Shown: positions 1 to 64,000 of the stretch, piece by piece
Position numbering within the stretch: position 1 is the first letter of the stretch
Layout of the letters: each line of letters opens with the position of its first letter
Source of the DNA: Trichoplax adhaerens
Taxonomy: Eukaryota > Animalia > Placozoa
Assembly (NCBI RefSeq): GCF_000150275.1
Contig: NW_002060943.1
Location: forward strand, 12,595,694 to 12,659,693
DNA length: 64,000 nucleotides
Direction: 5' to 3'
The notes under the pieces: model-generated
Seen by the model: the letters and a program-made list of their open reading frames with translations, nothing else
What the model was told of the DNA's origin: nothing
Databases searched by the model: none
Program-made: the position numbers and the translations under genes

Positions 1-321
1 CTACAAACTAATGTCCAGTTTCAATTTTACCACCGTAAACTAAGGAAGTTGAGCTCAATAAATGAAGACTCAATTTAAAATTTTTAAGTCTAAATTGAGG
101 AAAATTAGCTGTATAAACTGATATTCATCTTTGATGGCTCATGATGATATCAATCTATTGGTGTTCTACGCGTCCATCGCAAAATTTATTTTTTTAAAAT
201 CACTTGCCGGGAAAATTAAGATCCAACTTAGGAAATGACTATTATTGCCACATTTTACAGCTTAAGGAGTAAATGATTAAAAATCATTTGAGAATATCTT
301 AATTTCACCAATTAAGGGCCA

Positions 322-1875
322 TCATCTAAGATACTCACCTAGATATGACCATAACTCGGCAAAAATCCAAGTGGAAAATAGTGTATTTACTTTATGATTT
401 AATTCAGTAGTACCTGGTGATGGCCCTTCCGTCAATGCGTCTGGTAGAATGTTAGGATCTTCCTGTTGTAATCGTTTGGCGATGTTAAACGACTTTTGCC
501 TCATCATTGAAGCTTCGTCATCTTTTTGCTGTTTCTCGTAGGCATTGGACATATTCTGATAGACTATTCCAACGATCGTATGATTCTCGGTGTATAAGTT
601 TAGATAGATATCGAGTGCTTTATTGTACATAATCAGAGCATCGTCAACGCGATTTTGGTAAGATAATACTAATCCTAAATTATTGTATAACTGAGCAACA
701 TCGGCAAGCTTGTCTCCGTTTACTTTCAGTTGAATCTTTAGGGAATTTTCATACATGAAGAAAGCTTTATCGCAATTATATTGGTGACGATAGATGTCAC
801 CGATACTAGTGTATGAATGAGCCACCTCTAGATGATTTTCTCCGTATAGTTTGAGACGAATTTTTAGAGCTTTGCCAAACATGGAGAGAGCTTCTTTATA
901 GGCAAATTGACGACAATGGATATCTCCCATATCATGGTATAACTGAGCAACATTGGAATGTTGGCATTCTTGTAATTTAAGTCGGATATTGAGCGCCTTT
1001 TGATGCATAGACAGAGCAAGTTCATATTGGCCTTGATGACGATAGGCTATTCCTATATTGTGGTAAGAATTGGCAATATCGAGAGGATTCTCACTTGCTC
1101 GTTCCGATTGAATACTTAACGCTTTTTCATACATTGAAATAGCTTTATCATACATTGATTGATTATCGTAAACTAGCCCGATATTATAGTATGAATGAGC
1201 TACACTGTCGTGTTTTTCTCCAAAAATTTCCACTCCAATATCGATCTTTTTTTGATACATGAGGAGAGCATCATCGTACTTTGATTGCTGAAAATAAACG
1301 TTTCCCATTTTCTGATAAATTTCGGCAACATCGGCATGATTCTCTCCGAGTTTGCTTAATTTAATAGGTAAAGCTTTTTGATACATTATAAGGGCATTGT
1401 CATAGGCATCTTGATCGTAATAGAGACAACCAAGAAGGAAATACGAGGTAGAAATTTCAAGATTGTCTTCATTTTGTAGTATTTCCTTCTTCATTTTCAG
1501 AGACTGGCCGAAATCTTCTATTGCTAAGTCGAATTGCCCCTGTAATCTCTTGCTTTCACCTTGTCTGTCTAGAATTCGAGCAAGTCCTAGATCGTCCGTC
1601 AACTTTTGGGCAATTTTGGAAATTTTTTGACATACTTGATTGACTTTCTTGTGTTTACATTCCTTTATGTAAGTATCAGCAATCTGAAGGTAAATTTCCA
1701 ACTGTACTTGATTGGAATCATTTGTGCGCGCGGGTAAATGTTGATGGTGGGAAAGAGCTCGTCGATAATATTTTCGAGCTTGTCGATAATCTCCATGAGT
1801 AAAACAACTTTGGCCCGCCCGACATAAAAATTCTATTTCTTCGCCAATCTCTGATTTATTTGCTGAATTTCCCAT
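322..1875 (-). CDS. Gene A: TPR-repeat protein (N-terminal helical cap plus 8 tandem 42-aa kinesin-light-chain/TPR_12-type repeats), putative N-myristoylation; probably exon 1 (1875-414) of a gene that continues left of the window
   Basis: 517-aa ORF starting MGNSANKS. 42-aa periodic units: LEISTSYFLLG, ADVAEIYQKMG, DSVAHSYYNIG, LDIANSYHNIG, SNVAQLYHDMG, LEVAHSYTSIG, ADVAQLYNNLG, TIVGIVYQNMS. A phase-1 donor CCAG|gtacta at 414/413 matches the phase-1 donors that end exon 1 in the paralogs. Confidence 0.85.
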   Translation of the reverse strand: MGNSANKSEIGEEIEFLCRAGQSCFTHGDYRQARKYYRRALSHHQHLPARTNDSNQVQLEIYLQIADTYIKECKHKKVNQVCQKISKIAQKLTDDLGLARILDRQGESKRLQGQFDLAIEDFGQSLKMKKEILQNEDNLEISTSYFLLGCLYYDQDAYDNALIMYQKALPIKLSKLGENHADVAEIYQKMGNVYFQQSKYDDALLMYQKKIDIGVEIFGEKHDSVAHSYYNIGLVYDNQSMYDKAISMYEKALSIQSERASENPLDIANSYHNIGIAYRHQGQYELALSMHQKALNIRLKLQECQHSNVAQLYHDMGDIHCRQFAYKEALSMFGKALKIRLKLYGENHLEVAHSYTSIGDIYRHQYNCDKAFFMYENSLKIQLKVNGDKLADVAQLYNNLGLVLSYQNRVDDALIMYNKALDIYLNLYTENHTIVGIVYQNMSNAYEKQQKDDEASMMRQKSFNIAKRLQQEDPNILPDALTEGPSPGTTELNHKVNTLFSTWIFAELWSYLGEYLR

Positions 1876-3368
1876 TAAAAATATGGGGACTGAGATGGTG
1901 ATTGCTCTGTTTTAATACAAGACTTTTCTTTCTTGGATCGTAATAACAAACTGAAAGTGGTGAAAATTTTTCACCTTCAATCTCTCAAGCAATGAATAAT
2001 ATTGCTTGAAAACAAATTACTCCTTTTCTCAGTTAATTTCATTGACGCTTTCACTAGAGCACAAACTTTTTCTATAGATATCAAAAGCGCATTTACTCAA
2101 TCATTTATAGGAATCAATTATAATTATAGTAGAGAATAATTATTACTATCGCACTTTAAGACCGACATTATGAGATATCGCAATTATCATTCTATCGACA
2201 ATGTTTTATTCCCCGACGGCGAATGGCATTTTTAATTAATCTAATTGTGCATTTATATTCAATCTAGATAATAGTCGAGACAATTCTTTCCTTTCCGATT
2301 ACAATTACTTTAATCGGATTTCAATGCAGAAAATGCGGAAGTAATATACTTATTGCATATCTTTATTATTGTCTAATAATAAAAATGTTTTTCCCCGTCA
2401 CAGCCATTGATGGAAGAATCATCATTTGTTCAAATCTAGAGTAATAAAGTTGGCAACGAACAATAATGTCCGAGAGAAAGTCAATCACGAAATCACTTTG
2501 GTCTTTAGTTTACTGTATTTAGATTTTAAAGGAACAGAAACATTTTAGACAAAAAAATAAAAATGGATTCGAGAGCATGTCTGAATGTAAAACTGTACAC
2601 TTAAGTTAATTGGAGATTCTGTTTAGAATCTATCGTCCATAGCTGGTATTCGATTATTCCTCGATGATTTTAGTCCTTTGATAGATATGCCATTAGAATG
2701 GATTTATGATTGACAGTGTCTGGGAGATTAAATGAACTAAATTGATCTATTGACATAGAGTAGATTGCAATAACGTGGTCGAAATGGATCATGGAGAATA
2801 TACCAAGTATGATGTATAATATTGCAATACCATATTATGCTACAACTATGGCAGCTATTTCAGTCAAGATTGAATTTTTATAAAGGACATGTCGATGATA
2901 GCTGGTTATTTTTTCTTATCAAGTGGTCAAGTTTAATTTTATTTAAAACTGAGGAATAAATGAGACTATGATTGTAACCATAATTCTATTTCCGCTATTG
3001 GCATAGCATAGCTGTAGTGAGCTCGGTACACTAATTGACAAACATTGTGAAATTGAAACATTGCACAGTTGAAAATATTTGTACAAGCCTTCTTTCCCAT
3101 GTCAATAGTGTATTTGCATTTAATTACCGTATTACATTGGTCACTAATTAACTAACTCAAATTATCTTCCATAGAAATAAATTCATTATTGGTGCCCACC
3201 GTAATTATAGATTTAAAAACTGAAAATTGTTCAATTATGTAATGATTAATTGCTAAATTCACAATCGTGAAAGTAAAAATAGAAATACTTAGCAATGTAT
3301 AATGTATATAGGCAACTGTGAAACCTTCAACAATACCTATAATAGCTTTGCAAAGTTTAAATAAATAC

Positions 3369-3418
3369 NNNNNNNNNNNNNNNNNNNNNNNNNNNNNNNN
3401 NNNNNNNNNNNNNNNNNN
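3369..3418. other. Assembly gap (50 N)
   Basis: Run of 50 N. Confidence 1.
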
Positions 3419-6400
3419 ACTAATTGGCAATAAGCAAAGAAAGCAGGGCGGAATGTTTTCCTTGCCTTTGATATGATCAACGAAAAGCTAAAACTGACTC
3501 AGTATTTTCTTCCGGAAACTATTTATTATAATATTTCATTAACTTACTCGTACATTGACCATTTTAGATCCGATAACTATATATATGTTATTAATGATTG
3601 CTAATAAATACTAATGTGGCTATTATGATAAGTGTCAAATGTTGCGATAACGATATTTGTTACGGTATACCAAATCTATACTGTACATTGCAAGCTATTT
3701 CGAGGATGTTCATAGAAAATAATTAAGTCGTCACGTTGATTATATCGGTTAGAGCCGCTAGATAGTAAGGTAATAGTAATATTTGTTATGCAAATATAGC
3801 TAAAGCAACTAAAAAAGAAGTTGTCTGAGTGTTTGTCGACTAGAAGACTTAATAAGCATTTAGTTTGCTAGTAGTGGATAAGAAGTACAAATAAATCCTG
3901 GGATTGAAGTTGCTGTTCATCAAATTACAGTAAACGGTATATTCTACACGAAGGGTATAGTTTGGGTCGTTACACCGGCATTAATTGTTTTCCTATAATT
4001 TGCTTTTAAATATTTGTAAGGATTTTGGAATTTAAATACTATAGGAAGATTAGACCTACTGAGCTAGGATAAGTATTGACGATAGGGTAAAAAATAAGCT
4101 GGCTGTATGAGTAGATCATAAAGTTGCTAAAGAAGAAAGTTTTGATCTAGTAGAATAGAGGAAATAGACTACAACTACCTCATCAATAGAGAAAAAGATA
4201 GCGCTTAAGAATTTGTAACTTAATCCTATTTAACGTATAGAAATGAAGTTCTATTAACTGAACTATTGACAGCCCTTCAACTCGTCGTGCAATTACTATT
4301 GATTAATCTATACAAACAGAATCGCTTTTCTTCACACTTACAATTATGATAGAATGGTTTTCATATGACGGTATCATACAAATTGAACATTGCTATTTTA
4401 CTGTTCGCTAGTACTGTTAGTATGAATCTTCAATTTTACCGTACATGGATTTGCTTACTGTAAATGAAATCTAACCCGCACGATATCTGTAATCTGTTGA
4501 CTGTAATTAGCAAGGTATCACTTACTACATAGATATTTTGGATATCCGCGCTTGAATCAACCGATATTTTCCATTACCTAGGATAGCTTAATAAATAGTT
4601 GCATGTATATTTCGTAACCCTTACTGTTTCAAAAATGACAAAAGGAAAGTAAAAGAGAGGTTAACTGTTTTACCTGGCATCTATTATATATTATTGGGCC
4701 TAGAGGAGGCGTGAAATGGAAGGATTAAGAGTGCGAATATGCAGCAAACCTCCTACACTTGCCCATACATAATACGAGTTGAAAAGTTGTGGGAGGGAAG
4801 TAAGGATGGTCAATTATGTCGATGATTCGGGAGAAGGCATCAAGGTCAAAGTAAAGCTTGCAAGGAATACCGGAAAAGAAAGCAATAAAACACACAAGTA
4901 AAGGGAACAACGAAAAGGCACGAGGAGAAAAAGAGACAAGAAAGAGGATTTACAACCAAAAATGTTGCAAATCTCCTTAACTAAAACGTTACGAATCAGT
5001 TTTATGTAGCGTTTCACAATAAGTTATTCATCTAAAGGTAAACCTAGAACCTTGAGATACCAAGAGAGTGCAATTATGCATATACTTATAGTACGTTTAT
5101 TACTAAAATAAAATTGTTAAACTTAATGCTGCTCATGAAGTATTAGTAATTATGAGACGTTAATATCAGCAAGGCTTATACATATAGAGTATGCGTAAGG
5201 AAAAGGATTTGCGCATAAGTTGGCTGAAGAGTTAAGAATAAGTTAGTTACGTGTAAAGAGTACGCATTGATGTCTACACTCCAGGCCAGCACGTGCAAGT
5301 AGGCTGGTGGAACTTTAGCAAGTCGCAAAATACTGTTAATAGTAGTCACACGGTATTAAAAGCAATGAATGACACGAATGAAAATATTGGCATTAATCTA
5401 TTTTACGTAGATTGATTTTTGTCCTTTTATTACGCTTTAGAAGCAATTCTGCTTAGAAGGAATGATAATTAATTTCTAGTGACTTGAAACTTAAAGCATA
5501 GAGAAAAATCCGATGTTAATTACATTATCTTTTCCTTAACTAGATTGCTTTATACTGATACAAATTATACTATATTCAAATATGACTTTATGTAAGACTT
5601 CATGACAGTCTACATTAATTAGGAAAAATACTAACCTTGCACTTCTTATGTACTTTGTAACATCTTTGCTCCAGAGCTAAAGTGTAGAACCGACTTTTTT
5701 TAACTAATATTAGTGTTTATGCTACAGCTGTAAATCGTTGACTGTACGTATGATTATATTTTGTTCTATAAGCCAATGTTGATGTATATTTTGGGAGTCA
5801 GATTACTTGCCATGTACAATATGTCTGTAACGTATCATCTTGCGTGGTTGTTAATATTTGAAGCTCAGAAAACAAGATGCCACCATTTTAAATATAATAA
5901 TTTTAGTCTCATATTACCAGGATTATAATGGCTTCTGTGACCAATCTAACATTATGAACTAACATCTAAGAAATACTATAGTACATATCTGATATTACGG
6001 CAACAGTACTCATTTGCTCTACATGCCATTAAGTATTAATGACGCATGATTCACGAGAGAAATCTTCTACCTCGTGATCAGCTATGCAAGTATTTGCTGA
6101 AACTGCAATGAGATATTTTTAGTTTGAGATAGAAACCTAAACTAAAATATGTAGTATTACTAAACCGATTAAAGATGGTATAGTTTGTGTAACAATGTCA
6201 GATTTATATGGTATATTAGCTACATATAGACAAAGTTAAATTAGAATTTTTACTAGCAGACAATCAGTTCGTTTTATATGCAGCAGTATTCAAAAAGAAT
6301 AATGTAATTATTTTTACAAAGGCTTTCTATGTTCACAATCATAATATTGATGCTCATTTTGAACGAAAGAATCGTTATTATTCGTCAAGAAAATTACGAG

Positions 6401-6552
6401 ATATTTCAGCTACAACGCAAAAAGCGTAACTTTGTAATCTCCTTTTTAGATAAATACAAAATAGTTTAGTCAACCCAATATAATATACGACTATAATTAT
6501 TTTTAATGCTTAAATAACTAGGCATTTTATTTAAATTAGCTCATATCTCATA

Positions 6553-6621
6553 GTCGCAAACTTAACTTGCGAACTTCTACCCTAAATTAATAGATTACTG
6601 ATTCCTAACTCCACTACACCT
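6553..6621 (+). repeat. Dispersed non-coding repeat, copy 1 (copy 2 at 37850-37918)
   Basis: 69-nt ungapped alignment with 12 mismatches (gtcgcaaacttaacttgcgaacttctaccctaaattaatagattact... vs gtcacaaacttatgttgcgaactactacactaaactaatagattact...). Confidence 0.75.
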
Positions 6622-8493
6622 TGAGTTCTCCTGTGCGGTAGTTTTGTACTACTTGCGCTCACACAAGAATAAAACTTTTCTAAAAGTTTAGAATAGTTTT
6701 AAAACTTTTAAACTCTTAAACTCTTTATGTTCTGCTAATATATTCGAAATTGGCTTAATGTAATAGATGTCACATTTATCATTATCTTATTTTTAAACAT
6801 ACGTTTACCAAATTATAACCCACAAGACGAAAAGTGTCACACAGCTCATGATTCTAAATTTAATTATGGTAGCTAGAGTGAAGTCTTTGAACATATAAGT
6901 TCTCATAATTACTGATGTAGGTTGTTTACCAAAGTTTGTATTTGAAATTTCTTTAAGATTAAAAATATTCACAAATCGGCAGTGAATGCTTAAAATTACT
7001 TATTGAGACTTTCTTACCACAGCGTTGTAGCATGTTCTTTCTATATAGAGATTTTTTAATAAATTTCTTTCTAATTTAGATACTTTTATTCTGAGAATCC
7101 AATGGCACCAATGTTGGAAGAATAACGTTATAGATTAAAGAATGCTGTGGTCGTTACTGTATTGTACTTATATGTTAGCGATAGTTTGATGAATAATTTT
7201 GATCAAATTACCAAAATCACGTTCAACGCTTTTATTCATTCGATTATAAAATTCAGTAAACAGAATCAATAGGGTTCAAGTGTTGATTTTCATAAATTAA
7301 TTTTTTAAGCAACGATTAAAAATAGTCAAATAGGATAGTATGTCATACATCAACGTCTATCAAAATGATTGTATGTGCCTAAGCCCATTACTTGTAACCG
7401 ATTCTATATTTAATAATGAAAACCAGCGACGCTGGGGATACTCCCAAAATGTTATGAAAGTACTCATGTGGATTCGGTAGTTTTTTCATATTTTTAAATA
7501 GAGTCATAAAAGTTATTTTCACCGAAATTCTAAATTGAGTGTAAACTTATGCTTGTAAATAAACATACATATTATTATTAAAGTATGAACTAATTTTGGT
7601 AGTGATGATATGATGAAAATTTAGATAAATTTCCTATAAAAGTGGGCCAATAATTTCAATTTAATCTAAACCGCTTATAAAAACCGCTTATGCTTAATGC
7701 ATATCAGTGAGCTGGTAAAAGTAACATATAAGTTTCGAACAAGCTATTATCATTAAGTAAGAAACGCCATACACTACGCATATCGTTGCTGAAATTCATC
7801 AATTACAGTAGCTCAAACTTGTATTGAGATGCCATTAACTGTACTATTTTTATCGTGGTTGGCTTGAATGAAGGCGGAAACAATATTGAATACCAGAATT
7901 GTCTGGCATTCTTATATTAAGATAAACTTACGCAATGAAATAGACATACCAGGCAAATTCGTCAAGGAGCTATGATATGCATTCCTACCTTTTTGCCTAT
8001 CATTGTATACTTGTAAGAAATTAATAAGTCTAAGTCATTGTCTCGTTGTTTTTTGACTTCATTTAAAATTTCAGTTTCCAAGCTTTTCTTCCAATAGCTA
8101 GATAAGATAAAAAATTTTGAAAATCTAGATATTATTTCAAAACGTAATGAATTCGTTATTATATGCTAATGAATACGGATGGAAAATATCTCCGATCTAT
8201 GCCAATTGACTATCTATGAATTCTTTAATTAAATTATATTTATGATGTGCCTAAGCATTAAGATACTTAGATTAAGTATTAGTCTAATTTCGCTGTATCG
8301 ATTAGTAATTTGGCTAAAATATGACCTATCGTAATTCAGTTTTAAAGTCTTTACTAGTTATGAAATTTACGGTTTAAACGGATAATAAAAACTGCATGGC
8401 ATTCAGAAAAATTTACAGTTTTTCGAATAATTCAATGGAAAAAGGCATTTATTACCTAAATTTATACAATTCGCTCTGAGTTGATGCTTTGGA

Positions 8494-11400
8494 TTATAAA
8501 AGTTCTTCGGCGTCATCAGGCTTTCCGTTTAAGAATATTGTATATTTTAATGATTTATTTTACTTCAGGTATATTACGTGTAATATAAGAAAAGTTATAT
8601 TCGGTTTTAGCCTTACCAAAAATAAATAGCAGGACATGGCTTCTTTGACGTTATTCTTTTCATCAGACTCGAGAAGAATTATCTGGCAGAGCTCCGGTGG
8701 AGGAATTTCACTTACTGTGAATTTACACTTAAACATAATACTGGTCGCAAAACTAGTATGCCAGTTAAGGAATAAATCTTTCATGCAGGTTGTATTTGAA
8801 TCGATGGAGTCCTGAACTAAATGACTACTAATAAATTTTACTTTGTAGTAGCCGCCACGTAGAAATATTTCTTCATTTGCATCATTGATTAACTGATACA
8901 ATTTAAGTCTAGAATTCTGTTCAGGTCTGGACTGAACTCCTTTCTTGGTTATACTTATCTTCAAGAACAGAAAGGAGGAAGCTAACTGAATTAATTGAGC
9001 TTGAAATTGAATAGGATATTGCAAAGAAAGAGATGGTATAGGCAGATCGATCTTAATTAATTTTGCTAATGATTGATCAAAAATAGATTGGTCAATCAAG
9101 ACATTAATATTATCACTTTTAATGTAAAATGTTGAAAGTTGTTCGATGGAGAAAACAATACAAGGCTGCTCATGTTTGGTTTCAATTCGTTTATAATCCT
9201 TAGAATCGAATCTATATCCGCTTCTTTCTATGTTTTGGTCAAGCAGTGTTACTTCTGGACATTCCTTGGTACCATTCGAATCATAAACTTGCTGCGGTTG
9301 TAAAATAGGCAATTTTAATTTAGGTGACTTATCATTGCGGACATTAATCAGCAAATCATTCGGCTCTAGTTGAACTACTTGTAGCAGTAATTGGCCAGTT
9401 TTGCTTTCATGGTTATGATAACAGAATGTATCGCTGAAATAATATTTGACAGTAATAATAGTATCTTCCTTTAAACTATCAGCTGGGATATGGAATTCAA
9501 ATCCTGGAAGATTACTTAAGGTAATACAGTTGTCTTCCATGGCTTTGCAGTTTACGCTTTTACGATAGCATTTCATGGTAGCTGAAATTGGAACATCATC
9601 GATATATTTTAATAGTTGCACAAATTGAATACTAACTTTTATATTTTTTAAGTATTTAAAGTAAAAGCTAGAGATGTACTAGTAGAAAGCATAGAATTTC
9701 AGTTACCATTCTGTATGTCATTCTATCATAATATTAACAAATCAGGATACTCAAATTTAATTTGATAACGTCAAAACTAGTTCCAGTTATTACGGAAATT
9801 TTGAGAAAATAATCTAAGATAATTCAAGTTTAGGTAAATATTTTATGATCATTCTGATTTGTGCTTATGATATCATCGGATCATTTATTAACGGATATGT
9901 CATGTACATCCACTTGCCTCTTATTCGATGAGTAATTGCTATCGTTGCTAGTTGAACTAATTGATGTCCAGTTTTTCTAATTTCTTTTAACGAATTCATT
10001 AGTAAACTATCACAAAATAGAGTAAAACTTTTCTTGTTTAAGCATTTTAGAAAATATGTTAGGTAGAGTTTTCTTTCTTCTTCTATAGAAGTCTCAATTG
10101 ATATAGATTGATTCAAATCATAGATTTGCTTGGTAAATGGATTCCATAATGCAGCAGGAACAAATTTATTCCAATTATCGTCAATACTAACTACATCAAT
10201 GATTTGATCGATATCACTGTGTGTCGGGGATAGCTCCCAAATATTGTCTAAGTCGTGTTGTTACAATAAAAAAATAAGAAAATTAGATAAAATTAAAGCT
10301 TAAAATTACTACTCTACCAGTGATTCATGGAAATGCTTGTTAGTTTACCTCATTTGTTGATATATACTGTTATAATTAAATGCAGATGAAAAAAGCTAGG
10401 AAATATTGTAATTCTGCATATTGAAAGTTTAGTGGAATATCGAAAAAACTGCTTCTGTTAATTATTGATAGTATTTATCGTTTTAATTACTGTATTATTT
10501 GCTGATCAGTTATAGGGCTTAAAAATTTTAATTATGAGGTACTTCTGTTCAAAAATGACAATATGAAGATATCTCCTTACAACTATATTCGATTGCATAC
10601 TCAAGCTTTAGTCTGTACACATGATCATTAGTTTAGCTGGCGATCTTTTCCTTTTAAATGTTTACTTTAATCAATCAAGGCACATCTTAACTTCTAGTAC
10701 ATTAACAAACTGCCAATTAAAATCCTATTGCACGATTCTTTAATTCAAAATTACGTTAACCTTTTCAGTGATGTCATTTAAAGGACGCTACACTTAGATA
10801 TAACAGTAATTCAAAGAAAAACTCTTAAATTTTAATTTATAGCATACCCTTGACATTTACTTTGTTCCCTAGATTCCAATCGTCTAGAGCTTTAAAACTC
10901 ATGGGAGAGTAACATTCTTGGCATTTGATTTGTTGATAACCAAGACGTTGATGAACGTCGGTTATACCATTTAATCGCTGACATAGATCGCATTTAAGGT
11001 AAAATTGACCACGAATATTTTCGAATTTTGGCATTTTCTTATTTGTAATTGATATCAATTCCTCTAGCAAGACTGAATGTGGACTAAACTTATCAATAAA
11101 ATTTTTAACATTATGAACTAATGTATTTTTTGATGTAGAATTATCCAATATTTCATATTGATATTGCATTGCTACGGTGGATTTTTCTTTTTTGACTACA
11201 ATACAATATTGGTTATTTAAAAAAAAATATTTAGCATAACGATGGAAGAACTGGACTAATGGATTTCCCCATTCTTTGAGACATGATGATATAAGATCTC
11301 GAAAAAGATTATCTGGAATATAAGGCACTTGATCTTGTACATTATATCCTACATGAAGCCAGTCTGATTTTTCGTAGGGTTTTATTGTATTAGGTTCCTC

Positions 11401-13977
11401 TTCAACATATTGAGGTAGTACGTAAGGAATAAAATAGCCACGATTGTCTTGATATTGCTTATCGGAATCACTGATTTCGGATATAATGCCATAAATTTTT
11501 AAGACATCAATGATCATTTTTCTCTCCATATCATCGAAGTTAAAATGGCTAGCAAGGCTATTTAACCATTCGCAGTTTATTTTTTTCAAATAATTTATTT
11601 GGCCTAATTCGTCATGAAATTCCATGTCCTTATATCGCTGTGGATACCATTTTGAAGCATGACCAGCTATGTTTACAAGCCACTGAAGATCAGTAACAAT
11701 AATTCCTTCATTTTGACAATATAGAATGTCGCCAGCATCATTTAAATAGGATAACATATCAAGAAAGAAATTTTCATCTTCATATAATCCAATATCTCGC
11801 GATAGTTGGCGTATATCATCCACTTTCATTATTTTATGAATTGAATAACCCATTATATTATCAAAAAGATTTATTGATAATTCTTGGTTGTGATGCTTCT
11901 GAACAGCTTCGTGTAATATTTGCCCCATGAAGAGCCATTTTGCCGGTATGTTTTCCTGAGAAAGTGGTAGAGACTGTAGAAACTGTCTTATCATAGCCAT
12001 TAGTTCATTTCTACACTGTCGGCGATTATTAATGATATCCAAATGATTATCTTGAAGATTGGAATTGAAAATAATTTTTGAAGAGACTACATGACTTTTT
12101 AAGAAAGGTAAGGATTTTAATAAGCCTTGAATTAATTGCTCAAATTGACAAGTTTGTTCTTCATGGATTTTGCCTTGGTGTAAACCGACCAAAATTATAA
12201 TTGGTAACGAATATTCTTGAGTTTGCTCGTTCATAGTTATGCTGAGCCGGTTTTGAGAGGTATCTTTACCAATTATGGTAACCAGCCATTCCTTGAAAGT
12301 TTCTAGATATGAGATTCTTTCTGATGAATAATGCCAATTTTGCAAAGTCTCATTTATTGCATCAGTCATATTTAAGGGAATAATATATAAGTTGCTTTTA
12401 GGAATGAACGGATAGTAGGCAATAGAATGGGCCACAGAGATATTATTACTGCAAAATTTGATAGCCTGAGAAGGTTTATTTGCAGTATTATTATTCCAAG
12501 TGAAGTATGATTGAAGAGACTCATTGAGTTGTGAATTTTGCCTATAAAGGCGAATTAATTTTTCGAATGGTGTTATAAAATTAGAGAATGAGTCATTAAT
12601 TTTGGGCGTAGTTATTGTTTCGGTACTTTGATAATTTCTATTTACTTGTCCGTATTCTTCCTCCTTAGTAACGTTTGTTCGTGATTTTGAGAAAGTATTT
12701 CCATTACTTTCCTCACCACAGCACGTATTTTTAGCAAATTTTGTAACTAAAATATTCTTTAGCAAGGTGTATGTCACGAAGGTAAAAAGAAATACTTGAT
12801 CATCGTTCAATTTACATGCAACATCATCCGTAAAGCTAATTCCCGTATGTGCAGCACCAGTTAGTTGCTTTTCAATTCTATATGCAGAAATATTAAGCAT
12901 TTCTATCAAAGATTGCGTACAAATACTTGTATATCTAGCACTCATAACGCTAATTCTATTCAGATTATTGTAAAATTTAGCATTGCCCAAAGCCCTGATG
13001 CAAGCTTTCAAAAATTCCTTGTTGCCTGTAGGTGATATGAATAAAACGAAATTGAGCTAATATACGAAAAGATAATTAAAGATTTACTGTATTGACAGAT
13101 TATTTATGATCAATAATTAAAATTATTATTACAAGTCCAAACGTACGCAATTTGATTTTTTTATTCACTCTAATCGCAAAATAGAATACGTTCTAACACC
13201 ACTAAAAGAATCTTACCGACAAGACAATCTGATAAAATAGTTTTTTGATTCGATGATAACAAATCGTTAGAAGTATCTTCAAATAGAAAGGATGTCACTA
13301 ACGTATAACATATTTATTATAACACCAATTAAAAACAACAGCTAAAAATCTCTCTTTCTTAGATTAAAACTGAAATGAACTCAGCTTTATTGATAAAAAA
13401 CGTTCTTTGTGCTGGTTAAATTATATGAGGTTAAAATATTGCACTTGGGTTTACGCATTAAACTTATAGATTGGCTTGGAGTTACTTACAATGTATACTT
13501 TGGCAGTTTTTTCCATTTAATTGACATTTTTGATTCAAGCCTCCTAATGAAAAATTAATTGAATTCTGTTAATTGGTATAAATATTAGTGATTTCTACTC
13601 ATCCTTAAAATAAATTAATGCTGGCCGTTATTACCAGATAACCTTGCTGTTTCGTCTTGCCTATTCAAGCAAAAAGCGATATGTTTCCCGGAGTTTATTT
13701 TTCTGGCTATTTGTTCTGCTTTCAAACAGCAGAAGCAAGCATGATGATATTTCTTCTGCTTGATATAGATGTTGATTAAGATTAGAAACAGATCACAATA
13801 AAAATGATCATCGTACGGAGTTTCATTAGTTAAAATCTTGACGGCATCGACTAGCTTTTCGATTTCAGGCAAGATTTCAATCGGTTGATCAATATCTTGA
13901 TTGTAACTTTGATTTGCAGATAAGATGAGGGAATTAATCTCATCTATTATTAAAGATTTCGTTGATTTATTACCCAT
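8494..13977 (-). CDS. Gene B: multi-exon Roco-family protein, myristoyl/TPR cap - degenerate Roc - COR - Zn ribbon - CARD-like - ZU5 - UPA-like (~1318 aa)
   Basis: Exons 13977-13635, 13543-13490, 13276-13217, 13025-10848, 10247-9918, 9581-8617, 8520-8494. All join in frame; the internal exons before ZU5 (54, 60, 2178, 330 nt) are phase 1-1. COR motifs: IPAKWL, LSYLNDAGDILY, IIVTDLQWLVN, YFIPYVLP, YIPDNLFRDLI. ZU5 motif GFEFHIPADSL...VVQLEP. Confidence 0.75.
8617..9581 (-). CDS. Gene B exon 6: ZU5 + UPA-like domain
   Basis: Within ORF 8560..9621. Acceptor tttcag|CT, donor TTG|gtaagg. Homologous to ORFs 23934, 30112 and 60150. Confidence 0.8.
10848..13025 (-). CDS. Gene B exon 4: Roc-like (degenerate G motifs) + COR + CxxC...CxxC
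   Basis: ORF 10837..13011. Acceptor tacag|GC at 13025, donor AAGG|gtatgc at 10848. Roco-type motif order is recognisable (ISVMSARYTSICTQSL, HTGISF, YPFIPKSNLYII, IILVGLHQG, then the COR motifs). Confidence 0.8.
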
Positions 13978-16900
13978 AGCTAAGCGAATAACGCCTTGAA
14001 GTTTATTTTCCTTTTATAATAAATCATTCCTTATTTAATATAGCACCGAATGGACTCAGAATAGCCCAATTGAAGCTTAAGATGGAACGTGAAAACAAAT
14101 CAGAGCTGTAACTAGGCTAAAAATTTCGGTCATCAATGCTATTATTGATTATTGGGAGAAATTTCCAGATGTATTTATTCATAAAAGAGTACAACGATAG
14201 ATTCTAGAATAATAAATATATACATCGTAATGGATTACACATTACGCAAAGATGTAATAAATAGAATAGCTATATAAGAAATCAAATAGACATTGCCGCT
14301 GTGTCTTTCTTAGAATAATAGACTTTATTAATGGCTTTTTTTCTTTCTTTGTATTATTTGATGCAAACAACAAAAATTAAATTTTAGGCGTGTAGTTGCA
14401 AATCAAAACAATACGGGTAATTTAGAAAATTTAATAGTAATCTACTCTTAATTTCCTACCTAGATCAATACTATAGTCATTTACTATTATGTTAGTTACA
14501 GGGAGAGCTACCTGTTGCTTTTCATTCAACTTGCAACAATCTGCTTACAATCTTGGAATAAGAGTTTTCTTTAAGCCTATATCTTCGGGCAAGTGAATTA
14601 TGTCATTGTTATGAGGATAACTATTTTTAATCACGCTGAAGTAATATAAAAAGAAACTCTTGTGATTTGAGTTTAACTCTAGCTGTAGTCTATTGCTTTG
14701 CTATATTATGATATTTCGAAACTGTTTCTAGTCGTTACGACAATGATTTATATGAATCCGTTAGTACATAAATAAAATTTAGTTTTTATCTTTGAGTAAC
14801 TGCAAAACGCTGCTCAATTCATCATAAAACTAAGTATTAATTCTTCTAATACTTTGTTGTTGGCTACTTTGGATCGAGTTAAGATGATAGACTCATACTT
14901 TAAACATCTATAAATAATAATCGTATAGGCATCTTCCCATTAAATCTCGTTTTGATTACGTCATCATTTCATCATATTATGAATCATTTATTGATGACTA
15001 TGCACAAATTGTAAAGACGATAATTAATTTAGTTAATAAGCCTTAACTGTGGCTTATGTATTCGAATTTTCCAACTTCAGGTAATATGAAGCAATATTAC
15101 AATATAATATCGATTCTCGGGATGGAATGACCCTGCCAGATGTAATATTTCTGTAGTTTATTTTGGTGATAAAATATAAGATTTTATACGAAGTTATGCC
15201 AGGGCGAGATGACTATGAATAAGGACTACGGTATTACATAGATAAGATGCTAATATATCGAAGAATATGAACTAAGAAGATAATTCCACTACGTCACCAA
15301 AAATTTATAACTGAGAATGAAGCAGGATGACGTATGCATGGCAATATGCAATGATGCAACCCATGTTTGATTGGATAGATAGCCATATTCAGAAAAGTTA
15401 AATTCCTTAATCATAGATATTATCGAGATTCTAGTATTGAATGATAGCTAATTAATTGCTATATTAGAAATTATTTATTTTAATATTAGCCAGTTAGCTA
15501 AGTCGATGAATAAACCTAAGTGACTTCATGTACTATGAAGATACCCTTACGCTTTCCGTGTTGAATACCGGTTTAAGATTGATGATTTGAAGCAACTTAA
15601 ATCATACCAGTGAATTATATTAATTACCTATTTGAGAAAAAGTCTTTTGATTGATGACTCAAGTCAATAATAGGCAATCATCTACCTGTAAATCGATTAA
15701 ACGAAAAGCGACCAAGAATAACACAGATGAGCTTCCATTAGAATTCGCTTTTTTGCGTTTATGATACTTTAGAGTAGATTTTTATTAATTATTGACGGTT
15801 GCTGCGTTCTTCTTTAACTCAATAATAGCAGTCATTTTTAAATTCTATCTTGAGGAAGATAACGGTTAAGAAGGTTGACTTCCAAAATTCTCCTTCAAGT
15901 TTTTGTATTGTAACTATTCTAACTTAGGTTTTTTTATCGTGATAAGAATTCTAGCTTTAAATACATGACTTATTTGGCTGATTATAACGGTACATCTACT
16001 TAATATCTAAACATATTGTAAACCCAACTGCTTTGTTCGGGTTAGAATTTAAAATAATTAATCAGTAGTACAATATTCGTTAAGAATCAGATATAGTGAT
16101 CTTGTAATTTAATAGATGTCTTTAGTTAATAGAATATGTATGGCTACTTTGATCATTGATTACAGAGAAGTTAATGTTACTTTGTAATTTCATTCAGTAT
16201 GAACCCAAACCATTGATCTGGGTTCTAATTTCACTTTGTTATTTTGTCTTAATGTATACTGTAGCAATATACAGTTCCAAGCTAAACTGTATTTATATTA
16301 ACTAAATATCTTTCGGGAATCTAGGGTATAATTTAACTTATTTTGTGAATTTGATTGCTAGCTTAATTTGGAGTACCTAAGAATGATAGATGGATGCTCT
16401 AACACCACCAACAAGTCTGCGTAACATACTAGTATAGTAGATGGCATAATTCGATAGTTTAGTGAAATCTTAGAAAGGGAAGATAAGAAAAAAATCTAGG
16501 ATAATCATGAGTTATCTTATTAATTGATAGCTTGCTTGATTGGGCCCATATTTGTATTGCTCTTACAAAAATTTTAGTTAAAAATTATAATAATCTGGTA
16601 TCTTTCTCTAATGTATTTTGTTTTGAACCTCAAGTGTCGGTAGCTTAACTTAGTTCTTCTCGTCTAATATCACTATTGTTTTGTAAAAATTAGATTCAAG
16701 ATAACTTAGAATAGCTCTGAAATACTTTTATCTTACGGTAATACTAATGAAACTTGCATAACTAGAAATTATGATCACCACGATAGTTTATCAGACTTTC
16801 TTTAGAACTTTGAAAATTTTTAGTTGACGAAGTTGAATTGCAACTATTTTGTCAGGTACACCAGTTATAAAACTAAAGTTTAACCGAATCTGCAATATTC

Positions 16901-19288
16901 ATAACTTGTAATAATACGGATAAAACACTCCTTTATAATATCTGAATACTTGCGTATAGGAAACACTAAATCTATCAATAATATTTCTGTGATATGATAA
17001 TTTGCGTAACTATCTTAATATATCTGATAAAATCTAATAATTGATTCTAAGCTGAAATTGTAAAATATGCCAATAGATTAAATTTTATTTGCCGCTACGC
17101 GCATATTAGAAAAACAGATGAAATTTTAAAGAGTTGCTCACTGGAAATAAAGTAGAGAAACTAGTTCTTTTTTCAGACAGATCTGTAAAGATATTAAAAT
17201 TGTTAAAAATTGAGCTAGATTTATTTACATTTGGCCACTTCTAAATGTAAATATTTAGTGGATAGGAAGCAATTTAAGTTATCATGGGGCATCAAAATTT
17301 AATGTATCGTTCTGTAGATACTTTTAGTTAGTTTATCGAAAAGTAAACAACATAGAAATTATGGTAAAAAACTTGACAATTCTTATGTTAAACAGTTTCA
17401 CAAATAATGCTGAATCCTTATTATGGTCACATCATCATACTTCGTTCATATTGTTTCATTGCTCAAAAAGCAATATTATTGCAATGTAACGTTGCTATAC
17501 TCTTATATCACATAACCTGAGTTTATTGAAGGACTGATTTACAGCATTGAAATTTTGGGTTCTTAGCCTTGCTGATGATGCATAGTGCCCATGTCATTCT
17601 CTGATGAATTTCATGAAACAATCATAGAAAGTACACTAATAAATAAGCATTGAGATAATTTCTTGAAATTTCAAAATGTGCAGTAATTTAAGTAAAATTA
17701 TAGCAAATATTGGTATTATATTGTCGTTCAACTTGACGCTTATATACTTTATGCGTTTTTGAAAATGAATGCTTCAAAATTTCATAACTTTAGAAGATTT
17801 TAAAGTAATTTTGGAAGTAAAAATAGCTACAGTCACAATTAAATATCATTTAAATTTTGTTTATGTATTTGCATATCATCCGACTACTTGATTTGTACCT
17901 TGTTGATATTTACTGTACTAAACAAAAATAGTTAAACAGAATCAAATAATGCAGGAAATTTAGATGCTATATTTTTTATCACCTTTATTGCAGTGCTTTG
18001 AATGTAGGTACGGTAACAATCAAAATATTTTCATGTTCTAATCTGCTTTTACAAAGGCAGAACAAGATCATTGATAATTTAAAGCGTTCATATGACCGTT
18101 TGTGGAAACTTCTAGATTATCACATATCATAGGAATTTAATCATGCAGTATGTAGTGAATAATTATTTTAAATATTCTAATTTTTAAATTACGAAATGAG
18201 AGTTGTGCCTTGTCAAGAAATTGAAAAATTTATCTAAAATTTATCACAATAGATAAAATATTGCAATTTAAGGAGGGAAATAACAGAAAATTACATTTTT
18301 GTCTTCAATTTGACTTACGTATAATACTTAATATTTTATGATTACTGTGTTTTCTAAAAGAAATTAAATTACGCATGAATTAATAATAAGAAATTGTGAA
18401 ATGTATCTGAATTAATGTCTAGTCAAGTAAATCCTTTTTGAGCTAATCTAAAATTATCACCAACTTACGTCGAACAGAGCTAGAAAAGTGCATCGAAGAG
18501 CTTGTTCATACACAGCAGCAAATTTTGAAACAGACATACAAAATTCACGTAAATCTGAAGAATTTATCTATTAATTTAGTATATTATACTTGGGCTTGTT
18601 TATCGTGTGACCAACCAACTTGATTTTTTAGCTCATTATTTGGGCCGATTCAAAAGAAGAACTGTAATAAGTGATCTTCTTATTAATAAAAAAAACTTCA
18701 GTCTCTAGTAAACTCACTTTATTCCATAGATCAGGTTCATCTTACAACTACTAAGAACTATCTAGCTTCAATAGGACTATAATTTACAGCGAAAGCTCGC
18801 GGTTTGTATATCCTTTATGACAGAATGAATTTTACACCTTACAATCATATCTTGATAAATTAAGTCGCAAGATAACAGTTCATCATCTCGCAAGCTATTC
18901 ATTATTCACGCGTCTAATTAAAGCGCCACAATGCAACTTTCCCAGTACTAACATAATTAGTCTTATCTATTCATATCATAAAATCTTAATGTGAACATCT
19001 CAATAACATGAAGACAATACGCATTGTAAACCTCTTCTACAAATAGATATCTTCAAAATCATACAATCTAACGTAGGAGTACTACTACTCTTGTACGGTC
19101 TTACAATCACAATGCAAGCTATATTTGGGGCTGCACTACAAAAACATAGTACCGTAGATTACTGTATGCAATATGTGGTGTCATAATTTGACTAACTTAA
19201 TTTAATATTTCTAAGATTTGAAGTATTATTATTTAAGCAATAGCCATTAATAATGCTTCTAAGAGATCATTAATTAGTTATTGCAGGC

Positions 19289-19646
19289 TGTAACATTATG
19301 ATCTTATATAGAAGATGCCTAGTATAGTAATATCCTAACATACGAATACTTATCATATACCGTTTAAGTACTGTATTGTATTACATTCATAATGTACGAC
19401 ATCATGACCACATATAGACGACATGCTATACATATAAAGACATTATCTCAATCCCATCTAAAACCTATAAATACCCTTGTACGCTAACTCGTTAGTCAGT
19501 TCCTACATTCCTGCTATCTCAAATACCTTACCTATAACAACCATATCATTGTTAGCCTGTAACTTGTATCTCAATAAAATCCTTTATACCTTCTATCATC
19601 GTCTACCTTAAAATACTTTACGCTACTTAAAGAAGATAATATTACA
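19289..19646 (+). mobile_element. Solo LTR of an LTR retrotransposon (358 bp)
   Basis: TG...CA termini with an 11-bp imperfect inverted repeat (TGTAACATTAT / ATAATATTACA). Perfect 5-bp target-site duplication CAGGC at 19284-19288 and 19647-19651. Internal TATAAATA (19466-19473) followed by AATAAA (19573-19578). Confidence 0.8.
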
Positions 19647-22600
19647 CAGGCTATTTCATAGTAATGATTCAGTTGATTTATCTACTACGTTTTATATCAG
19701 AATAGAGAATGAGAGAGAATTCAATAAGCTTCTATAATAATTATACATATCCAATCGGAAATTTTGTAACACGCTTTGCGTTGCATGCTAAAACTGATGG
19801 ACAATTTGATAGTTATTTTATCGTTATAGTGTTAATCGAATTTAAGTGCATAATATACGTTAGATAAAGTGTTTTGTATACTTTTTCATTAGGTTAAAAT
19901 TGCCAAGAATTTAGGGGAAGAATATTGAGTTGGAAAGAAAAATTTGCAGAAATTCCTTTGGAACCGTTCCAAACCTCCATTCACTTTATCAAAAAGGTTA
20001 AGTAGAATAACTAGAAATAGAATAAAAATAAATCAAAGCTATAATAATCTATTATAATAGCTTTAATCAGTCATTTATTGAAATAACCTAAAAGCTCTTA
20101 TATTGTTTGTCTAGGCTTTATTATCTTAATATTGGGATCAAATTCTTGAATACATGCGTATTCAATCTAAATAATGAAATATCATCAATTTTTTTTCCAT
20201 ATCATTACATATTTAATTGATAGTTGTCAGCCGTTAATAAAATTGTTAGTATTCAATTATTGTAAATTAATAAAAATAATGAGATAGCTGATAGTGTGTA
20301 ATTTTATTCGGAATTAATGAGTAACAATAGAATAAATCAATAATAATACCTGTATTTAAGTCTTGCAAGTAATTTTTGAAATGAATACAATTCCTTTCCT
20401 TTCCTATAGTTGTTGCACGTTTTGTAATTGAATGGCGTTAAAGTGATTTAACTGTGGTCTGTTTCGTTAATTTATCATTTCTAGATTTGCCAATCTGTTA
20501 ATGATACAAAGTCACAATAAGATCAACTTCACTTAAGAAACTAGTAAGTATGTCATGGTATTCCAATTTAGTTCTATCGGTAAAGATTACTTTATTTGAT
20601 ATAAAATATCTTCTATTAATTTTGGAGTAAAGTTATGCTTCACTATTTCTATCACGATTGGTTACATTCGCAATTTATAGTTTCTAATACGAAAATAATA
20701 GTTACCGGTATGTAAAGAATTCATCTAAAAAATTTAATCTAATTTGTTCAGTAAGACAGATGGTGTACAGATGCGTGTATCATACAAAAATTATGTAATT
20801 CGGGAAGGTTCAATCATGTGACATGATAAAATATTACTGAAATTTAGACCTTTCTTATTCATAATCAAGTCATGATTTTCGATCTGTCTAAAGTTGTAAT
20901 TATTTATATATCCTAATTTTGCTAGTGTGTTGGTGCTAATTCTACAAAACTATACAATTTAGTAATCGATTATAATGCAGTATAACAAGTTGTAAAAACT
21001 GTTGTTTCTGGTGCTATGATTAGTTTGCGGCAATGAAATAGTTAAGGCTGATTAATTATTCGCATATAAACGATACAAACGACTTTTAAAAGCAGCTATA
21101 AATTAGAAATTGACGATAAGAATTGATAAATCGATGACGTTTTTGGGTATGTGTCTGTATTATAGTTGTTTATCCCGATTAACATATAGCACCTGGTGTA
21201 TAGAAAAAAAGTACAGTAGCCTTAACTGGAAAATAAATCATTACTTCATAATTTTACTTATAAATAAATTAACTGAAAAGTAAGTCACTATTCATTATGA
21301 AGTGTCGCATGATGTTACATACTTGTCAATAAATTTTATTATTTACAAAAAGCCCATCGAAGTAATGTAAAATGCCTTAGAAATTTACATTATGATAAAC
21401 TGCTATACAGCCTACTTTTCAATCGCAAAATCCGCTCTAAAATAATTTTACGAGACAATTTGGAATAAAATCTAACGATTTATCATGCTAGGCCAAATAC
21501 ATAAAATATAAGAAACAGAACCGTGGAATGTATGCTGTTGTTGACTAACAGTTGATCATCACAGTAATTATCATTGATATTGGCGGTAATTATATCTATA
21601 AAGAATACTTTAGAAGCTAAATGTCTATGAATAAATATGCCGTAACTGAAAAAGAGTTCTTTGCTGTCTATACTGCCCATACTTTTCAATAAAAGTAACA
21701 GCAAGCCTATTTATTACTGATTAATAAAGACAAAGACTCAGATGATTATTATTCACAAATTAGCTGATGAATCATTGCTGATGAAGGAAAATGATTATGT
21801 ATTGTCTTACAAAGCATGCGTAGCTCTTTAGTGCATTATATTGGATTTGAAATTAATCAAAAATAGTGGGTCGTTCCTAATGAAATATGTGAAAAGAATG
21901 CGATTAAGAAATCCAACTCCAACAAGATAGATTCTCTACAATTCTTAGTGCGAAAAGGAATAGCATTAAAATACTTAATCCGTTTTGGCATAACAATAAT
22001 TGATAGAATCTTGAAATAGAAATTTTAAACTATTAGGAAATTTGGGTAATACACTACTGATAATAATATTTTAGGGGTGGTTCATATCTTCGATAGTATT
22101 ATTTCATGATAAGCGTATGAACCAAAGAATGCTATCTATTACAATACTTTACATTGATAGACCATTTTGTCAATTATGCAATAAAACTCAAAGACGGGTT
22201 ATATTACTATACTTATTCAATACGCATGATGATTACCTGCAGTTCGTGTTCCCTCCCAAATTATGTAAAGCAAAAGAAGAAATAGTAGAACTAAACATGA
22301 TAGTAAGTACGTTAATGTCTGACATCAAGGAAAATTAATATCTACAGCTACTAATATACGTATAATGAAGAAGAGAGCTCTGATCAATTCGTGATTGTTA
22401 ATGACAAATCGATTAAATAAAACAGGACATAATTGTATAGTGTACATTAAAAATGGATTAATTGGCGTGAAATATCGTAAGTATTTCAGAATTACCTATG
22501 CTGAACTTTGATTAGCAATTTCATTGGTGTAATACGTTATATTTCTACTCTATTTGACTTTTAATCATAGTGAGTTAGTATACTGTACAGTACTACGATT

Positions 22601-23885
22601 TACTGTATATCATTTCAGCTAGAGTGTCAAATATATACGTAAATCTAAAAATAGGTCCAAGGTAACTGTTGGTTGGAGTTTCAGCCTCCATAATATGTCA
22701 AATCATGTAGTAATTCCACCAATCATCGAAGGTTATACCGTGGGAAAATCAATTAGGTAGCACTCAATGTTGTGACAGGTACACAATTACGCACTTTCCC
22801 GGAATTAATATAATCGGTAAGATCAAGAAATAAAGGAAACAATTATCAAAATGAAGCTCTATTTTTGGCATTGTAAGCCATTGACTTAGTTAAGATGCTA
22901 TTATTACGATAATAAATTATCGACGATTATGTATTTATGGAATGCAGCCAATAATCTTATTGCCCTTGTTTTGTACTTGCAGAGGCACAAATAATTGATG
23001 TTCATAATAGAACACAGTATTGACTTCACGCTAATGAAGAAAACTCTAATTTAGTACTTATATTTTTATGTTACAAAACTCATAATGTCGTAAATTATGG
23101 TTTTATCAATTGTCATCGCTTGTTACATGTTAGCTACTATAAGCTACAGAGCAAAAAGCATAAATTAAAATAGCTATGACAGCATAAAGTTAATTAGTAA
23201 TAACTCAACAGCACATAAATCCAATTTAAGTTGCCTTACCGGTTAGCCTTATGCCTTTACCTTCATCATATTGTTAGCGTTTATTCTATAATTGATACAT
23301 TAAGAAAGGATAAATGATTTATTCAGTCAATTAGCACATTTGCCACTTTTAACATTAAAGCATTATTTTTCGATATAATAATACGCGTATGTCACCAAGT
23401 GATTCTCGTAGATAAAAAGTTTTGTCATACTCATTAAAGAACATGCAGTGGTATTTGTTAACAATAACGTTTACTATGATATTATGCATAGTTATATGAT
23501 ACTATCTACTTAATGATAAACTAATGCTGTTGTAACTTCAAAATAAACTGTCGGACTACGTAACAAAGTTTGGATCAGTTATGCAAAGACAGTCTAGTGG
23601 TTCAATATAATTTAATAGCGATAGGAAGTCGTCATTATTATTAATGATAACAGGTTCATAGCTACAATTTTCTGCTTTCAAAGGCGATTTATAGCAGACT
23701 AATATAAAGGAGCGACTATTTGTATTGCTATGGTATATAAGAACAATATTATTTTCTTCTATTTTATTTAAAGGTAAACTAGTAAAAAACCATCGTATAC
23801 AGTATTTACTATCGCTGGAAAGTATTTGATCTCATCAGAAATTATCAACAAAAATTTTCCACTTTCAATATTGCTATAGTACAGT

Positions 23886-26256
23886 CTACGAATGCTGTAA
23901 AATTTTATTTTATCTATTTAATAGATTGATAAGTTATTGGTACGAGTGAAAATTAAAAAAAATGATAGCGATTGCCAAGGATTTATAAGCAGTAAGGGCT
24001 ATACTCGTATCATGACTTACTTGAATTAGATAACTAGACACAATTTCTTTATCGGTATCCATCAGAGTTACTTTACATAATTCTGGTGGCTTAAACTCTG
24101 ATTCCAATATTTGGCATCGGAACCTAACGAAGCGACTCTCTAGGCAGCTATTATCCCATGTGAAGTGCCCAACATTAGAATCACCTGTCAGGGGAGAATG
24201 ATCTAAATAGTCAGATGTAAACTTAAGCCGATAACTTCCATTAGGAAGTTTAAATTCTTCATCCACGTCAGTGACCAGTTTTTCAAACGTCCAATTTTTA
24301 TACCGCTTTTCATCGGGTGAAATTTCATGCCCTTTGAGAGCGATTTTAAGCCACAAAAAAAAAATTGGTGTATCAGTTCTTACGAAATAGGCTTGTAAAG
24401 TAAGAGCTGACGCCTGAGAAGGAGAGGCTACAGCACCGAAAGCTGTAAATTGGCTTATATGGAAAATTGCACTTCTATCTTCACCGCGCTTAATCCAATC
24501 ATGACTTCTGTTGCTTTCATCCTTCTTCCATTCCAAAGTCTCACCATTTTGATAAAATAAACAGACAACTTGTTCGTCTTCTGCATGTTTCCCGTCCGAA
24601 ATATTTTCCTTTACAACGGGTAGTTGTAATGTTGGTAATTGATTGTCAGGTGTATTAAGCTGCAAACCGCTTGGCTCAATTAGAATAACTGGTGACACAA
24701 ACTTTAATTTCAATCGATTAGACGATAAAATGAACGGAGGATCAGTGTGGGAAGCTTTAATTGTCACTAATGTGTCACTAAGTAAACAGTTTTTAGGAAT
24801 TGTAAGTTTTACTTCTGGTAATCCCTTCAAAGTAACGCAAGAATATTCCTTTGCTTGGCAATTATAAGTTGTTTGCGGAGTATCTGTCTCCTCTGTTGAA
24901 ATTGATCAAAATGGCAATATTATCGTTTATTAATTTGGATAGTTCGCTACCAAAATTAGTATTCCATATAGTACAATAGCACAAAATATTGTCAACTAGA
25001 TACTAAATCGCGACAAGTAATCGTATAAATTGGAATACGCCCAAGCAGCAGATAATAAGAATCTAAGTCGTCTCGAAAGTTACGGTTGTTTTGCTTGTTT
25101 GGATAATCACTCAAATCTAAAGCATTACATTTTAATAACATTTCCATGCTTTCAAGATCGTAAGAAATAAGTTATGGTAGTTTCTTTACGTTATAGTGTT
25201 TTTATTATCAGTAGATCAACATTATCTATGAAAATTATTACATGGCGTCGAATTAAAAAATTTACCTGCTATAGGATTCGCCGACACTTTTTCTCCACCT
25301 TCCAAAGCTAAATCGTCAACGATAGCGATATCTTTTTGTTGCAAATCTTGGGTCTCCAATAATATTTGATTACTGGTTAGCTGGATATCGATATTACGGC
25401 CAAATTCATGAAAAAATTTTGCTATTTTGCGCATGTAGCATTGTACGATAGGATGACTATCGCCTAAGGTTGACGTATAGTTCTTCAAAATTTTCTGATA
25501 CGTTTCAATAGCTAGATTATATTTCAAACGGCAAATATGGATATCTGCTATGCAGTTATAAACATCAATTATATCATAGTAATTATGATCAGTTGATGCC
25601 AATAATATCTTGACTGAACTTTGGCACATCTCCATGGCGTCATCATACTTTAATACCTTAAAGTAGATTTTACCAAGATTTTCAAGCGACTTTGCTACTT
25701 TACGACTGTCTTCCTTTCGGGCCTTAAGTCTTATATCTAAAGCTGCATGATGAGCAGCAAGAGCTTTACTGTACTCTTCTTTATCATAATGAATGTATCC
25801 AATCAGAGTATAAGAATCAGCAACATCGAGGCTATTCCTAGGACAAAGTATACTACATTTTATTTGTAGCGATTTATTAGCTAATGCTAATGCTCTATCG
25901 TATTCCCGGAAAGCTTTCTTTATTTCTGCTTCCCTATCATGGCATCGGGCCAGAAAAACTCCATCGCCCTCTTTCTCGCTAATTTCTTTGACCTCCTGAA
26001 TACAATCTGTTGCTTTCTGGTAGTCTCCTATAATGATACAAACTGTTGCTATAAAAAGAAGCAGATCTTTTTTAATCAGAGTAAATTCTGCTGATCTTTG
26101 ATTCTCCTCTGCTGATTTAGTTAATTGTAATCCTTGTTCTAAAAAAGATTTGGCTGCTAGATAGTCCCTTGCGTTGTAATATAATTGACCATTTTGCCGC
26201 ATCGATTTTATCAGAATTATCTTTTCTGAGGCTGACTGATTCATAGTTAATTCCAT
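23886..26256 (-). CDS. Gene C: TPR - ZU5 - UPA-like protein (~620 aa)
   Basis: Exon 26256-25266 (TPR; donor GCAG|gtaaat, phase 1). Exon 24892-24021 (acceptor caacag|AG; ZU5 motif VKLTIPKNCL...FVSPVILIEPSG; donor CAA|gtaagt). Last exon uncertain (ttttacag|CATTCGTAG, 23894-23886). Confidence 0.75.
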
Positions 26257-28417
26257 TTTATCGTAATCATTGAAAGTTTATCCATATCATAGTGCTATCC
26301 AATCCATTTCATTCAATTGACATCGTTTAGTTTACAAAATTATCGTAACTTTCCCAGTAAACAGTAAGCTTCTACTACTGCGCTTTCGATACTATAAGCT
26401 AGCATAACTAAATACGCTGCTATTACATACTCGTAATACAAGCAGTTGTACGGAAACCGGCGACTCGCAAAAATGATTTATCTTCATTATTTTGACTATT
26501 CATTTGATTAATAGGCGGACAAAAGATTGATTCACAACCAATTTTTCCCCGATCATCATTGTATCACGTCTAACCTATTGCTATTGCATGGATTATTCTT
26601 GAAAGTTAACATCTCAATGGCATAGTCCTAATAAATAGTCGACGAAGCGCACTAATTGTTCTGTACTTGCAAATTCCATAACTTATTGTCTAACATCGTT
26701 GTCTTATCATTCAAATCTAGACAAAAGCTATGTGATTAAAAAATGTTACGACATCAAAGTTACCTTTTTCTAGTCAAATAAATTATAATAGTGACAGTAA
26801 TATTTTATTTTCAAAAATTTCGATGATTTACTGCGATGCTATCAACAGCGTGTAGGATTAACGCTAGGAAGTTAATTGGCATCGAATAAAACCTAAACAA
26901 AAATATACGATATGAGTTAGATACAGTTTGATATTTTTTAAAAATTGCCGCAATATTTCCTTTTCAGTATTGTATTTGAGTGTTATTTCAAAAATATATC
27001 CTTAGATTATTATAACACTGCAATTAAAGATTGCCATTGTATATTTATAAGGTGTTATGCAAATCCTCTGTTGAATTGACTTTAAATGAATAAGTTAAGA
27101 AACGATGAGGGAAACAAAATATTGCAAGTTTAGTTTTGAAATTGAAATATATCAAAAGTATAGTAGCATGCAAATGTGAATAATTGAATAATCTTTTGCA
27201 TGTTGTTGAAATTAAGTTCTTCTTTTTGCAATAAAGAACCTTGGGCTATTACTGAAGAAGTCTCAATTTACCGATTGTCATATTTTATTCAGCAAATAAG
27301 CAAGCCATACTATATGGGTACTGGTAGCCATTTACGTGCAGATATGGGTATCTAATAGCAAGAATTAAAGTTGTTGGATTCGTTAATGATAAGTATAACC
27401 TTGACAAACCAGCTTCGAGGCAAAGATAACGTAAAAATTTTTAAATTATTATTGTCTCCGGGATTCAGTATCCCTTAATTATCTCACAAAAAATTTAGAC
27501 GCCTTTGCTTCTATGTTAAACAACTATAGGACTCTCCTTTCATCCTACTATCTGCTGAGCTTAAATACAGTACTCTTTGGCAGCAGCTATCATGTATGAT
27601 TCATAATAGTTCACGAAATATGGTTCATATTGAATAGCTTAATTAATACAGAAATTATTTATGATCTTAGACATGTCCTGAGCGATTCTACATAATTCGA
27701 TTATAGAATATCCATACAAAGAATTATTTATAGTATCACCTATAATTGAATATCTTCAGGATATTCATCATAAACGTTACAAGACATAACACTATAATCA
27801 ATTAACATTAGTTACCGTATAAGAACTCTTACTACAGTGCAGCGTAATTTATTGTAACAAAATAATAACTACCGTAGTTATTACTGTATGTCATTATTAG
27901 TTATGTCCGTATATAAATGTTAACCACTAAATTTAGCCATTCACTCTTCACGGTAGTTCGTACTGTGCAATAACTAATTACAAACTCGCAATAAGTAGTA
28001 ATTTTAACTGTGTCCCGAGTCTATTTGATGCAATTACTGAATTAGTTAACGCGTTTAGGTTATCCATAACTGGAGATACAAAATCATTGCATCATGAATC
28101 ACATCGAAATAACTGGTCATATTAAACTTTACTTTATTCCTATCATCGTTCTGACTTCCTATGCGTTTGAATTTCTAGCGATAGCATGTTGCTCCAATAT
28201 ATTCGTAGATGAATTTCATTTCATAGCGTGGATAAATGCTCAGATTATGTTTTATTTGTTTAATAAAATGAAAAAAGGTTCTTAAGTATTTGCGTTAATT
28301 ACGCTATTTTTACCGCTTTTACAAAGATTGTAAAAATATCAAAATATTGAAACATAAAATCAGTTAAACATATAAAGATGAACGTCTAATACTGACTATA
28401 ATGATTTTCTACAATAA

Positions 28418-28966
28418 CTAGGGTAAGCCCGCGAACACAGTTCGCGGTTCACTATTTGTTCACATTCAGCTATCAAATTTTACAATTGCGGTTACACTTG
28501 AACGTAGCCTAACCTGCAAGACATATCATGCACACAGATGAGATGCCTTATAAAGTTCCAGTACGACATCATCTCTACGCGAAGTCTAATCCTTCGTTTT
28601 GTAATATATTGACAGCGTATTTTTGCAAACTGTATTTGGTAATTTGCAAAGAAATCCGTATTCAACATTCATTCACCTATGTGTTCATATGCTGGTCGTT
28701 GCAATATTTTGAGCAGCATGTACTGTATTCTACTACTACTATATTGATTGACAGTAAGTACGGAGTATTTGCACGCATTCTCTACACAAATATCCGGGCT
28801 CAAAAACTGCAACTTTTATAGTATGTTCCATACGTTGTTGATAATAAAATACTGTACAGTGTACACTCAAACAGCCAACCAATCAGATGCGAGAGATTGC
28901 CGACACACAAACACACAGATAAAAAGCGAACCAAATAATTTTAATAGATATAGATATAAATATAGA
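28418..28966 (-). mobile_element. Non-autonomous Helitron (~550 bp)
   Basis: On the minus strand: A|TCTATATTTATATCTATATCTATTAAA...TGTGTGTTTGTGTGTC 5' end; 3' GC hairpin (perfect 8-bp stem at + 28429-28436 / 28440-28447), then 7 nt and CTAG|T. Inserted between A and T with no TSD. The 5' end could instead be 28954 or 28948 because TCTAT is repeated. Confidence 0.75.
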
Positions 28967-29832
28967 TAATTTTGAAAAAGCGGTTCTGATCATCCATGAT
29001 ATCTTCAAATGAATATAATTTTCTACATAGAGACGGTGAGTAATTATAGTGGTACTTAATAGTTAAGCGTAACAAGAAGTTAGCTCTAAGCGTAACTCGT
29101 TAATCCTACTAACCTTGTTTAAAAGAAAATTGCAATTAAAAGCCGACATCGTAGCTTATACGTTTTTCGAGTTTTAAAAAATTATGTAACTTATATTATA
29201 ATTAAAAAAGTCTCAGATTTTAGAAATACTATAATCGTACGCAACGTAAATGTAGCAACTTTTGTGAGTCAAAACTGAAGATTTTATGATGATACGAAGA
29301 ATGTAAATGATGCATTATTAAATATTCAAGCGACATAGACTTTATTGCCGTCCACTTAGAAACTTGCAAGAGGTGGAAGATAGCTTTATCTTTACCACGC
29401 TAACCGTTAAATACCAAGTGCAAAATTTCGGCATAAATTTGAACCATTTTACGCTTATTCTAAACCAACGATCGGAGACTTTGGTTTATCATCATCCTTG
29501 CAATATCTGCGTATTCATGCCTAACCAAAACAGTTTATCTTTAGCAGTCTAATCGATTTCTGTTATAAGTTTAGATTACTCACAACTACTTTATCTCAAT
29601 ACAAAACTATAATCGATCAGTCCATACAAATTACTTTGAGAATTATGTTCGCTGAATTATGTACGGAAGCGACTTTTAATATTGAGAATATGTTTAAAAG
29701 TTAATTGATGCGAATTGATTGAATCATAGCTTATAATATTTTCTAATGAAAATATGCGAATACTAATACATTGTAGTAACTTTAATCGCATCATAATGAT
29801 AATATTAGTAATATTCTTCGTAAGCAAATGAC

Positions 29833-32800
29833 TTAGAACATCATTTCTATCGCTCAATAGCACAAAATAAGTAAATGTTTAGTAAACTATGTACGATGAA
29901 ATAATTTATGTTTCGCCAATAACAAATTAATCTGTTAATGGTTCAAAGCTAATTATAAAATTACCTTCGACGAACGACTCTCTCAAGTTCTCTTCATTTA
30001 CACCATTTGGCTGTTAAAATCAAATAAATCAGAAATTTACAAACGATTTATGAAATGTAAGTTGGAAAATATGGGTGAAATATTGATTATCTGATAGGGT
30101 CTATTAATATTTTAACTTACTAAAAATATAAAACTTGAAATAACTTCTGTCGGTTTCCCGTTTTTCCCTTCACATTGTATGATTATTTGACAAAGTTCTG
30201 CTGGCTCATCATCAGACAGTTGACATCGGTATGTGACTGAATAAATATTTCTCGCATTCCAGTTAATGTAAATATCTTTGATGCTATCTTTTGAATCAAC
30301 TGAGTTATGAATTAGATAGCTCGAGAGAAATTTAATTTGATAGTAACCGTTCTTCAAGCAAGTAACATCTTCCAAATCATTAAATAATTCATGCTGCTTA
30401 ACAGATTTATACCGCTTTGGTTCATATGGAATACCTTTTTGCGTAATAACAATTTCAATGAAAGCTGAGCCTTTGCCAGTTACCGATAGAAACACTCTGA
30501 AGTCAATCTGCTGCTGTAAGCGAAGACTAAGAAATTGTGGACTTTTTGCACTGAAGTTCTTAGATGGCCGCTCAGAATGATTTATTCCAGCACAAAAGTA
30601 GGCAAAATGATCAATTTGGAAAACACACGCTTTTTCTGTCCTTTTTAAAGGATTTCCAATATCATCATCTGTTGACCATTTTGCATACAGATTCTTGCCA
30701 GAAAACAATTGTATCAAGTTTTTTTCTTCATCATCTATCAAACTAGATGGTTTCGATTCCATTCCATGAAAGAAAGGCAATTGTAAAGTCGGATATTGCG
30801 AGTTCTTAATCAATTCTAAACGATCAGGCTCAATTCTAATAATTGGTGATAGCAGTGTTGCTTTAATATTTTGAATACCATAGTTGTACGGTGGATCTGC
30901 AAAATAAACGGTTATAGTAATTTCTGTATCTCTCGCTAAACATTCTACAGGAATTTTTAGCTCAAAGCCAGGCAAGGACTCCATTTTGATGATGTTATTT
31001 TCATTGGCTTTACACAAAAATTTTTCAGATGGGTATTGAGTCATGACTATAATGTAATAAATGAGGTAATTATATATATATACACGTATGAAAGATTAAA
31101 TCTTTTTATTCAGGCTATATCAAGAGAAAGATAATTTATTACATCTAATGGTCTAAAATTGATAGATTGCAGAATAAAATTATAGTAAGCAATAAGTAAT
31201 TATCAGCTATACCTTCTGGTCGTTCTTTAAGTCTTGATGTTGCGCAACGGTACAATTGTTGGCCGATAGCTTTGATCTTCTCTAGGGAACTGGCAGATAA
31301 AGCAGAAGCCAATTCATAAAACTTTAGCTGGGCCATGCATTTTAGTAACATCACCATGTGTTTTTCATCTCTTTCTTGAGATGAAATATTCAAAGAGAGA
31401 CTTTTCTCTCTCGCAGAAAGCAACAAATTGCTTTGTATATATTTCTTTACTTCCTTGAATATGTCTGGGTCCGACAAAGATTTGAGCAAAAATTTACTTA
31501 TTATTTCGTTAATATCGCAATTTGGTAAAATTGACTTCCAATTGGTTCCTAAAAAATATAGTATTTCCGTTGTAAGTCTTATTGCCATGTAAGTAATTGC
31601 TAAATTTAATAAATTTATATTTTTATAAATAGCTGTTTTAAGTTATCCTGTGATTGACTCGTCATTAACGGCCAGCCAATAAATCAATTCATTGCTTAAT
31701 TTTAAGTAAAATAGTCCGTTGGAAGTAAGTATACAGTTACCGTTTAGGTTATTTTCTTTCATAAGATGGCAATTATCGCTTCTTTCCTGTATTTCTAGAG
31801 TTGCAGTAACTTTAGGTTAAAGAATTACATGTTTAAAATGTGAAATTTACAATTTTGAAAAATGTTAAAGTTAGTTTGACAATTGTTTAAATTTTATTAG
31901 ATTACTTAATCTGTAACAGCAGTTGGGATGAATATAACGTGATTTGCTGACAATATTAGTACATTATCATTTCTATTAGATTTGCAAGTGATGAAACATT
32001 AAAAGTAAATATCATAGTTTCACTGTTTTTAAAAGCGCAGGCGCTTGAAAAAACTTTAAATGCAGCACAATTAAAAATATCTGTTGCTTATAATGCTATT
32101 GGTAGCTAAATTCTTTATAATGCCAATTATACTTGAATACGAACAGAAAATTAACTGTTGCTATGCTGAACATCAATTTATTTTATGGCAAAATTTAACC
32201 AGTATCATTAATTCTTTGTTCGATTTACTTAATTTTAAATACCGTATAAATCCATTTTAGGAGAACTAATCCAACTTGAATCAATTAGACATGCTGCATA
32301 CGAGCCTTATGATATCAACAGTCGAGTAACTATCACAAATAGTTTAATTTCAAACTACAGTTGTTGACAAATTACATGCTTTAAGATTCGATAAACTTCA
32401 TTTATACGTGAAAAGTCAGGATTAAATTTTACTGTACTGTCTATATGCAGAGTCATTTTTTCTTATCTATCTTCCTATCTTGTATAAGATTGGTCGCTTC
32501 AGTACGTTACGCTGGTTTTTGGGTAAATAATAAACTAAATATCCATTACCGGTTACCGCTTGTCAAATTTTGCGCCAAAAGATTACACCCAGAAAACTGT
32601 CATGACCTTTAAGGCTTAATTTGCTAAGCTTTACTTTACTAACGCTGCTTCTGTCTGGGTTCCTCTTAGGATTTAAATGTGGTCTACGACTAATTTACTT
32701 ACCCATTTCAGGTTTCCCGATATCATTCGGCGTTTTATCATGTTTCTTATTTTGAAATGAATCATCATTTCGATCATTCGTATCTTGCAAAATAATATAC

Positions 32801-32931
32801 ACAGTTTCTATATGTTGTCCCTTTGTAGGCTTCGTTGAGTTCTTGATCACTGGTTGATTTGATTCTTTGCGAAAAGTATACAGGAAATTATCGGAGTTGA
32901 AATTTGGCGAAGGTTTAGATTTCGTATCCAT
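29833..32931 (-). CDS. Gene D: low-complexity leader - CARD-like - ZU5 - UPA-like protein (~534 aa)
   Basis: Exons 32931-32703, 31794-31741, 31548-31213, 31046-30121, 30010-29965, 29846-29833. All in frame with GT-AG. Exon sizes 336, 46 and 14 nt are identical to those of paralog G. Confidence 0.75.
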
Positions 32932-33288
32932 AATGATGCAGGTTTATCAAAATTACTCATTGACTTTCTATTTCTAAAGCTGGCAAATCCATTCTAAAAA
33001 TTTTAATATACTAGCAATATTTAAAATTAAACGACCGTTGAAGGATTAACCCGATCGTGAACAGCCAATTACCAAAAGAAGTTATTTGCATGGCGACTCG
33101 TTAATAATGCTCTATAGAGCGTCCAATTATGCTTATTTTCGATCGTCAATATAATTCATTATTACTCTTACAATTACCAGCCTAAGATATTACGTAAAAC
33201 TGTACGCTATTCGAAATCGCAGTCTTTGTCTCGATGGACCCATTATATTACATATCTAATAAATAATTATCTCTATTCATCATGTTTC

Positions 33289-33516
33289 TTAAATTGCTTT
33301 TTCAGCTGCCTTTTTCCCATCGGGGTTTATTCTATTGTATTGCGAATAATGTTTGCTTGCTGTGACTGTATTATTGTTTACTACAATTTCGTAAATTAGG
33401 ATAGCGTTTACACCTACTCCTATAACCAAAATCGTAGAATTGATGAAACTTAAAAGTTTAAGAAAACGATTACGGTGATCAAATCTTTCGTGGTTTGTCA
33501 CACCATGAGAATTCAA
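33289..33516 (-). pseudogene. Possible relic of a class A GPCR (TM1 region only)
   Basis: One hydrophobic helix ILVIGVGVNAILIYEIV resembling the TM1 GxxGN motif, then an ICL1-like TVTAS. No further TM helices, and the ORF starts at TTG. Confidence 0.3.
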
Positions 33517-36500
33517 TAAAATTTTTGATTTAATTGACTATGAAATTTTTAGGCTGAATTATATTTAAAATTGTTTGTTGTAATAAATATTAGTTTCGAT
33601 GCAAATGCATCTTACTATTAATTATAATGCTTAGATACAATTAAATTAGCATAAATTTGAATAACTTGCGTCAGATAGAAAGTTTCAGTTAAATAACAAT
33701 GGCTACTAATAGTTGACAGAGATTTTATTGTCACAAATTGACAACATGTTACCCGTCCCTTTTAATCTTACTTCTCTATATCTAGATGTAAAATTGTTTT
33801 GTGATCTCATCAGTGTTTTTAATTAACCTTATAAGTAGATATAAGTATCTATCTAACTAATACTTAAATCTACTTACAATGTTAACGGTACAGTCTACCT
33901 AATTCTCCCTTCCTTACACAATTTTTATTCTCATTACCAAAATCCGAAGTAATTGTTTCTAAACTGGAGGCTGTGTTGTCATTTCGGTTTTAATCGTATT
34001 GGATTACGTGGCGCTTTATAAATTAAGGCTTGTGATAGTCATTAATTTAGGATTGGATATTGCAACCGCTTTTCCATTCTTATAGATTTTATTTATCCAG
34101 ATCATAATTGGTGGCATAGATTGCTAAGATTTTTTCAGTTATTGAAACGTTTAATATTTATTAACTCTTATCATTATTTCTGAGCAGTTACCGAGCAAAG
34201 TTTACAATAGTCCCTAAATAAAGATAAAGCTTAAGTAATATTTCTACCGTCATTTCGTAATTTCCGCAAGGAGCATAAATTTGATCGTCATGCGGCCATT
34301 TTAACTATAACTTGCACTTGCTACTACCAATGCCCGCTCATAATGTTTCGTAAACACTTACAGGAAACAGAAAAAATTTATACTAACGAAATATGCTTTA
34401 GCTCTCTACAATTCGTAAATCAACCCAAAATATTATTATAGAAAGCCGTTTTCGATATCAATGTAAAATGTATCGATCTAGGCCGATTGCGTACGACAAC
34501 TACCGTACTTATATTATTCGATATTGAACGCGCTTTAAATTAAAAACACATTCAGTTTTACATCGGCTGATATAATATAAATACTAAGGACAAATTGGAG
34601 GTTGGAATACTCTACTGTTCCACTTCAGTAATTTTACAATTATGAAAGTTCAAAAATGTTGCGATGTTCCTATTCTTTGATTCATATCAAATATGTACGG
34701 TAAAATTGAAACAACTATATGATGAATAAAATGACTTGCCAGCCACGCAAATGTTCCAGCTATCGATTTGCTCCGAAATTAACTAAACTTGTTAATTAAA
34801 TTATCAAAATTGCTCCTAATGAGCTGAAGATATTTAGCAGTAATCCTACTGCCCTTGCATTTCTTTTACTTTTTTCTTATTCTTACTTGTTTATTTCACG
34901 CCTTAGGTCTATTATGCTATATCTTAGTCATTAATCTAGAAAATTCGTTCTATTATAATTGTAACAGCCAACTGATTTTGATTTCCGCTATGAAAATGCA
35001 ATAATTTACGTATTTTTATCGCACCAAATGTAACTCTTAGTACTCTCACTCTTATTCTCATTATTTACCCACATCAGCTATGTTTTACGCGTATTTATCG
35101 TTGCTACAAACTGACTGGTTTCCGGTACTTCTGATTGCAGAAATTCGGTTAACCTAATCTTCTTAGCTTTAATAATAATGTATATACAGTGTTTGCTTTT
35201 ATTGCACATGCTCTTAAAAATGAAAGGAAATTAACTAAATGTCTTATGAGAGCATAATATATCTTAATGATCTATAAATATTTAACATTATTAACTGTGC
35301 TTTAGCAATGACAGATTATCTACATAAATTATAATTTTTAGAAGGATTAGAAAGATGGAAGTATTAACTTTTCTTTGATATACGGGATACTTTGGTGGCG
35401 AAGTACAAACTACTTCCTTGTAAGATAAATCGTGATGTTGCACGTATTAAGTTATCTGCATTCATAAATCCCTTCCAGCTCCTATTTATCAGTTTAAATT
35501 CTTATGGTAATGACATTTTTAAGGTTATAAAACTGTCTAAAATAAATAGTGATTCTAAAAACTAGCAGCGTAAGTTCTAAGGTATTCTTTTCAGAGCTGT
35601 ATGATAGGTATAGTAGATTCTTTCTAGTAATCAATTAACTGGCCTAGTGATATCCGATTTTTGCTGGTATGTAAATTTGATCTAGTTCTGTCTAGATTTT
35701 AAAACTGGCAATGTTGAAGCGATGATTAGTATTAGATTTTATTTTTATACTAAATTTACCTTAGAAACAATTGTTATCTGTTTTAAATAAATAGAATATG
35801 ATAATGCTAAAATAGATTGACTCAAGCCTGTAGTATAGATGCTTATGGTAAAGTTTAGTAGTAGCTTTCACAAGAACTTAAGAAATTTAGGATTATCTGA
35901 ATTTAAAAAATTAATTATGTTTAGATCTAACTCCTTCAAGTGCTACATTGTGTGCCATGCTTTATTACTGAGATGACTAATAGATGTCCATTGGTCACTT
36001 AACATCCAAAATTTTACCTGCCAAACCATAGATCGCTAGATGGAACTGGAGTATAAATCTTAAAGTCAAACTGAGTAAAAAGCTACTATTTTTTTCGAAT
36101 TGCTCGATTTTTTAAAGCTTCATAATTCTGATTGGTTCTTAAATCATAAAACTACTAGCCTATCATCTTCTAAATCATCTTACATAATCTCATTATCAAA
36201 AAACAGTTTTGCAAAGTTACGAAACTTTCAGAAATATCTCAAGAAATTTCATAAGAAAATATCATTCTAAAATATTAAGTCTATAAAGTAATCATCGTGT
36301 CCTTCTAGCTAATATATCTCAATCTAGCTAATAAATAACCTTGATCATCAAGAATTAGCTATTAAAATAATAATCAAGATAGCTTTACCGATAATATAAC
36401 AAATGATTTCTGTTACTGTAAAAAGTATACCAAAATGGAAGTTTGACATCAATACAATTTCAAGTTATTAGAATGAAATATAAATATTTTTGAATTAATT

Positions 36501-37849
36501 TCAGTCCATCTCTCTAATGTATCGCTGTAGTGAAGCTGCTAGATAAGCTATTATTGTCAACATCTTATGTAAATGTGAATTAGATATAACTTAAGATAAT
36601 ACCAAAATCTTAGTTCTGTAAGTGTTGAGTTATGTTTGTCATTACTGTTATGTTGTCAAGAACTTAGATAACGTATTTAAGCAGCCATGCTTTTCTGTCA
36701 TTGTTATTCTTAGTCCTTCTTTTCTAAGATCTGCCGTTTTAGGAAGTTTTTCTTGTCCGTCGGAGTTTGTTGTGCTATTGCGTCCGTATGATCTCAATCG
36801 ATAGAGAACCAGTAATAAAATTTGCTATTCTAAAATCGCTTATGTGAAATATACTTTAATTACAATTAGTAGAACAGGTTTTGTTACAATTGCAGAATCA
36901 ATATCGTGAAATGCTTTACTGGCAAAGATTTAGACTTTGTTGAGAGATGCCAACTCAATATCAAAGCCTTAGTTGAGTATCGATAGTAGGTTTGTATTAA
37001 CTCATAATTTGATCTATCTTTAACAAAACCCTAAGGATATAGAGTAAAGTGCATTAACAAGAAAGTAAACGAGTTTTTAGTGCTTCGTATTACCGTACTA
37101 TTTCACAATCAGTTAAGAACAAGTTCCCAGGCCAAAATGAAAATTTATAAAAATCAATCTTGTGATTATACCGGTAATGATTGAGGTATCTCTATCTAGT
37201 GTTAATACTAGCAACCGTATTATAGGTCGGCACTACTTTCGGCTAGTTTATGAGAAAGAAATTTGACAAGTAATCAGAATTATTGTATAATTAACTACCA
37301 ATTCCTACCCTCTTTTATTAATTCAAAAAGATCAGGTTGCATGCAGCGCGCGCTTCGTTCGCACTGACAAAGCAATATAATTGTATGATTTTAAACAGTA
37401 GATTTATTAGTAAAGTTAGTATAATCTATAATTATGGAGTAGAATTAGAAGTCTAGTTGTATAAATGTAAATACTCTATACTTAAAAGATATGACATTAG
37501 TAATCATCACAATTATTATACAGCCCGTAATGCTGTAACAATTATAAGGTTGTAACGTAAATATTAAATAGCAATTCATAGCATTTACCAGTTTGCGGCT
37601 TCTAAATTCAGCATATCTAGAATTTAGGTGAATACAAAACAGCACTATCAAAGGGATTACAGCTATACGACTTGTAACTGCAAATGCATATCATTTTACT
37701 TTGTCGTACATTCCATCTAGCCTTTTTACGAATTACGGTATTATCGAAATTATAGTATAATATCATGAAAGCAATATAGACCCAATTTCTGTATTTTATT
37801 TTCTAATTTGTTGATTTAGTCTGTCTTATCAGTTAATTAGTATGTCATT

Positions 37850-37918
37850 GTCACAAACTTATGTTGCGAACTACTACACTAAACTAATAGATTACTTATG
37901 CCTTGCTCCTTTACACCT
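37850..37918 (+). repeat. Dispersed non-coding repeat, copy 2 (copy 1 at 6553-6621)
   Basis: 57/69 identity to 6553-6621, ungapped. Confidence 0.75.
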
Positions 37919-40397
37919 GAAACAGTCATATACTGTATATTGCAACTGCTGATTTTAGACAGACTATTCCGGATTAAATTGTAGATGTAATAACGGCAAT
38001 GACTAGCTAATTTCTTTGCTACGGGTTGCAGAGAATCTACTTAATATAATTAGAATTTTGAAGTAGGCAAGAAATTTTGTCAAATGTAGGATAGTGTAAT
38101 CTAAAGGTATTTCTATCTGAGTGAGTATAATTAATTTTCAGATTAATTTAGTCAAGTACATTAAGACTATTACTTCTCAACAAAGATGCTTCTAATAACG
38201 CCTCTGTAATGACCATATGAAGGTAATGAAATTTATGTAGATTGAAAAGTACAGGAGTTAGCGAGAATAATTTTATGACCAGAACAACGTAACTAAGTTG
38301 GTACTTTAGTGGTAGTTGACTTATTATGGTCGACAAGCCTGCTCCTTTATATTTTCATCCCTCCGAATTTAAGCTACATTATAAAACTTCTTTTATTACA
38401 ATTTAAGTCGCATAAGCTTTGAATGTTTCAGGATGAATAAATATTGGCACTCTTCCCTTAATTTGTTTGGTATAAGTAGTGAACAACCAATTGCCTTTTA
38501 CTGTGATTCCAGCACATTGAAAAATCACTTACTTTACTAAATATATTTTAGAATATGCATAGAAGCATTAGCTTTAATAAATGTATTAGACATTGCTAAA
38601 CATTCGAGTATTTTTATTCATCTCAAATTTACAATGCATGATAATACAGTATCTTTTTATGTAATGTGATATAGTCGCTATCATGTTTAAGAGCTTATGT
38701 TAGCTATTCAACAAAACAGTGAATTTTAAATAGACTATTTCAGAGTTACAAGCCTCAATTTCAAGACATTTTAGGATAAGATTTGTGAATCAGTAGCAAC
38801 GAAAGCACTTTGACAAATCTTCTTGTCGTATCTTACAGTTAATATATTCGTAGATCCTTCTATGCTACTGATTCGCATCAATAATGTTTCATTTGATACC
38901 GCAGGCAATATTATTTCATCCATTATTATTTATTTGCAAATTTATATAAAGATATAGTAGATTTCAGCTATACTAAAGTAGTACTTCAATACTCTTGGGA
39001 TTTTTCAAGTCACAGCACGATTAGTTTAGCATTGCTATACCGTATTTAATTGCGAATAGTCCGAATTAAAAATAAAAATCGTTTAAATAAGCATATTAAG
39101 GACTTTCACGAGATATTTATTATTAAATAATCGAATTCAATGAAGACCTGCTTGTACCAGGCAATAGGTCCATTTGCACGGTCAACCAAAGTTTAGTAAT
39201 CTAGAGTTAGGGGTAATAAAAGCAGTCGATGTTAATGAGTCTTGTTAGCAGATTAGGCGTGAATTATTATTCCATTTGAATCAAAGAACTTATAACTAGA
39301 GTTTATGTCCTAAATGATATTTTGTGAATAGTCGTTATAAATGATGTATTATTATCGTAGATCGGCAAAGAGACGATTGCCTACTATAACATAGTAGCTC
39401 AGATTATTTACAACTGCAGTGTAAAAGATCTGTAACTATACATATAGAAATCTAGGCATATTATTTTATATAAGCGCAGACTAGTGATAAATTTGTTTAA
39501 AATATAATACTGTCCATTGGGTTCATTATGGACTTCCAATACTCTACTGCTGTGGACAACAGTGGAATGTAATAAGAAGCTCAAGGCTACGCCAAGGACA
39601 AATGATCATAATTTAATTTTAGATGAATAAATTCAACAATTGAGATGGAGATTATTTAAAAATAATTAACGAAAAGAAGCAATTAGATAATACGGTAAAT
39701 TTATGTGGTATTGATAACAAAATTCAGTGCATTATCTTAAAATACGCGTAGGTCTAGTCTAAGTCATTCAAGTCAGTCTTTGACTTTGCAAGCTTGTTTG
39801 ATCTCTAGGTGATTTGGTTACATTGCAAGTTGACTAGGATATACAATAGCGCGGTAAATAATCTAGCATAGCCATATGTTCAATAACAGTGCAAAGATTA
39901 AATCATAATGGTAAGATCAGATTGAGTTTGTGTTACTATAAGCCTAAAACACACCACGATAATAAATAATGTCTTGTATGGACTGATTCATGATTTTAAG
40001 ATCTGACTGATAGTAAGAGTGCAACTTGAATATACGAATCAATGTTGTTATATTCAAGTGTTTTACTAATATGATACAAATGATGAATTAATTAATCAGA
40101 AATAAATTTAATTCCATAATAATAATGACAGGAATATTGCTATATCATCACAATCTGTGATAGTATTGTAATGTTATAAAACGTACTATTATCGCAAATC
40201 ACCTCTACTGACTTACCTATAAATAATTATGATGCGTATCAACATGCCTGTCTGATAATGAATTGTTTTTGTCTGTTAAATTAATAAGATGATTAAAAAA
40301 ATCATCAACAAAATCGGCACAATAATATTTCTATCGCCAATGACTTTGTAAGAAAATGTGACTATGAACTGTTTGAGTAAACAGTGCCAACATTTGT

Positions 40398-43300
40398 TTA
40401 TTCAGTTGGTGAACTATGCATAATGTTATTAACTTGCATTATTGAAAGTAGATGGTTATAGTTAAACAGTTTATCAAATTACTCTTATTTAGCTTACGCT
40501 GTTACTATCGAAAATAAGACTGTATTCCCAATACAATAAATTTAACCATCTTAAAATTTTCGATATTTCCGTGCAAAACAATCATCAGGTTAATTTATCA
40601 GTTAGTCAACCGTTCAATAAGTACGAGTATTTACCTGTGACTGATGATTTCTTATTTTGGTTAGCATCCAATGTTTCAGCATTGGGCTTCTCAGCAATAG
40701 GCTATTACAAATGAAGATTTCGTAGATTTAACTAAACTTAGATTTTATTCTAAAATGCTTATTTTAACCCTAGCTACTGGACGAGTATCTTACCCTTGGG
40801 ATAAAACTCGAATCGATCTCCAAACCCATGGAATTATGAATTGTGATCTGGCACAATTCAGGTAGTATAACGGCTGTGCTTCGTTCCTTGCATCGATACG
40901 ATATCAAGATATGGTCCTTATTGTTTAGTCGTAGAGGCCTGACCATTGAATTTTTCTCCCTTTCCAGCTCGTCTAGCATAAGGTGCTTCGGCGTGAATCG
41001 AACTTCATACTGCTCGTTTTCACTTAGTGGAATGGATGCTTTAAAATTATTTGAAATTTCAAGTTGATTGAATCTTGAAGGGTAAGGTTTAGGCTTATAT
41101 TGGTAGCCATGGCGTACGAAAACCAACCGTAAATAGATAGCTTGGCCTGTTGTGCGTATGATGTACGACCGACAGAAGAATAAATGGTCGAATTCGCTAG
41201 TCTTTTCAGGTTGACGATGAGCAGGGTTAGCATCCGTGAATTCTTAGAGATAAAATCAGAATCGAACATATTAGCTTAGAATGTGAGCGGTAATATTTTT
41301 ACTTAGTTGTAGCTGAAGGCAAAATTGAAGTTGCACTACGATTGCAGGTAAATCGATTTAATTGATATGATAAGTGGGTGATTGTCAATAAAAACGGTCA
41401 AAGGATATGTTAAAACTGTTCTACAAATCGGTTGTCAAGGCTTCCAGGAGTTTGTTCCAATAATATTCAATCATGCCTTACTTTGGTAGCTACAGGCGAT
41501 AGATGAAATACAACTTCGATTCAATTGAAGCGTTACAATTTGTAATTCAGCTACAATCTAATTTCACGGTATCGATTTGAAGTGGTCAAGTTCGAGCAAT
41601 CCCTTAATGTAGCTATTAGACCAGAATTACGACGTGACTTGTAAAATGGTTGGAGCGACTGATAGTTTGTATTAGAAACTTGAAAGAAATACAATTATTC
41701 CATCCTGCGATAACAAGGAATCAAAGTATCAAGAGCCAATAGCTCAAGGTTGTACTGATCTGCCTGCATGGAATTGGCGTAGAAATAATCTAAGGCAACA
41801 ACATAATTAAGCATCTTTCAACAATTGTATGTCAAGGGCTTGCCACGCCCCTGTGCTCCCGGTCTATACTGTATACAGTATATTGTTACGTCTATAAGCA
41901 GTCGTTAATTTGATACCCCCATTAGGGTAGGGATTCGAATTGAACAAGCTAGACTTAATTAACTACTCTAATTGTACTCAATGCGATAAGCCGTCGACAT
42001 AATGAAAATAAGGAAAGGAAAAGCAGATTGATACCAAACGGCGGGAGCAAATTTCACTACATAGATTGGTCTAAAATTGAGTTCTTGAAATGAAAAATTT
42101 GTCCATCGGTAACACGATCACATAATGTCTCGTGCCGTACGGACGTCTCATGTACACCTGTACGATACGGTGTTAGGGTCACCTGTTGAACAATTTGGTA
42201 CAGTTATAACCGGCCTGCGACACTTTTTTAGTGACGTCACTATTGGGTACCGTGCGTATCTTTTTGTTCTAGCGCATCGGCCCTAAAAGTCGTGATAGCC
42301 CGGCTACGGATTCAGCGCACACGACTTATTACAGTATAGAATATGAGCACTGAATCGATCATGTTTGATTTTCATGTTACGACGAGAGATGAATAAACTC
42401 ACTCTCATAATTGGTACAGAATGGACACTAGCCATTGATTCATTTCATATTTTTTGAGATATGTCAATCTATGTCGAATGTATCATTAAGGCAGCTTGAA
42501 ATGGATAGGGCTAAATTGTAGACAGGCATTGACGAATGGCTTAAGCACGGCTTAAGTCAGTACAGTAACAATATTCGGAGTCACTGTCGAACAAAGTACG
42601 TAATGGAAAGTATAAAAAACATAAATAAACAACTGCTCTAACGTTGAACGATATCGCAGAATAAAAAATACATATTGGATCAACATCATCCATACTATGG
42701 ATTCCACAATTAATATATGAATGAATCACGATGATCAACACTGTATACCTTTATTAAAAGAACGCTTTCCTGGTGGTGATGCGAAAAATTGATTTTCTTT
42801 TTTGCATTGTTTTGCGTCGCTACCAACGAATAGACTGGATGCGTCATCGCTGTTGAAAATTTCCATTTTTGAAACAGTGACATTTGGATTCATGTTCTCC
42901 AGTAAGTTCTCACAAGGATGATTTGGTTGCTGATAACCCGGCCAAGACTTGATCCTATCGTGATGATGTCCATGATAGAGTATGATGGAATCGACAGATT
43001 CGAACGCGGGATCACCGTACTTGTCGGGTGAATTTTTTCCCATAGTGAAGGTAGTGTTGCGATGCTCCGAGTCAATGTTGTCGTTCGCGGGTTGATAGTT
43101 TTGGTACTGATACGAAGCTCTTAGATAGGTTTGGATAGCGGCTGCGGGAAAACCCAATTTTTGCAGTAAAATCTTCAACCAAAATTTCGGATCCTCTACG
43201 GCTAGGGACAAGCTAGTTTGCCGTCTGAGAACTATCTTCATGCTGTCAGCATTCGCATTAGATCTATTTGCCAATTGGTGAGCAATACTGTCAGCTTTCA

Positions 43301-43556
43301 AATAGGCCGCTTTGGCTTCGGTTGCCATTCCATGTCGGGTATAAATTTGAAAGCTCCAAAAATAACAACCGAATACGATTCGGCGTAATCTCCAATCGAA
43401 GGTAAGTCTTGCTGAAGATTGAATTTCATCGATCACTTTGTCGAAATAGGAATTAGCCAGGTGCGGGTTTCCTTCATCATGGCGCCATCGACAAGCATCC
43501 ACATAGAGATCATAAATTTTTTGGGTATTAACCAACTTGAGAGATTTGTTTGCCAT
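40398..43556 (-). CDS. Gene E: short divergent TPR cap - disordered linker - UPA-like domain, no ZU5 (~452 aa)
   Basis: ATG at 43556 (MANKSLK). Exons 43556-42749 (donor AAAG|gtatac, phase 1), 41242-40794 (acceptor atctctaag|), 40701-40635, and a tentative last exon 40432-40398. The C-terminus YEVRF..L....RC...ELCQI aligns with the UPA-like domain of the other genes. Confidence 0.7.
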
Positions 43557-43786
43557 TTTTTTCTTGGAACTAGTAGACGTTGAAAAAATGTCTAGACGTT
43601 TAGAATTTTTTTTTTCAAGGGTTACATAACCCACTAAATGAGCTATGTTGATGCGTATTCCAACTGACTTCTTGGATAAACTTTGGATTGAATGATAAGA
43701 GTAAACCGATAATGATTCTAATAGCAATTTTGGGGTTCGTCGAAGATGTGAATGTCCGTTGCCGGAGCAGCCGCTTGGAATGTTCG

Positions 43787-44006
43787 TACAGTACAGTAGC
43801 GCAGTGTACTATCAGGTCTACTTTTGCACTAATGGCTAGAATGAAATTAAATGGACGCTTAAGTACTGTAAAAAAAAACGACGAGCGAGTCCTGCAGTGC
43901 TGGAATACTGTATACTTTACAGTACATTGTACTGCAAACTCTTTATCAATCTTGTCCTTGTACGGTACTTTACAGTACTGTAAATTCCAAGCCGGACTTC
44001 CGGAAG
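43787..44006. promoter_or_regulatory. Putative promoter region of gene E with a TACAGTA/TACTGTA cluster and an ETS-type site
   Basis: Seven TAC(A/T)GTA plus one TACGGTA in ~200 bp. ACTTCCGGAAG (overlapping opposite-strand CCGGAAG cores) at 43996-44006. Lies 230-450 bp upstream of the ATG. Confidence 0.35.
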
Positions 44007-47000
44007 GTTGATACATAGTTTACAGAAATGCTTGCATGTTCATTAGTTCATTTTAGACTATTCTCGTATGGTCTAATGTTAATAGTAATGATGAACTGGT
44101 GTACTGTATAGCGATGGCGACCGTATGCTGTATTCAGAACACTTGGGTCTCTAAAATGCATTCCATGATAGACCAGAAAAATTTGTTTATAATGAAAGGA
44201 AACTGACGTCTTGTACACATGGTGTAATGTTTTGCAAAGAAGCCATGTATTGTACCTTGGAAAAGGTACAGTTGCACCCCACTCCGTCACTTATTTACTG
44301 CAATTTCATTTATTGTAAAGTGATCGACTTAAAAATCGTAACTTGTGCCCTACTATTCAATATGGTAAGAGGGAATACAAAACCAATTGCATTACAATGC
44401 AAGTAGTAAATTATTCGCCTACACATTACGCAGATACCGGCTCAATTATTGAATCGCGTTTAACTTCAAGCTACTGTACTAGACCGTTCACTCATGACAG
44501 AACATACTTGAGCTTTATCGATAGCTAGTGATCACGCAAACCTTAGTGAAAACTAGTTTATTGGTAACATTTATTATATCATCCGTCCGCCCATAAATTT
44601 ATTTCGTATTCAAATAATAACTCTATTCAATATACAGTATTCCTAAAACAATAGACCGTTACCGTCACTTTTGTATACTGTAGTATGCAATACTGTCTAC
44701 GATAGCACTGCATGAGGTAAAGTGGGAAGGAAGCGCGCCAATATTACAGTAAATTCAACATTCCAATGTTGATCAATAATAATACTATTCATAAAGAAAT
44801 AAATCGATGAAAATTATTTGACGGTTTACAAGCGATCAGGTGATTTTTTGACTTGTTGACATTTCAATTACTGCAATACAAGCTTTTGTATCTATAGTAT
44901 ACAGCATTATTATTGATGTTCAAACTGGAGAATATTTATAAGAACTTTAAGAAAAAATGTTATACCAACTCGTGACAGAGATGTTATTATAGCATTGCTG
45001 CTATTCAACAGTGGATAAACTAATCAATAGATTATCAAGATTTGCATCTTGTATGAACGGAACTTTAAAGTGTTTCAACCACAAAAACAATCAGAATAGC
45101 AATTGATTTATTAGTATATTATTTAACAATTCTTCTTACAAGATTAATAATCTTGTACAATTAAAGTTTAAAGACAGAGATGACGTGAAGTCGCGAATGC
45201 CATCCTGTTTTATTCAGTAGACCATTCTTCCTACATAATTGCAGATTCAAAGTTTCTAAGAATTCGCATTTACAGTCCGAAAAATTAACAAATGCGCAAA
45301 CACATAGCACCGCTCCTACGTTCAATATTATCGTGTTTATTCAAACGTATGAATTATGGTCATGATCTGTATAGAATGGTAGTCATAGCTTAGAAGTTAT
45401 TCTGACCAATTAGTTAATTATGAACTACTGGGCAGAAAACGAACTGCATAATATAATATTGATCAAATTCAAACACTCATTATAGGTCAGTAATAGCTGT
45501 TTACTTAGATATAGTGACACTTACAAGCCTACTCTTGAGAATCTGAGACATGATTGTTGATTACGGTAGAGTAGCTCAGTCAATAACAGGTAATTAGATC
45601 ATTTATTGCCATTTTTATTGATACAAGCACATACATGTGAATAAATGAAAATCTAATCAACATTTGACGTCAGAAAGGAACTATGTCAATGCTGGCTAAT
45701 CATTTGATGGTTATTATTAAGTATCATCTGATCATATTTATTTCACGGACTACAAAGCAGGCACTGTTCAGTCATAATTGTCGAATAATTACTGTATGGT
45801 ACCGTTGGTACGAGTACCTGTTTGCTTGGAATAACCAGGTAATGCCTCATTATTTTAAGACTGTCAATTGTTTATCGAAATTGACTAATAATATACAAAA
45901 AGTGATGGCCCTTCAAGTAGCAATTGCAACATGGCTGAAGTCAAGATCGTAGCTGAATCACTGCCTAGCGTAAGTTATGCATAAAGTTACTCCTCCTTCC
46001 TATGCCGAAAATAAAAATTTTATCCATGTTTGATGGCAATTTAATTGTGGTGTGGTTCTTTATTCGGACAAGATGCAGTTGGACTTTACGGAGAAAGTGT
46101 ATTTTTGGCGAAAGCTTTTGGCGTTCTGCCTTGCAATTACTAGACATTTACCAAGGATATCAATATCTTAATTCTTTCGATCCTATCACCTGATCGTAAG
46201 AATGAATTTCCAAGTGGTAAATTTTTTATGTTACATGGCAATTGTAATGAAATCTTTCGATAGAAGGAGGGAAGCTATCTTTCAACGATTAGAATGCACG
46301 TGAAATATTTGAAAGCATGTGATCAGAAAATAGAGAGTAAATTATGTATCTATAAATATTTATACTTGATTAATAAAAGTAGAAATAGATTCTAAACTCA
46401 TCATCTTGTAGCACCTTTCACCTTTTACTGTACTTTCATGAATTTTTTTGGATGTAGTCATAATACTCGTACCGTAGCTTTATAACACTTGTACAATAAT
46501 TTTTATTCTTATCACCATGTAATTACATTATTTTTAACAATTTATAATTACTGTATGCATTATTGTATATATAATTTATAGAATCGCTTTCGATAAATAA
46601 TAAGACTTGGCGTGTGTTTGTAAGATAAATAACAACAATTGTTGTACTGCGAAGAAACTAGTCAGCCACTGTCAATAATATCCGAATAGACAAAATTACG
46701 TACACTTTATTACAATGCTTGCACGCATAATTCACTATTATGCTAATATTAATTGCAATAAGAAAGCCCATTTTATACAACAGCCATTGACATACTGATA
46801 ATGTATAATATTTTGTGAATAACCACTTATTCTTGCGATAGCTAGTTGAAGTGTATGTTCTTAAGAAATAAAGCAAAAAATTTTGGTGTAGAATGCCAAA
46901 GCTTGATCAAGAAGTCTACGGTATCTCATATTCCTAGCCATCATACCGGTATATTTAGTCTAAATTCTTCTGTAGTACGTGTTTAGCAGTTTTCGCCAAG

Positions 47001-47583
47001 GCGGTCAAGATGCGCATAAGTGTATAACCGGTACTTACTGAATGAACATCCATTAATTTGTAAATCGTGACTTGTTTTATATAACAGTAAATTCAGTCTT
47101 TCAATATACTTCTAAAAAGGTGCTCACACAATTCATGAGAATTTAATTTTACAATACAGATCACAATTCATGTTTTCACTTTTATAAACATAACTACGGA
47201 ACCATTCAATAAGCAATAGGCCATGCTTCCTATGAAATCTTTTCCTTCACTATGTATAAATATATATCTTATAATCCTAAAACAATACGAATGCTTTCTG
47301 CCTACAGTACTTTACTAATACGAATTAAACAAAGAACTGGATACATAAAGGTAGAAAGTTAGTCAACCATAGGAAAATTGCGCGCATACGGCCAATGAGT
47401 CATAGTTGCTTGTCGTCACACAACTAACTACCCGCGTAATAACGCAAGAAACTCCTCTTCATATGATACAGTACGATCATTCAGTCAAGTTCAAAAAGCT
47501 ATTTGGAATAGCAGTTAAAGATCGCCAACCTTTTCCTAATATCCATATGATCCGAAAAAACAGCAAAATAATCTCTTAAGTCA

Positions 47584-49942
47584 ATGACGGATTCAAATGT
47601 TCGTGATCTTTATCAGAGAGCATGTCAGAGCTATGATAAAAATGGCTTTACTGAAGCTAATTTATGGTTCGAGGAAGTTATAAAATCTATCAAAAGAGAA
47701 ACTCCAGATACTGATTTACTGCAAATGAAGTTCGATAGTTATTTATATATTTCCAAATACTATGGCCTACGAGGAGATTTAGAAAAAGCCAAAAATGCCT
47801 ACCGCAACGCTCACAATATCTATCAAGTGTTCGTTCAATCAGTGGGAAATTGTCACGGAAAATGTAACATAAATAAAGTCGATGAATTAAAAGCTAGCCT
47901 GGCCAAAGTTGTAAAAAATCTGAACTCCAATTTAAAACGTTCATCGCAAGATGTAATTAAGGCCAATATCTATGCCTACTTAGGAGCTGTATATGAATGC
48001 CAATCCAGATATTATGAAGCTTGTTCTAATTATTATAAAGCATATGAAATAAAGAAAAATATTCCAAGCGAAAACAGCGATGCTGTTGCCAAGTTGTTAG
48101 TTTACATTCAGTCCCTTCCTTCACACCAGTCAAATTTCACCAACACTTTGCAAAACAATCAACAGCAGCGTGGTAACTACGAAAAACCAAGTGAAACTAT
48201 TGATGAAAAAGTAACACTTTTAGATAATAAAACAGCTTGCAAAGAGACTGAATCAAATCCTCAGAATACATCAGTTGGCAACCATATGAAGCAATTAGGA
48301 ACAGAGAATCGATTGAATCAAATAAATATCAACTATAATACTGCTAGGTGTTCTTCAGCATCACAGCCGGATCATTTTCGCGGTATAGTACAAAATTCAT
48401 CATTCTATCTATATTTTGATTTTATTTGTCTTTTTTTTTCACCTTATATAAATATACTCGTAGAACACTTTTTCATCTAGAATTTGCTGTCTTAACAGAC
48501 TGTAAATTGCATAAATTAATAGTAGAAAACTGAATAATTAAATACTAGTTTATGTGTATACAGCACGAACAATATTTAGGGATCTAGATTCAACATAAAT
48601 AATTAAAATTGACTTATACGCAGGGAGAGTTAATTAACACGCGTACAGTTACTATTTATATAGTGCTACACTCATGTACTGGTACCGCATTGCAGTGATT
48701 ATTCCAACTTGACCACTACTATCTAACACTTTCAATGATATCTTGCCGGAAAAATTAATTTTGTGTAACATTTACTACTCGAGGATTTTATTTATGCAAT
48801 ATTCTCAGCAATGCTTAATATCCAACTTGCGAATACCGTCATGGGCAGCTAGAATTACTGTACTTTATCTACTGTAGTAGTCGGTGAAACAGTATAAATG
48901 CAGAATTACTTTTGTTAATTAACAACTTCTGTGAGAGAATACGAGTAATTACGGTATCTTCTGTATTTAATATCATACCAGTTCCAGTAATCCACCAAAC
49001 GATTAGAGCCGAATTATACCTTACTATCTGCTCGATTTATATCTCTAAGGTTTAAATAGCACATCTACCCAGCAAGATTTTGGTGAAAGCATTGCACGGA
49101 CTAGTACATGTGTGAATCCTGCTCTATGTCGACCATCCATACAATCTGAAACCACTACTGAATCAGATGGACGCTTCGAATTTCATTCTCATCTTTTAGT
49201 TTTATCGCAGGATATATTTAATGTGAAATTAAAATTCGTGAGACTGGGCCACGTAGATGAATCTAAACCTTTCCCTTCAAAATTGAGATATTTAAAGGTT
49301 GAAAACAATTTCATGGAATACATTACACTAAATGATAGAGATAGTTATGGAATACGATTTGTACCAAGTTGTTTAATATTGAATGAGTTGGCAAGTGAAA
49401 AAAATAATCTGGACAGACCTCTTACACGAGATAATAAGGACATTATCACTATTACTTTACGATGCAAGATACAAGACAACCCCAAGGACTATGCAGAATT
49501 ATGCCAGATCTTCATTATAAATTCCCTAAATACAGTGATCAAGTCGTGCTTCCTTTACAAGGTAAGATGCTCGTATCAGAACTAGGGCTAATGTGAACTT
49601 TTTGAATCGGATTCTTTACTGAATTCTCTTATCCTGTAATATATCTTTTTCGCAACAACAGCCAGATGATGCTATCTTTGATCGCCCAGTTGAGAAATCA
49701 TCTAAAAAAGGTAAATATTTGCTTCTCAAATAACTGACTAGTCAATCTACGCTTTATGCCGCAGACGCGTACAGTAAAACTTGATAACTATTATGAACAA
49801 AAATATTGTTGATATCCATTATAATTAATTATAATTACTGTACAAGTGTACATCCGAGTTTTATTTGCTAACTGAGTACGGCATGTATTTAGTACTTCGT
49901 AATAGTATATTTCCAGCTAGATGTCTAAGCACCGACATTTAA
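47584..49942 (+). CDS. Gene F: short TPR - disordered linker - UPA-like domain, no ZU5 (~461 aa); inverted paralog of gene E
   Basis: Exons 47584-48382 (donor CGCG|gtatag, phase 1), 49050-49561 (acceptor atctctaag|, same as in E), 49662-49710, and a tentative last exon 49917-49942 with AATAAA at 49981. TPR motif ANIYAYLGAVYECQSRYYEACSNYYKAYEI. Confidence 0.72.
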
Positions 49943-52164
49943 TGGTACCGTTGCGTTATGATTCTTAATAGTTAGCTGACAATAAAAACAAACTTGTGAC
50001 ACTGTTTCTTCAAATTATTATCATTATAATTTGTCACAAAGTAGTTTATGGAGTTTTGTTTCGATACTTTGAATAAATTATAACTTAATGAGTGAGTTAA
50101 TAATATGCTCAACGTAGACGACGTTAACGAGCTGCAAAACATCATTAACAGATAATTTCCTTCGCTTCAACGTTATTCCATCTCAAATACGAAGAAACCG
50201 TTATGTTCCCTCGTTCGACACTAGGTCAATCACGTAATACTAGGTTAGACACCGCAAAGTAGCCGGAAGCGTAGAGTCCACTTTTTATTCTAGGTTATTG
50301 TAATATTGTGCTACTTCCAACGCTACTGTATCTAATCACACAAGAAGATTTGCCCTCTCTGTAGCGGTTAAAAATAGTTTATTACTTAAAATACTACTGT
50401 TGAATTTTACAGTAGTAGAATTTCAGATGACGTAATTAGGCACACACAACTAGCTCAAGACTATCGACCCACTCCTACTCCAAGGAGTGGGCCTTTCATA
50501 CATTTCTAGAAACGATTAATGATAAACATGTTTACCCAATCCCTATTTCAGTCAATTCAAGTAATATCTTTTTTTAGCTTCCTATACTACTCCTTTTTCT
50601 AATTTATATTTAATATGGGTCTTGCAAGTGCAAGACCCCAAGCTACGTATGATTGTCATTCCTCACTTTGGGCCAATCATACTTCATTTACTGACACGAG
50701 CCGGTGCCACTTATCAAGACGCCATGCAGTCCCACTTTAGCAGTAAGACTAACATCCCTAGCATTATCCACTAATAATCCACTAGGCCTATAATACCTGA
50801 TAGAGTGCCTCTAATATAAAAACACCGCTACTCTACTATCTCAATGAAACATTATATTTTCAACAACGCTGACTGTGAGCCGGTGACGTGGGAATTCGTT
50901 CTGTCGTCCCGGAATAGTAAATTTAGCCACAAGATATATTTTTCGTAACGTGTCGTCAATTATCACTTCGTAAAACCAGATCAATGCTTGACCTAGTTAT
51001 CCTTTGAGATCATTGCAATGTTATATCTCGTATTATCTAGCACCTATACGAAATCCAATCGAAGATTCGAAGATTAATAAATTGGAATATGAGCAGTCCA
51101 ATTCTAACTGGACGACTAAATGTCAATTTAATACTAAACAGTTTCTAGGATGCTTCTTTCATGTTATGACTATGTAATATAACTGCATAATAATTACGTA
51201 ATAATTGCAACTCTCTGTTCATTAATTAACTTAATCAATTTCCATTTCAATTACAAATTTACCAAATGAAAAGAAGAACCTAATCGGACAAAGACCACTA
51301 CAGAGCAAGGTTAGGACTACGCCATTATGTAAATTAAGCCATGACTGAAAAGTGGCATACAAGTTACAGTACGGTGTACAGTAGGCCCAGCCATAATAAC
51401 CCCGATTACTCAGATACTCAGCGTAAATAGCTTAAACGATGATACATTATTCTAATAGTGTACAGTAAAATAGCCATGTTGGCGGCATTTAAATTCATCA
51501 TTTATTCTACCGATTTTAAGCTAATTCATGATCATGAAAGAAACTAAAACTCTGCCAAGCTTTCTCGGAAATATTTTTATTCATCTTGAGCCTGCTATTA
51601 ACAACGCACTTCATTGATCATTGATTGTGTAGTTTACAGTTAGTAGCCACAACCGTTTTTACACTTCGGCTAAGAACAGCCGGACAGTATGGTACTCGTA
51701 CAAAACGCAAAGTACCGTCCTATACAGTACTGTATGAAACCTAGTCATGCCCCTACACAAGAGAAAATTTTTCCCCACGCCGCTGATGCTTTAGTGTTCC
51801 ATAACTGAAATTTTAGTGGTTTAATTTAATAATCAAGTGCAAAACTGGCCGGTCTACTGTGCAGTGCACCAATAAGGCAAAAGGAATAACCAGTTAAATT
51901 ATTGTAAAAAAGAAAACCGTCAGCGCAGCGACGGGCTTGCAGCTACAGTAATCTCCGGCATTTTGTACTTACTGTATATTATAGTACCTGTTGCTGAAAC
52001 CAGTCATTCAGTAATTATAAAATGGCTGAGTGTATACTGTAGTGTAGTGTACACTGTACACTAGTGTACAGTACTGTACTGTACGTATACGAACGGCGGC
52101 TATGGATGGACAGAAAGATGGGCTATCTGAAAGACTTACTTTCCGGTGACATTATAGGCTATAG

Positions 52165-52313
52165 CCAACAGGTAGGTTTAGTTTTGAAGGCACTTTTGAT
52201 ACAATCCAAATCGATCAAAACTAAACCTACCTGTTGACACAGTTCAATTCTATCAAAACTAAACCTACCTGTTGACACAGTGCAATTCTATCAAAACGAA
52301 ACCTACCTGTTGG
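52165..52313. repeat. Fold-back / MITE-like repeat: 23-bp inverted arm plus 2.6 tandem copies of a 38-bp unit
   Basis: CCAACAGGTAGGTTTAGTTTTGA (52165-52187) is the reverse complement of the core of the units at 52214-52251, 52252-52289 and 52290-52313. Confidence 0.8.
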
Positions 52314-53515
52314 TCGAACGATAAGCCTGGATGATTCTTACTTACATTTAGTAAAATTGATAAATACTAGTTTACAAATAAAAATACACCACCTAACCGC
52401 GAAATGAATACTGTAGTTAATACAATCTACCGTTGCTACACACTTGACACAAATGGTGCACATTGACCGAATCAGATACACGTATTTATGTTAATCTATA
52501 CTGTATATTATTATTATGGATGATAGTGATGGCCAGATGTCGGGCATTGGCCGTAACATGCATATCACTGTATTTCGTGAAATTTTTATCCGTGATTCTA
52601 TTTTACTTTTCAGTTGTAAATTTAGTGCCACAACTACTAAACCTAGTTCTCATCGGGGTATAGATTAAGATTAATCAATTATATTGATTAGTGTCACACA
52701 CCACTAGTAACAAAGTAGTCTACACACGCCAATCCTTGCGGAGAACGCCACTTACTAACTTAAGAGGCGAGATTAGCTATATCACCAAATAATTCAGTTC
52801 CAACGACCGAATACTATGGTATAATTATAGCGTCACAGATAACAATTAGTGAGTAACTTGCTACGGTAATTGACTTTCATACAAAGGAAGGTCCTTAATT
52901 ATAACGATTTGTATCTTTAGGCGCTTTATTCTTAATTTGTACAATTGGATATATCAAAAGAAAGGCGATTTCAAATATTTACCTTACCAGTCTACGCTGG
53001 TTGAAAGCTCTTGTAGTACCACAGTATCAAATTTGTTCTAAATTTTATATGCACTATATACATTTACTTGCAAGATTATTGATGGTACAATCTTGAGTAA
53101 CGGATTACACACAGTAGTCTACTCTTACCGCATTGTTGAATTACTTTACGACCTCTGATCTCAAGTGCTATTCAATGTCCGATCGATTCAAATAGGATAC
53201 AGGTCACGTAGAATGATGGTCTATTAGCATTAACTATCAAGTTTAACCCCGAAAACCTGTAGCAATCTTTTCAATAACGAACAGCACTTTTGAATAATAA
53301 ACTAATCTGAATACCTCTTTTTACGGAAGCTTCTCAGAAATCGCTCTGTCGCTTAGTCTAATTATATGTTTCAATATTGTTGCGTTAAGTTGATTTGCAA
53401 CTGATCTGTAATAGTTTAGTCAAATTGATGGTCAGAACGATTAAACTTAAACTCCTACTATACAGGATTATATTAACAGCTCAAGTGAAATATTTTTTAT
53501 TGCATCTAATTCTAG

Positions 53516-53799
53516 CCCAAAAAGCATTAAGTGACCGTAGCAAAGAATTTTGTAGAATAGTCCCTGTAGACGAAATCATAGGACAACTGAAAAATGATGG
53601 AATTATAAGTGATCATCAAGGTAAAGAACTGAAGATCTTGAAGCATGACTCAGATAAACGGGACCAACTGTTAACTATACTAAAGAAGGAAAGGAGCGGA
53701 GAAGATTTTGAGAAATTTTGCGATGTACTTACCGAGAATTCTGTCACAACTGTTCAGAAATTTGGGAAGAAATTAAGAGAAGCAGCAGCAAACTATTGA
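53516..53799 (+). CDS. Exon X: terminal exon encoding a CARD (death-fold) domain; upstream exon unidentified
   Basis: Phase-1 acceptor aattctag|CC. Encodes QKALSDRSKEFCRIVPVDEIIGQLKNDGIISDHQ...KRDQLLTILKKERSGEDFEKFCDVLTENS..., the CARD pattern (L...G.I/L, LL..L, F..F...L). No Met in the exon. Confidence 0.8.
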
Positions 53800-56700
53800 T
53801 TTCCATTTCATTCCGCTGTATTTTGTAACATATTTTCTACGATTCGATACATTACAAATATATTGCCAGAAAACAAGTTTCAGAGATTATTTTGTGTCGT
53901 TATAAAATTGTCTGCAGAGGATTACAACGATCTGCACAACTTTGCAAGTGCTACAGCGTACACTGTACTTTCAGCTTAGTATGCACCATAATTTATATTT
54001 GTATGCGGTAACCGTCAGTTAAGTATACCGTTTAGCATAGTTAACCTGCTGGAATAGATGGCATAATTTTATAATCTTAGAATCATCAGAATTTAGTGTT
54101 AATAATGAAGTACTTGGTCAAGGCAATCGTGATCTTCACTTGCTGCACATGAATTAGCAAATAAAATGTTTTAAAACAATATCACTTATTCATAAATACG
54201 CTATCGAAGCGAATCGATCACATAGAAGATCTAATAATACATAAAACAATAAACAACCACATCGACATAAGAAGGGTCTAATGAAACTTATCAAAGCCAT
54301 TAAATAGCTACTACTTGATGTCTGTCCTAAGGTCATTTTTATATTGATGATTATAATTCTGAAACAGCGTCTATTTAAAGTCTCATTATTTCACTGTTAG
54401 GATATAACCGATCATGAAGTTCTAAAATTCGTAGAAAAGTAGAATTTTGTTAGTCCTATATATAAATATAACTTACGTACAGCTGTACTCTAGCTGAATA
54501 CAATTACTTGAAAGGCTTCTAGGCAGAACAACCAAATAATTTAAAGTTGGCTGTTTACATACTCTTTGCAGCAGTTGCAGCCACAATTTGCTTTAGCATC
54601 ATTTTACATTATTTTACATTTATTTAGGCTATTACCATTAGCAATGTTTTACTACAGACTATCTATAATCCGACATAATAACTGCTACAGTTATTACGTT
54701 GACATTATTTCTATCAGCCAAAGTACGATGAACTAATCATATTCTAATAAATGAGTTACGGGTACTTATCTATTTTCCCTTCTAGCATCAATAGTAACTC
54801 AACTCTTTATTCTATTCGCATATAGTCATCTGTTTTCTAACATAGAATCTTCTGTAATAGTCTATCACTAGGAGCTACTAAAGAAGATTTATGATAAATA
54901 TAGAGCCACAAAGCTGTACCATACATTATACTAATTATGGTTAATAGTCTACAATGCCGTAGTAAGTAACTTTACTACTAGTTAACCTTAATATTATAAA
55001 AAGCGACTAATGAGTTATTTGGCATAGTTCTATTGGTTCTTCTAGTAATGTACTAACGATTATGCTGTATTATTTACTATCAAGTTGATACTTGTATAGC
55101 AAACATCATGTTACCTCAATAAAGTACTCTTATTGCAATAGATTTCGTTTTCGCATAATTTCATTCATCAAGAGCGCCTAATATTAATTATAATACCGAA
55201 CACGAATCGGACACTACCGCACTTCTGGGAAAAGATTTTATCTCTAGATAAGTAGATCTGATATCAACAATCCAAAGGAATTACATTAGAATTTCCAATA
55301 AGATTCAGAAGTGATTTCTTCAGACAGAGATCTTGATGGACATAAAGCATCAACCATTCTGCTAAGAAGAAGCAATTACTGCTTCCCTACTAATATTTAC
55401 TATAGCTAGGATGCGTAAGCATTATCAATATCCTAGTGTTTGAGAGTATCACCAATGTGCATATACTTAGATAGTTCATTGTTAAATCGTTTATAGGCAA
55501 AAATATTTATCTCGTATGGGATTTTAATAAGTATCCAATTTAATAACATACGGCGTCCACAAAATACTGTACCGTTTATATCATGGTCTTGAAATATACT
55601 CTTGCATGTGCATTATGATGATATACCATATGGACTACGTTAGATACTGATCTGTTGTAGATAAAGGGGTTGCTACTACAAATAAAGAACTTATTTTTTT
55701 CGCGCATAGCGCTAAAATCGTGTCTGTTATTTGTGATCTAGCGCAGAAATCTAAACTACATACTTAGTCGGTGCCATATGACTAATATGTGTCAAATGAA
55801 TAATTCGGGCCATAAGTCAACGTGCATACCACCAACTTTGAAAGCCAATTTATAAGTAAAATATTTATTTATCTGATACCCTAACTATCCCTTCCCATAA
55901 TGTAGTTGTAATAAATCTACATATATGATCAAGTGACATTGTGCAGCCACTTTGGCAATCAATTAGCTGTAGTAGTCATATAATTATCACTGTGGAGTCT
56001 ATTCCGACTAAGAATTTCTCTGTACTCTTTAAATTGCAGCATTTAGCGTTAAAACTGATACTACTTTTCATATAACAGTATATTTCGACTTAGACAAACA
56101 TAAAATTTTAATGTGACTAATTTACATTTATTTACATTGTTGTCTAAGTAACTACTGCAACTTAGTGATCAATGCCAGATGCCTCAATTTGTTGATTAGA
56201 ATTATTGTTTTACGCACTATTAAGAAATCAGTATGTACCAAACTTTTGACTTCGAGAATAATTAGTGATTAGGTTGACCGTTATAGTTAACAAATATTTA
56301 TTTTACTTTAAATGATGTCTTTTTTATCTGCTAGTTTTAGTAAAAATTTCAACCTGCGAATAGAAGAATTATAAGTGATTTTGAACATTTAAGTACCGAT
56401 AAACATTTAAGCACTAAGCATAATTACTGGAGAATAAGCATGAGTAGTTCATATATAAGATTCTATTATTAAACGATTACCAAAACTATACCTTATACTA
56501 GGATATGTATACCGTACAGTGTTAGTCGCTATGCCAAGAATATTCACAAGTGCACCATCGGCGTTGGCCGAGACTATAAAAAGCCGAGTACTAGCTTAGC
56601 TGCTCAGTTCCAGTTAGTCACTTGCAGGATCTTTTAACTATTATTGCTAAGAATATTGCGTTTTTCTCTAGTACATTTTACGACTAAGATTAACGAAAAT

Positions 56701-57922
56701 AAAGTGAAGTATTTATACCTATTACTCATTAGTAACTTATTTGTATAGCTGAGAGTTAGTTCAACTACGATAGGTCCCTAAGTTAGTTGGGAACACGAGT
56801 ACTAGTGAAGATAGTGTTTAAGACCCGTTTTCTAGTTGCAAAGGAGATTTGTTACAGGGTAGTAATTACGTTGCACGATGAAGAAATATTTAATCGATAA
56901 GAGCTCTAGAGCGGTCATAATTTTTAATCTAATTCATTGACCACAGCAAACTTTGACGCTAATAACCGCGTTATAGATTACAATCATAACAATAAACTCA
57001 AACGTATTTCAATATCCGCGTTCTAATTGTAATTATAGCTGTGCCAAATTGCACAATGAGTAAATCGCGCCGATGAAAACAAAAAAATTCTGCTATGACT
57101 AAAATTTATGGAATGCATTCTAATATCACTGCAAACTGTACGAACATATTGTCGTCGCCCATCAATATCCATACTATATTAAAAAATTTAAACGAGTATA
57201 ATCCACCAGTACTATTTGAAAAAGCTATCAAAATGATTCACTTGCCACTTGCTAGGTTAACTATATCGTTTATTAACACATGGAGCGTAAGGTACTAGGT
57301 TATACGCTTATAAAAAGAATACTCGTATGCGTATGTTTATCGCTTATCTAGCTACGGAATAAGGCAATAGTTACCAGATTTATTCAGTCACTTGTTGATT
57401 AGCTCTTAATAGCGTAACGATTCTTTAATTCTCAGTAATGATATTCACAATGCACTAATAAGGAACAATGAAACAGTGGTATAGCATTTGGCGGAACAAT
57501 GAAATATCATCGGAATGAAAAAATATCTTTATAGAAAGTTCGATGGGAATAACAGATGTGTAGAGTATATAATACTTTATCCATATGCCGTAAGCAGTGA
57601 TTAAAGGTCCTGTATTGTTAATGATAAGCAAATACTAAATAATGGGCCTAACGTTATTATTATAGCTTTTATAATTATAATAATTTACTATTGTCCAAAA
57701 GATTATCAAAGAATTGTGCTACTGCTCAAGGCCAAACTAGAAAAACAATAATATTTAACTTACAGTATGCTATAGAAGTTAATCTAGAGAGCAATTTCAA
57801 CGTTGCAACATTCGAATCGTTCCGCATTGCTAATCTCCAGCGGTGTTTCCCTTCGCTTTACTAAATTTTGAAAATTGATGGATGCATAAGAAAAATGGAC
57901 CTGAGGCCGATTTGATATTAAT

Positions 57923-60900
57923 ATGAACGATAAATCATCGGAACATTCATTTATTCCAACTGTTCCTAATTTTATGCAAACTCATACAAACGAATCATAT
58001 CAGCAAGATGATCATCATCTAACGGAGTCTACCAGTAAAAAATTTACAGAACCTATCTCTGTCGACTCTATAAATTGTCAAGACACTGATCAATCTCAAA
58101 TTAAGAAATGCTATACATCGGCTAATGAATTTATAAAATATCAAAATGGTAAGTGCCCTTGATAATATAGGGATTTCTCGATCCTGAATTAGACCTAAAT
58201 AGGATATATGTTTCTATAGTTTTGCAGTGAGGCTATTTAGGTCAATAGTTATTAAAGGATATTACCCTTCCTGGCAGTAATATGTTCAAATAGACCAAAT
58301 AGTTATCTGGAAATATTAGATTAGAAAGTTGCAGGATAAAAACAGAAAATGGGTAGCAAGGAGCAGCCTTAAGCTTAGCTTTAAATTTGTCTTAGTTAAT
58401 GTTTATTAACAGTAAGTATCGGCAATAATGGAATGATTGCCTCGAAAGCAATCTACCTTCAGTATTACATTTAAAGATTGACCGAAGCACGATGGCTACA
58501 CCACTCACCTGTATAGAAAGAACGATCAATAACTATTCTATTCAATAATTGTATTAAATTAGCACTATATGTAACAATCTGAACTGTAAGTAAAAATTGC
58601 GTAAAAGTAGCGTTAAATAATTAAGGCCAAACTTTCAGCTTATACGTATGCGAATTTTTTGTTCCATTATGTAGTGATTCGCTTTTGCCCTTGCTAATGA
58701 TCAGTAATGATATTCTGATTGATTTCGCCGAATTTGAGTGAAAGGAATCATTAAACAAAAAATTCTAACTAAAATATTTGGGGCACGATATTTTTAATAG
58801 TTTTGTGTATATGCTGTATCGAAGTTTATTAAGTAACTCAAGATTTGGTAATGTGGCAATAGGGTGATATCTACCAATATAACTAAACTTCATTGCAAGA
58901 TATTAAAAATCAGTTCTTATTCACAGGAAGACGGTTAATAAAATACGTCGCATCTATTCTGATGCGAATTTGATTTGTAACAGCTTTCTGGTGTACCTTG
59001 TCCGATAATAATCAAACCGATATCTGTATCTTTTAAAGTTATGATGTTCTCATATTAACCTTTTAAACCATTAATTTACGTAAAAATTTATAGGATCCCA
59101 AGCCACCCGAGTCAGAAACAATGGATGCCAAATTGAAGATAACAATACTGATGGTAAGTGTCCGCACAATAGCGTATCTTAAACAATTTTAATCAGAGTA
59201 AGTAATTTGAATCAATTTATGCATATGGTTTTTTATATCATGAAATAATGTACCATGGAATATGTATTAATGATTTAATAACTTATGGTACAGATGCAAG
59301 CAATAACTTTCATGAAATAGCAAAAAGTATCTATCAGAATCGAGCTGACCATTCACCAATTTTAGATTACTGTACTGAAAAAGGTAATTATAACTTTTGC
59401 TATAAGAGAAGTTAATAGGAAAATAATGTAAAACTTAATGCCTTATAAGAAAAACCAATTTAATTATAATATTAGCGAGCTATTAGAGAAATATATATTT
59501 TATATTTAACCAAACTGTTGTTAACCACAGCGCTACGCTTTTAAGACTTACGACTTCGCTATTAGCTAAGGATGCATAATGCAAATTAGAGAATTTTGCA
59601 TGTACTGATAACTGAGGCTCTATTAAATTTCTAGAAAGTGATCTGGAATTAATTTTGGCTGATTGTGATATTCACGAAATAATTAGCGACATTTTGCCCG
59701 ATTACTGGACCGATATTGACGTATTCAATGAACTCACTAAGTACATTCGGAATGAATTGGTTATTTCTGTACAAGAACAGCTGGTGTCTTTAAAATCTTT
59801 AACCCAACAAAGAGATGAAATATATGTTTTAATATTGCTAAGATGCATAGGCCAGTTACAATTTTATAAGTTAGTCTCCACTTTGATTGCAAGTTCACTA
59901 GAAAAGGTCAAGGCAATCGGTTACCAGCTACAGCGACGTGCAGTACTAAGGCTTAACGAGCGATATGAAGGTATGTCTACAGATTACTTTATTCACCAAT
60001 TATATTTATGTATTACTCTTAGTTCATTCAGAATCTTATCACTTTCGGAACAATCTCCATCTTAGCTAATCTCACTTGATACATTCACGATATAGATCAA
60101 AAAATAAACATTACGTGAATTATATTAATACTATATATTTTATGCAGTTGTGACCAAATATCCCAATGTGAAATTTCTATGCAAAGCTGATAAAGATAAT
60201 ATCATTAAAATGGATACCTTATCTGGCTTCGAATTAATAATCCCAGCAAAATGTCTACAAACAGACACAGAGATCATGGTAACTGTTTATTATGCAGATT
60301 CTTTATATGCCTATGGCATTAAAAATATTAATGTAACGTTGCTATCCCCAATAATCAGGATTGAACCTAATAATTTACAGTTTATAATAAATGATAAATA
60401 CCCGACTTTACAACTACCAGTTCTTCAGTCCATGCAATTGAAACCATCTAATTTGCCTAAGTCTGAGCAGAAAAATTCAATACAACTATACCATGGAACG
60501 AGTCTATATATAGAATGGTCAGCTAAAAATTTAAAAAATGCTTTAATAAACATAGAAGAAGATCATAATCTTTTCAAAATCAATCATTGTGGATTTTTCT
60601 GCGCTGTAATAAACCAACCAAAACCTCTATTTGACGAATCTGCTGTTTCTAGTCAGCCTTTTGTTGATCTTACATTACAACAGCAAATCGATTTTCAGGT
60701 ATTTTTGTCCATTACGACCAAAGGGACAGCTTTTGTGGACATAGTTATTACACGAAAAGGCATTAAATACCAACCTAACCGGCTTAAAACGATTAAATTA
60801 CATGAATTAGTAAATGATATGGAAGATGTTACTCGCTTAAGGAATGGTTATTATCAGATTAAATTTCTGTCCAGTTATCTGATTCATAATTCAGTTGATT

Positions 60901-61411
60901 CAAGAGATAAGATTAAGGATATCTGCATTAACTGGAATGCTAGAAATAGCTATGTGATTTCCTATCGATGTCAACTTTCTGATACAGTCAATTTTCCTGG
61001 TGATCTTTGTCAAATAATTGTTCAAAGCAAAGGAATAAATTGCCGGCCAATTGAGGCTTTGTCAAGTTTTATATTTTTAGTAAGTTAAAGTATTACAAGC
61101 TCGGTTCAAGATTTATATTGGTTTTAAACTCGATTTGTTTATTCCATGGAATCGACAGTAATTTTTTTCAATAATTCAATTTTACAGCCAGATGGATTGG
61201 ATGAAAAAGACTTACAAAAGTTCTTAGCCACAGGTAATTTATATATTTTCGTGTAGTGATATGTTTTTATTGAAAACAATTTGCTAAAGTGGAGTCATAC
61301 TATTCAGTACCGTTCAATTCATATTAAATAAGTTATGATTTAATGCAATAAAATAGTGAGCTATTTTAATATCGTAATAGACTAATAAATTTTCTAGATA
61401 TATCTATATAA
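57923..61411 (+). CDS. Gene G: low-complexity leader - CARD-like - ZU5 - UPA-like protein (~567 aa); inverted paralog of gene D
   Basis: Exons 57923-58148, 59094-59153, 59294-59383, 59635-59970, 60148-61079, 61188-61233, 61398-61411. All GT-AG and in frame. ZU5 motif GFELIIPAKCL...LLSPIIRIEP. Confidence 0.78.
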
Positions 61412-64000
61412 AGATATATAAATGCGCTATTTTTAAAACAACTTTCGTAGACACTACAGTAATATTAGTTCGTGGTGTTATTTTATGAAAGTAAACCAGT
61501 TGCAATTTAGCATAATGATTACATAATAAAGGACTGGATAATGCAACTTTATTACTAGAATAATTTAGAATGCTACGCTTATACTATTTTATTTAGAAAC
61601 TGATTAAGAGATATCGCAAGAAATTGGTTCTGAAGATTATTAGCAATGTCTAAATCACAGGATTAGAATAATAAATCTTAACCCTATCCCTAATCTTTTC
61701 AATTTGTTTTCAGTATTTGCATTTATTTATTCGATTTTAGCATTACTAATATTGATCTGATACACTTTTATAGTAAGGTAGAAAGCGGCCAATATCACTT
61801 TTTATGTCTGAAAACTACGTAATCCTCCTTCTTCATTGCATTATAAATACTATGATTTTCGTAAAGTATTTTTCTCCGACTTCTTATATTTTTGTTGGCT
61901 ATTTCTATAATTACGGTAATAAATTCTCAACATTCTCCCAGCAACTGACCATTTTAAATAATTAATAATTTTGGAATCTTTCTACTCATTTAATTATACG
62001 GTAGCAGAATTATGGAATTTTACTTCAAAGTAAAGTTTCTGTCATATCTGATCATTGCAAACGACCATAACGAATTAACCAAAATGAAAACTACTATCAT
62101 TTTAGAATAATCATAAATAGTGCTTAACAATATTTTAAACAAACTTTTACTTAAGCAAGCTGTTTGATCACTTATTAATTGCTAATATTATAACTAACAC
62201 TCAATACTGTTTGTGTCTTATAATTTTGGTAGTTTGTCCTTGTATTTGCTATGTTGTTTTCTACTACTATATTCAACATGTCCAAAATAGGAATAATATA
62301 ATTTGTGAATTAATTTTTGAATCATTCCAATTCTCGTCAACTCTAAAGAGTAGTAAATGCGTTTAATGTACTTTACAGATTCTTTTGTCGCAAAATGAAA
62401 TAATACGGTATCGCAAGAATGTATTTGATATCATCTTGCGTAGCTAATCTATATTAAAAATTTTGAGATTACAAGAGTCTAGTTAGAACAAAATCTGGTA
62501 TTTCTAATTTAGCGCCTATAATTAATTAGACAAGTACTTACCAATTCAAATTATTTCAATCCTAGTATACTGCTCATGTACTCAAATTTGTAAGCATTAA
62601 CAGTACGATAAGTTTATTAATTTATTGAACGCTCTCAACGATTCACAGTAGATAATAAAGCTATATGTTGTAGTTGTTAATATTGTGAAATTTATCGATA
62701 TGCTATTATTATTAGTGAGTTGTTCATGTTACTATTACTGAAATTGATAGTTGTTGTAATTTAAATTATCAACTAGAAAGTAGACCAAAGAATTTAATCG
62801 TGTAAGTAAAAGTAATTACTTTGACACGGTGAGAATATCCATTGACATCATGTATTGCGTTATTAAGTATCTTATGGTCTTGCTCCAGCACAGTTAATAC
62901 AGTAGGTATTGTATGTATGTAATGGCCAAATAAGTCATTTACGGAAATTTTCAATGATAGTTTTTGAATTTAAGATAGTCTTTGCAACTGAGATTTATCA
63001 ATTTAAAGTTTATGAAATAATATTTAAACGCAATTTATATACTTCTTTTTTAAATAGCGAAGTTTATTGTATAGCTTTCAACTTTCATTTAAAAGGCTCT
63101 GGCGAGCGTAGTAAGGACAAATAATATTATGATTATAAGCAATAATTGATAGCACGGTAATGATAATTAATGGGTAAAGGACAATATTTGTGGATAACAG
63201 TTCCATTATGAATTTGAAAGTAACTTTAGATAATTAGAATATTGCAATCGGAAGGATAGCATCTACTTAGCATTTTATACTGGTAGGGATATGAACAATT
63301 ACATATTACAATGACGACAGTTATCGCTTTGTAGCGCAATGATAATGCGATCGATTTTAAGACATCATAACTTGTGTATTTTAAGATTGTAGATGGCAGA
63401 ATGGATATACATATATATTAGAGTAGATTTTTGGATTGTTATTGATAGCATGGATCATTTTGAATTTTAATTTTATAGCTGAGTAAAATCATTTTGAGGA
63501 TATGATAATAGTTATTGTAATACCAGCAATTTATGCACACTTCAATTGTAACAGTTCATACCAGACCACGCCAGAATTAATTTAGAGTGCAGGAATATTG
63601 ATTTAGGATTGCCAATTCATTAATGAGAGCCATTTAAATGTCTTGTTACCATACCGAGTACCACCATTGCTATCCTAAAGACTGATATTTTAAAGAATAA
63701 TTCGTTAGCATAATATTCAGATAGAAAATAGAATCTGACAAAGTAATATAGAGTACATCATAATTTAAACTTTCGAATCATTCTATGATCGTGTGATTTA
63801 GACCAGACTTTCTTTAATAATATAATTATAAATATTCGTATGTACAGTGATGCAGAAAGGTATATTACATCGATTGCTACTGAAGTTGCTGAAACTTGCT
63901 TTAGACCAAGATTACTATAAGTAACGCTGAGTAGGGTCTAAATACTACTTCACTGACTAGAATGTAATTACCCCAATGATCAAGAGATCTAACTGTTTAA

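What the first reader, a model, noticed from the sequence alone, without database searches (positions are those of the whole stretch)
322..61411. Cluster of modular TPR / pseudo-Roco / CARD / ZU5-UPA genes: candidate lineage-specific innate-immune or cell-death signalling system
Seen: seven paralogous spliced genes plus an orphan CARD exon. Six complete genes end in the same ~130-aa beta-type domain (F..(L/Y)...; Y.(I/V).F...L; RC....(E/D)LCQI; SS.(L/F)) but have different N-terminal modules: long TPR (C, probably A), short TPR (E, F), TPR cap + Roc-COR + CARD-like (B), or disordered leader + CARD-like (D, G). Known: ZU5-UPA supramodules linked to death folds occur in PIDD1, UNC5, ankyrins and the FIIND of NLRP1/CARD8, where UPA promotes oligomerisation of the death fold. 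TPR arrays act as sensor modules in STAND/NLR-like proteins. Inference: TPR-UPA proteins could be sensors, CARD-ZU5-UPA proteins adaptors and the Roco a scaffold, all communicating through the shared domain, i.e. an NLR-free 'PIDDosome/inflammasome-like' kit. I do not recognise these architectures from characterised proteins.
Basis: partly seen in the sequence, partly recalled or inferred. Interest (0 to 1): 0.92.

Follow-up and report, generated by a model that had tools for sequence, protein, structure and literature searches.

The report
Placozoan ZU5-UPA / CARD / TPR gene cluster
This stretch of the Trichoplax adhaerens genome holds a tandem cluster of uncharacterised genes that recombine known cell-death and immune signalling modules (TPR, CARD, an inactive Roco GTPase, ZU5-UPA) in orders not seen in studied proteins; the domains are real, but whether the genes work together is untested.

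Summary
The observation largely holds. The window (T. adhaerens, C1414:12.596-12.660 Mb) carries seven genes and one isolated CARD exon.

- **ZU5-UPA:** four genes (B, C, D, G) have a full ZU5-UPA module. A profile of it finds PIDD1-type LRR-ZU5-Death proteins. An AlphaFold model matches ankyrin-B, UNC5b and NLRP1/CARD8 FIIND structures (Z 9.6-13.8).
- **UPA only:** two genes (E, F) have only the UPA half, behind a short TPR-like cap.
- **Gene A:** a TPR gene with no detectable shared domain.
- **CARD:** B, D and G carry a divergent CARD before the ZU5.
- **Gene B:** it also has a Roc-COR exon whose GTP-binding motifs are gone.

- UPA is not the last exon. All six UPA exons end in a conserved splice donor.
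- The self-cleavage residue is absent in D and G and altered in B and C, so FIIND-like activation is unlikely.
- The isolated CARD exon cannot join gene F directly, because the splice phases differ.
- The assembly gap is intergenic.

No transcript data could be obtained. Only the C and D models, and the N-terminal part of B, rest on public annotations. The "signalling kit" idea stays an inference. This scan had already found related ZU5-UPA genes elsewhere in the same genome.

The parts
322..1875 (-). Gene A: a single 517-codon ORF of KLC/NPHP3-type TPR repeats, starting MGNSANKS. No shared C-terminal domain was found.
   Evidence: Pfam TPR_12 E 6e-75, 8 stretches. No A2/A4/A5 profile hit in 8.7 kb beyond the window's left end.
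3369..3418 (.). Assembly gap, in non-coding DNA between gene A's start and gene B's end.
   Evidence: The unplaced contig C594 joins window 3366 to 5282 through 370 nt of other sequence.
13621..13977 (-). Gene B exon 1: N-terminal helical TPR-type cap, starting MGNKSTKS (fits the N-myristoylation pattern, my reading). Small exons 13491-13544 and 13215-13298 follow.
   Evidence: P0002 = TRIADDRAFT_52777 maps here. 27% identical to gene A's N-terminus, E 1e-8.
10848..13029 (-). Gene B Roc-COR exon with degenerate GTP-binding motifs (GNKEF for G1 GK[ST]; SNNI for G3 DFGG; LHQG for G4 SHGD) and a C-terminal CxxC...CxxC element.
   Evidence: 64 own-genome matches, best paralogues E 2e-96. Paralogues hit Pfam COR-A (4.4e-13) and Roc (1.2e-8), while B itself hits neither. 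Atlas feature and structure neighbours are Roc/COR-A clusters. Motif alignment.
9914..10247 (-). Gene B CARD-like exon. Its join to the Roc-COR exon is inferred: donor AAGG|GTATGC at 10848, acceptor cttag|AC at 10247, phase 1.
   Evidence: Open frame with no ATG upstream of the domain. CARD-family profile E 2.9e-4. hhalign of the B/D/G set against the CARD exon family: 91%, E 1e-6.
8617..9631 (-). Gene B ZU5-UPA exon (motif QLS at the cleavage position). It ends at donor TTG|GTAAGG. The join from the CARD-like exon is inferred (phase 2).
   Evidence: A2 profile E 9.4e-97. Junction read; donor. No annotated protein of 194-618 aa holds it.
25267..26256 (-). Gene C exon 1: TPR array.
   Evidence: P0009 = TRIADDRAFT_52778, 100% identical. 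Pfam TPR_12 E 1.1e-25.
23937..24896 (-). Gene C exon 2: ZU5-UPA (QFT at the cleavage position). The public model reads through to the stop at 23934, but a conserved donor CAA|GTAAGT lies at 24021.
   Evidence: The H2 orthologue RDD37831.1 is auto-named 'Kinesin light chain'.
29495..32931 (-). Gene D. Exons: 32931-32704 (disordered leader), 31798-31739, 31549-31214 (CARD-like), 31047-30121 (ZU5-UPA, HFA at the cleavage position), 30010-29963 and 29521-29495 (short helical tail).
   Evidence: P0001 = TrispH2_011038, 539 aa, 99% identical. AF2 model. Fold searches.
42735..43556 (-). Gene E first exon: TPR-like cap from MANKSLKL, followed by a low-complexity linker. The donor was not located.
   Evidence: 30% identical to gene F's cap over 143 aa, E 2.3e-7. 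No Pfam hit of its own.
40794..41243 (-). Gene E UPA-only exon, lying within this open frame. It ends at donor AGG|GTAAGA.
   Evidence: A2 profile positions 180-292 only, E 1.9e-9. Donor.
47584..48480 (+). Gene F first exon: short TPR cap plus linker. The donor was not located.
   Evidence: Pfam TPR_12 E 2.2e-7, 31.4 bits against a cut-off of 30.1.
49049..49561 (+). Gene F UPA-only exon, lying within this open frame. It ends at donor AAG|GTAAGA (phase 0).
   Evidence: A2 profile positions 178-291, E 3.8e-7. Donor.
53516..53796 (+). Isolated CARD exon with a phase-1 acceptor (ttctag|CC) and its own stop. It is a member of a family of about 59 CARD exons.
   Evidence: 59 own-genome matches. 18 of 24 aligned members hit Pfam CARD, best 3.1e-10. 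The profile hits CED-3, RAIDD and Apaf-1 CARDs in the PDB. No Roc-COR relic nearby. Phase mismatch with gene F's donor.
59616..59970 (+). Gene G CARD-like exon, lying within this open frame. Donor GAAG|GTATGT, phase 1.
   Evidence: 50% identical to gene D's exon. Junction read.
60148..61079 (+). Gene G ZU5-UPA exon (HCG at the cleavage position). Acceptor tgcag|TT; ends at donor TTA|GTAAGT.
   Evidence: 62% identical to gene D's exon. The join reproduces gene D's annotated junction (...E V x T x Y P). Donor.

Best explanation
The window is one segment of a larger placozoan array of death-fold genes. It arose by local duplication and exon shuffling.

A distinct subfamily of the PIDD/ankyrin/UNC5-type ZU5-UPA module has been copied six times here. 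Each copy was attached to a different front end:
- a TPR array (C);
- a short TPR cap with UPA only (E, F);
- a disordered leader plus a divergent CARD (D, G);
- a TPR cap, a GTPase-dead Roc-COR and the same divergent CARD (B).

Shown: the domain identities, the paralogy, intact reading frames, purifying selection between D and G, and the absence of any NACHT or NB-ARC domain.

Inferred: the products are cytoplasmic scaffold or adaptor proteins of a cell-death or stress-type signalling network. The TPR parts would bind ligands or partners. The CARDs would recruit other CARD proteins by homotypic contact. The ZU5-UPA module would act as a constitutive packing or oligomerisation unit, as in ankyrin and UNC5, because the self-cleavage nucleophile is missing in D and G and the motif is altered in B and C. 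That argues against a self-cleaving switch of the PIDD or NLRP1/CARD8 kind. The isolated CARD exon is most likely a relic or part of an unrecognised gene.
For: - **Paralogy:** alignments A1 and A2. Twenty own-genome matches to gene D's ZU5-UPA exon.
- **Homology to PIDD1-type proteins:** 98 library proteins at E <= 1e-3. All 10 distant hits sampled carry Pfam ZU5, 7 also Death and 7 also LRR.
- **ZU5-UPA fold:** AF2 block pLDDT mostly 80-97 over 210-515. Foldseek: 4d8o 1.3e-11, 3g5b 6.6e-10, 7crw 4.3e-5. VIA: ankyrin ZU5 Z 13.6, rmsd 2.4 A over 124 residues. Two-domain matches: 4d8o Z 13.7, rNLRP1 FIIND Z 10.8, CARD8 Z 9.7, UNC5b Z 9.6.
- **CARD:**
- **Roc-COR and lost G motifs:**
- **One clade:** the window copies plus three other proteins group at SH-aLRT 97. 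D+G pair at 98 and E+F at 99 (quick tree).
- **Selection:** D against G gives dN/dS about 0.17 in both the CARD-like and the ZU5-UPA exons (NG86; dS near saturation).
- **Conserved donor:** present after UPA in all six genes.
- **Cleavage motif:**. The requirement for the Ser of x-F-S is from PMC3210808.
- **No NOD domain in the window:**
- **Context:** placozoan CARD-caspases and many Apaf-1-like genes are described in PMC6321704.
Against: - No transcript, protein or interaction data exist for any member.
- The joins of B, E, F and G are unverified. The JGI model of B stops before the CARD-like exon, and no annotated protein of 194-618 aa holds B's ZU5-UPA exon.
- B's CARD-to-ZU5 junction needs a different phase (2) from D and G (1), so B's 3' part could be decaying or a separate gene.
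- The CARD-like fold rests on an alignment seeded with true CARDs. Foldseek alone found nothing significant, and Z 8.4 is modest for a helical bundle.
- ZU5-UPA proteins also serve cytoskeletal and receptor roles, so a death or immune function does not follow from the fold.
- B (QLS) and C (QFT) keep a hydroxyl residue at the nucleophile position, so self-cleavage is not excluded for them.
Confidence: 0.6

Rival explanations
1. FIIND/PIDDosome-like switch. The proteins form an NLR-free sensor-adaptor kit. ZU5-UPA is processed or unlocked on activation, and the UPA drives oligomerisation of the CARD, as in NLRP1/CARD8 or PIDD1.
For: - The two-domain fold matches rNLRP1 and CARD8 FIIND (Z 10.8 and 9.7).
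- UPA-promoted CARD filament formation is known (PMC7794386, abstract).
- A related TPR-ZU5-UPA-CARD protein exists (P0014).
- B and C keep Ser or Thr at the nucleophile position.
- The window has no NACHT or NB-ARC domain.
Against: - The CARD lies N-terminal to ZU5, so cleavage would not release a UPA-CARD fragment.
- D and G have Ala or Gly at the nucleophile position.
- C, E and F have no death fold at all.
- The complex prediction gave no verdict.
Confidence: 0.12
2. Membrane or cytoskeleton scaffolds. The ZU5-UPA modules bind spectrin-like or receptor partners, as in ankyrin, ZO-1 and UNC5. The TPR parts act as cargo or partner adaptors of the kinesin-light-chain or NPHP3 kind. There is no role in cell death or immunity.
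For: - The best structural matches are ankyrin ZU5 domains (Z 13.6).
- The TPRs are of KLC/NPHP3 type.
- A and B begin with MGN..., which fits N-myristoylation (my reading of the sequence).
- The modules look non-cleaving, as in ankyrin and UNC5.
Against: - Three members carry CARDs.
- The closest sequence relatives outside Placozoa are PIDD1-type LRR-ZU5-Death proteins.
- Paralogues elsewhere in the genome are fused to Death domains.
- The lineage-specific tandem expansion resembles immune or death gene families more than housekeeping scaffolds.
Confidence: 0.18
3. A birth-and-death remnant. Most members are young duplicates drifting towards pseudogenes, without a joint function. The odd architectures are by-products of exon shuffling or of gene models wrongly fused.
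For: - An isolated CARD exon has no partner exon.
- Gene B's Roc has lost all G motifs.
- B's 3' exons are absent from public models.
Against: - All domain exons are open.
- The splice donor is conserved in six of six genes.
- D against G gives dN/dS about 0.17.
- C and D are intact in Trichoplax sp. H2.
- Related proteins P0018 and P0022, at only 26-32% identity to D and G, suggest the subfamily is old.
Confidence: 0.1

Closest known systems
PIDD1 (LRR-ZU5-ZU5-UPA-Death), core of the PIDDosome
   Same: It is the closest family by sequence outside Placozoa: the A2 profile hits LRR-ZU5-Death proteins down to E 6e-24. Both have a ZU5 followed by a UPA, and both are linked to a death-fold domain.
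   Different: The window genes have no LRR and a single ZU5. The death fold is a CARD placed N-terminal, or is absent. The HFS self-cleavage motif is lost or altered. The repeat module is TPR.
Ankyrin and UNC5 ZU5-UPA-DD supramodule
   Same: These are the best structural matches (4d8o Z 13.7; 3f59 Z 13.6 at 2.4 A; 3g5b Z 9.6). They are also non-cleaving ZU5-UPA modules.
   Different: The window genes have no C-terminal death domain, no ankyrin repeats and no netrin-receptor ectodomain. Sequence identity is only 10-18%.
FIIND-CARD of NLRP1 and CARD8
   Same: Both combine ZU5-UPA with a CARD in one protein. The two-domain fold matches (7crw Z 10.8; 7jn7 Z 9.7).
   Different: The domain order is reversed (CARD-ZU5-UPA). 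D and G lack the nucleophile Ser of the SF/S motif that PMC3210808 showed to be required. There is no NACHT/LRR.
Roco proteins with death folds (DAPK1; invertebrate Roc-COR-Death or Roc-COR-CARD expansions)
   Same: Gene B's large exon belongs to a family of at least 60 Roc-COR exons in Trichoplax. Some lie side by side with a CARD exon. Atlas neighbours include Roc/COR-A/Death and Roc/COR-A/CARD clusters.
   Different: Gene B has lost the G1, G3 and G4 motifs that its paralogues keep. It also appears to carry a TPR cap in front and a ZU5-UPA module behind.
Neighbouring Trichoplax TPR-ZU5-UPA-Death gene and ZU5-UPA-CARD gene
   Same: Same genome and same module set. The next gene, 3 kb beyond the window, is TPR-ZU5-UPA-Death (the A2 profile hits it at E 1.3e-114).
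   Different: The window copies form their own clade. They lack the C-terminal death fold. They include UPA-only and Roco-linked forms.

Membership tests
ZU5-UPA supramodule (PIDD/UNC5/ankyrin/FIIND) | ZU5 beta-sandwich domain | tested here: met
   Model residues 208-364 align to ankyrin ZU5 (3f59_A) at Z 13.6, rmsd 2.4 A over 124 residues. The profile hits proteins with Pfam ZU5. Applies to B, C, D and G. E and F have no ZU5.
ZU5-UPA supramodule (PIDD/UNC5/ankyrin/FIIND) | UPA domain directly after the ZU5 | tested here: met
   Two-domain alignments span model residues 208-516: 4d8o (252 residues), 7crw_A (228), 7jn7_B (222) and 3g5b (233). UPA taken alone matches only generic beta-sandwiches at Z about 7.
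ZU5-UPA supramodule (PIDD/UNC5/ankyrin/FIIND) | Death-fold domain C-terminal to the UPA | tested here: not met
   No Death or CARD follows the UPA in any window gene. Gene D's annotated tail is a 24-aa helix. The CARD lies upstream in B, D and G.
Self-cleaving ZU5 (PIDD1, NLRP1/CARD8 FIIND) | (H/S)-F-S motif with the nucleophile Ser at the end of the ZU5 | tested here: not met
   D reads HFA and G reads HCG, so neither has a hydroxyl nucleophile. B reads QLS and C reads QFT, which is inconclusive for these two. Most paralogues elsewhere keep HFS. The Ser requirement is from PMC3210808.
CARD (PF00619), isolated exon 53516-53796 | Significant match to the CARD profile or to solved CARDs | tested here: met
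   The exon itself does not reach Pfam CARD at E <= 0.1. It is up to 46% identical to paralogues, and 18 of 24 aligned exons hit CARD (best 3.1e-10). The family profile hits CED-3 (1e-4), RAIDD and Apaf-1 CARDs.
CARD, divergent exons of B, D and G | Homology to CARD and a six-helix death fold | tested here: inconclusive
   hhalign against the CARD exon family: 91%, E 1e-6. Family HMM: E 3e-4 to 9e-4. In the AF2 model search, 47 of the top 50 of 48,161 chains are death folds; the best are CED-3 CARD (Z 8.4, 2.5 A over 89 residues) and Dronc CARD (Z 8.1). Against this: Foldseek was not significant, pLDDT is 75.7, and the alignment used was seeded with CARDs.
Roco (Roc-COR) GTPases | COR domain following a Roc domain | tested here: met
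   By transitive homology. B's exon matches paralogous exons at E 2e-96, and these hit Pfam COR-A (up to 49.8 bits against a cut-off of 35.3) and Roc (35.6 against 27). B itself hits neither. Atlas neighbours are Roc/COR-A clusters.
Roco (Roc-COR) GTPases | GTP-binding motifs G1 (GxxxxGK[ST]), G3 (DxxG) and G4 ([NTS][KH]xD) | tested here: not met
   Paralogues read GK[ST]S, DFGG and SHGD. Gene B reads GNKEF, SNNI and LHQG, with an insertion between G1 and G3.
TPR (TPR_12, KLC/NPHP3 type) | Pfam TPR match above the curated cut-off | tested here: met
   A scores 247.9 bits, C 90.1 bits and F 31.4 bits, against a cut-off of 30.1. The caps of B and E are linked only by pairwise similarity to A and F.
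NLR/STAND receptors | Central NACHT or NB-ARC NTPase | tested here: not met
   Whole-genome six-frame searches with PF00931 and PF05729 give no match inside C1414:12595694-12659693.

The most novel reading that the evidence does not exclude
Placozoans run an NLR-independent death-fold signalling system. In it, TPR-(ZU5-)UPA sensors, CARD-ZU5-UPA adaptors and a GTPase-dead Roco scaffold assemble through a shared, non-cleaving UPA module and then feed into CARD-caspases. This would be an independently built counterpart of the PIDDosome or the CARD8 inflammasome, in one of the simplest animals.
Probability: 0.15. Interest if true: 0.8.

Novelty: new variant of a known kind. Interest (0 to 1): 0.55.

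Why it matters
ZU5-UPA modules next to death folds sit at the core of the PIDDosome and of the NLRP1/CARD8 inflammasomes. How such platforms were first assembled is unknown. This cluster shows the same parts being recombined in a placozoan in four orders I could not find described:
- TPR-ZU5-UPA;
- TPR-UPA;
- CARD-ZU5-UPA;
- pseudo-Roco-CARD-ZU5-UPA.

The public records name these genes only as hypothetical proteins or "kinesin light chain". The held literature on placozoan immunity does not mention ZU5.

If the proteins interact, they would give a small, tractable system for asking what UPA and ZU5 do when self-cleavage is absent. If they do not, the cluster is still a clear example of exon shuffling within a lineage-specific death-fold expansion.

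Tried and rejected
- **Genomic context of relatives:** The source organisms and context of P0018 and P0022 remain unknown.
- **Single-sequence Pfam and PDB searches:** the ZU5-UPA exons gave at best ZU5 E 0.022 and no PDB hit. Only the exhaustive profile search and the structure prediction resolved them.
- **Protein searches:** The search for homologous proteins returned only the genes' own models for D and B, and nothing for B's ZU5-UPA exon.
- **Foldseek with the CARD-like model:** nothing at E <= 0.001.
- **Complex prediction:** Complex prediction of gene D's ZU5-UPA with gene F's UPA gave no verdict. It is not evidence either way.
- **Isolated CARD exon as gene F's last exon:** a direct join is rejected. 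F's donor is phase 0 and the CARD acceptors are phase 1. A join through an unseen small exon is not excluded.
- **Roc-COR relic near the isolated CARD:** none found.
- **Gene A having the shared domain:** no hit in the window or in 8.7 kb beyond it.
- **Joined models:** spliced models were searched exon by exon, by reference. Whole-protein work used only the database proteins P0001, P0002 and P0009.

Full report
**Where we are.** The window is Trichoplax adhaerens contig C1414:12,595,694-12,659,693. It is AT-rich eukaryotic DNA with 28-40% G+C. Proteins identical to window ORFs are TRIADDRAFT_52777 and TRIADDRAFT_52778. A 99%-identical one is TrispH2_011038 of Trichoplax sp. H2.

**The gap.** The N-run at 3369-3418 lies in the 6.7-kb stretch between the ATG of gene A (1875, minus strand) and the stop of gene B (8560). 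No ORF longer than 92 codons touches it, and no family profile matches near it. The unplaced contig C594 matches window 2846-3366 at 99% and window 5282-6073 at 99.7%, with 370 nt of unrelated sequence between. The gap therefore sits at a non-coding haplotype indel. No gene model depends on it.

**The observation.**
- Pfam confirms TPR arrays in gene A (322-1875, TPR_12 E 6e-75), gene C (25225-26256, 1.1e-25) and, just above the cut-off, gene F (47584-48477, 2.2e-7).
- The N-terminal 115-170 residues of A, B, C, E and F are related. A-C scores E 1e-17, A-B 1e-8, E-F 2.3e-7 and C-F 1.8e-4. B and E therefore carry the same kind of helical cap.
- Four ~300-residue exons (B 8563-9621, C 23937-24830, D 30115-31044, G 60150-61085) align along their whole length at 28-62% identity.
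- A profile of the long exons, run over all six frames of the window, finds these six places and nothing else. E and F match positions 178-292 only.
- Gene A has no such domain in the window or in the 8.7 kb beyond its left edge. The next long ORF there looks like a carboxylesterase by eye; I did not test that.

**What the shared domain is.**
- Single-sequence Pfam and PDB searches fail.
- A 12-sequence profile searched against 1.84 billion representatives finds 98 proteins. The 21 best are full-length matches; those I looked up are Trichoplax proteins or unnamed ENA/Logan sequences.
- The more distant matches align to profile positions 1-200. All ten I sampled carry Pfam ZU5, seven carry Death and seven carry LRR. 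That is the PIDD1 architecture.
- I predicted the public gene D protein (P0001) from a 71-row alignment. Block pLDDT is mostly 80-97 over residues 210-515, with a beta domain at 208-364 and a second at 384-516.
- Foldseek puts ankyrin-B ZU5-ZU5-UPA-DD first (4d8o, E 1.3e-11). UNC5b follows (3g5b, 6.6e-10), then rat NLRP1 and human CARD8 FIIND.
- VIA-align gives Z 13.6 at 2.4 A over 124 residues for the ankyrin ZU5. Two-domain alignments spanning 208-516 give Z 13.7 (4d8o), 10.8 (7crw), 9.7 (7jn7) and 9.6 (3g5b).
- The module is therefore a ZU5-UPA supramodule. E and F hold the UPA alone.

**Self-cleavage.** PIDD, NLRP1 and CARD8 cleave at an (H/S)-F-S motif whose last Ser is required (PMC3210808). 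Most paralogues elsewhere in the genome read SHFSDY at the aligned position. The window genes read HFA (D), HCG (G), QLS (B) and QFT (C). D and G cannot use this mechanism. B and C are doubtful.

**The CARDs.**
- The exon at 53516-53796 has 59 relatives in the genome. Of 24 aligned exons, 18 reach Pfam CARD (best 3.1e-10). The profile finds CED-3, RAIDD and Apaf-1 CARDs among solved structures.
- The exons upstream of ZU5 in D, G and B form a divergent set: D-G 51% and D-B 24% identity.
- This set matches the CARD exon family at hhalign probability 91%, E 1e-6, and with the family HMM at E 3e-4 to 9e-4.
- A model of gene D's exon (pLDDT 75.7) has no significant Foldseek hit.
- In an exhaustive comparison with 48,161 chains, 47 of the 50 best are death folds. 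CED-3 CARD (Z 8.4, 2.5 A over 89 residues) and Dronc CARD (Z 8.1) lead the list.
- I read them as divergent CARDs, with one caveat: the modelling alignment contained true CARDs.

**The Roco.**
- Gene B's 724-codon exon has 64 matches in the genome, the best at E 2e-96.
- Five paralogous exons hit Pfam COR-A and Roc. B's own protein hits nothing.
- The ESM Atlas places B among Roc/COR-A clusters, both by features (0.95) and by structure (TM 0.58-0.64).
- In the alignment the paralogues keep GK[ST]S, DFGG and SHGD, where B has GNKEF, SNNI and LHQG.

**Gene models.**
- C (two exons) and D (six exons) follow public models.
- G reproduces gene D's CARD-to-ZU5 junction, in phase 1 with the same residues.
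- For B, the JGI model stops at a TAA three codons past a usable donor. In-frame joins exist from 10848 to 10247 and from 9914 to 9631. The CARD-like open frame has no ATG before the domain.
- B's second junction is phase 2, not phase 1 as in D and G. No annotated protein of 194-618 aa contains B's ZU5-UPA exon. I put B as one gene at about 70%.
- All six UPA exons end in a phase-0 GTAAG donor at the same aligned position. Gene D's H2 model continues into two small exons. UPA is therefore not the last exon.
- The isolated CARD exon has only phase-1 acceptors, so it cannot follow gene F's donor directly. No Roc-COR relic lies near it.

**Evolution.**
- In a quick maximum-likelihood tree the six window copies, plus P0018, P0020 and P0022, form a clade (SH-aLRT 97). 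It is separate from the HFS/Death-linked Trichoplax copies and from PIDD-like proteins. D+G (98) and E+F (99) are sister pairs. The careful search did not finish.
- D against G gives dN/dS of about 0.17 in both exons, with dS near saturation. This speaks for selection on the coding sequence.
- The window holds no NB-ARC or NACHT domain, although the genome has at least 56 and 9 matches elsewhere.
- Related proteins combine the module with Death at either end, with TPR, or with TPR and a C-terminal CARD (P0014).
- Earlier notes of this scan describe the neighbouring TPR-ZU5-UPA-Death gene and, elsewhere in the genome, a ZU5-UPA-CARD gene and a ZU5-UPA-SH2-VPS9 gene. The scan has thus seen this module family before on other DNA.

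**Interpretation.** The anatomy is solid. The function is inferred. The most economical reading is a locally duplicated, exon-shuffled subfamily of non-cleaving ZU5-UPA scaffold proteins that takes part in placozoan death-fold signalling. The FIIND- or PIDDosome-like switch is less likely, because of the domain order and the altered cleavage site. A purely cytoskeletal role and partial pseudogenisation remain open. No paper in the held library links Trichoplax with ZU5, UPA, FIIND or Roco. The main survey of placozoan immunity does not mention ZU5.

**Limits.** The complex prediction gave no verdict. No eukaryote genome collection was available for searching other phyla.

Noticed in passing
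window 2846-6073; locus L046 (contig C594, 1685 nt): The unplaced contig C594 matches window 2846-3366 (99%) and 5282-6073 (99.7%) on the opposite strand. Between them lie 370 nt not found in the window. This is an alternative haplotype or an assembly variant that lacks about 1.9 kb around the gap.
   Followed up: partly
window 1855-1875(-) and 13957-13977(-): Genes A and B both start MGN(S/K)..K(S), which fits the N-myristoylation pattern (Gly2, small or hydroxyl residue at position 6). Genes C to G do not. No predictor was run.
   Followed up: no
window 10861-10990(-): The end of gene B's COR region carries a CxxC-x19-CxxC element (KCDLCQ...KCQECY). Paralogous Roc-COR exons keep it and give weak zinc-ribbon or zf-CHY Pfam hits. 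This looks like a conserved zinc-ribbon tail on the Trichoplax Roco family.
   Followed up: partly
own genome, e.g. C1414:12748119-12751077, C1414:12073194-12076668, C1404:1.70-1.81 Mb: Trichoplax has at least 60 single-exon Roc-COR units and about 59 CARD exons, and some lie side by side. The P-loop is split by an intron, so these exons begin at GK[ST]S. Other CARD exons lie beside NB-ARC exons, for example at C1411:7881291-7882710.
   Followed up: partly
locus L043:3756-5282(-), about 3.4-4.9 kb beyond the window's left end: A 509-codon ORF that looks like a carboxylesterase or cholinesterase-type gene by eye. It is the next gene past gene A. It was not tested with any tool.
   Followed up: no
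window 52196-52312: A tandem repeat of a 38-nt unit, 3.1 copies, 91% matches. It lies in the G+C-richer, C-skewed stretch between gene F and the isolated CARD exon.
   Followed up: no
window 41000-44000: The highest G+C of the window (0.35-0.40) coincides with gene E's first exon and intron. An overlapping 133-codon ORF at 43615-44016(-) has no family match.
   Followed up: no
window 57905-58159(+): An 85-codon open frame (contains MNDKSSEHSF...) rich in polar residues. It shows no detectable similarity to gene D's leader.
   Followed up: no

What the first reader, a model, noticed from the sequence alone, without database searches (positions are those of the whole stretch)
12170..12960. Roco protein whose Roc domain has lost all GTP-binding motifs (pseudo-GTPase)
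Known: Roc domains have G1 GxxxxGK(T/S), G3 WDFAGQ and G4 VG(T/N)HxD, followed by COR. Seen at the corresponding positions in an intact 726-codon exon: G1 ISVMSARYTSICTQSL (no Gly or Lys), G2-like HTGISF, G3 IKFCSNN (no DxxG) and G4 IILVGLHQG (no Asp), while the COR motifs are retained. Inference: a nucleotide-independent scaffold, or a dominant-negative partner that dimerises through COR with active Roco paralogs. It has no kinase domain, unlike LRRK and DAPK1.
Basis: partly seen in the sequence, partly recalled or inferred. Interest (0 to 1): 0.8.

Follow-up and report, generated by a model that had tools for sequence, protein, structure and literature searches.

The report
Expressed Trichoplax Roco with dead GTPase
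This Trichoplax gene is spliced and expressed and encodes an LRRK2-type Roc-COR module that has lost its GTP-binding motifs while its fold is predicted intact, so it likely works as a switch-less scaffold; dead versions recur in this animal's Roco family, and its allele variation hints that it may now be weakly constrained.

Summary
Observation confirmed. The 2178-nt exon (10848-13025, minus strand) belongs to Trichoplax adhaerens TRIADDRAFT_52777. It aligns with placozoan Roco proteins, and its predicted fold matches LRRK1/LRRK2/Chlorobium Roc-COR. G1, G3 and G4 are eroded: 2 of 11 motif columns kept versus 63 of 89 other conserved columns (p=0.0011). One correction: the G2 Thr appears kept. 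RNA contigs give a spliced 1325/1298-aa protein and no other exon with a P-loop. It reads: truncated TPR, pseudo-Roc, COR, CxxC pair, helical (possibly CARD-like) exon, ZU5-UPA-like. Published single-cell tables put it in a pan-epithelial module in two lineages. Neutral decay cannot erase the motifs and leave the frame open. Against present function, allele differences are 7 synonymous to 23 non-synonymous (ratio 0.8-1.2; published genome mean 0.37), and no orthologue outside Trichoplax was found. It is not unique: 14 of 39 aligned relatives are degenerate (4-7 separate changes), Entamoeba Rocos were predicted inactive in 2010, and this scan noted pseudo-Rocs in other genomes. Best reading: a nucleotide-independent scaffold. 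The dominant-negative COR heterodimer is untested. New variant of a known kind, moderate interest.

The parts
13635..13977 (-). Coding exon 1 (aa 1-114): starts MGNKST (fits the N-myristoylation consensus, recalled) and holds a short TPR-like helical region homologous to the N-termini of TPR-Roc-COR relatives, without their long TPR array
   Evidence: RNA joint 13542/13634; phmmer to P0066/P0012 N-terminus E=5e-8 within the session's proteins; no Pfam hit
13490..13543 (-). 54-nt exon, phase 1-1
   Evidence: RNA joints in 4 of 4 runs; frame
13217..13297 (-). 81-nt cassette exon, phase 1-1; included (1325 aa) or skipped (1298 aa)
   Evidence: Inclusion joints in 4 of 4 runs, skipping joint in 3 of 4 runs
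10848..13025 (-). 2178-nt exon encoding pseudo-Roc, COR and a C-terminal CxxC...CxxC pair, phase 1-1
12910..12942 (-). Eroded G1/P-loop SARYTSICTQS
12856..12867 (-). G2 region QLTG, conserved Thr kept (T215)
12439..12459 (-). Eroded G3 KFCSNNI
12172..12189 (-). Eroded G4 VGLHQG
10876..11967 (-). COR region (about aa 513-876), including four conserved Cys (C838, C841, C861, C864; likely zinc ribbon)
   Evidence: 35 of 47 conserved columns kept; column list; relatives hit Pfam COR-A; fold matches
9918..10247 (-). 330-nt exon, phase 1-1, about 110-aa helical module, possibly CARD/death-fold-like (weak)
   Evidence: RNA joints; paralogous exons at 59646-59972 and about 31226-31564; pairwise BLASTP E=6e-5 to ORF 53389-53796 and weak hit to the CARD region of P0012; no Pfam, PDB or Atlas identification
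8617..9581 (-). 965-nt exon, ZU5-UPA-like module; preceded by a GC-AG intron
   Evidence: Atlas top hits ZU5/UPA, score 0.94 but recognition 1893, below the 2300 mark, so a lead; window paralogue 60132-61088 has Pfam ZU5 E=0.023 and matches at E=2e-39; joints
8456..8520 (-). Last coding exon (8 residues and stop), followed by a spliced 3' UTR exon ending its 5' side at 8097
   Evidence: joints in 3 of 4 runs

Best explanation
The gene encodes a spliced, expressed Roco protein whose G1, G3 and G4 motifs are eroded, which is predicted to keep the Roc-COR fold, likely binds no GTP, and likely acts as a nucleotide-independent scaffold or adaptor in epithelial cells. Shown: exon structure, motif loss, kinship with placozoan TPR-Roc-COR-death-fold proteins, shared downstream exons with the neighbouring ZU5-UPA-like genes. 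Inferred: a TPR-Roc-COR gene was joined by phase-1 exon shuffling to a local helical + ZU5-UPA-like unit, lost most of its TPR sensor array and then its switch, and was kept because the Roc-COR body still serves as a rigid binding or spacing platform. It would be held at a membrane by N-myristoylation (motif only) and present the C-terminal helical and ZU5-UPA-like domains to partners, probably in innate-immune or cell-death signalling (by analogy with the family's Death/CARD/NB-ARC partners and with PIDD/UNC5-type modules; no direct evidence).
For: Selective motif loss: 2 of 11 G columns versus 63 of 89 other conserved columns kept, p=0.0011. AlphaFold model pTM 0.76, pLDDT 71; Foldseek ranks LRRK1, LRRK2 and C. 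tepidum Roco first (E 6e-13 to 7e-11); VIA Z 24.4, rmsd 5.0 over 486 residues to LRRK1. Neutral simulation: frame open in 0 of 400 runs at divergence 0.1 or more, whereas 9 of 11 motif codons change only at 0.3 or more. Spliced in 4 of 4 RNA or presumed-RNA runs from 3 studies; no indel in the exon in 4 of 4 DNA runs; no stop among 30 variable sites (weak, P=0.18 by chance). Pan-epithelial module in both T. adhaerens (0.527) and H2 (0.613) in PMC10580291 supplement 3. All five inner coding introns upstream of the ZU5-UPA-like exon are phase 1. The helical + ZU5-UPA-like pair recurs at 31145-30112 and 59616-61088.
Against: Allele differences in the exon: 7 synonymous, 23 non-synonymous, pN/pS 0.80-1.19; above the published H1/H2 mean of 0.37 at p=0.003-0.046. 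They include changes at conserved columns (Y373C, P365S, N747S). H1/H2 protein mismatch is 12 of 726 against 24 of 4063 in five other Roco pairs (p=0.008). One presumed-RNA contig skips 119 nt over G1-G2, with a stop at codon 183. No orthologue outside Trichoplax. The neighbour TRIADDRAFT_52778 is in the same expression module, so expression could be regional. The model was built on an alignment of motif-intact relatives, which biases it towards their fold. No partner is known.
Confidence: 0.5

Rival explanations
1. A formerly functional pseudo-GTPase gene that is now dispensable: the motifs were lost under selection long ago, but constraint has recently relaxed and the gene is an expressed early-stage pseudogene in a birth-and-death family.
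For: pN/pS about 1 with hits at conserved columns; 9 of 9 sites variable among the reference, X1 and X2 are non-synonymous; frameshifting skip in one contig of X18; TPR array truncated; long terminal branch; no orthologue beyond Trichoplax.
Against: Only 30 sites, on unphased contigs of clonal diploids; pairwise ratios range 0.48-1.13. Pairwise pS is about 0.01, below the published mean dS of 0.024, so low synonymous variation contributes to the ratio. About 230 H1/H2 gene pairs exceed 1.5, including a homeobox gene the authors judged functional. The downstream exons give 4 synonymous to 5 non-synonymous, 0.31-0.47, not significant. The X18 skip is absent from 4 DNA runs and 3 other RNA runs. 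An excess of amino-acid change also fits diversifying selection on an immune gene.
Confidence: 0.28
2. A dominant-negative or decoy subunit: it pairs through COR with motif-intact Roco paralogues and damps or tunes their GTP cycle.
For: COR is the best-kept part (35 of 47 columns). Motif loss arose 4-7 times among 39 rows. TRIADDRAFT_61019 (intact) and 61020 (degenerate) have consecutive gene numbers on a contig of the same length and are sister rows. Other COR genes share its expression module: TriadG57945 and TrispH2_004407. COR-mediated dimerisation of Roco proteins is established knowledge (recalled; dimer entries seen).
Against: Its COR is further from intact paralogues (mean 28.8% identity) than these are from each other (median 36.7%). 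Six H2 COR genes among the first 30 of 68 rows seen are in the fibre-cell module rather than the epithelial one. No specific partner is indicated.
Confidence: 0.15
3. The domain still binds a nucleotide in an atypical way (GDP/GTP weakly, or another ligand) and is a rewired rather than a dead switch.
For: G2 Thr and G4 His are kept; PMC5593906 notes that atypical binding cannot be excluded for all pseudoGTPases (passage).
Against: P-loop Gly, Gly, Lys and Ser/Thr are all replaced and two residues inserted; G3 Asp and Gly and G4 Asp are lost. p190RhoGAP pG1 with comparable erosion bound no nucleotide (passages).
Confidence: 0.07

Closest known systems
Placozoan TPR-Roc-COR-Death/CARD Roco proteins (e.g. 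TRIADDRAFT_52746 = P0066, 61019 = P0023; the expansion of at least 17 genes in PMC4104024 section 5)
   Same: Roc-COR-CxxC module at about 30% identity over some 550 residues, TPR-type N-terminus, no kinase family listed.
   Different: G1, G3, G4 eroded; TPR array cut to about 110 residues; ends in a helical exon and a ZU5-UPA-like module not found in the relatives held here; below Pfam detection for Roc and COR.
Roc-COR of LRRK1, LRRK2, Chlorobium tepidum Roco, Methanosarcina Roco2 (PDB 8e05, 8fo9, 6hlu, 3dpu, 4wnr)
   Same: Predicted Roc-COR tandem fold.
   Different: 10-15% identity; no LRR or kinase; no nucleotide motifs.
Entamoeba histolytica IMLRK proteins (PMC2927912, section 6 part 1 read)
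   Same: Roco proteins predicted from sequence to lack GTPase activity (all but one of nine).
   Different: Those carry myotubularin, LRR and kinase domains, in an amoebozoan; loss judged on four interface or catalytic positions.
Class i pseudoGTPases: p190RhoGAP pG1/pG2, CENP-M, fungal dynein light intermediate chain (PMC5593906, passages)
   Same: GTPase fold with degraded G motifs, proposed scaffold role.
   Different: Those were tested for binding (pG1 shown not to bind); none is a Roc; this one is untested.
ZU5-UPA(-death fold) proteins: PIDD, UNC5, ankyrin, FIIND of NLRP1/CARD8 (roles recalled; Atlas clusters)
   Same: C-terminal 320 residues resemble ZU5-UPA clusters.
   Different: Assignment is a lead only; the helical module precedes rather than follows ZU5-UPA; fused behind a pseudo-Roc-COR.

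Membership tests
Roco family (by descent) | Roc-type G-domain fold directly followed by COR | tested here: met
   Sequence kinship to Pfam Roc/COR-A-positive proteins, E down to 2e-89; model matches Roc-COR structures. The query itself has no Pfam hit.
Active Roco GTPase | G1 GxxxxGK[S/T] | tested here: not met
   SARYTSICTQS; no such motif anywhere in the 1345-aa H2 protein
Active Roco GTPase | G2 Thr | tested here: inconclusive
   T215 aligns with the Thr of 20 of 22 intact relatives, but the loop aligns and models poorly
Active Roco GTPase | G3 DxxG | tested here: not met
   CSNNI at WDFGG
Active Roco GTPase | G4 [S/T]HxD | tested here: not met
   LHQG; His kept, Ser/Thr and Asp lost
Active Roco GTPase | G5 motif | not tested
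   Not located in the alignment
Class i pseudoGTPase | GTPase fold lacking G motifs | tested here: met
   (predicted fold)
Class i pseudoGTPase | No nucleotide binding in vitro | not testable with these tools
   Needs a binding assay
LRRK/DAPK-type Roco kinases | Kinase domain in the same chain | tested here: not met
   Spliced product has none
Functional (non-decaying) gene | Open, spliced, expressed reading frame | tested here: met
Functional (non-decaying) gene | Present purifying selection (dN/dS well below 1) | tested here: inconclusive
   7 synonymous, 23 non-synonymous; pairwise 0.48-1.13; no distant orthologue to test
ZU5-UPA proteins | ZU5 then UPA beta-sandwich domains | tested here: inconclusive
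   Atlas 0.94 with low recognition; paralogue Pfam ZU5 E=0.023; single-sequence fold failed; no PDB profile hit
Death-fold (CARD/DD) domain | Six-helix death fold | tested here: inconclusive
   Only weak pairwise similarity; no hit with a home-made Death profile, Pfam, PDB or Atlas

The most novel reading that the evidence does not exclude
Placozoans repeatedly turn duplicated Roco genes into pseudo-GTPases that work as partners of the active ones, in the way pseudokinases or helper NLRs do. This gene is the extreme case: a sensor-less, switch-less Roc-COR shuffled onto a PIDD-like helical + ZU5-UPA unit, acting as a constitutive epithelial adaptor whose alleles diversify under pathogen or symbiont pressure. 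It would be a natural test of whether Roc-COR can signal or dimerise with no nucleotide cycle.
Probability: 0.18. Interest if true: 0.7.

Novelty: new variant of a known kind. Interest (0 to 1): 0.4.

Why it matters
Whether Roc-COR is a nucleotide-driven dimerisation device, and what COR does without the GTP cycle, is an open question for LRRK2-type proteins. A natural animal Roc-COR with no G motifs, beside many intact paralogues in a culturable animal, is a ready control for nucleotide-free structure and for heterodimer tests. Repeated loss in one gene family also suggests a pseudoenzyme tier in placozoan immune-type signalling. The value drops if the gene is simply decaying, which the allele data leave open; degenerate paralogues with lower H1/H2 divergence (TRIADDRAFT_61020, 3 of 828; 61609, 4 of 797) may be better models.

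Tried and rejected
No whole genome is held for this window, so paralogues came from protein searches, not a genome scan. Pfam found no family in the query exon or the full H2 protein. phmmer against PDB gave only an augmin hit (E=0.003), taken as chance helical similarity. A profile of alignment A1 against PDB was swamped by TPR hits and is uninformative for Roc. Word-based searches found no relative other than the gene's own cluster and none for the C-terminal part among longer proteins; these miss even the 32% paralogues, so they exclude only close orthologues. The single-sequence fold of the C-terminal exon failed (pLDDT 31). The helical exon was not identified by Atlas, Pfam or PDB. Complex prediction of the query COR with the COR of intact TRIADDRAFT_52746 gave no answer (0.19 and 0.17, mark 0.34, alignments not used). 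'Unseen exon supplies a P-loop' was rejected. 'Classical pseudogene that lost the motifs by drift' was rejected. 'Assembly error in the motifs' was rejected: none of the 30 variable sites in four DNA runs restores a motif residue. The 119-nt skip in X18 has no canonical splice ends and was not seen in 4 DNA runs or 3 other RNA runs; contigs drop rare variants, so it is unexplained. Supplements: PMC8639732's file could not be read; PMC10580291 files 1 and 4 were cut when stored, so the orthogroup of TRIADDRAFT_52777 itself was not seen; figure 1 of PMC4104024, which lists the 17 genes, is not visible, so whether this gene is among them is unknown.

Full report
Identity. The 739-codon minus-strand ORF at 10837-13056 is identical to the last 726 residues of Trichoplax adhaerens TRIADDRAFT_52777 (P0002). 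Its 90% cluster also holds the Trichoplax sp. H2 protein RDD37830.1 (P0003, 1345 aa) and TRIADDRAFT_52776 (P0004), so the H1 annotation splits one gene in two. Pfam finds nothing in the query. phmmer against 1.84 billion representatives gave 56 hits including the gene itself; the best others are 30-33% identical over about 550 residues. Of 29 relatives scanned, 28 hit COR-A and most hit Roc, often with TPR, Death, CARD or NB-ARC. Of 20 looked up by cluster, 12 are named Trichoplax, 2 Ptychodera and 6 are unnamed ENA/Logan records.

Motifs. I aligned 42 sequences (the query and 41 of the 55 other hits; 14 short or partial hits were left out). G1 SARYTSICTQS sits on GPRNVGKS-type loops, G3 FCSNNI on IWDFGG and G4 VGLHQG on VASHGD. 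Among 100 columns conserved in at least 85% of 22 motif-intact relatives, the query keeps 2 of 11 G-motif columns (T215, H442), 28 of 42 other Roc columns and 35 of 47 COR columns; Fisher p=0.0011. The intact set was chosen on G1, G3 and G4, which fixes those columns as conserved but does not affect what the query holds there.

Fold. AlphaFold2 on alignment A1 (36 rows) gave pTM 0.76 and mean pLDDT 71, with a strand-loop-helix at the G1 position and a disordered insert at residues 100-180. Foldseek's matches with E up to 0.001 that were listed are all LRRK1, LRRK2 or prokaryotic Roco entries. VIA-align gives Z 24.4 (rmsd 5.0, 486 residues) to LRRK1 and 23.0 (rmsd 3.9, 313) to Methanosarcina Roco2, against 13.2 or less for non-Roco G proteins. 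The alignment is made largely of intact relatives, so the model shows compatibility with the fold, not its proof. I could not inspect the pocket's coordinates.

Gene structure and expression. Contigs of four runs (two on record as RNA, two guessed RNA; 3 studies) show joints that give exons 13977-13635, 13543-13490, an optional 13297-13217, 13025-10848, 10247-9918, 9581-8617, 8520-8456 and a 3' UTR exon. The products are 1325 and 1298 aa; the 54, 81, 2178 and 330-nt exons are all phase 1-1. No exon carries a P-loop. The N-terminal 114 residues are homologous to the start of TPR-Roc-COR relatives but lack their TPR array. The 110-aa helical exon and the 320-aa exon have paralogues in the window at 59616-61088 and 31642-30112, and the latter also at 23934-24905, 40770-41243 and 49049-49585. 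The 320-aa exon is ZU5-UPA-like on a lead level; the helical exon is at best weakly CARD-like. The gene thus looks like a TPR-Roc-COR gene joined to a local exon pair (inference). In PMC10580291 (supplement searches and part 1 of file 3 seen; main text not read) TriadG52777 and TrispH2_011036 both fall in modules annotated 'panepithelia', as does the neighbour TriadG52778; the H2 gene is grouped in OG_3004 with TRIADDRAFT_52776, 52778, 52779, 52783 and three Hoilungia/H23 genes, one of which is annotated TPR-Death without COR.

Selection, for function. The query's terminal branch is 2.53 changes per column against a median of 0.75, yet the frame is open. In a substitution-only neutral simulation the exon stayed open in 42 of 400 runs at divergence 0.02, 3 of 400 at 0.05 and 0 of 400 at 0.1 or more, while 9 of 11 codons changed in 0 of 400 runs up to 0.1 and 9 of 400 at 0.3. 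The motifs were therefore lost while the frame was under selection. Four DNA runs cover the exon in one piece with no indel.

Selection, against present function. The 30 variable sites in those four runs are 7 synonymous and 23 non-synonymous (two pairs share a codon), pN/pS 0.80-1.19 depending on the transition weight. PMC6057997 (passages) gives a mean H1/H2 dN/dS of 0.37 and mean dS of 0.024, warns that the assemblies are unphased, and reports about 230 genes above 1.5. Against 0.37 the exon's excess has p=0.046, 0.013 or 0.003. Changes hit conserved columns (Y373C, 39 of 41 Tyr; P365S, 33 of 41 Pro). Pairwise ratios run from 0.48 to 1.13 with pS near 0.01; three pairs have no synonymous site. 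Protein mismatch H1/H2 is 12 of 726, against 24 of 4063 in five other Roco pairs (p=0.008); a sixth pair, P0019/P0067, had 39 of 805 in two blocks and was left out as a probable gene-model difference, as were three pairs of unnamed records with 1.0-2.3%. The downstream exons give 4 synonymous to 5 non-synonymous in one run. One contig in X18 skips 119 nt over G1-G2 and would stop at codon 183. Relaxed constraint and diversifying selection both fit; the data cannot separate them. No orthologue outside Trichoplax was found.

The family. On a quick IQ-TREE tree of 39 rows (3 short rows dropped; careful search unfinished; motif columns left in; several long branches), 14 rows fail at least one of three strict motif patterns, and the label needs 7 changes, at least 4 forced by starred branches. 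Six fail all three patterns, but several of these keep the P-loop Lys, and for the six-member clade with Asn in G3 the loss is not selective (p 0.5-1). The query, P0029 and P0034 show selective loss (p 0.001-0.004). Five rows lack G1 coverage. TRIADDRAFT_61019 (intact) and 61020 (degenerate) are sister rows with consecutive numbers. The query is the most eroded member, not the only one.

Mechanism. Most likely (0.5) a nucleotide-independent scaffold: with sensor and switch gone, the Roc-COR body would hold the C-terminal helical and ZU5-UPA-like domains, possibly at a membrane through the MGNKST N-terminus (consensus recalled). An immune or cell-death role is by analogy with the family's partner domains and with PMC6321704 and PMC8195603 (passages). 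Rivals are recent decay (0.28), a COR-paired decoy (0.15) and atypical nucleotide binding (0.07).

What is known. The Trichoplax Roco expansion is described in PMC4104024 (section 5 part 1 and passages) and cited in PMC11378527 (passages). Roco proteins predicted to lack GTPase activity were reported for Entamoeba in PMC2927912 (section 6 part 1, passages and a supplement search). PseudoGTPases are defined in PMC5593906 (passages). A search of main texts for this gene's identifiers found no paper; searches for Trichoplax/Roco/COR, placozoan immunity, and pseudoGTPase with Roc, COR or P-loop (listings only) showed no paper on placozoan pseudo-Roc domains. The library lacks most subscription papers. 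Earlier notes of this scan report pseudo-Roc domains in an invertebrate, a diatom, a protist and a bacterium (unchecked).

Verdict. A real, expressed Roco pseudo-GTPase with an unusual chimeric layout; a new variant of a known kind. Interest 0.4: the idea has precedent, the function is untested, and present constraint is in doubt.

Noticed in passing
window 8617-61088: Cluster of modular genes built from TPR, helical (CARD-like) and ZU5-UPA-like exons: ZU5-UPA-like exons at 23934-24905, 30112-31095, 60129-61088; partial UPA-like at 40770-41243, 49049-49585; TPR exons at 322-1911, 25222-26277, 47572-48480; a possible Death fragment at 24995-25171 (own profile E=0.08). Mostly invisible to Pfam.
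   Followed up: partly
window 12845-12963: One contig of run X18 skips 119 nt covering the eroded G1-G2, with non-canonical ends and a frameshift; an 8-nt direct repeat lies near both ends. Not in 4 DNA runs or 3 other RNA runs.
   Followed up: partly
window 13217-13297 and 9582-9917: An in-frame 81-nt cassette exon is alternatively spliced; the intron before the ZU5-UPA-like exon is GC-AG, which both annotated gene models miss.
   Followed up: yes
P0040, P0042-P0045, P0049: A six-member clade (includes TRIADDRAFT_61609) with Asn in place of the G3 Asp and an eroded G4 but mostly a kept P-loop Lys: possibly a rewired nucleotide-binding subfamily. 61609 differs by only 4 of 797 residues between H1 and H2.
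   Followed up: partly
P0023 and P0060 (TRIADDRAFT_61019, 61020): An intact and a degenerate TPR-Roc-COR-Death gene with consecutive numbers, sister rows in the tree: a better candidate for an active/pseudo pair than the query.
   Followed up: no
window 8617-9581 and paralogous exons (alignment A2): At the position where ZU5 autoproteolysis would be expected (His-Phe/Ser site of PIDD, recalled), the query has QLST and the paralogues HCGF, HFAY, QFTA; none has both His and Ser.
   Followed up: no
window 53389-53799: A 136-codon plus-strand ORF that looks CARD-like by eye but has no CARD Pfam hit.
   Followed up: partly
P0019 (TRIADDRAFT_62071): Death-NB-ARC-APAF1_C-Roc-COR fusion: two nucleotide switches in one chain.
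   Followed up: no
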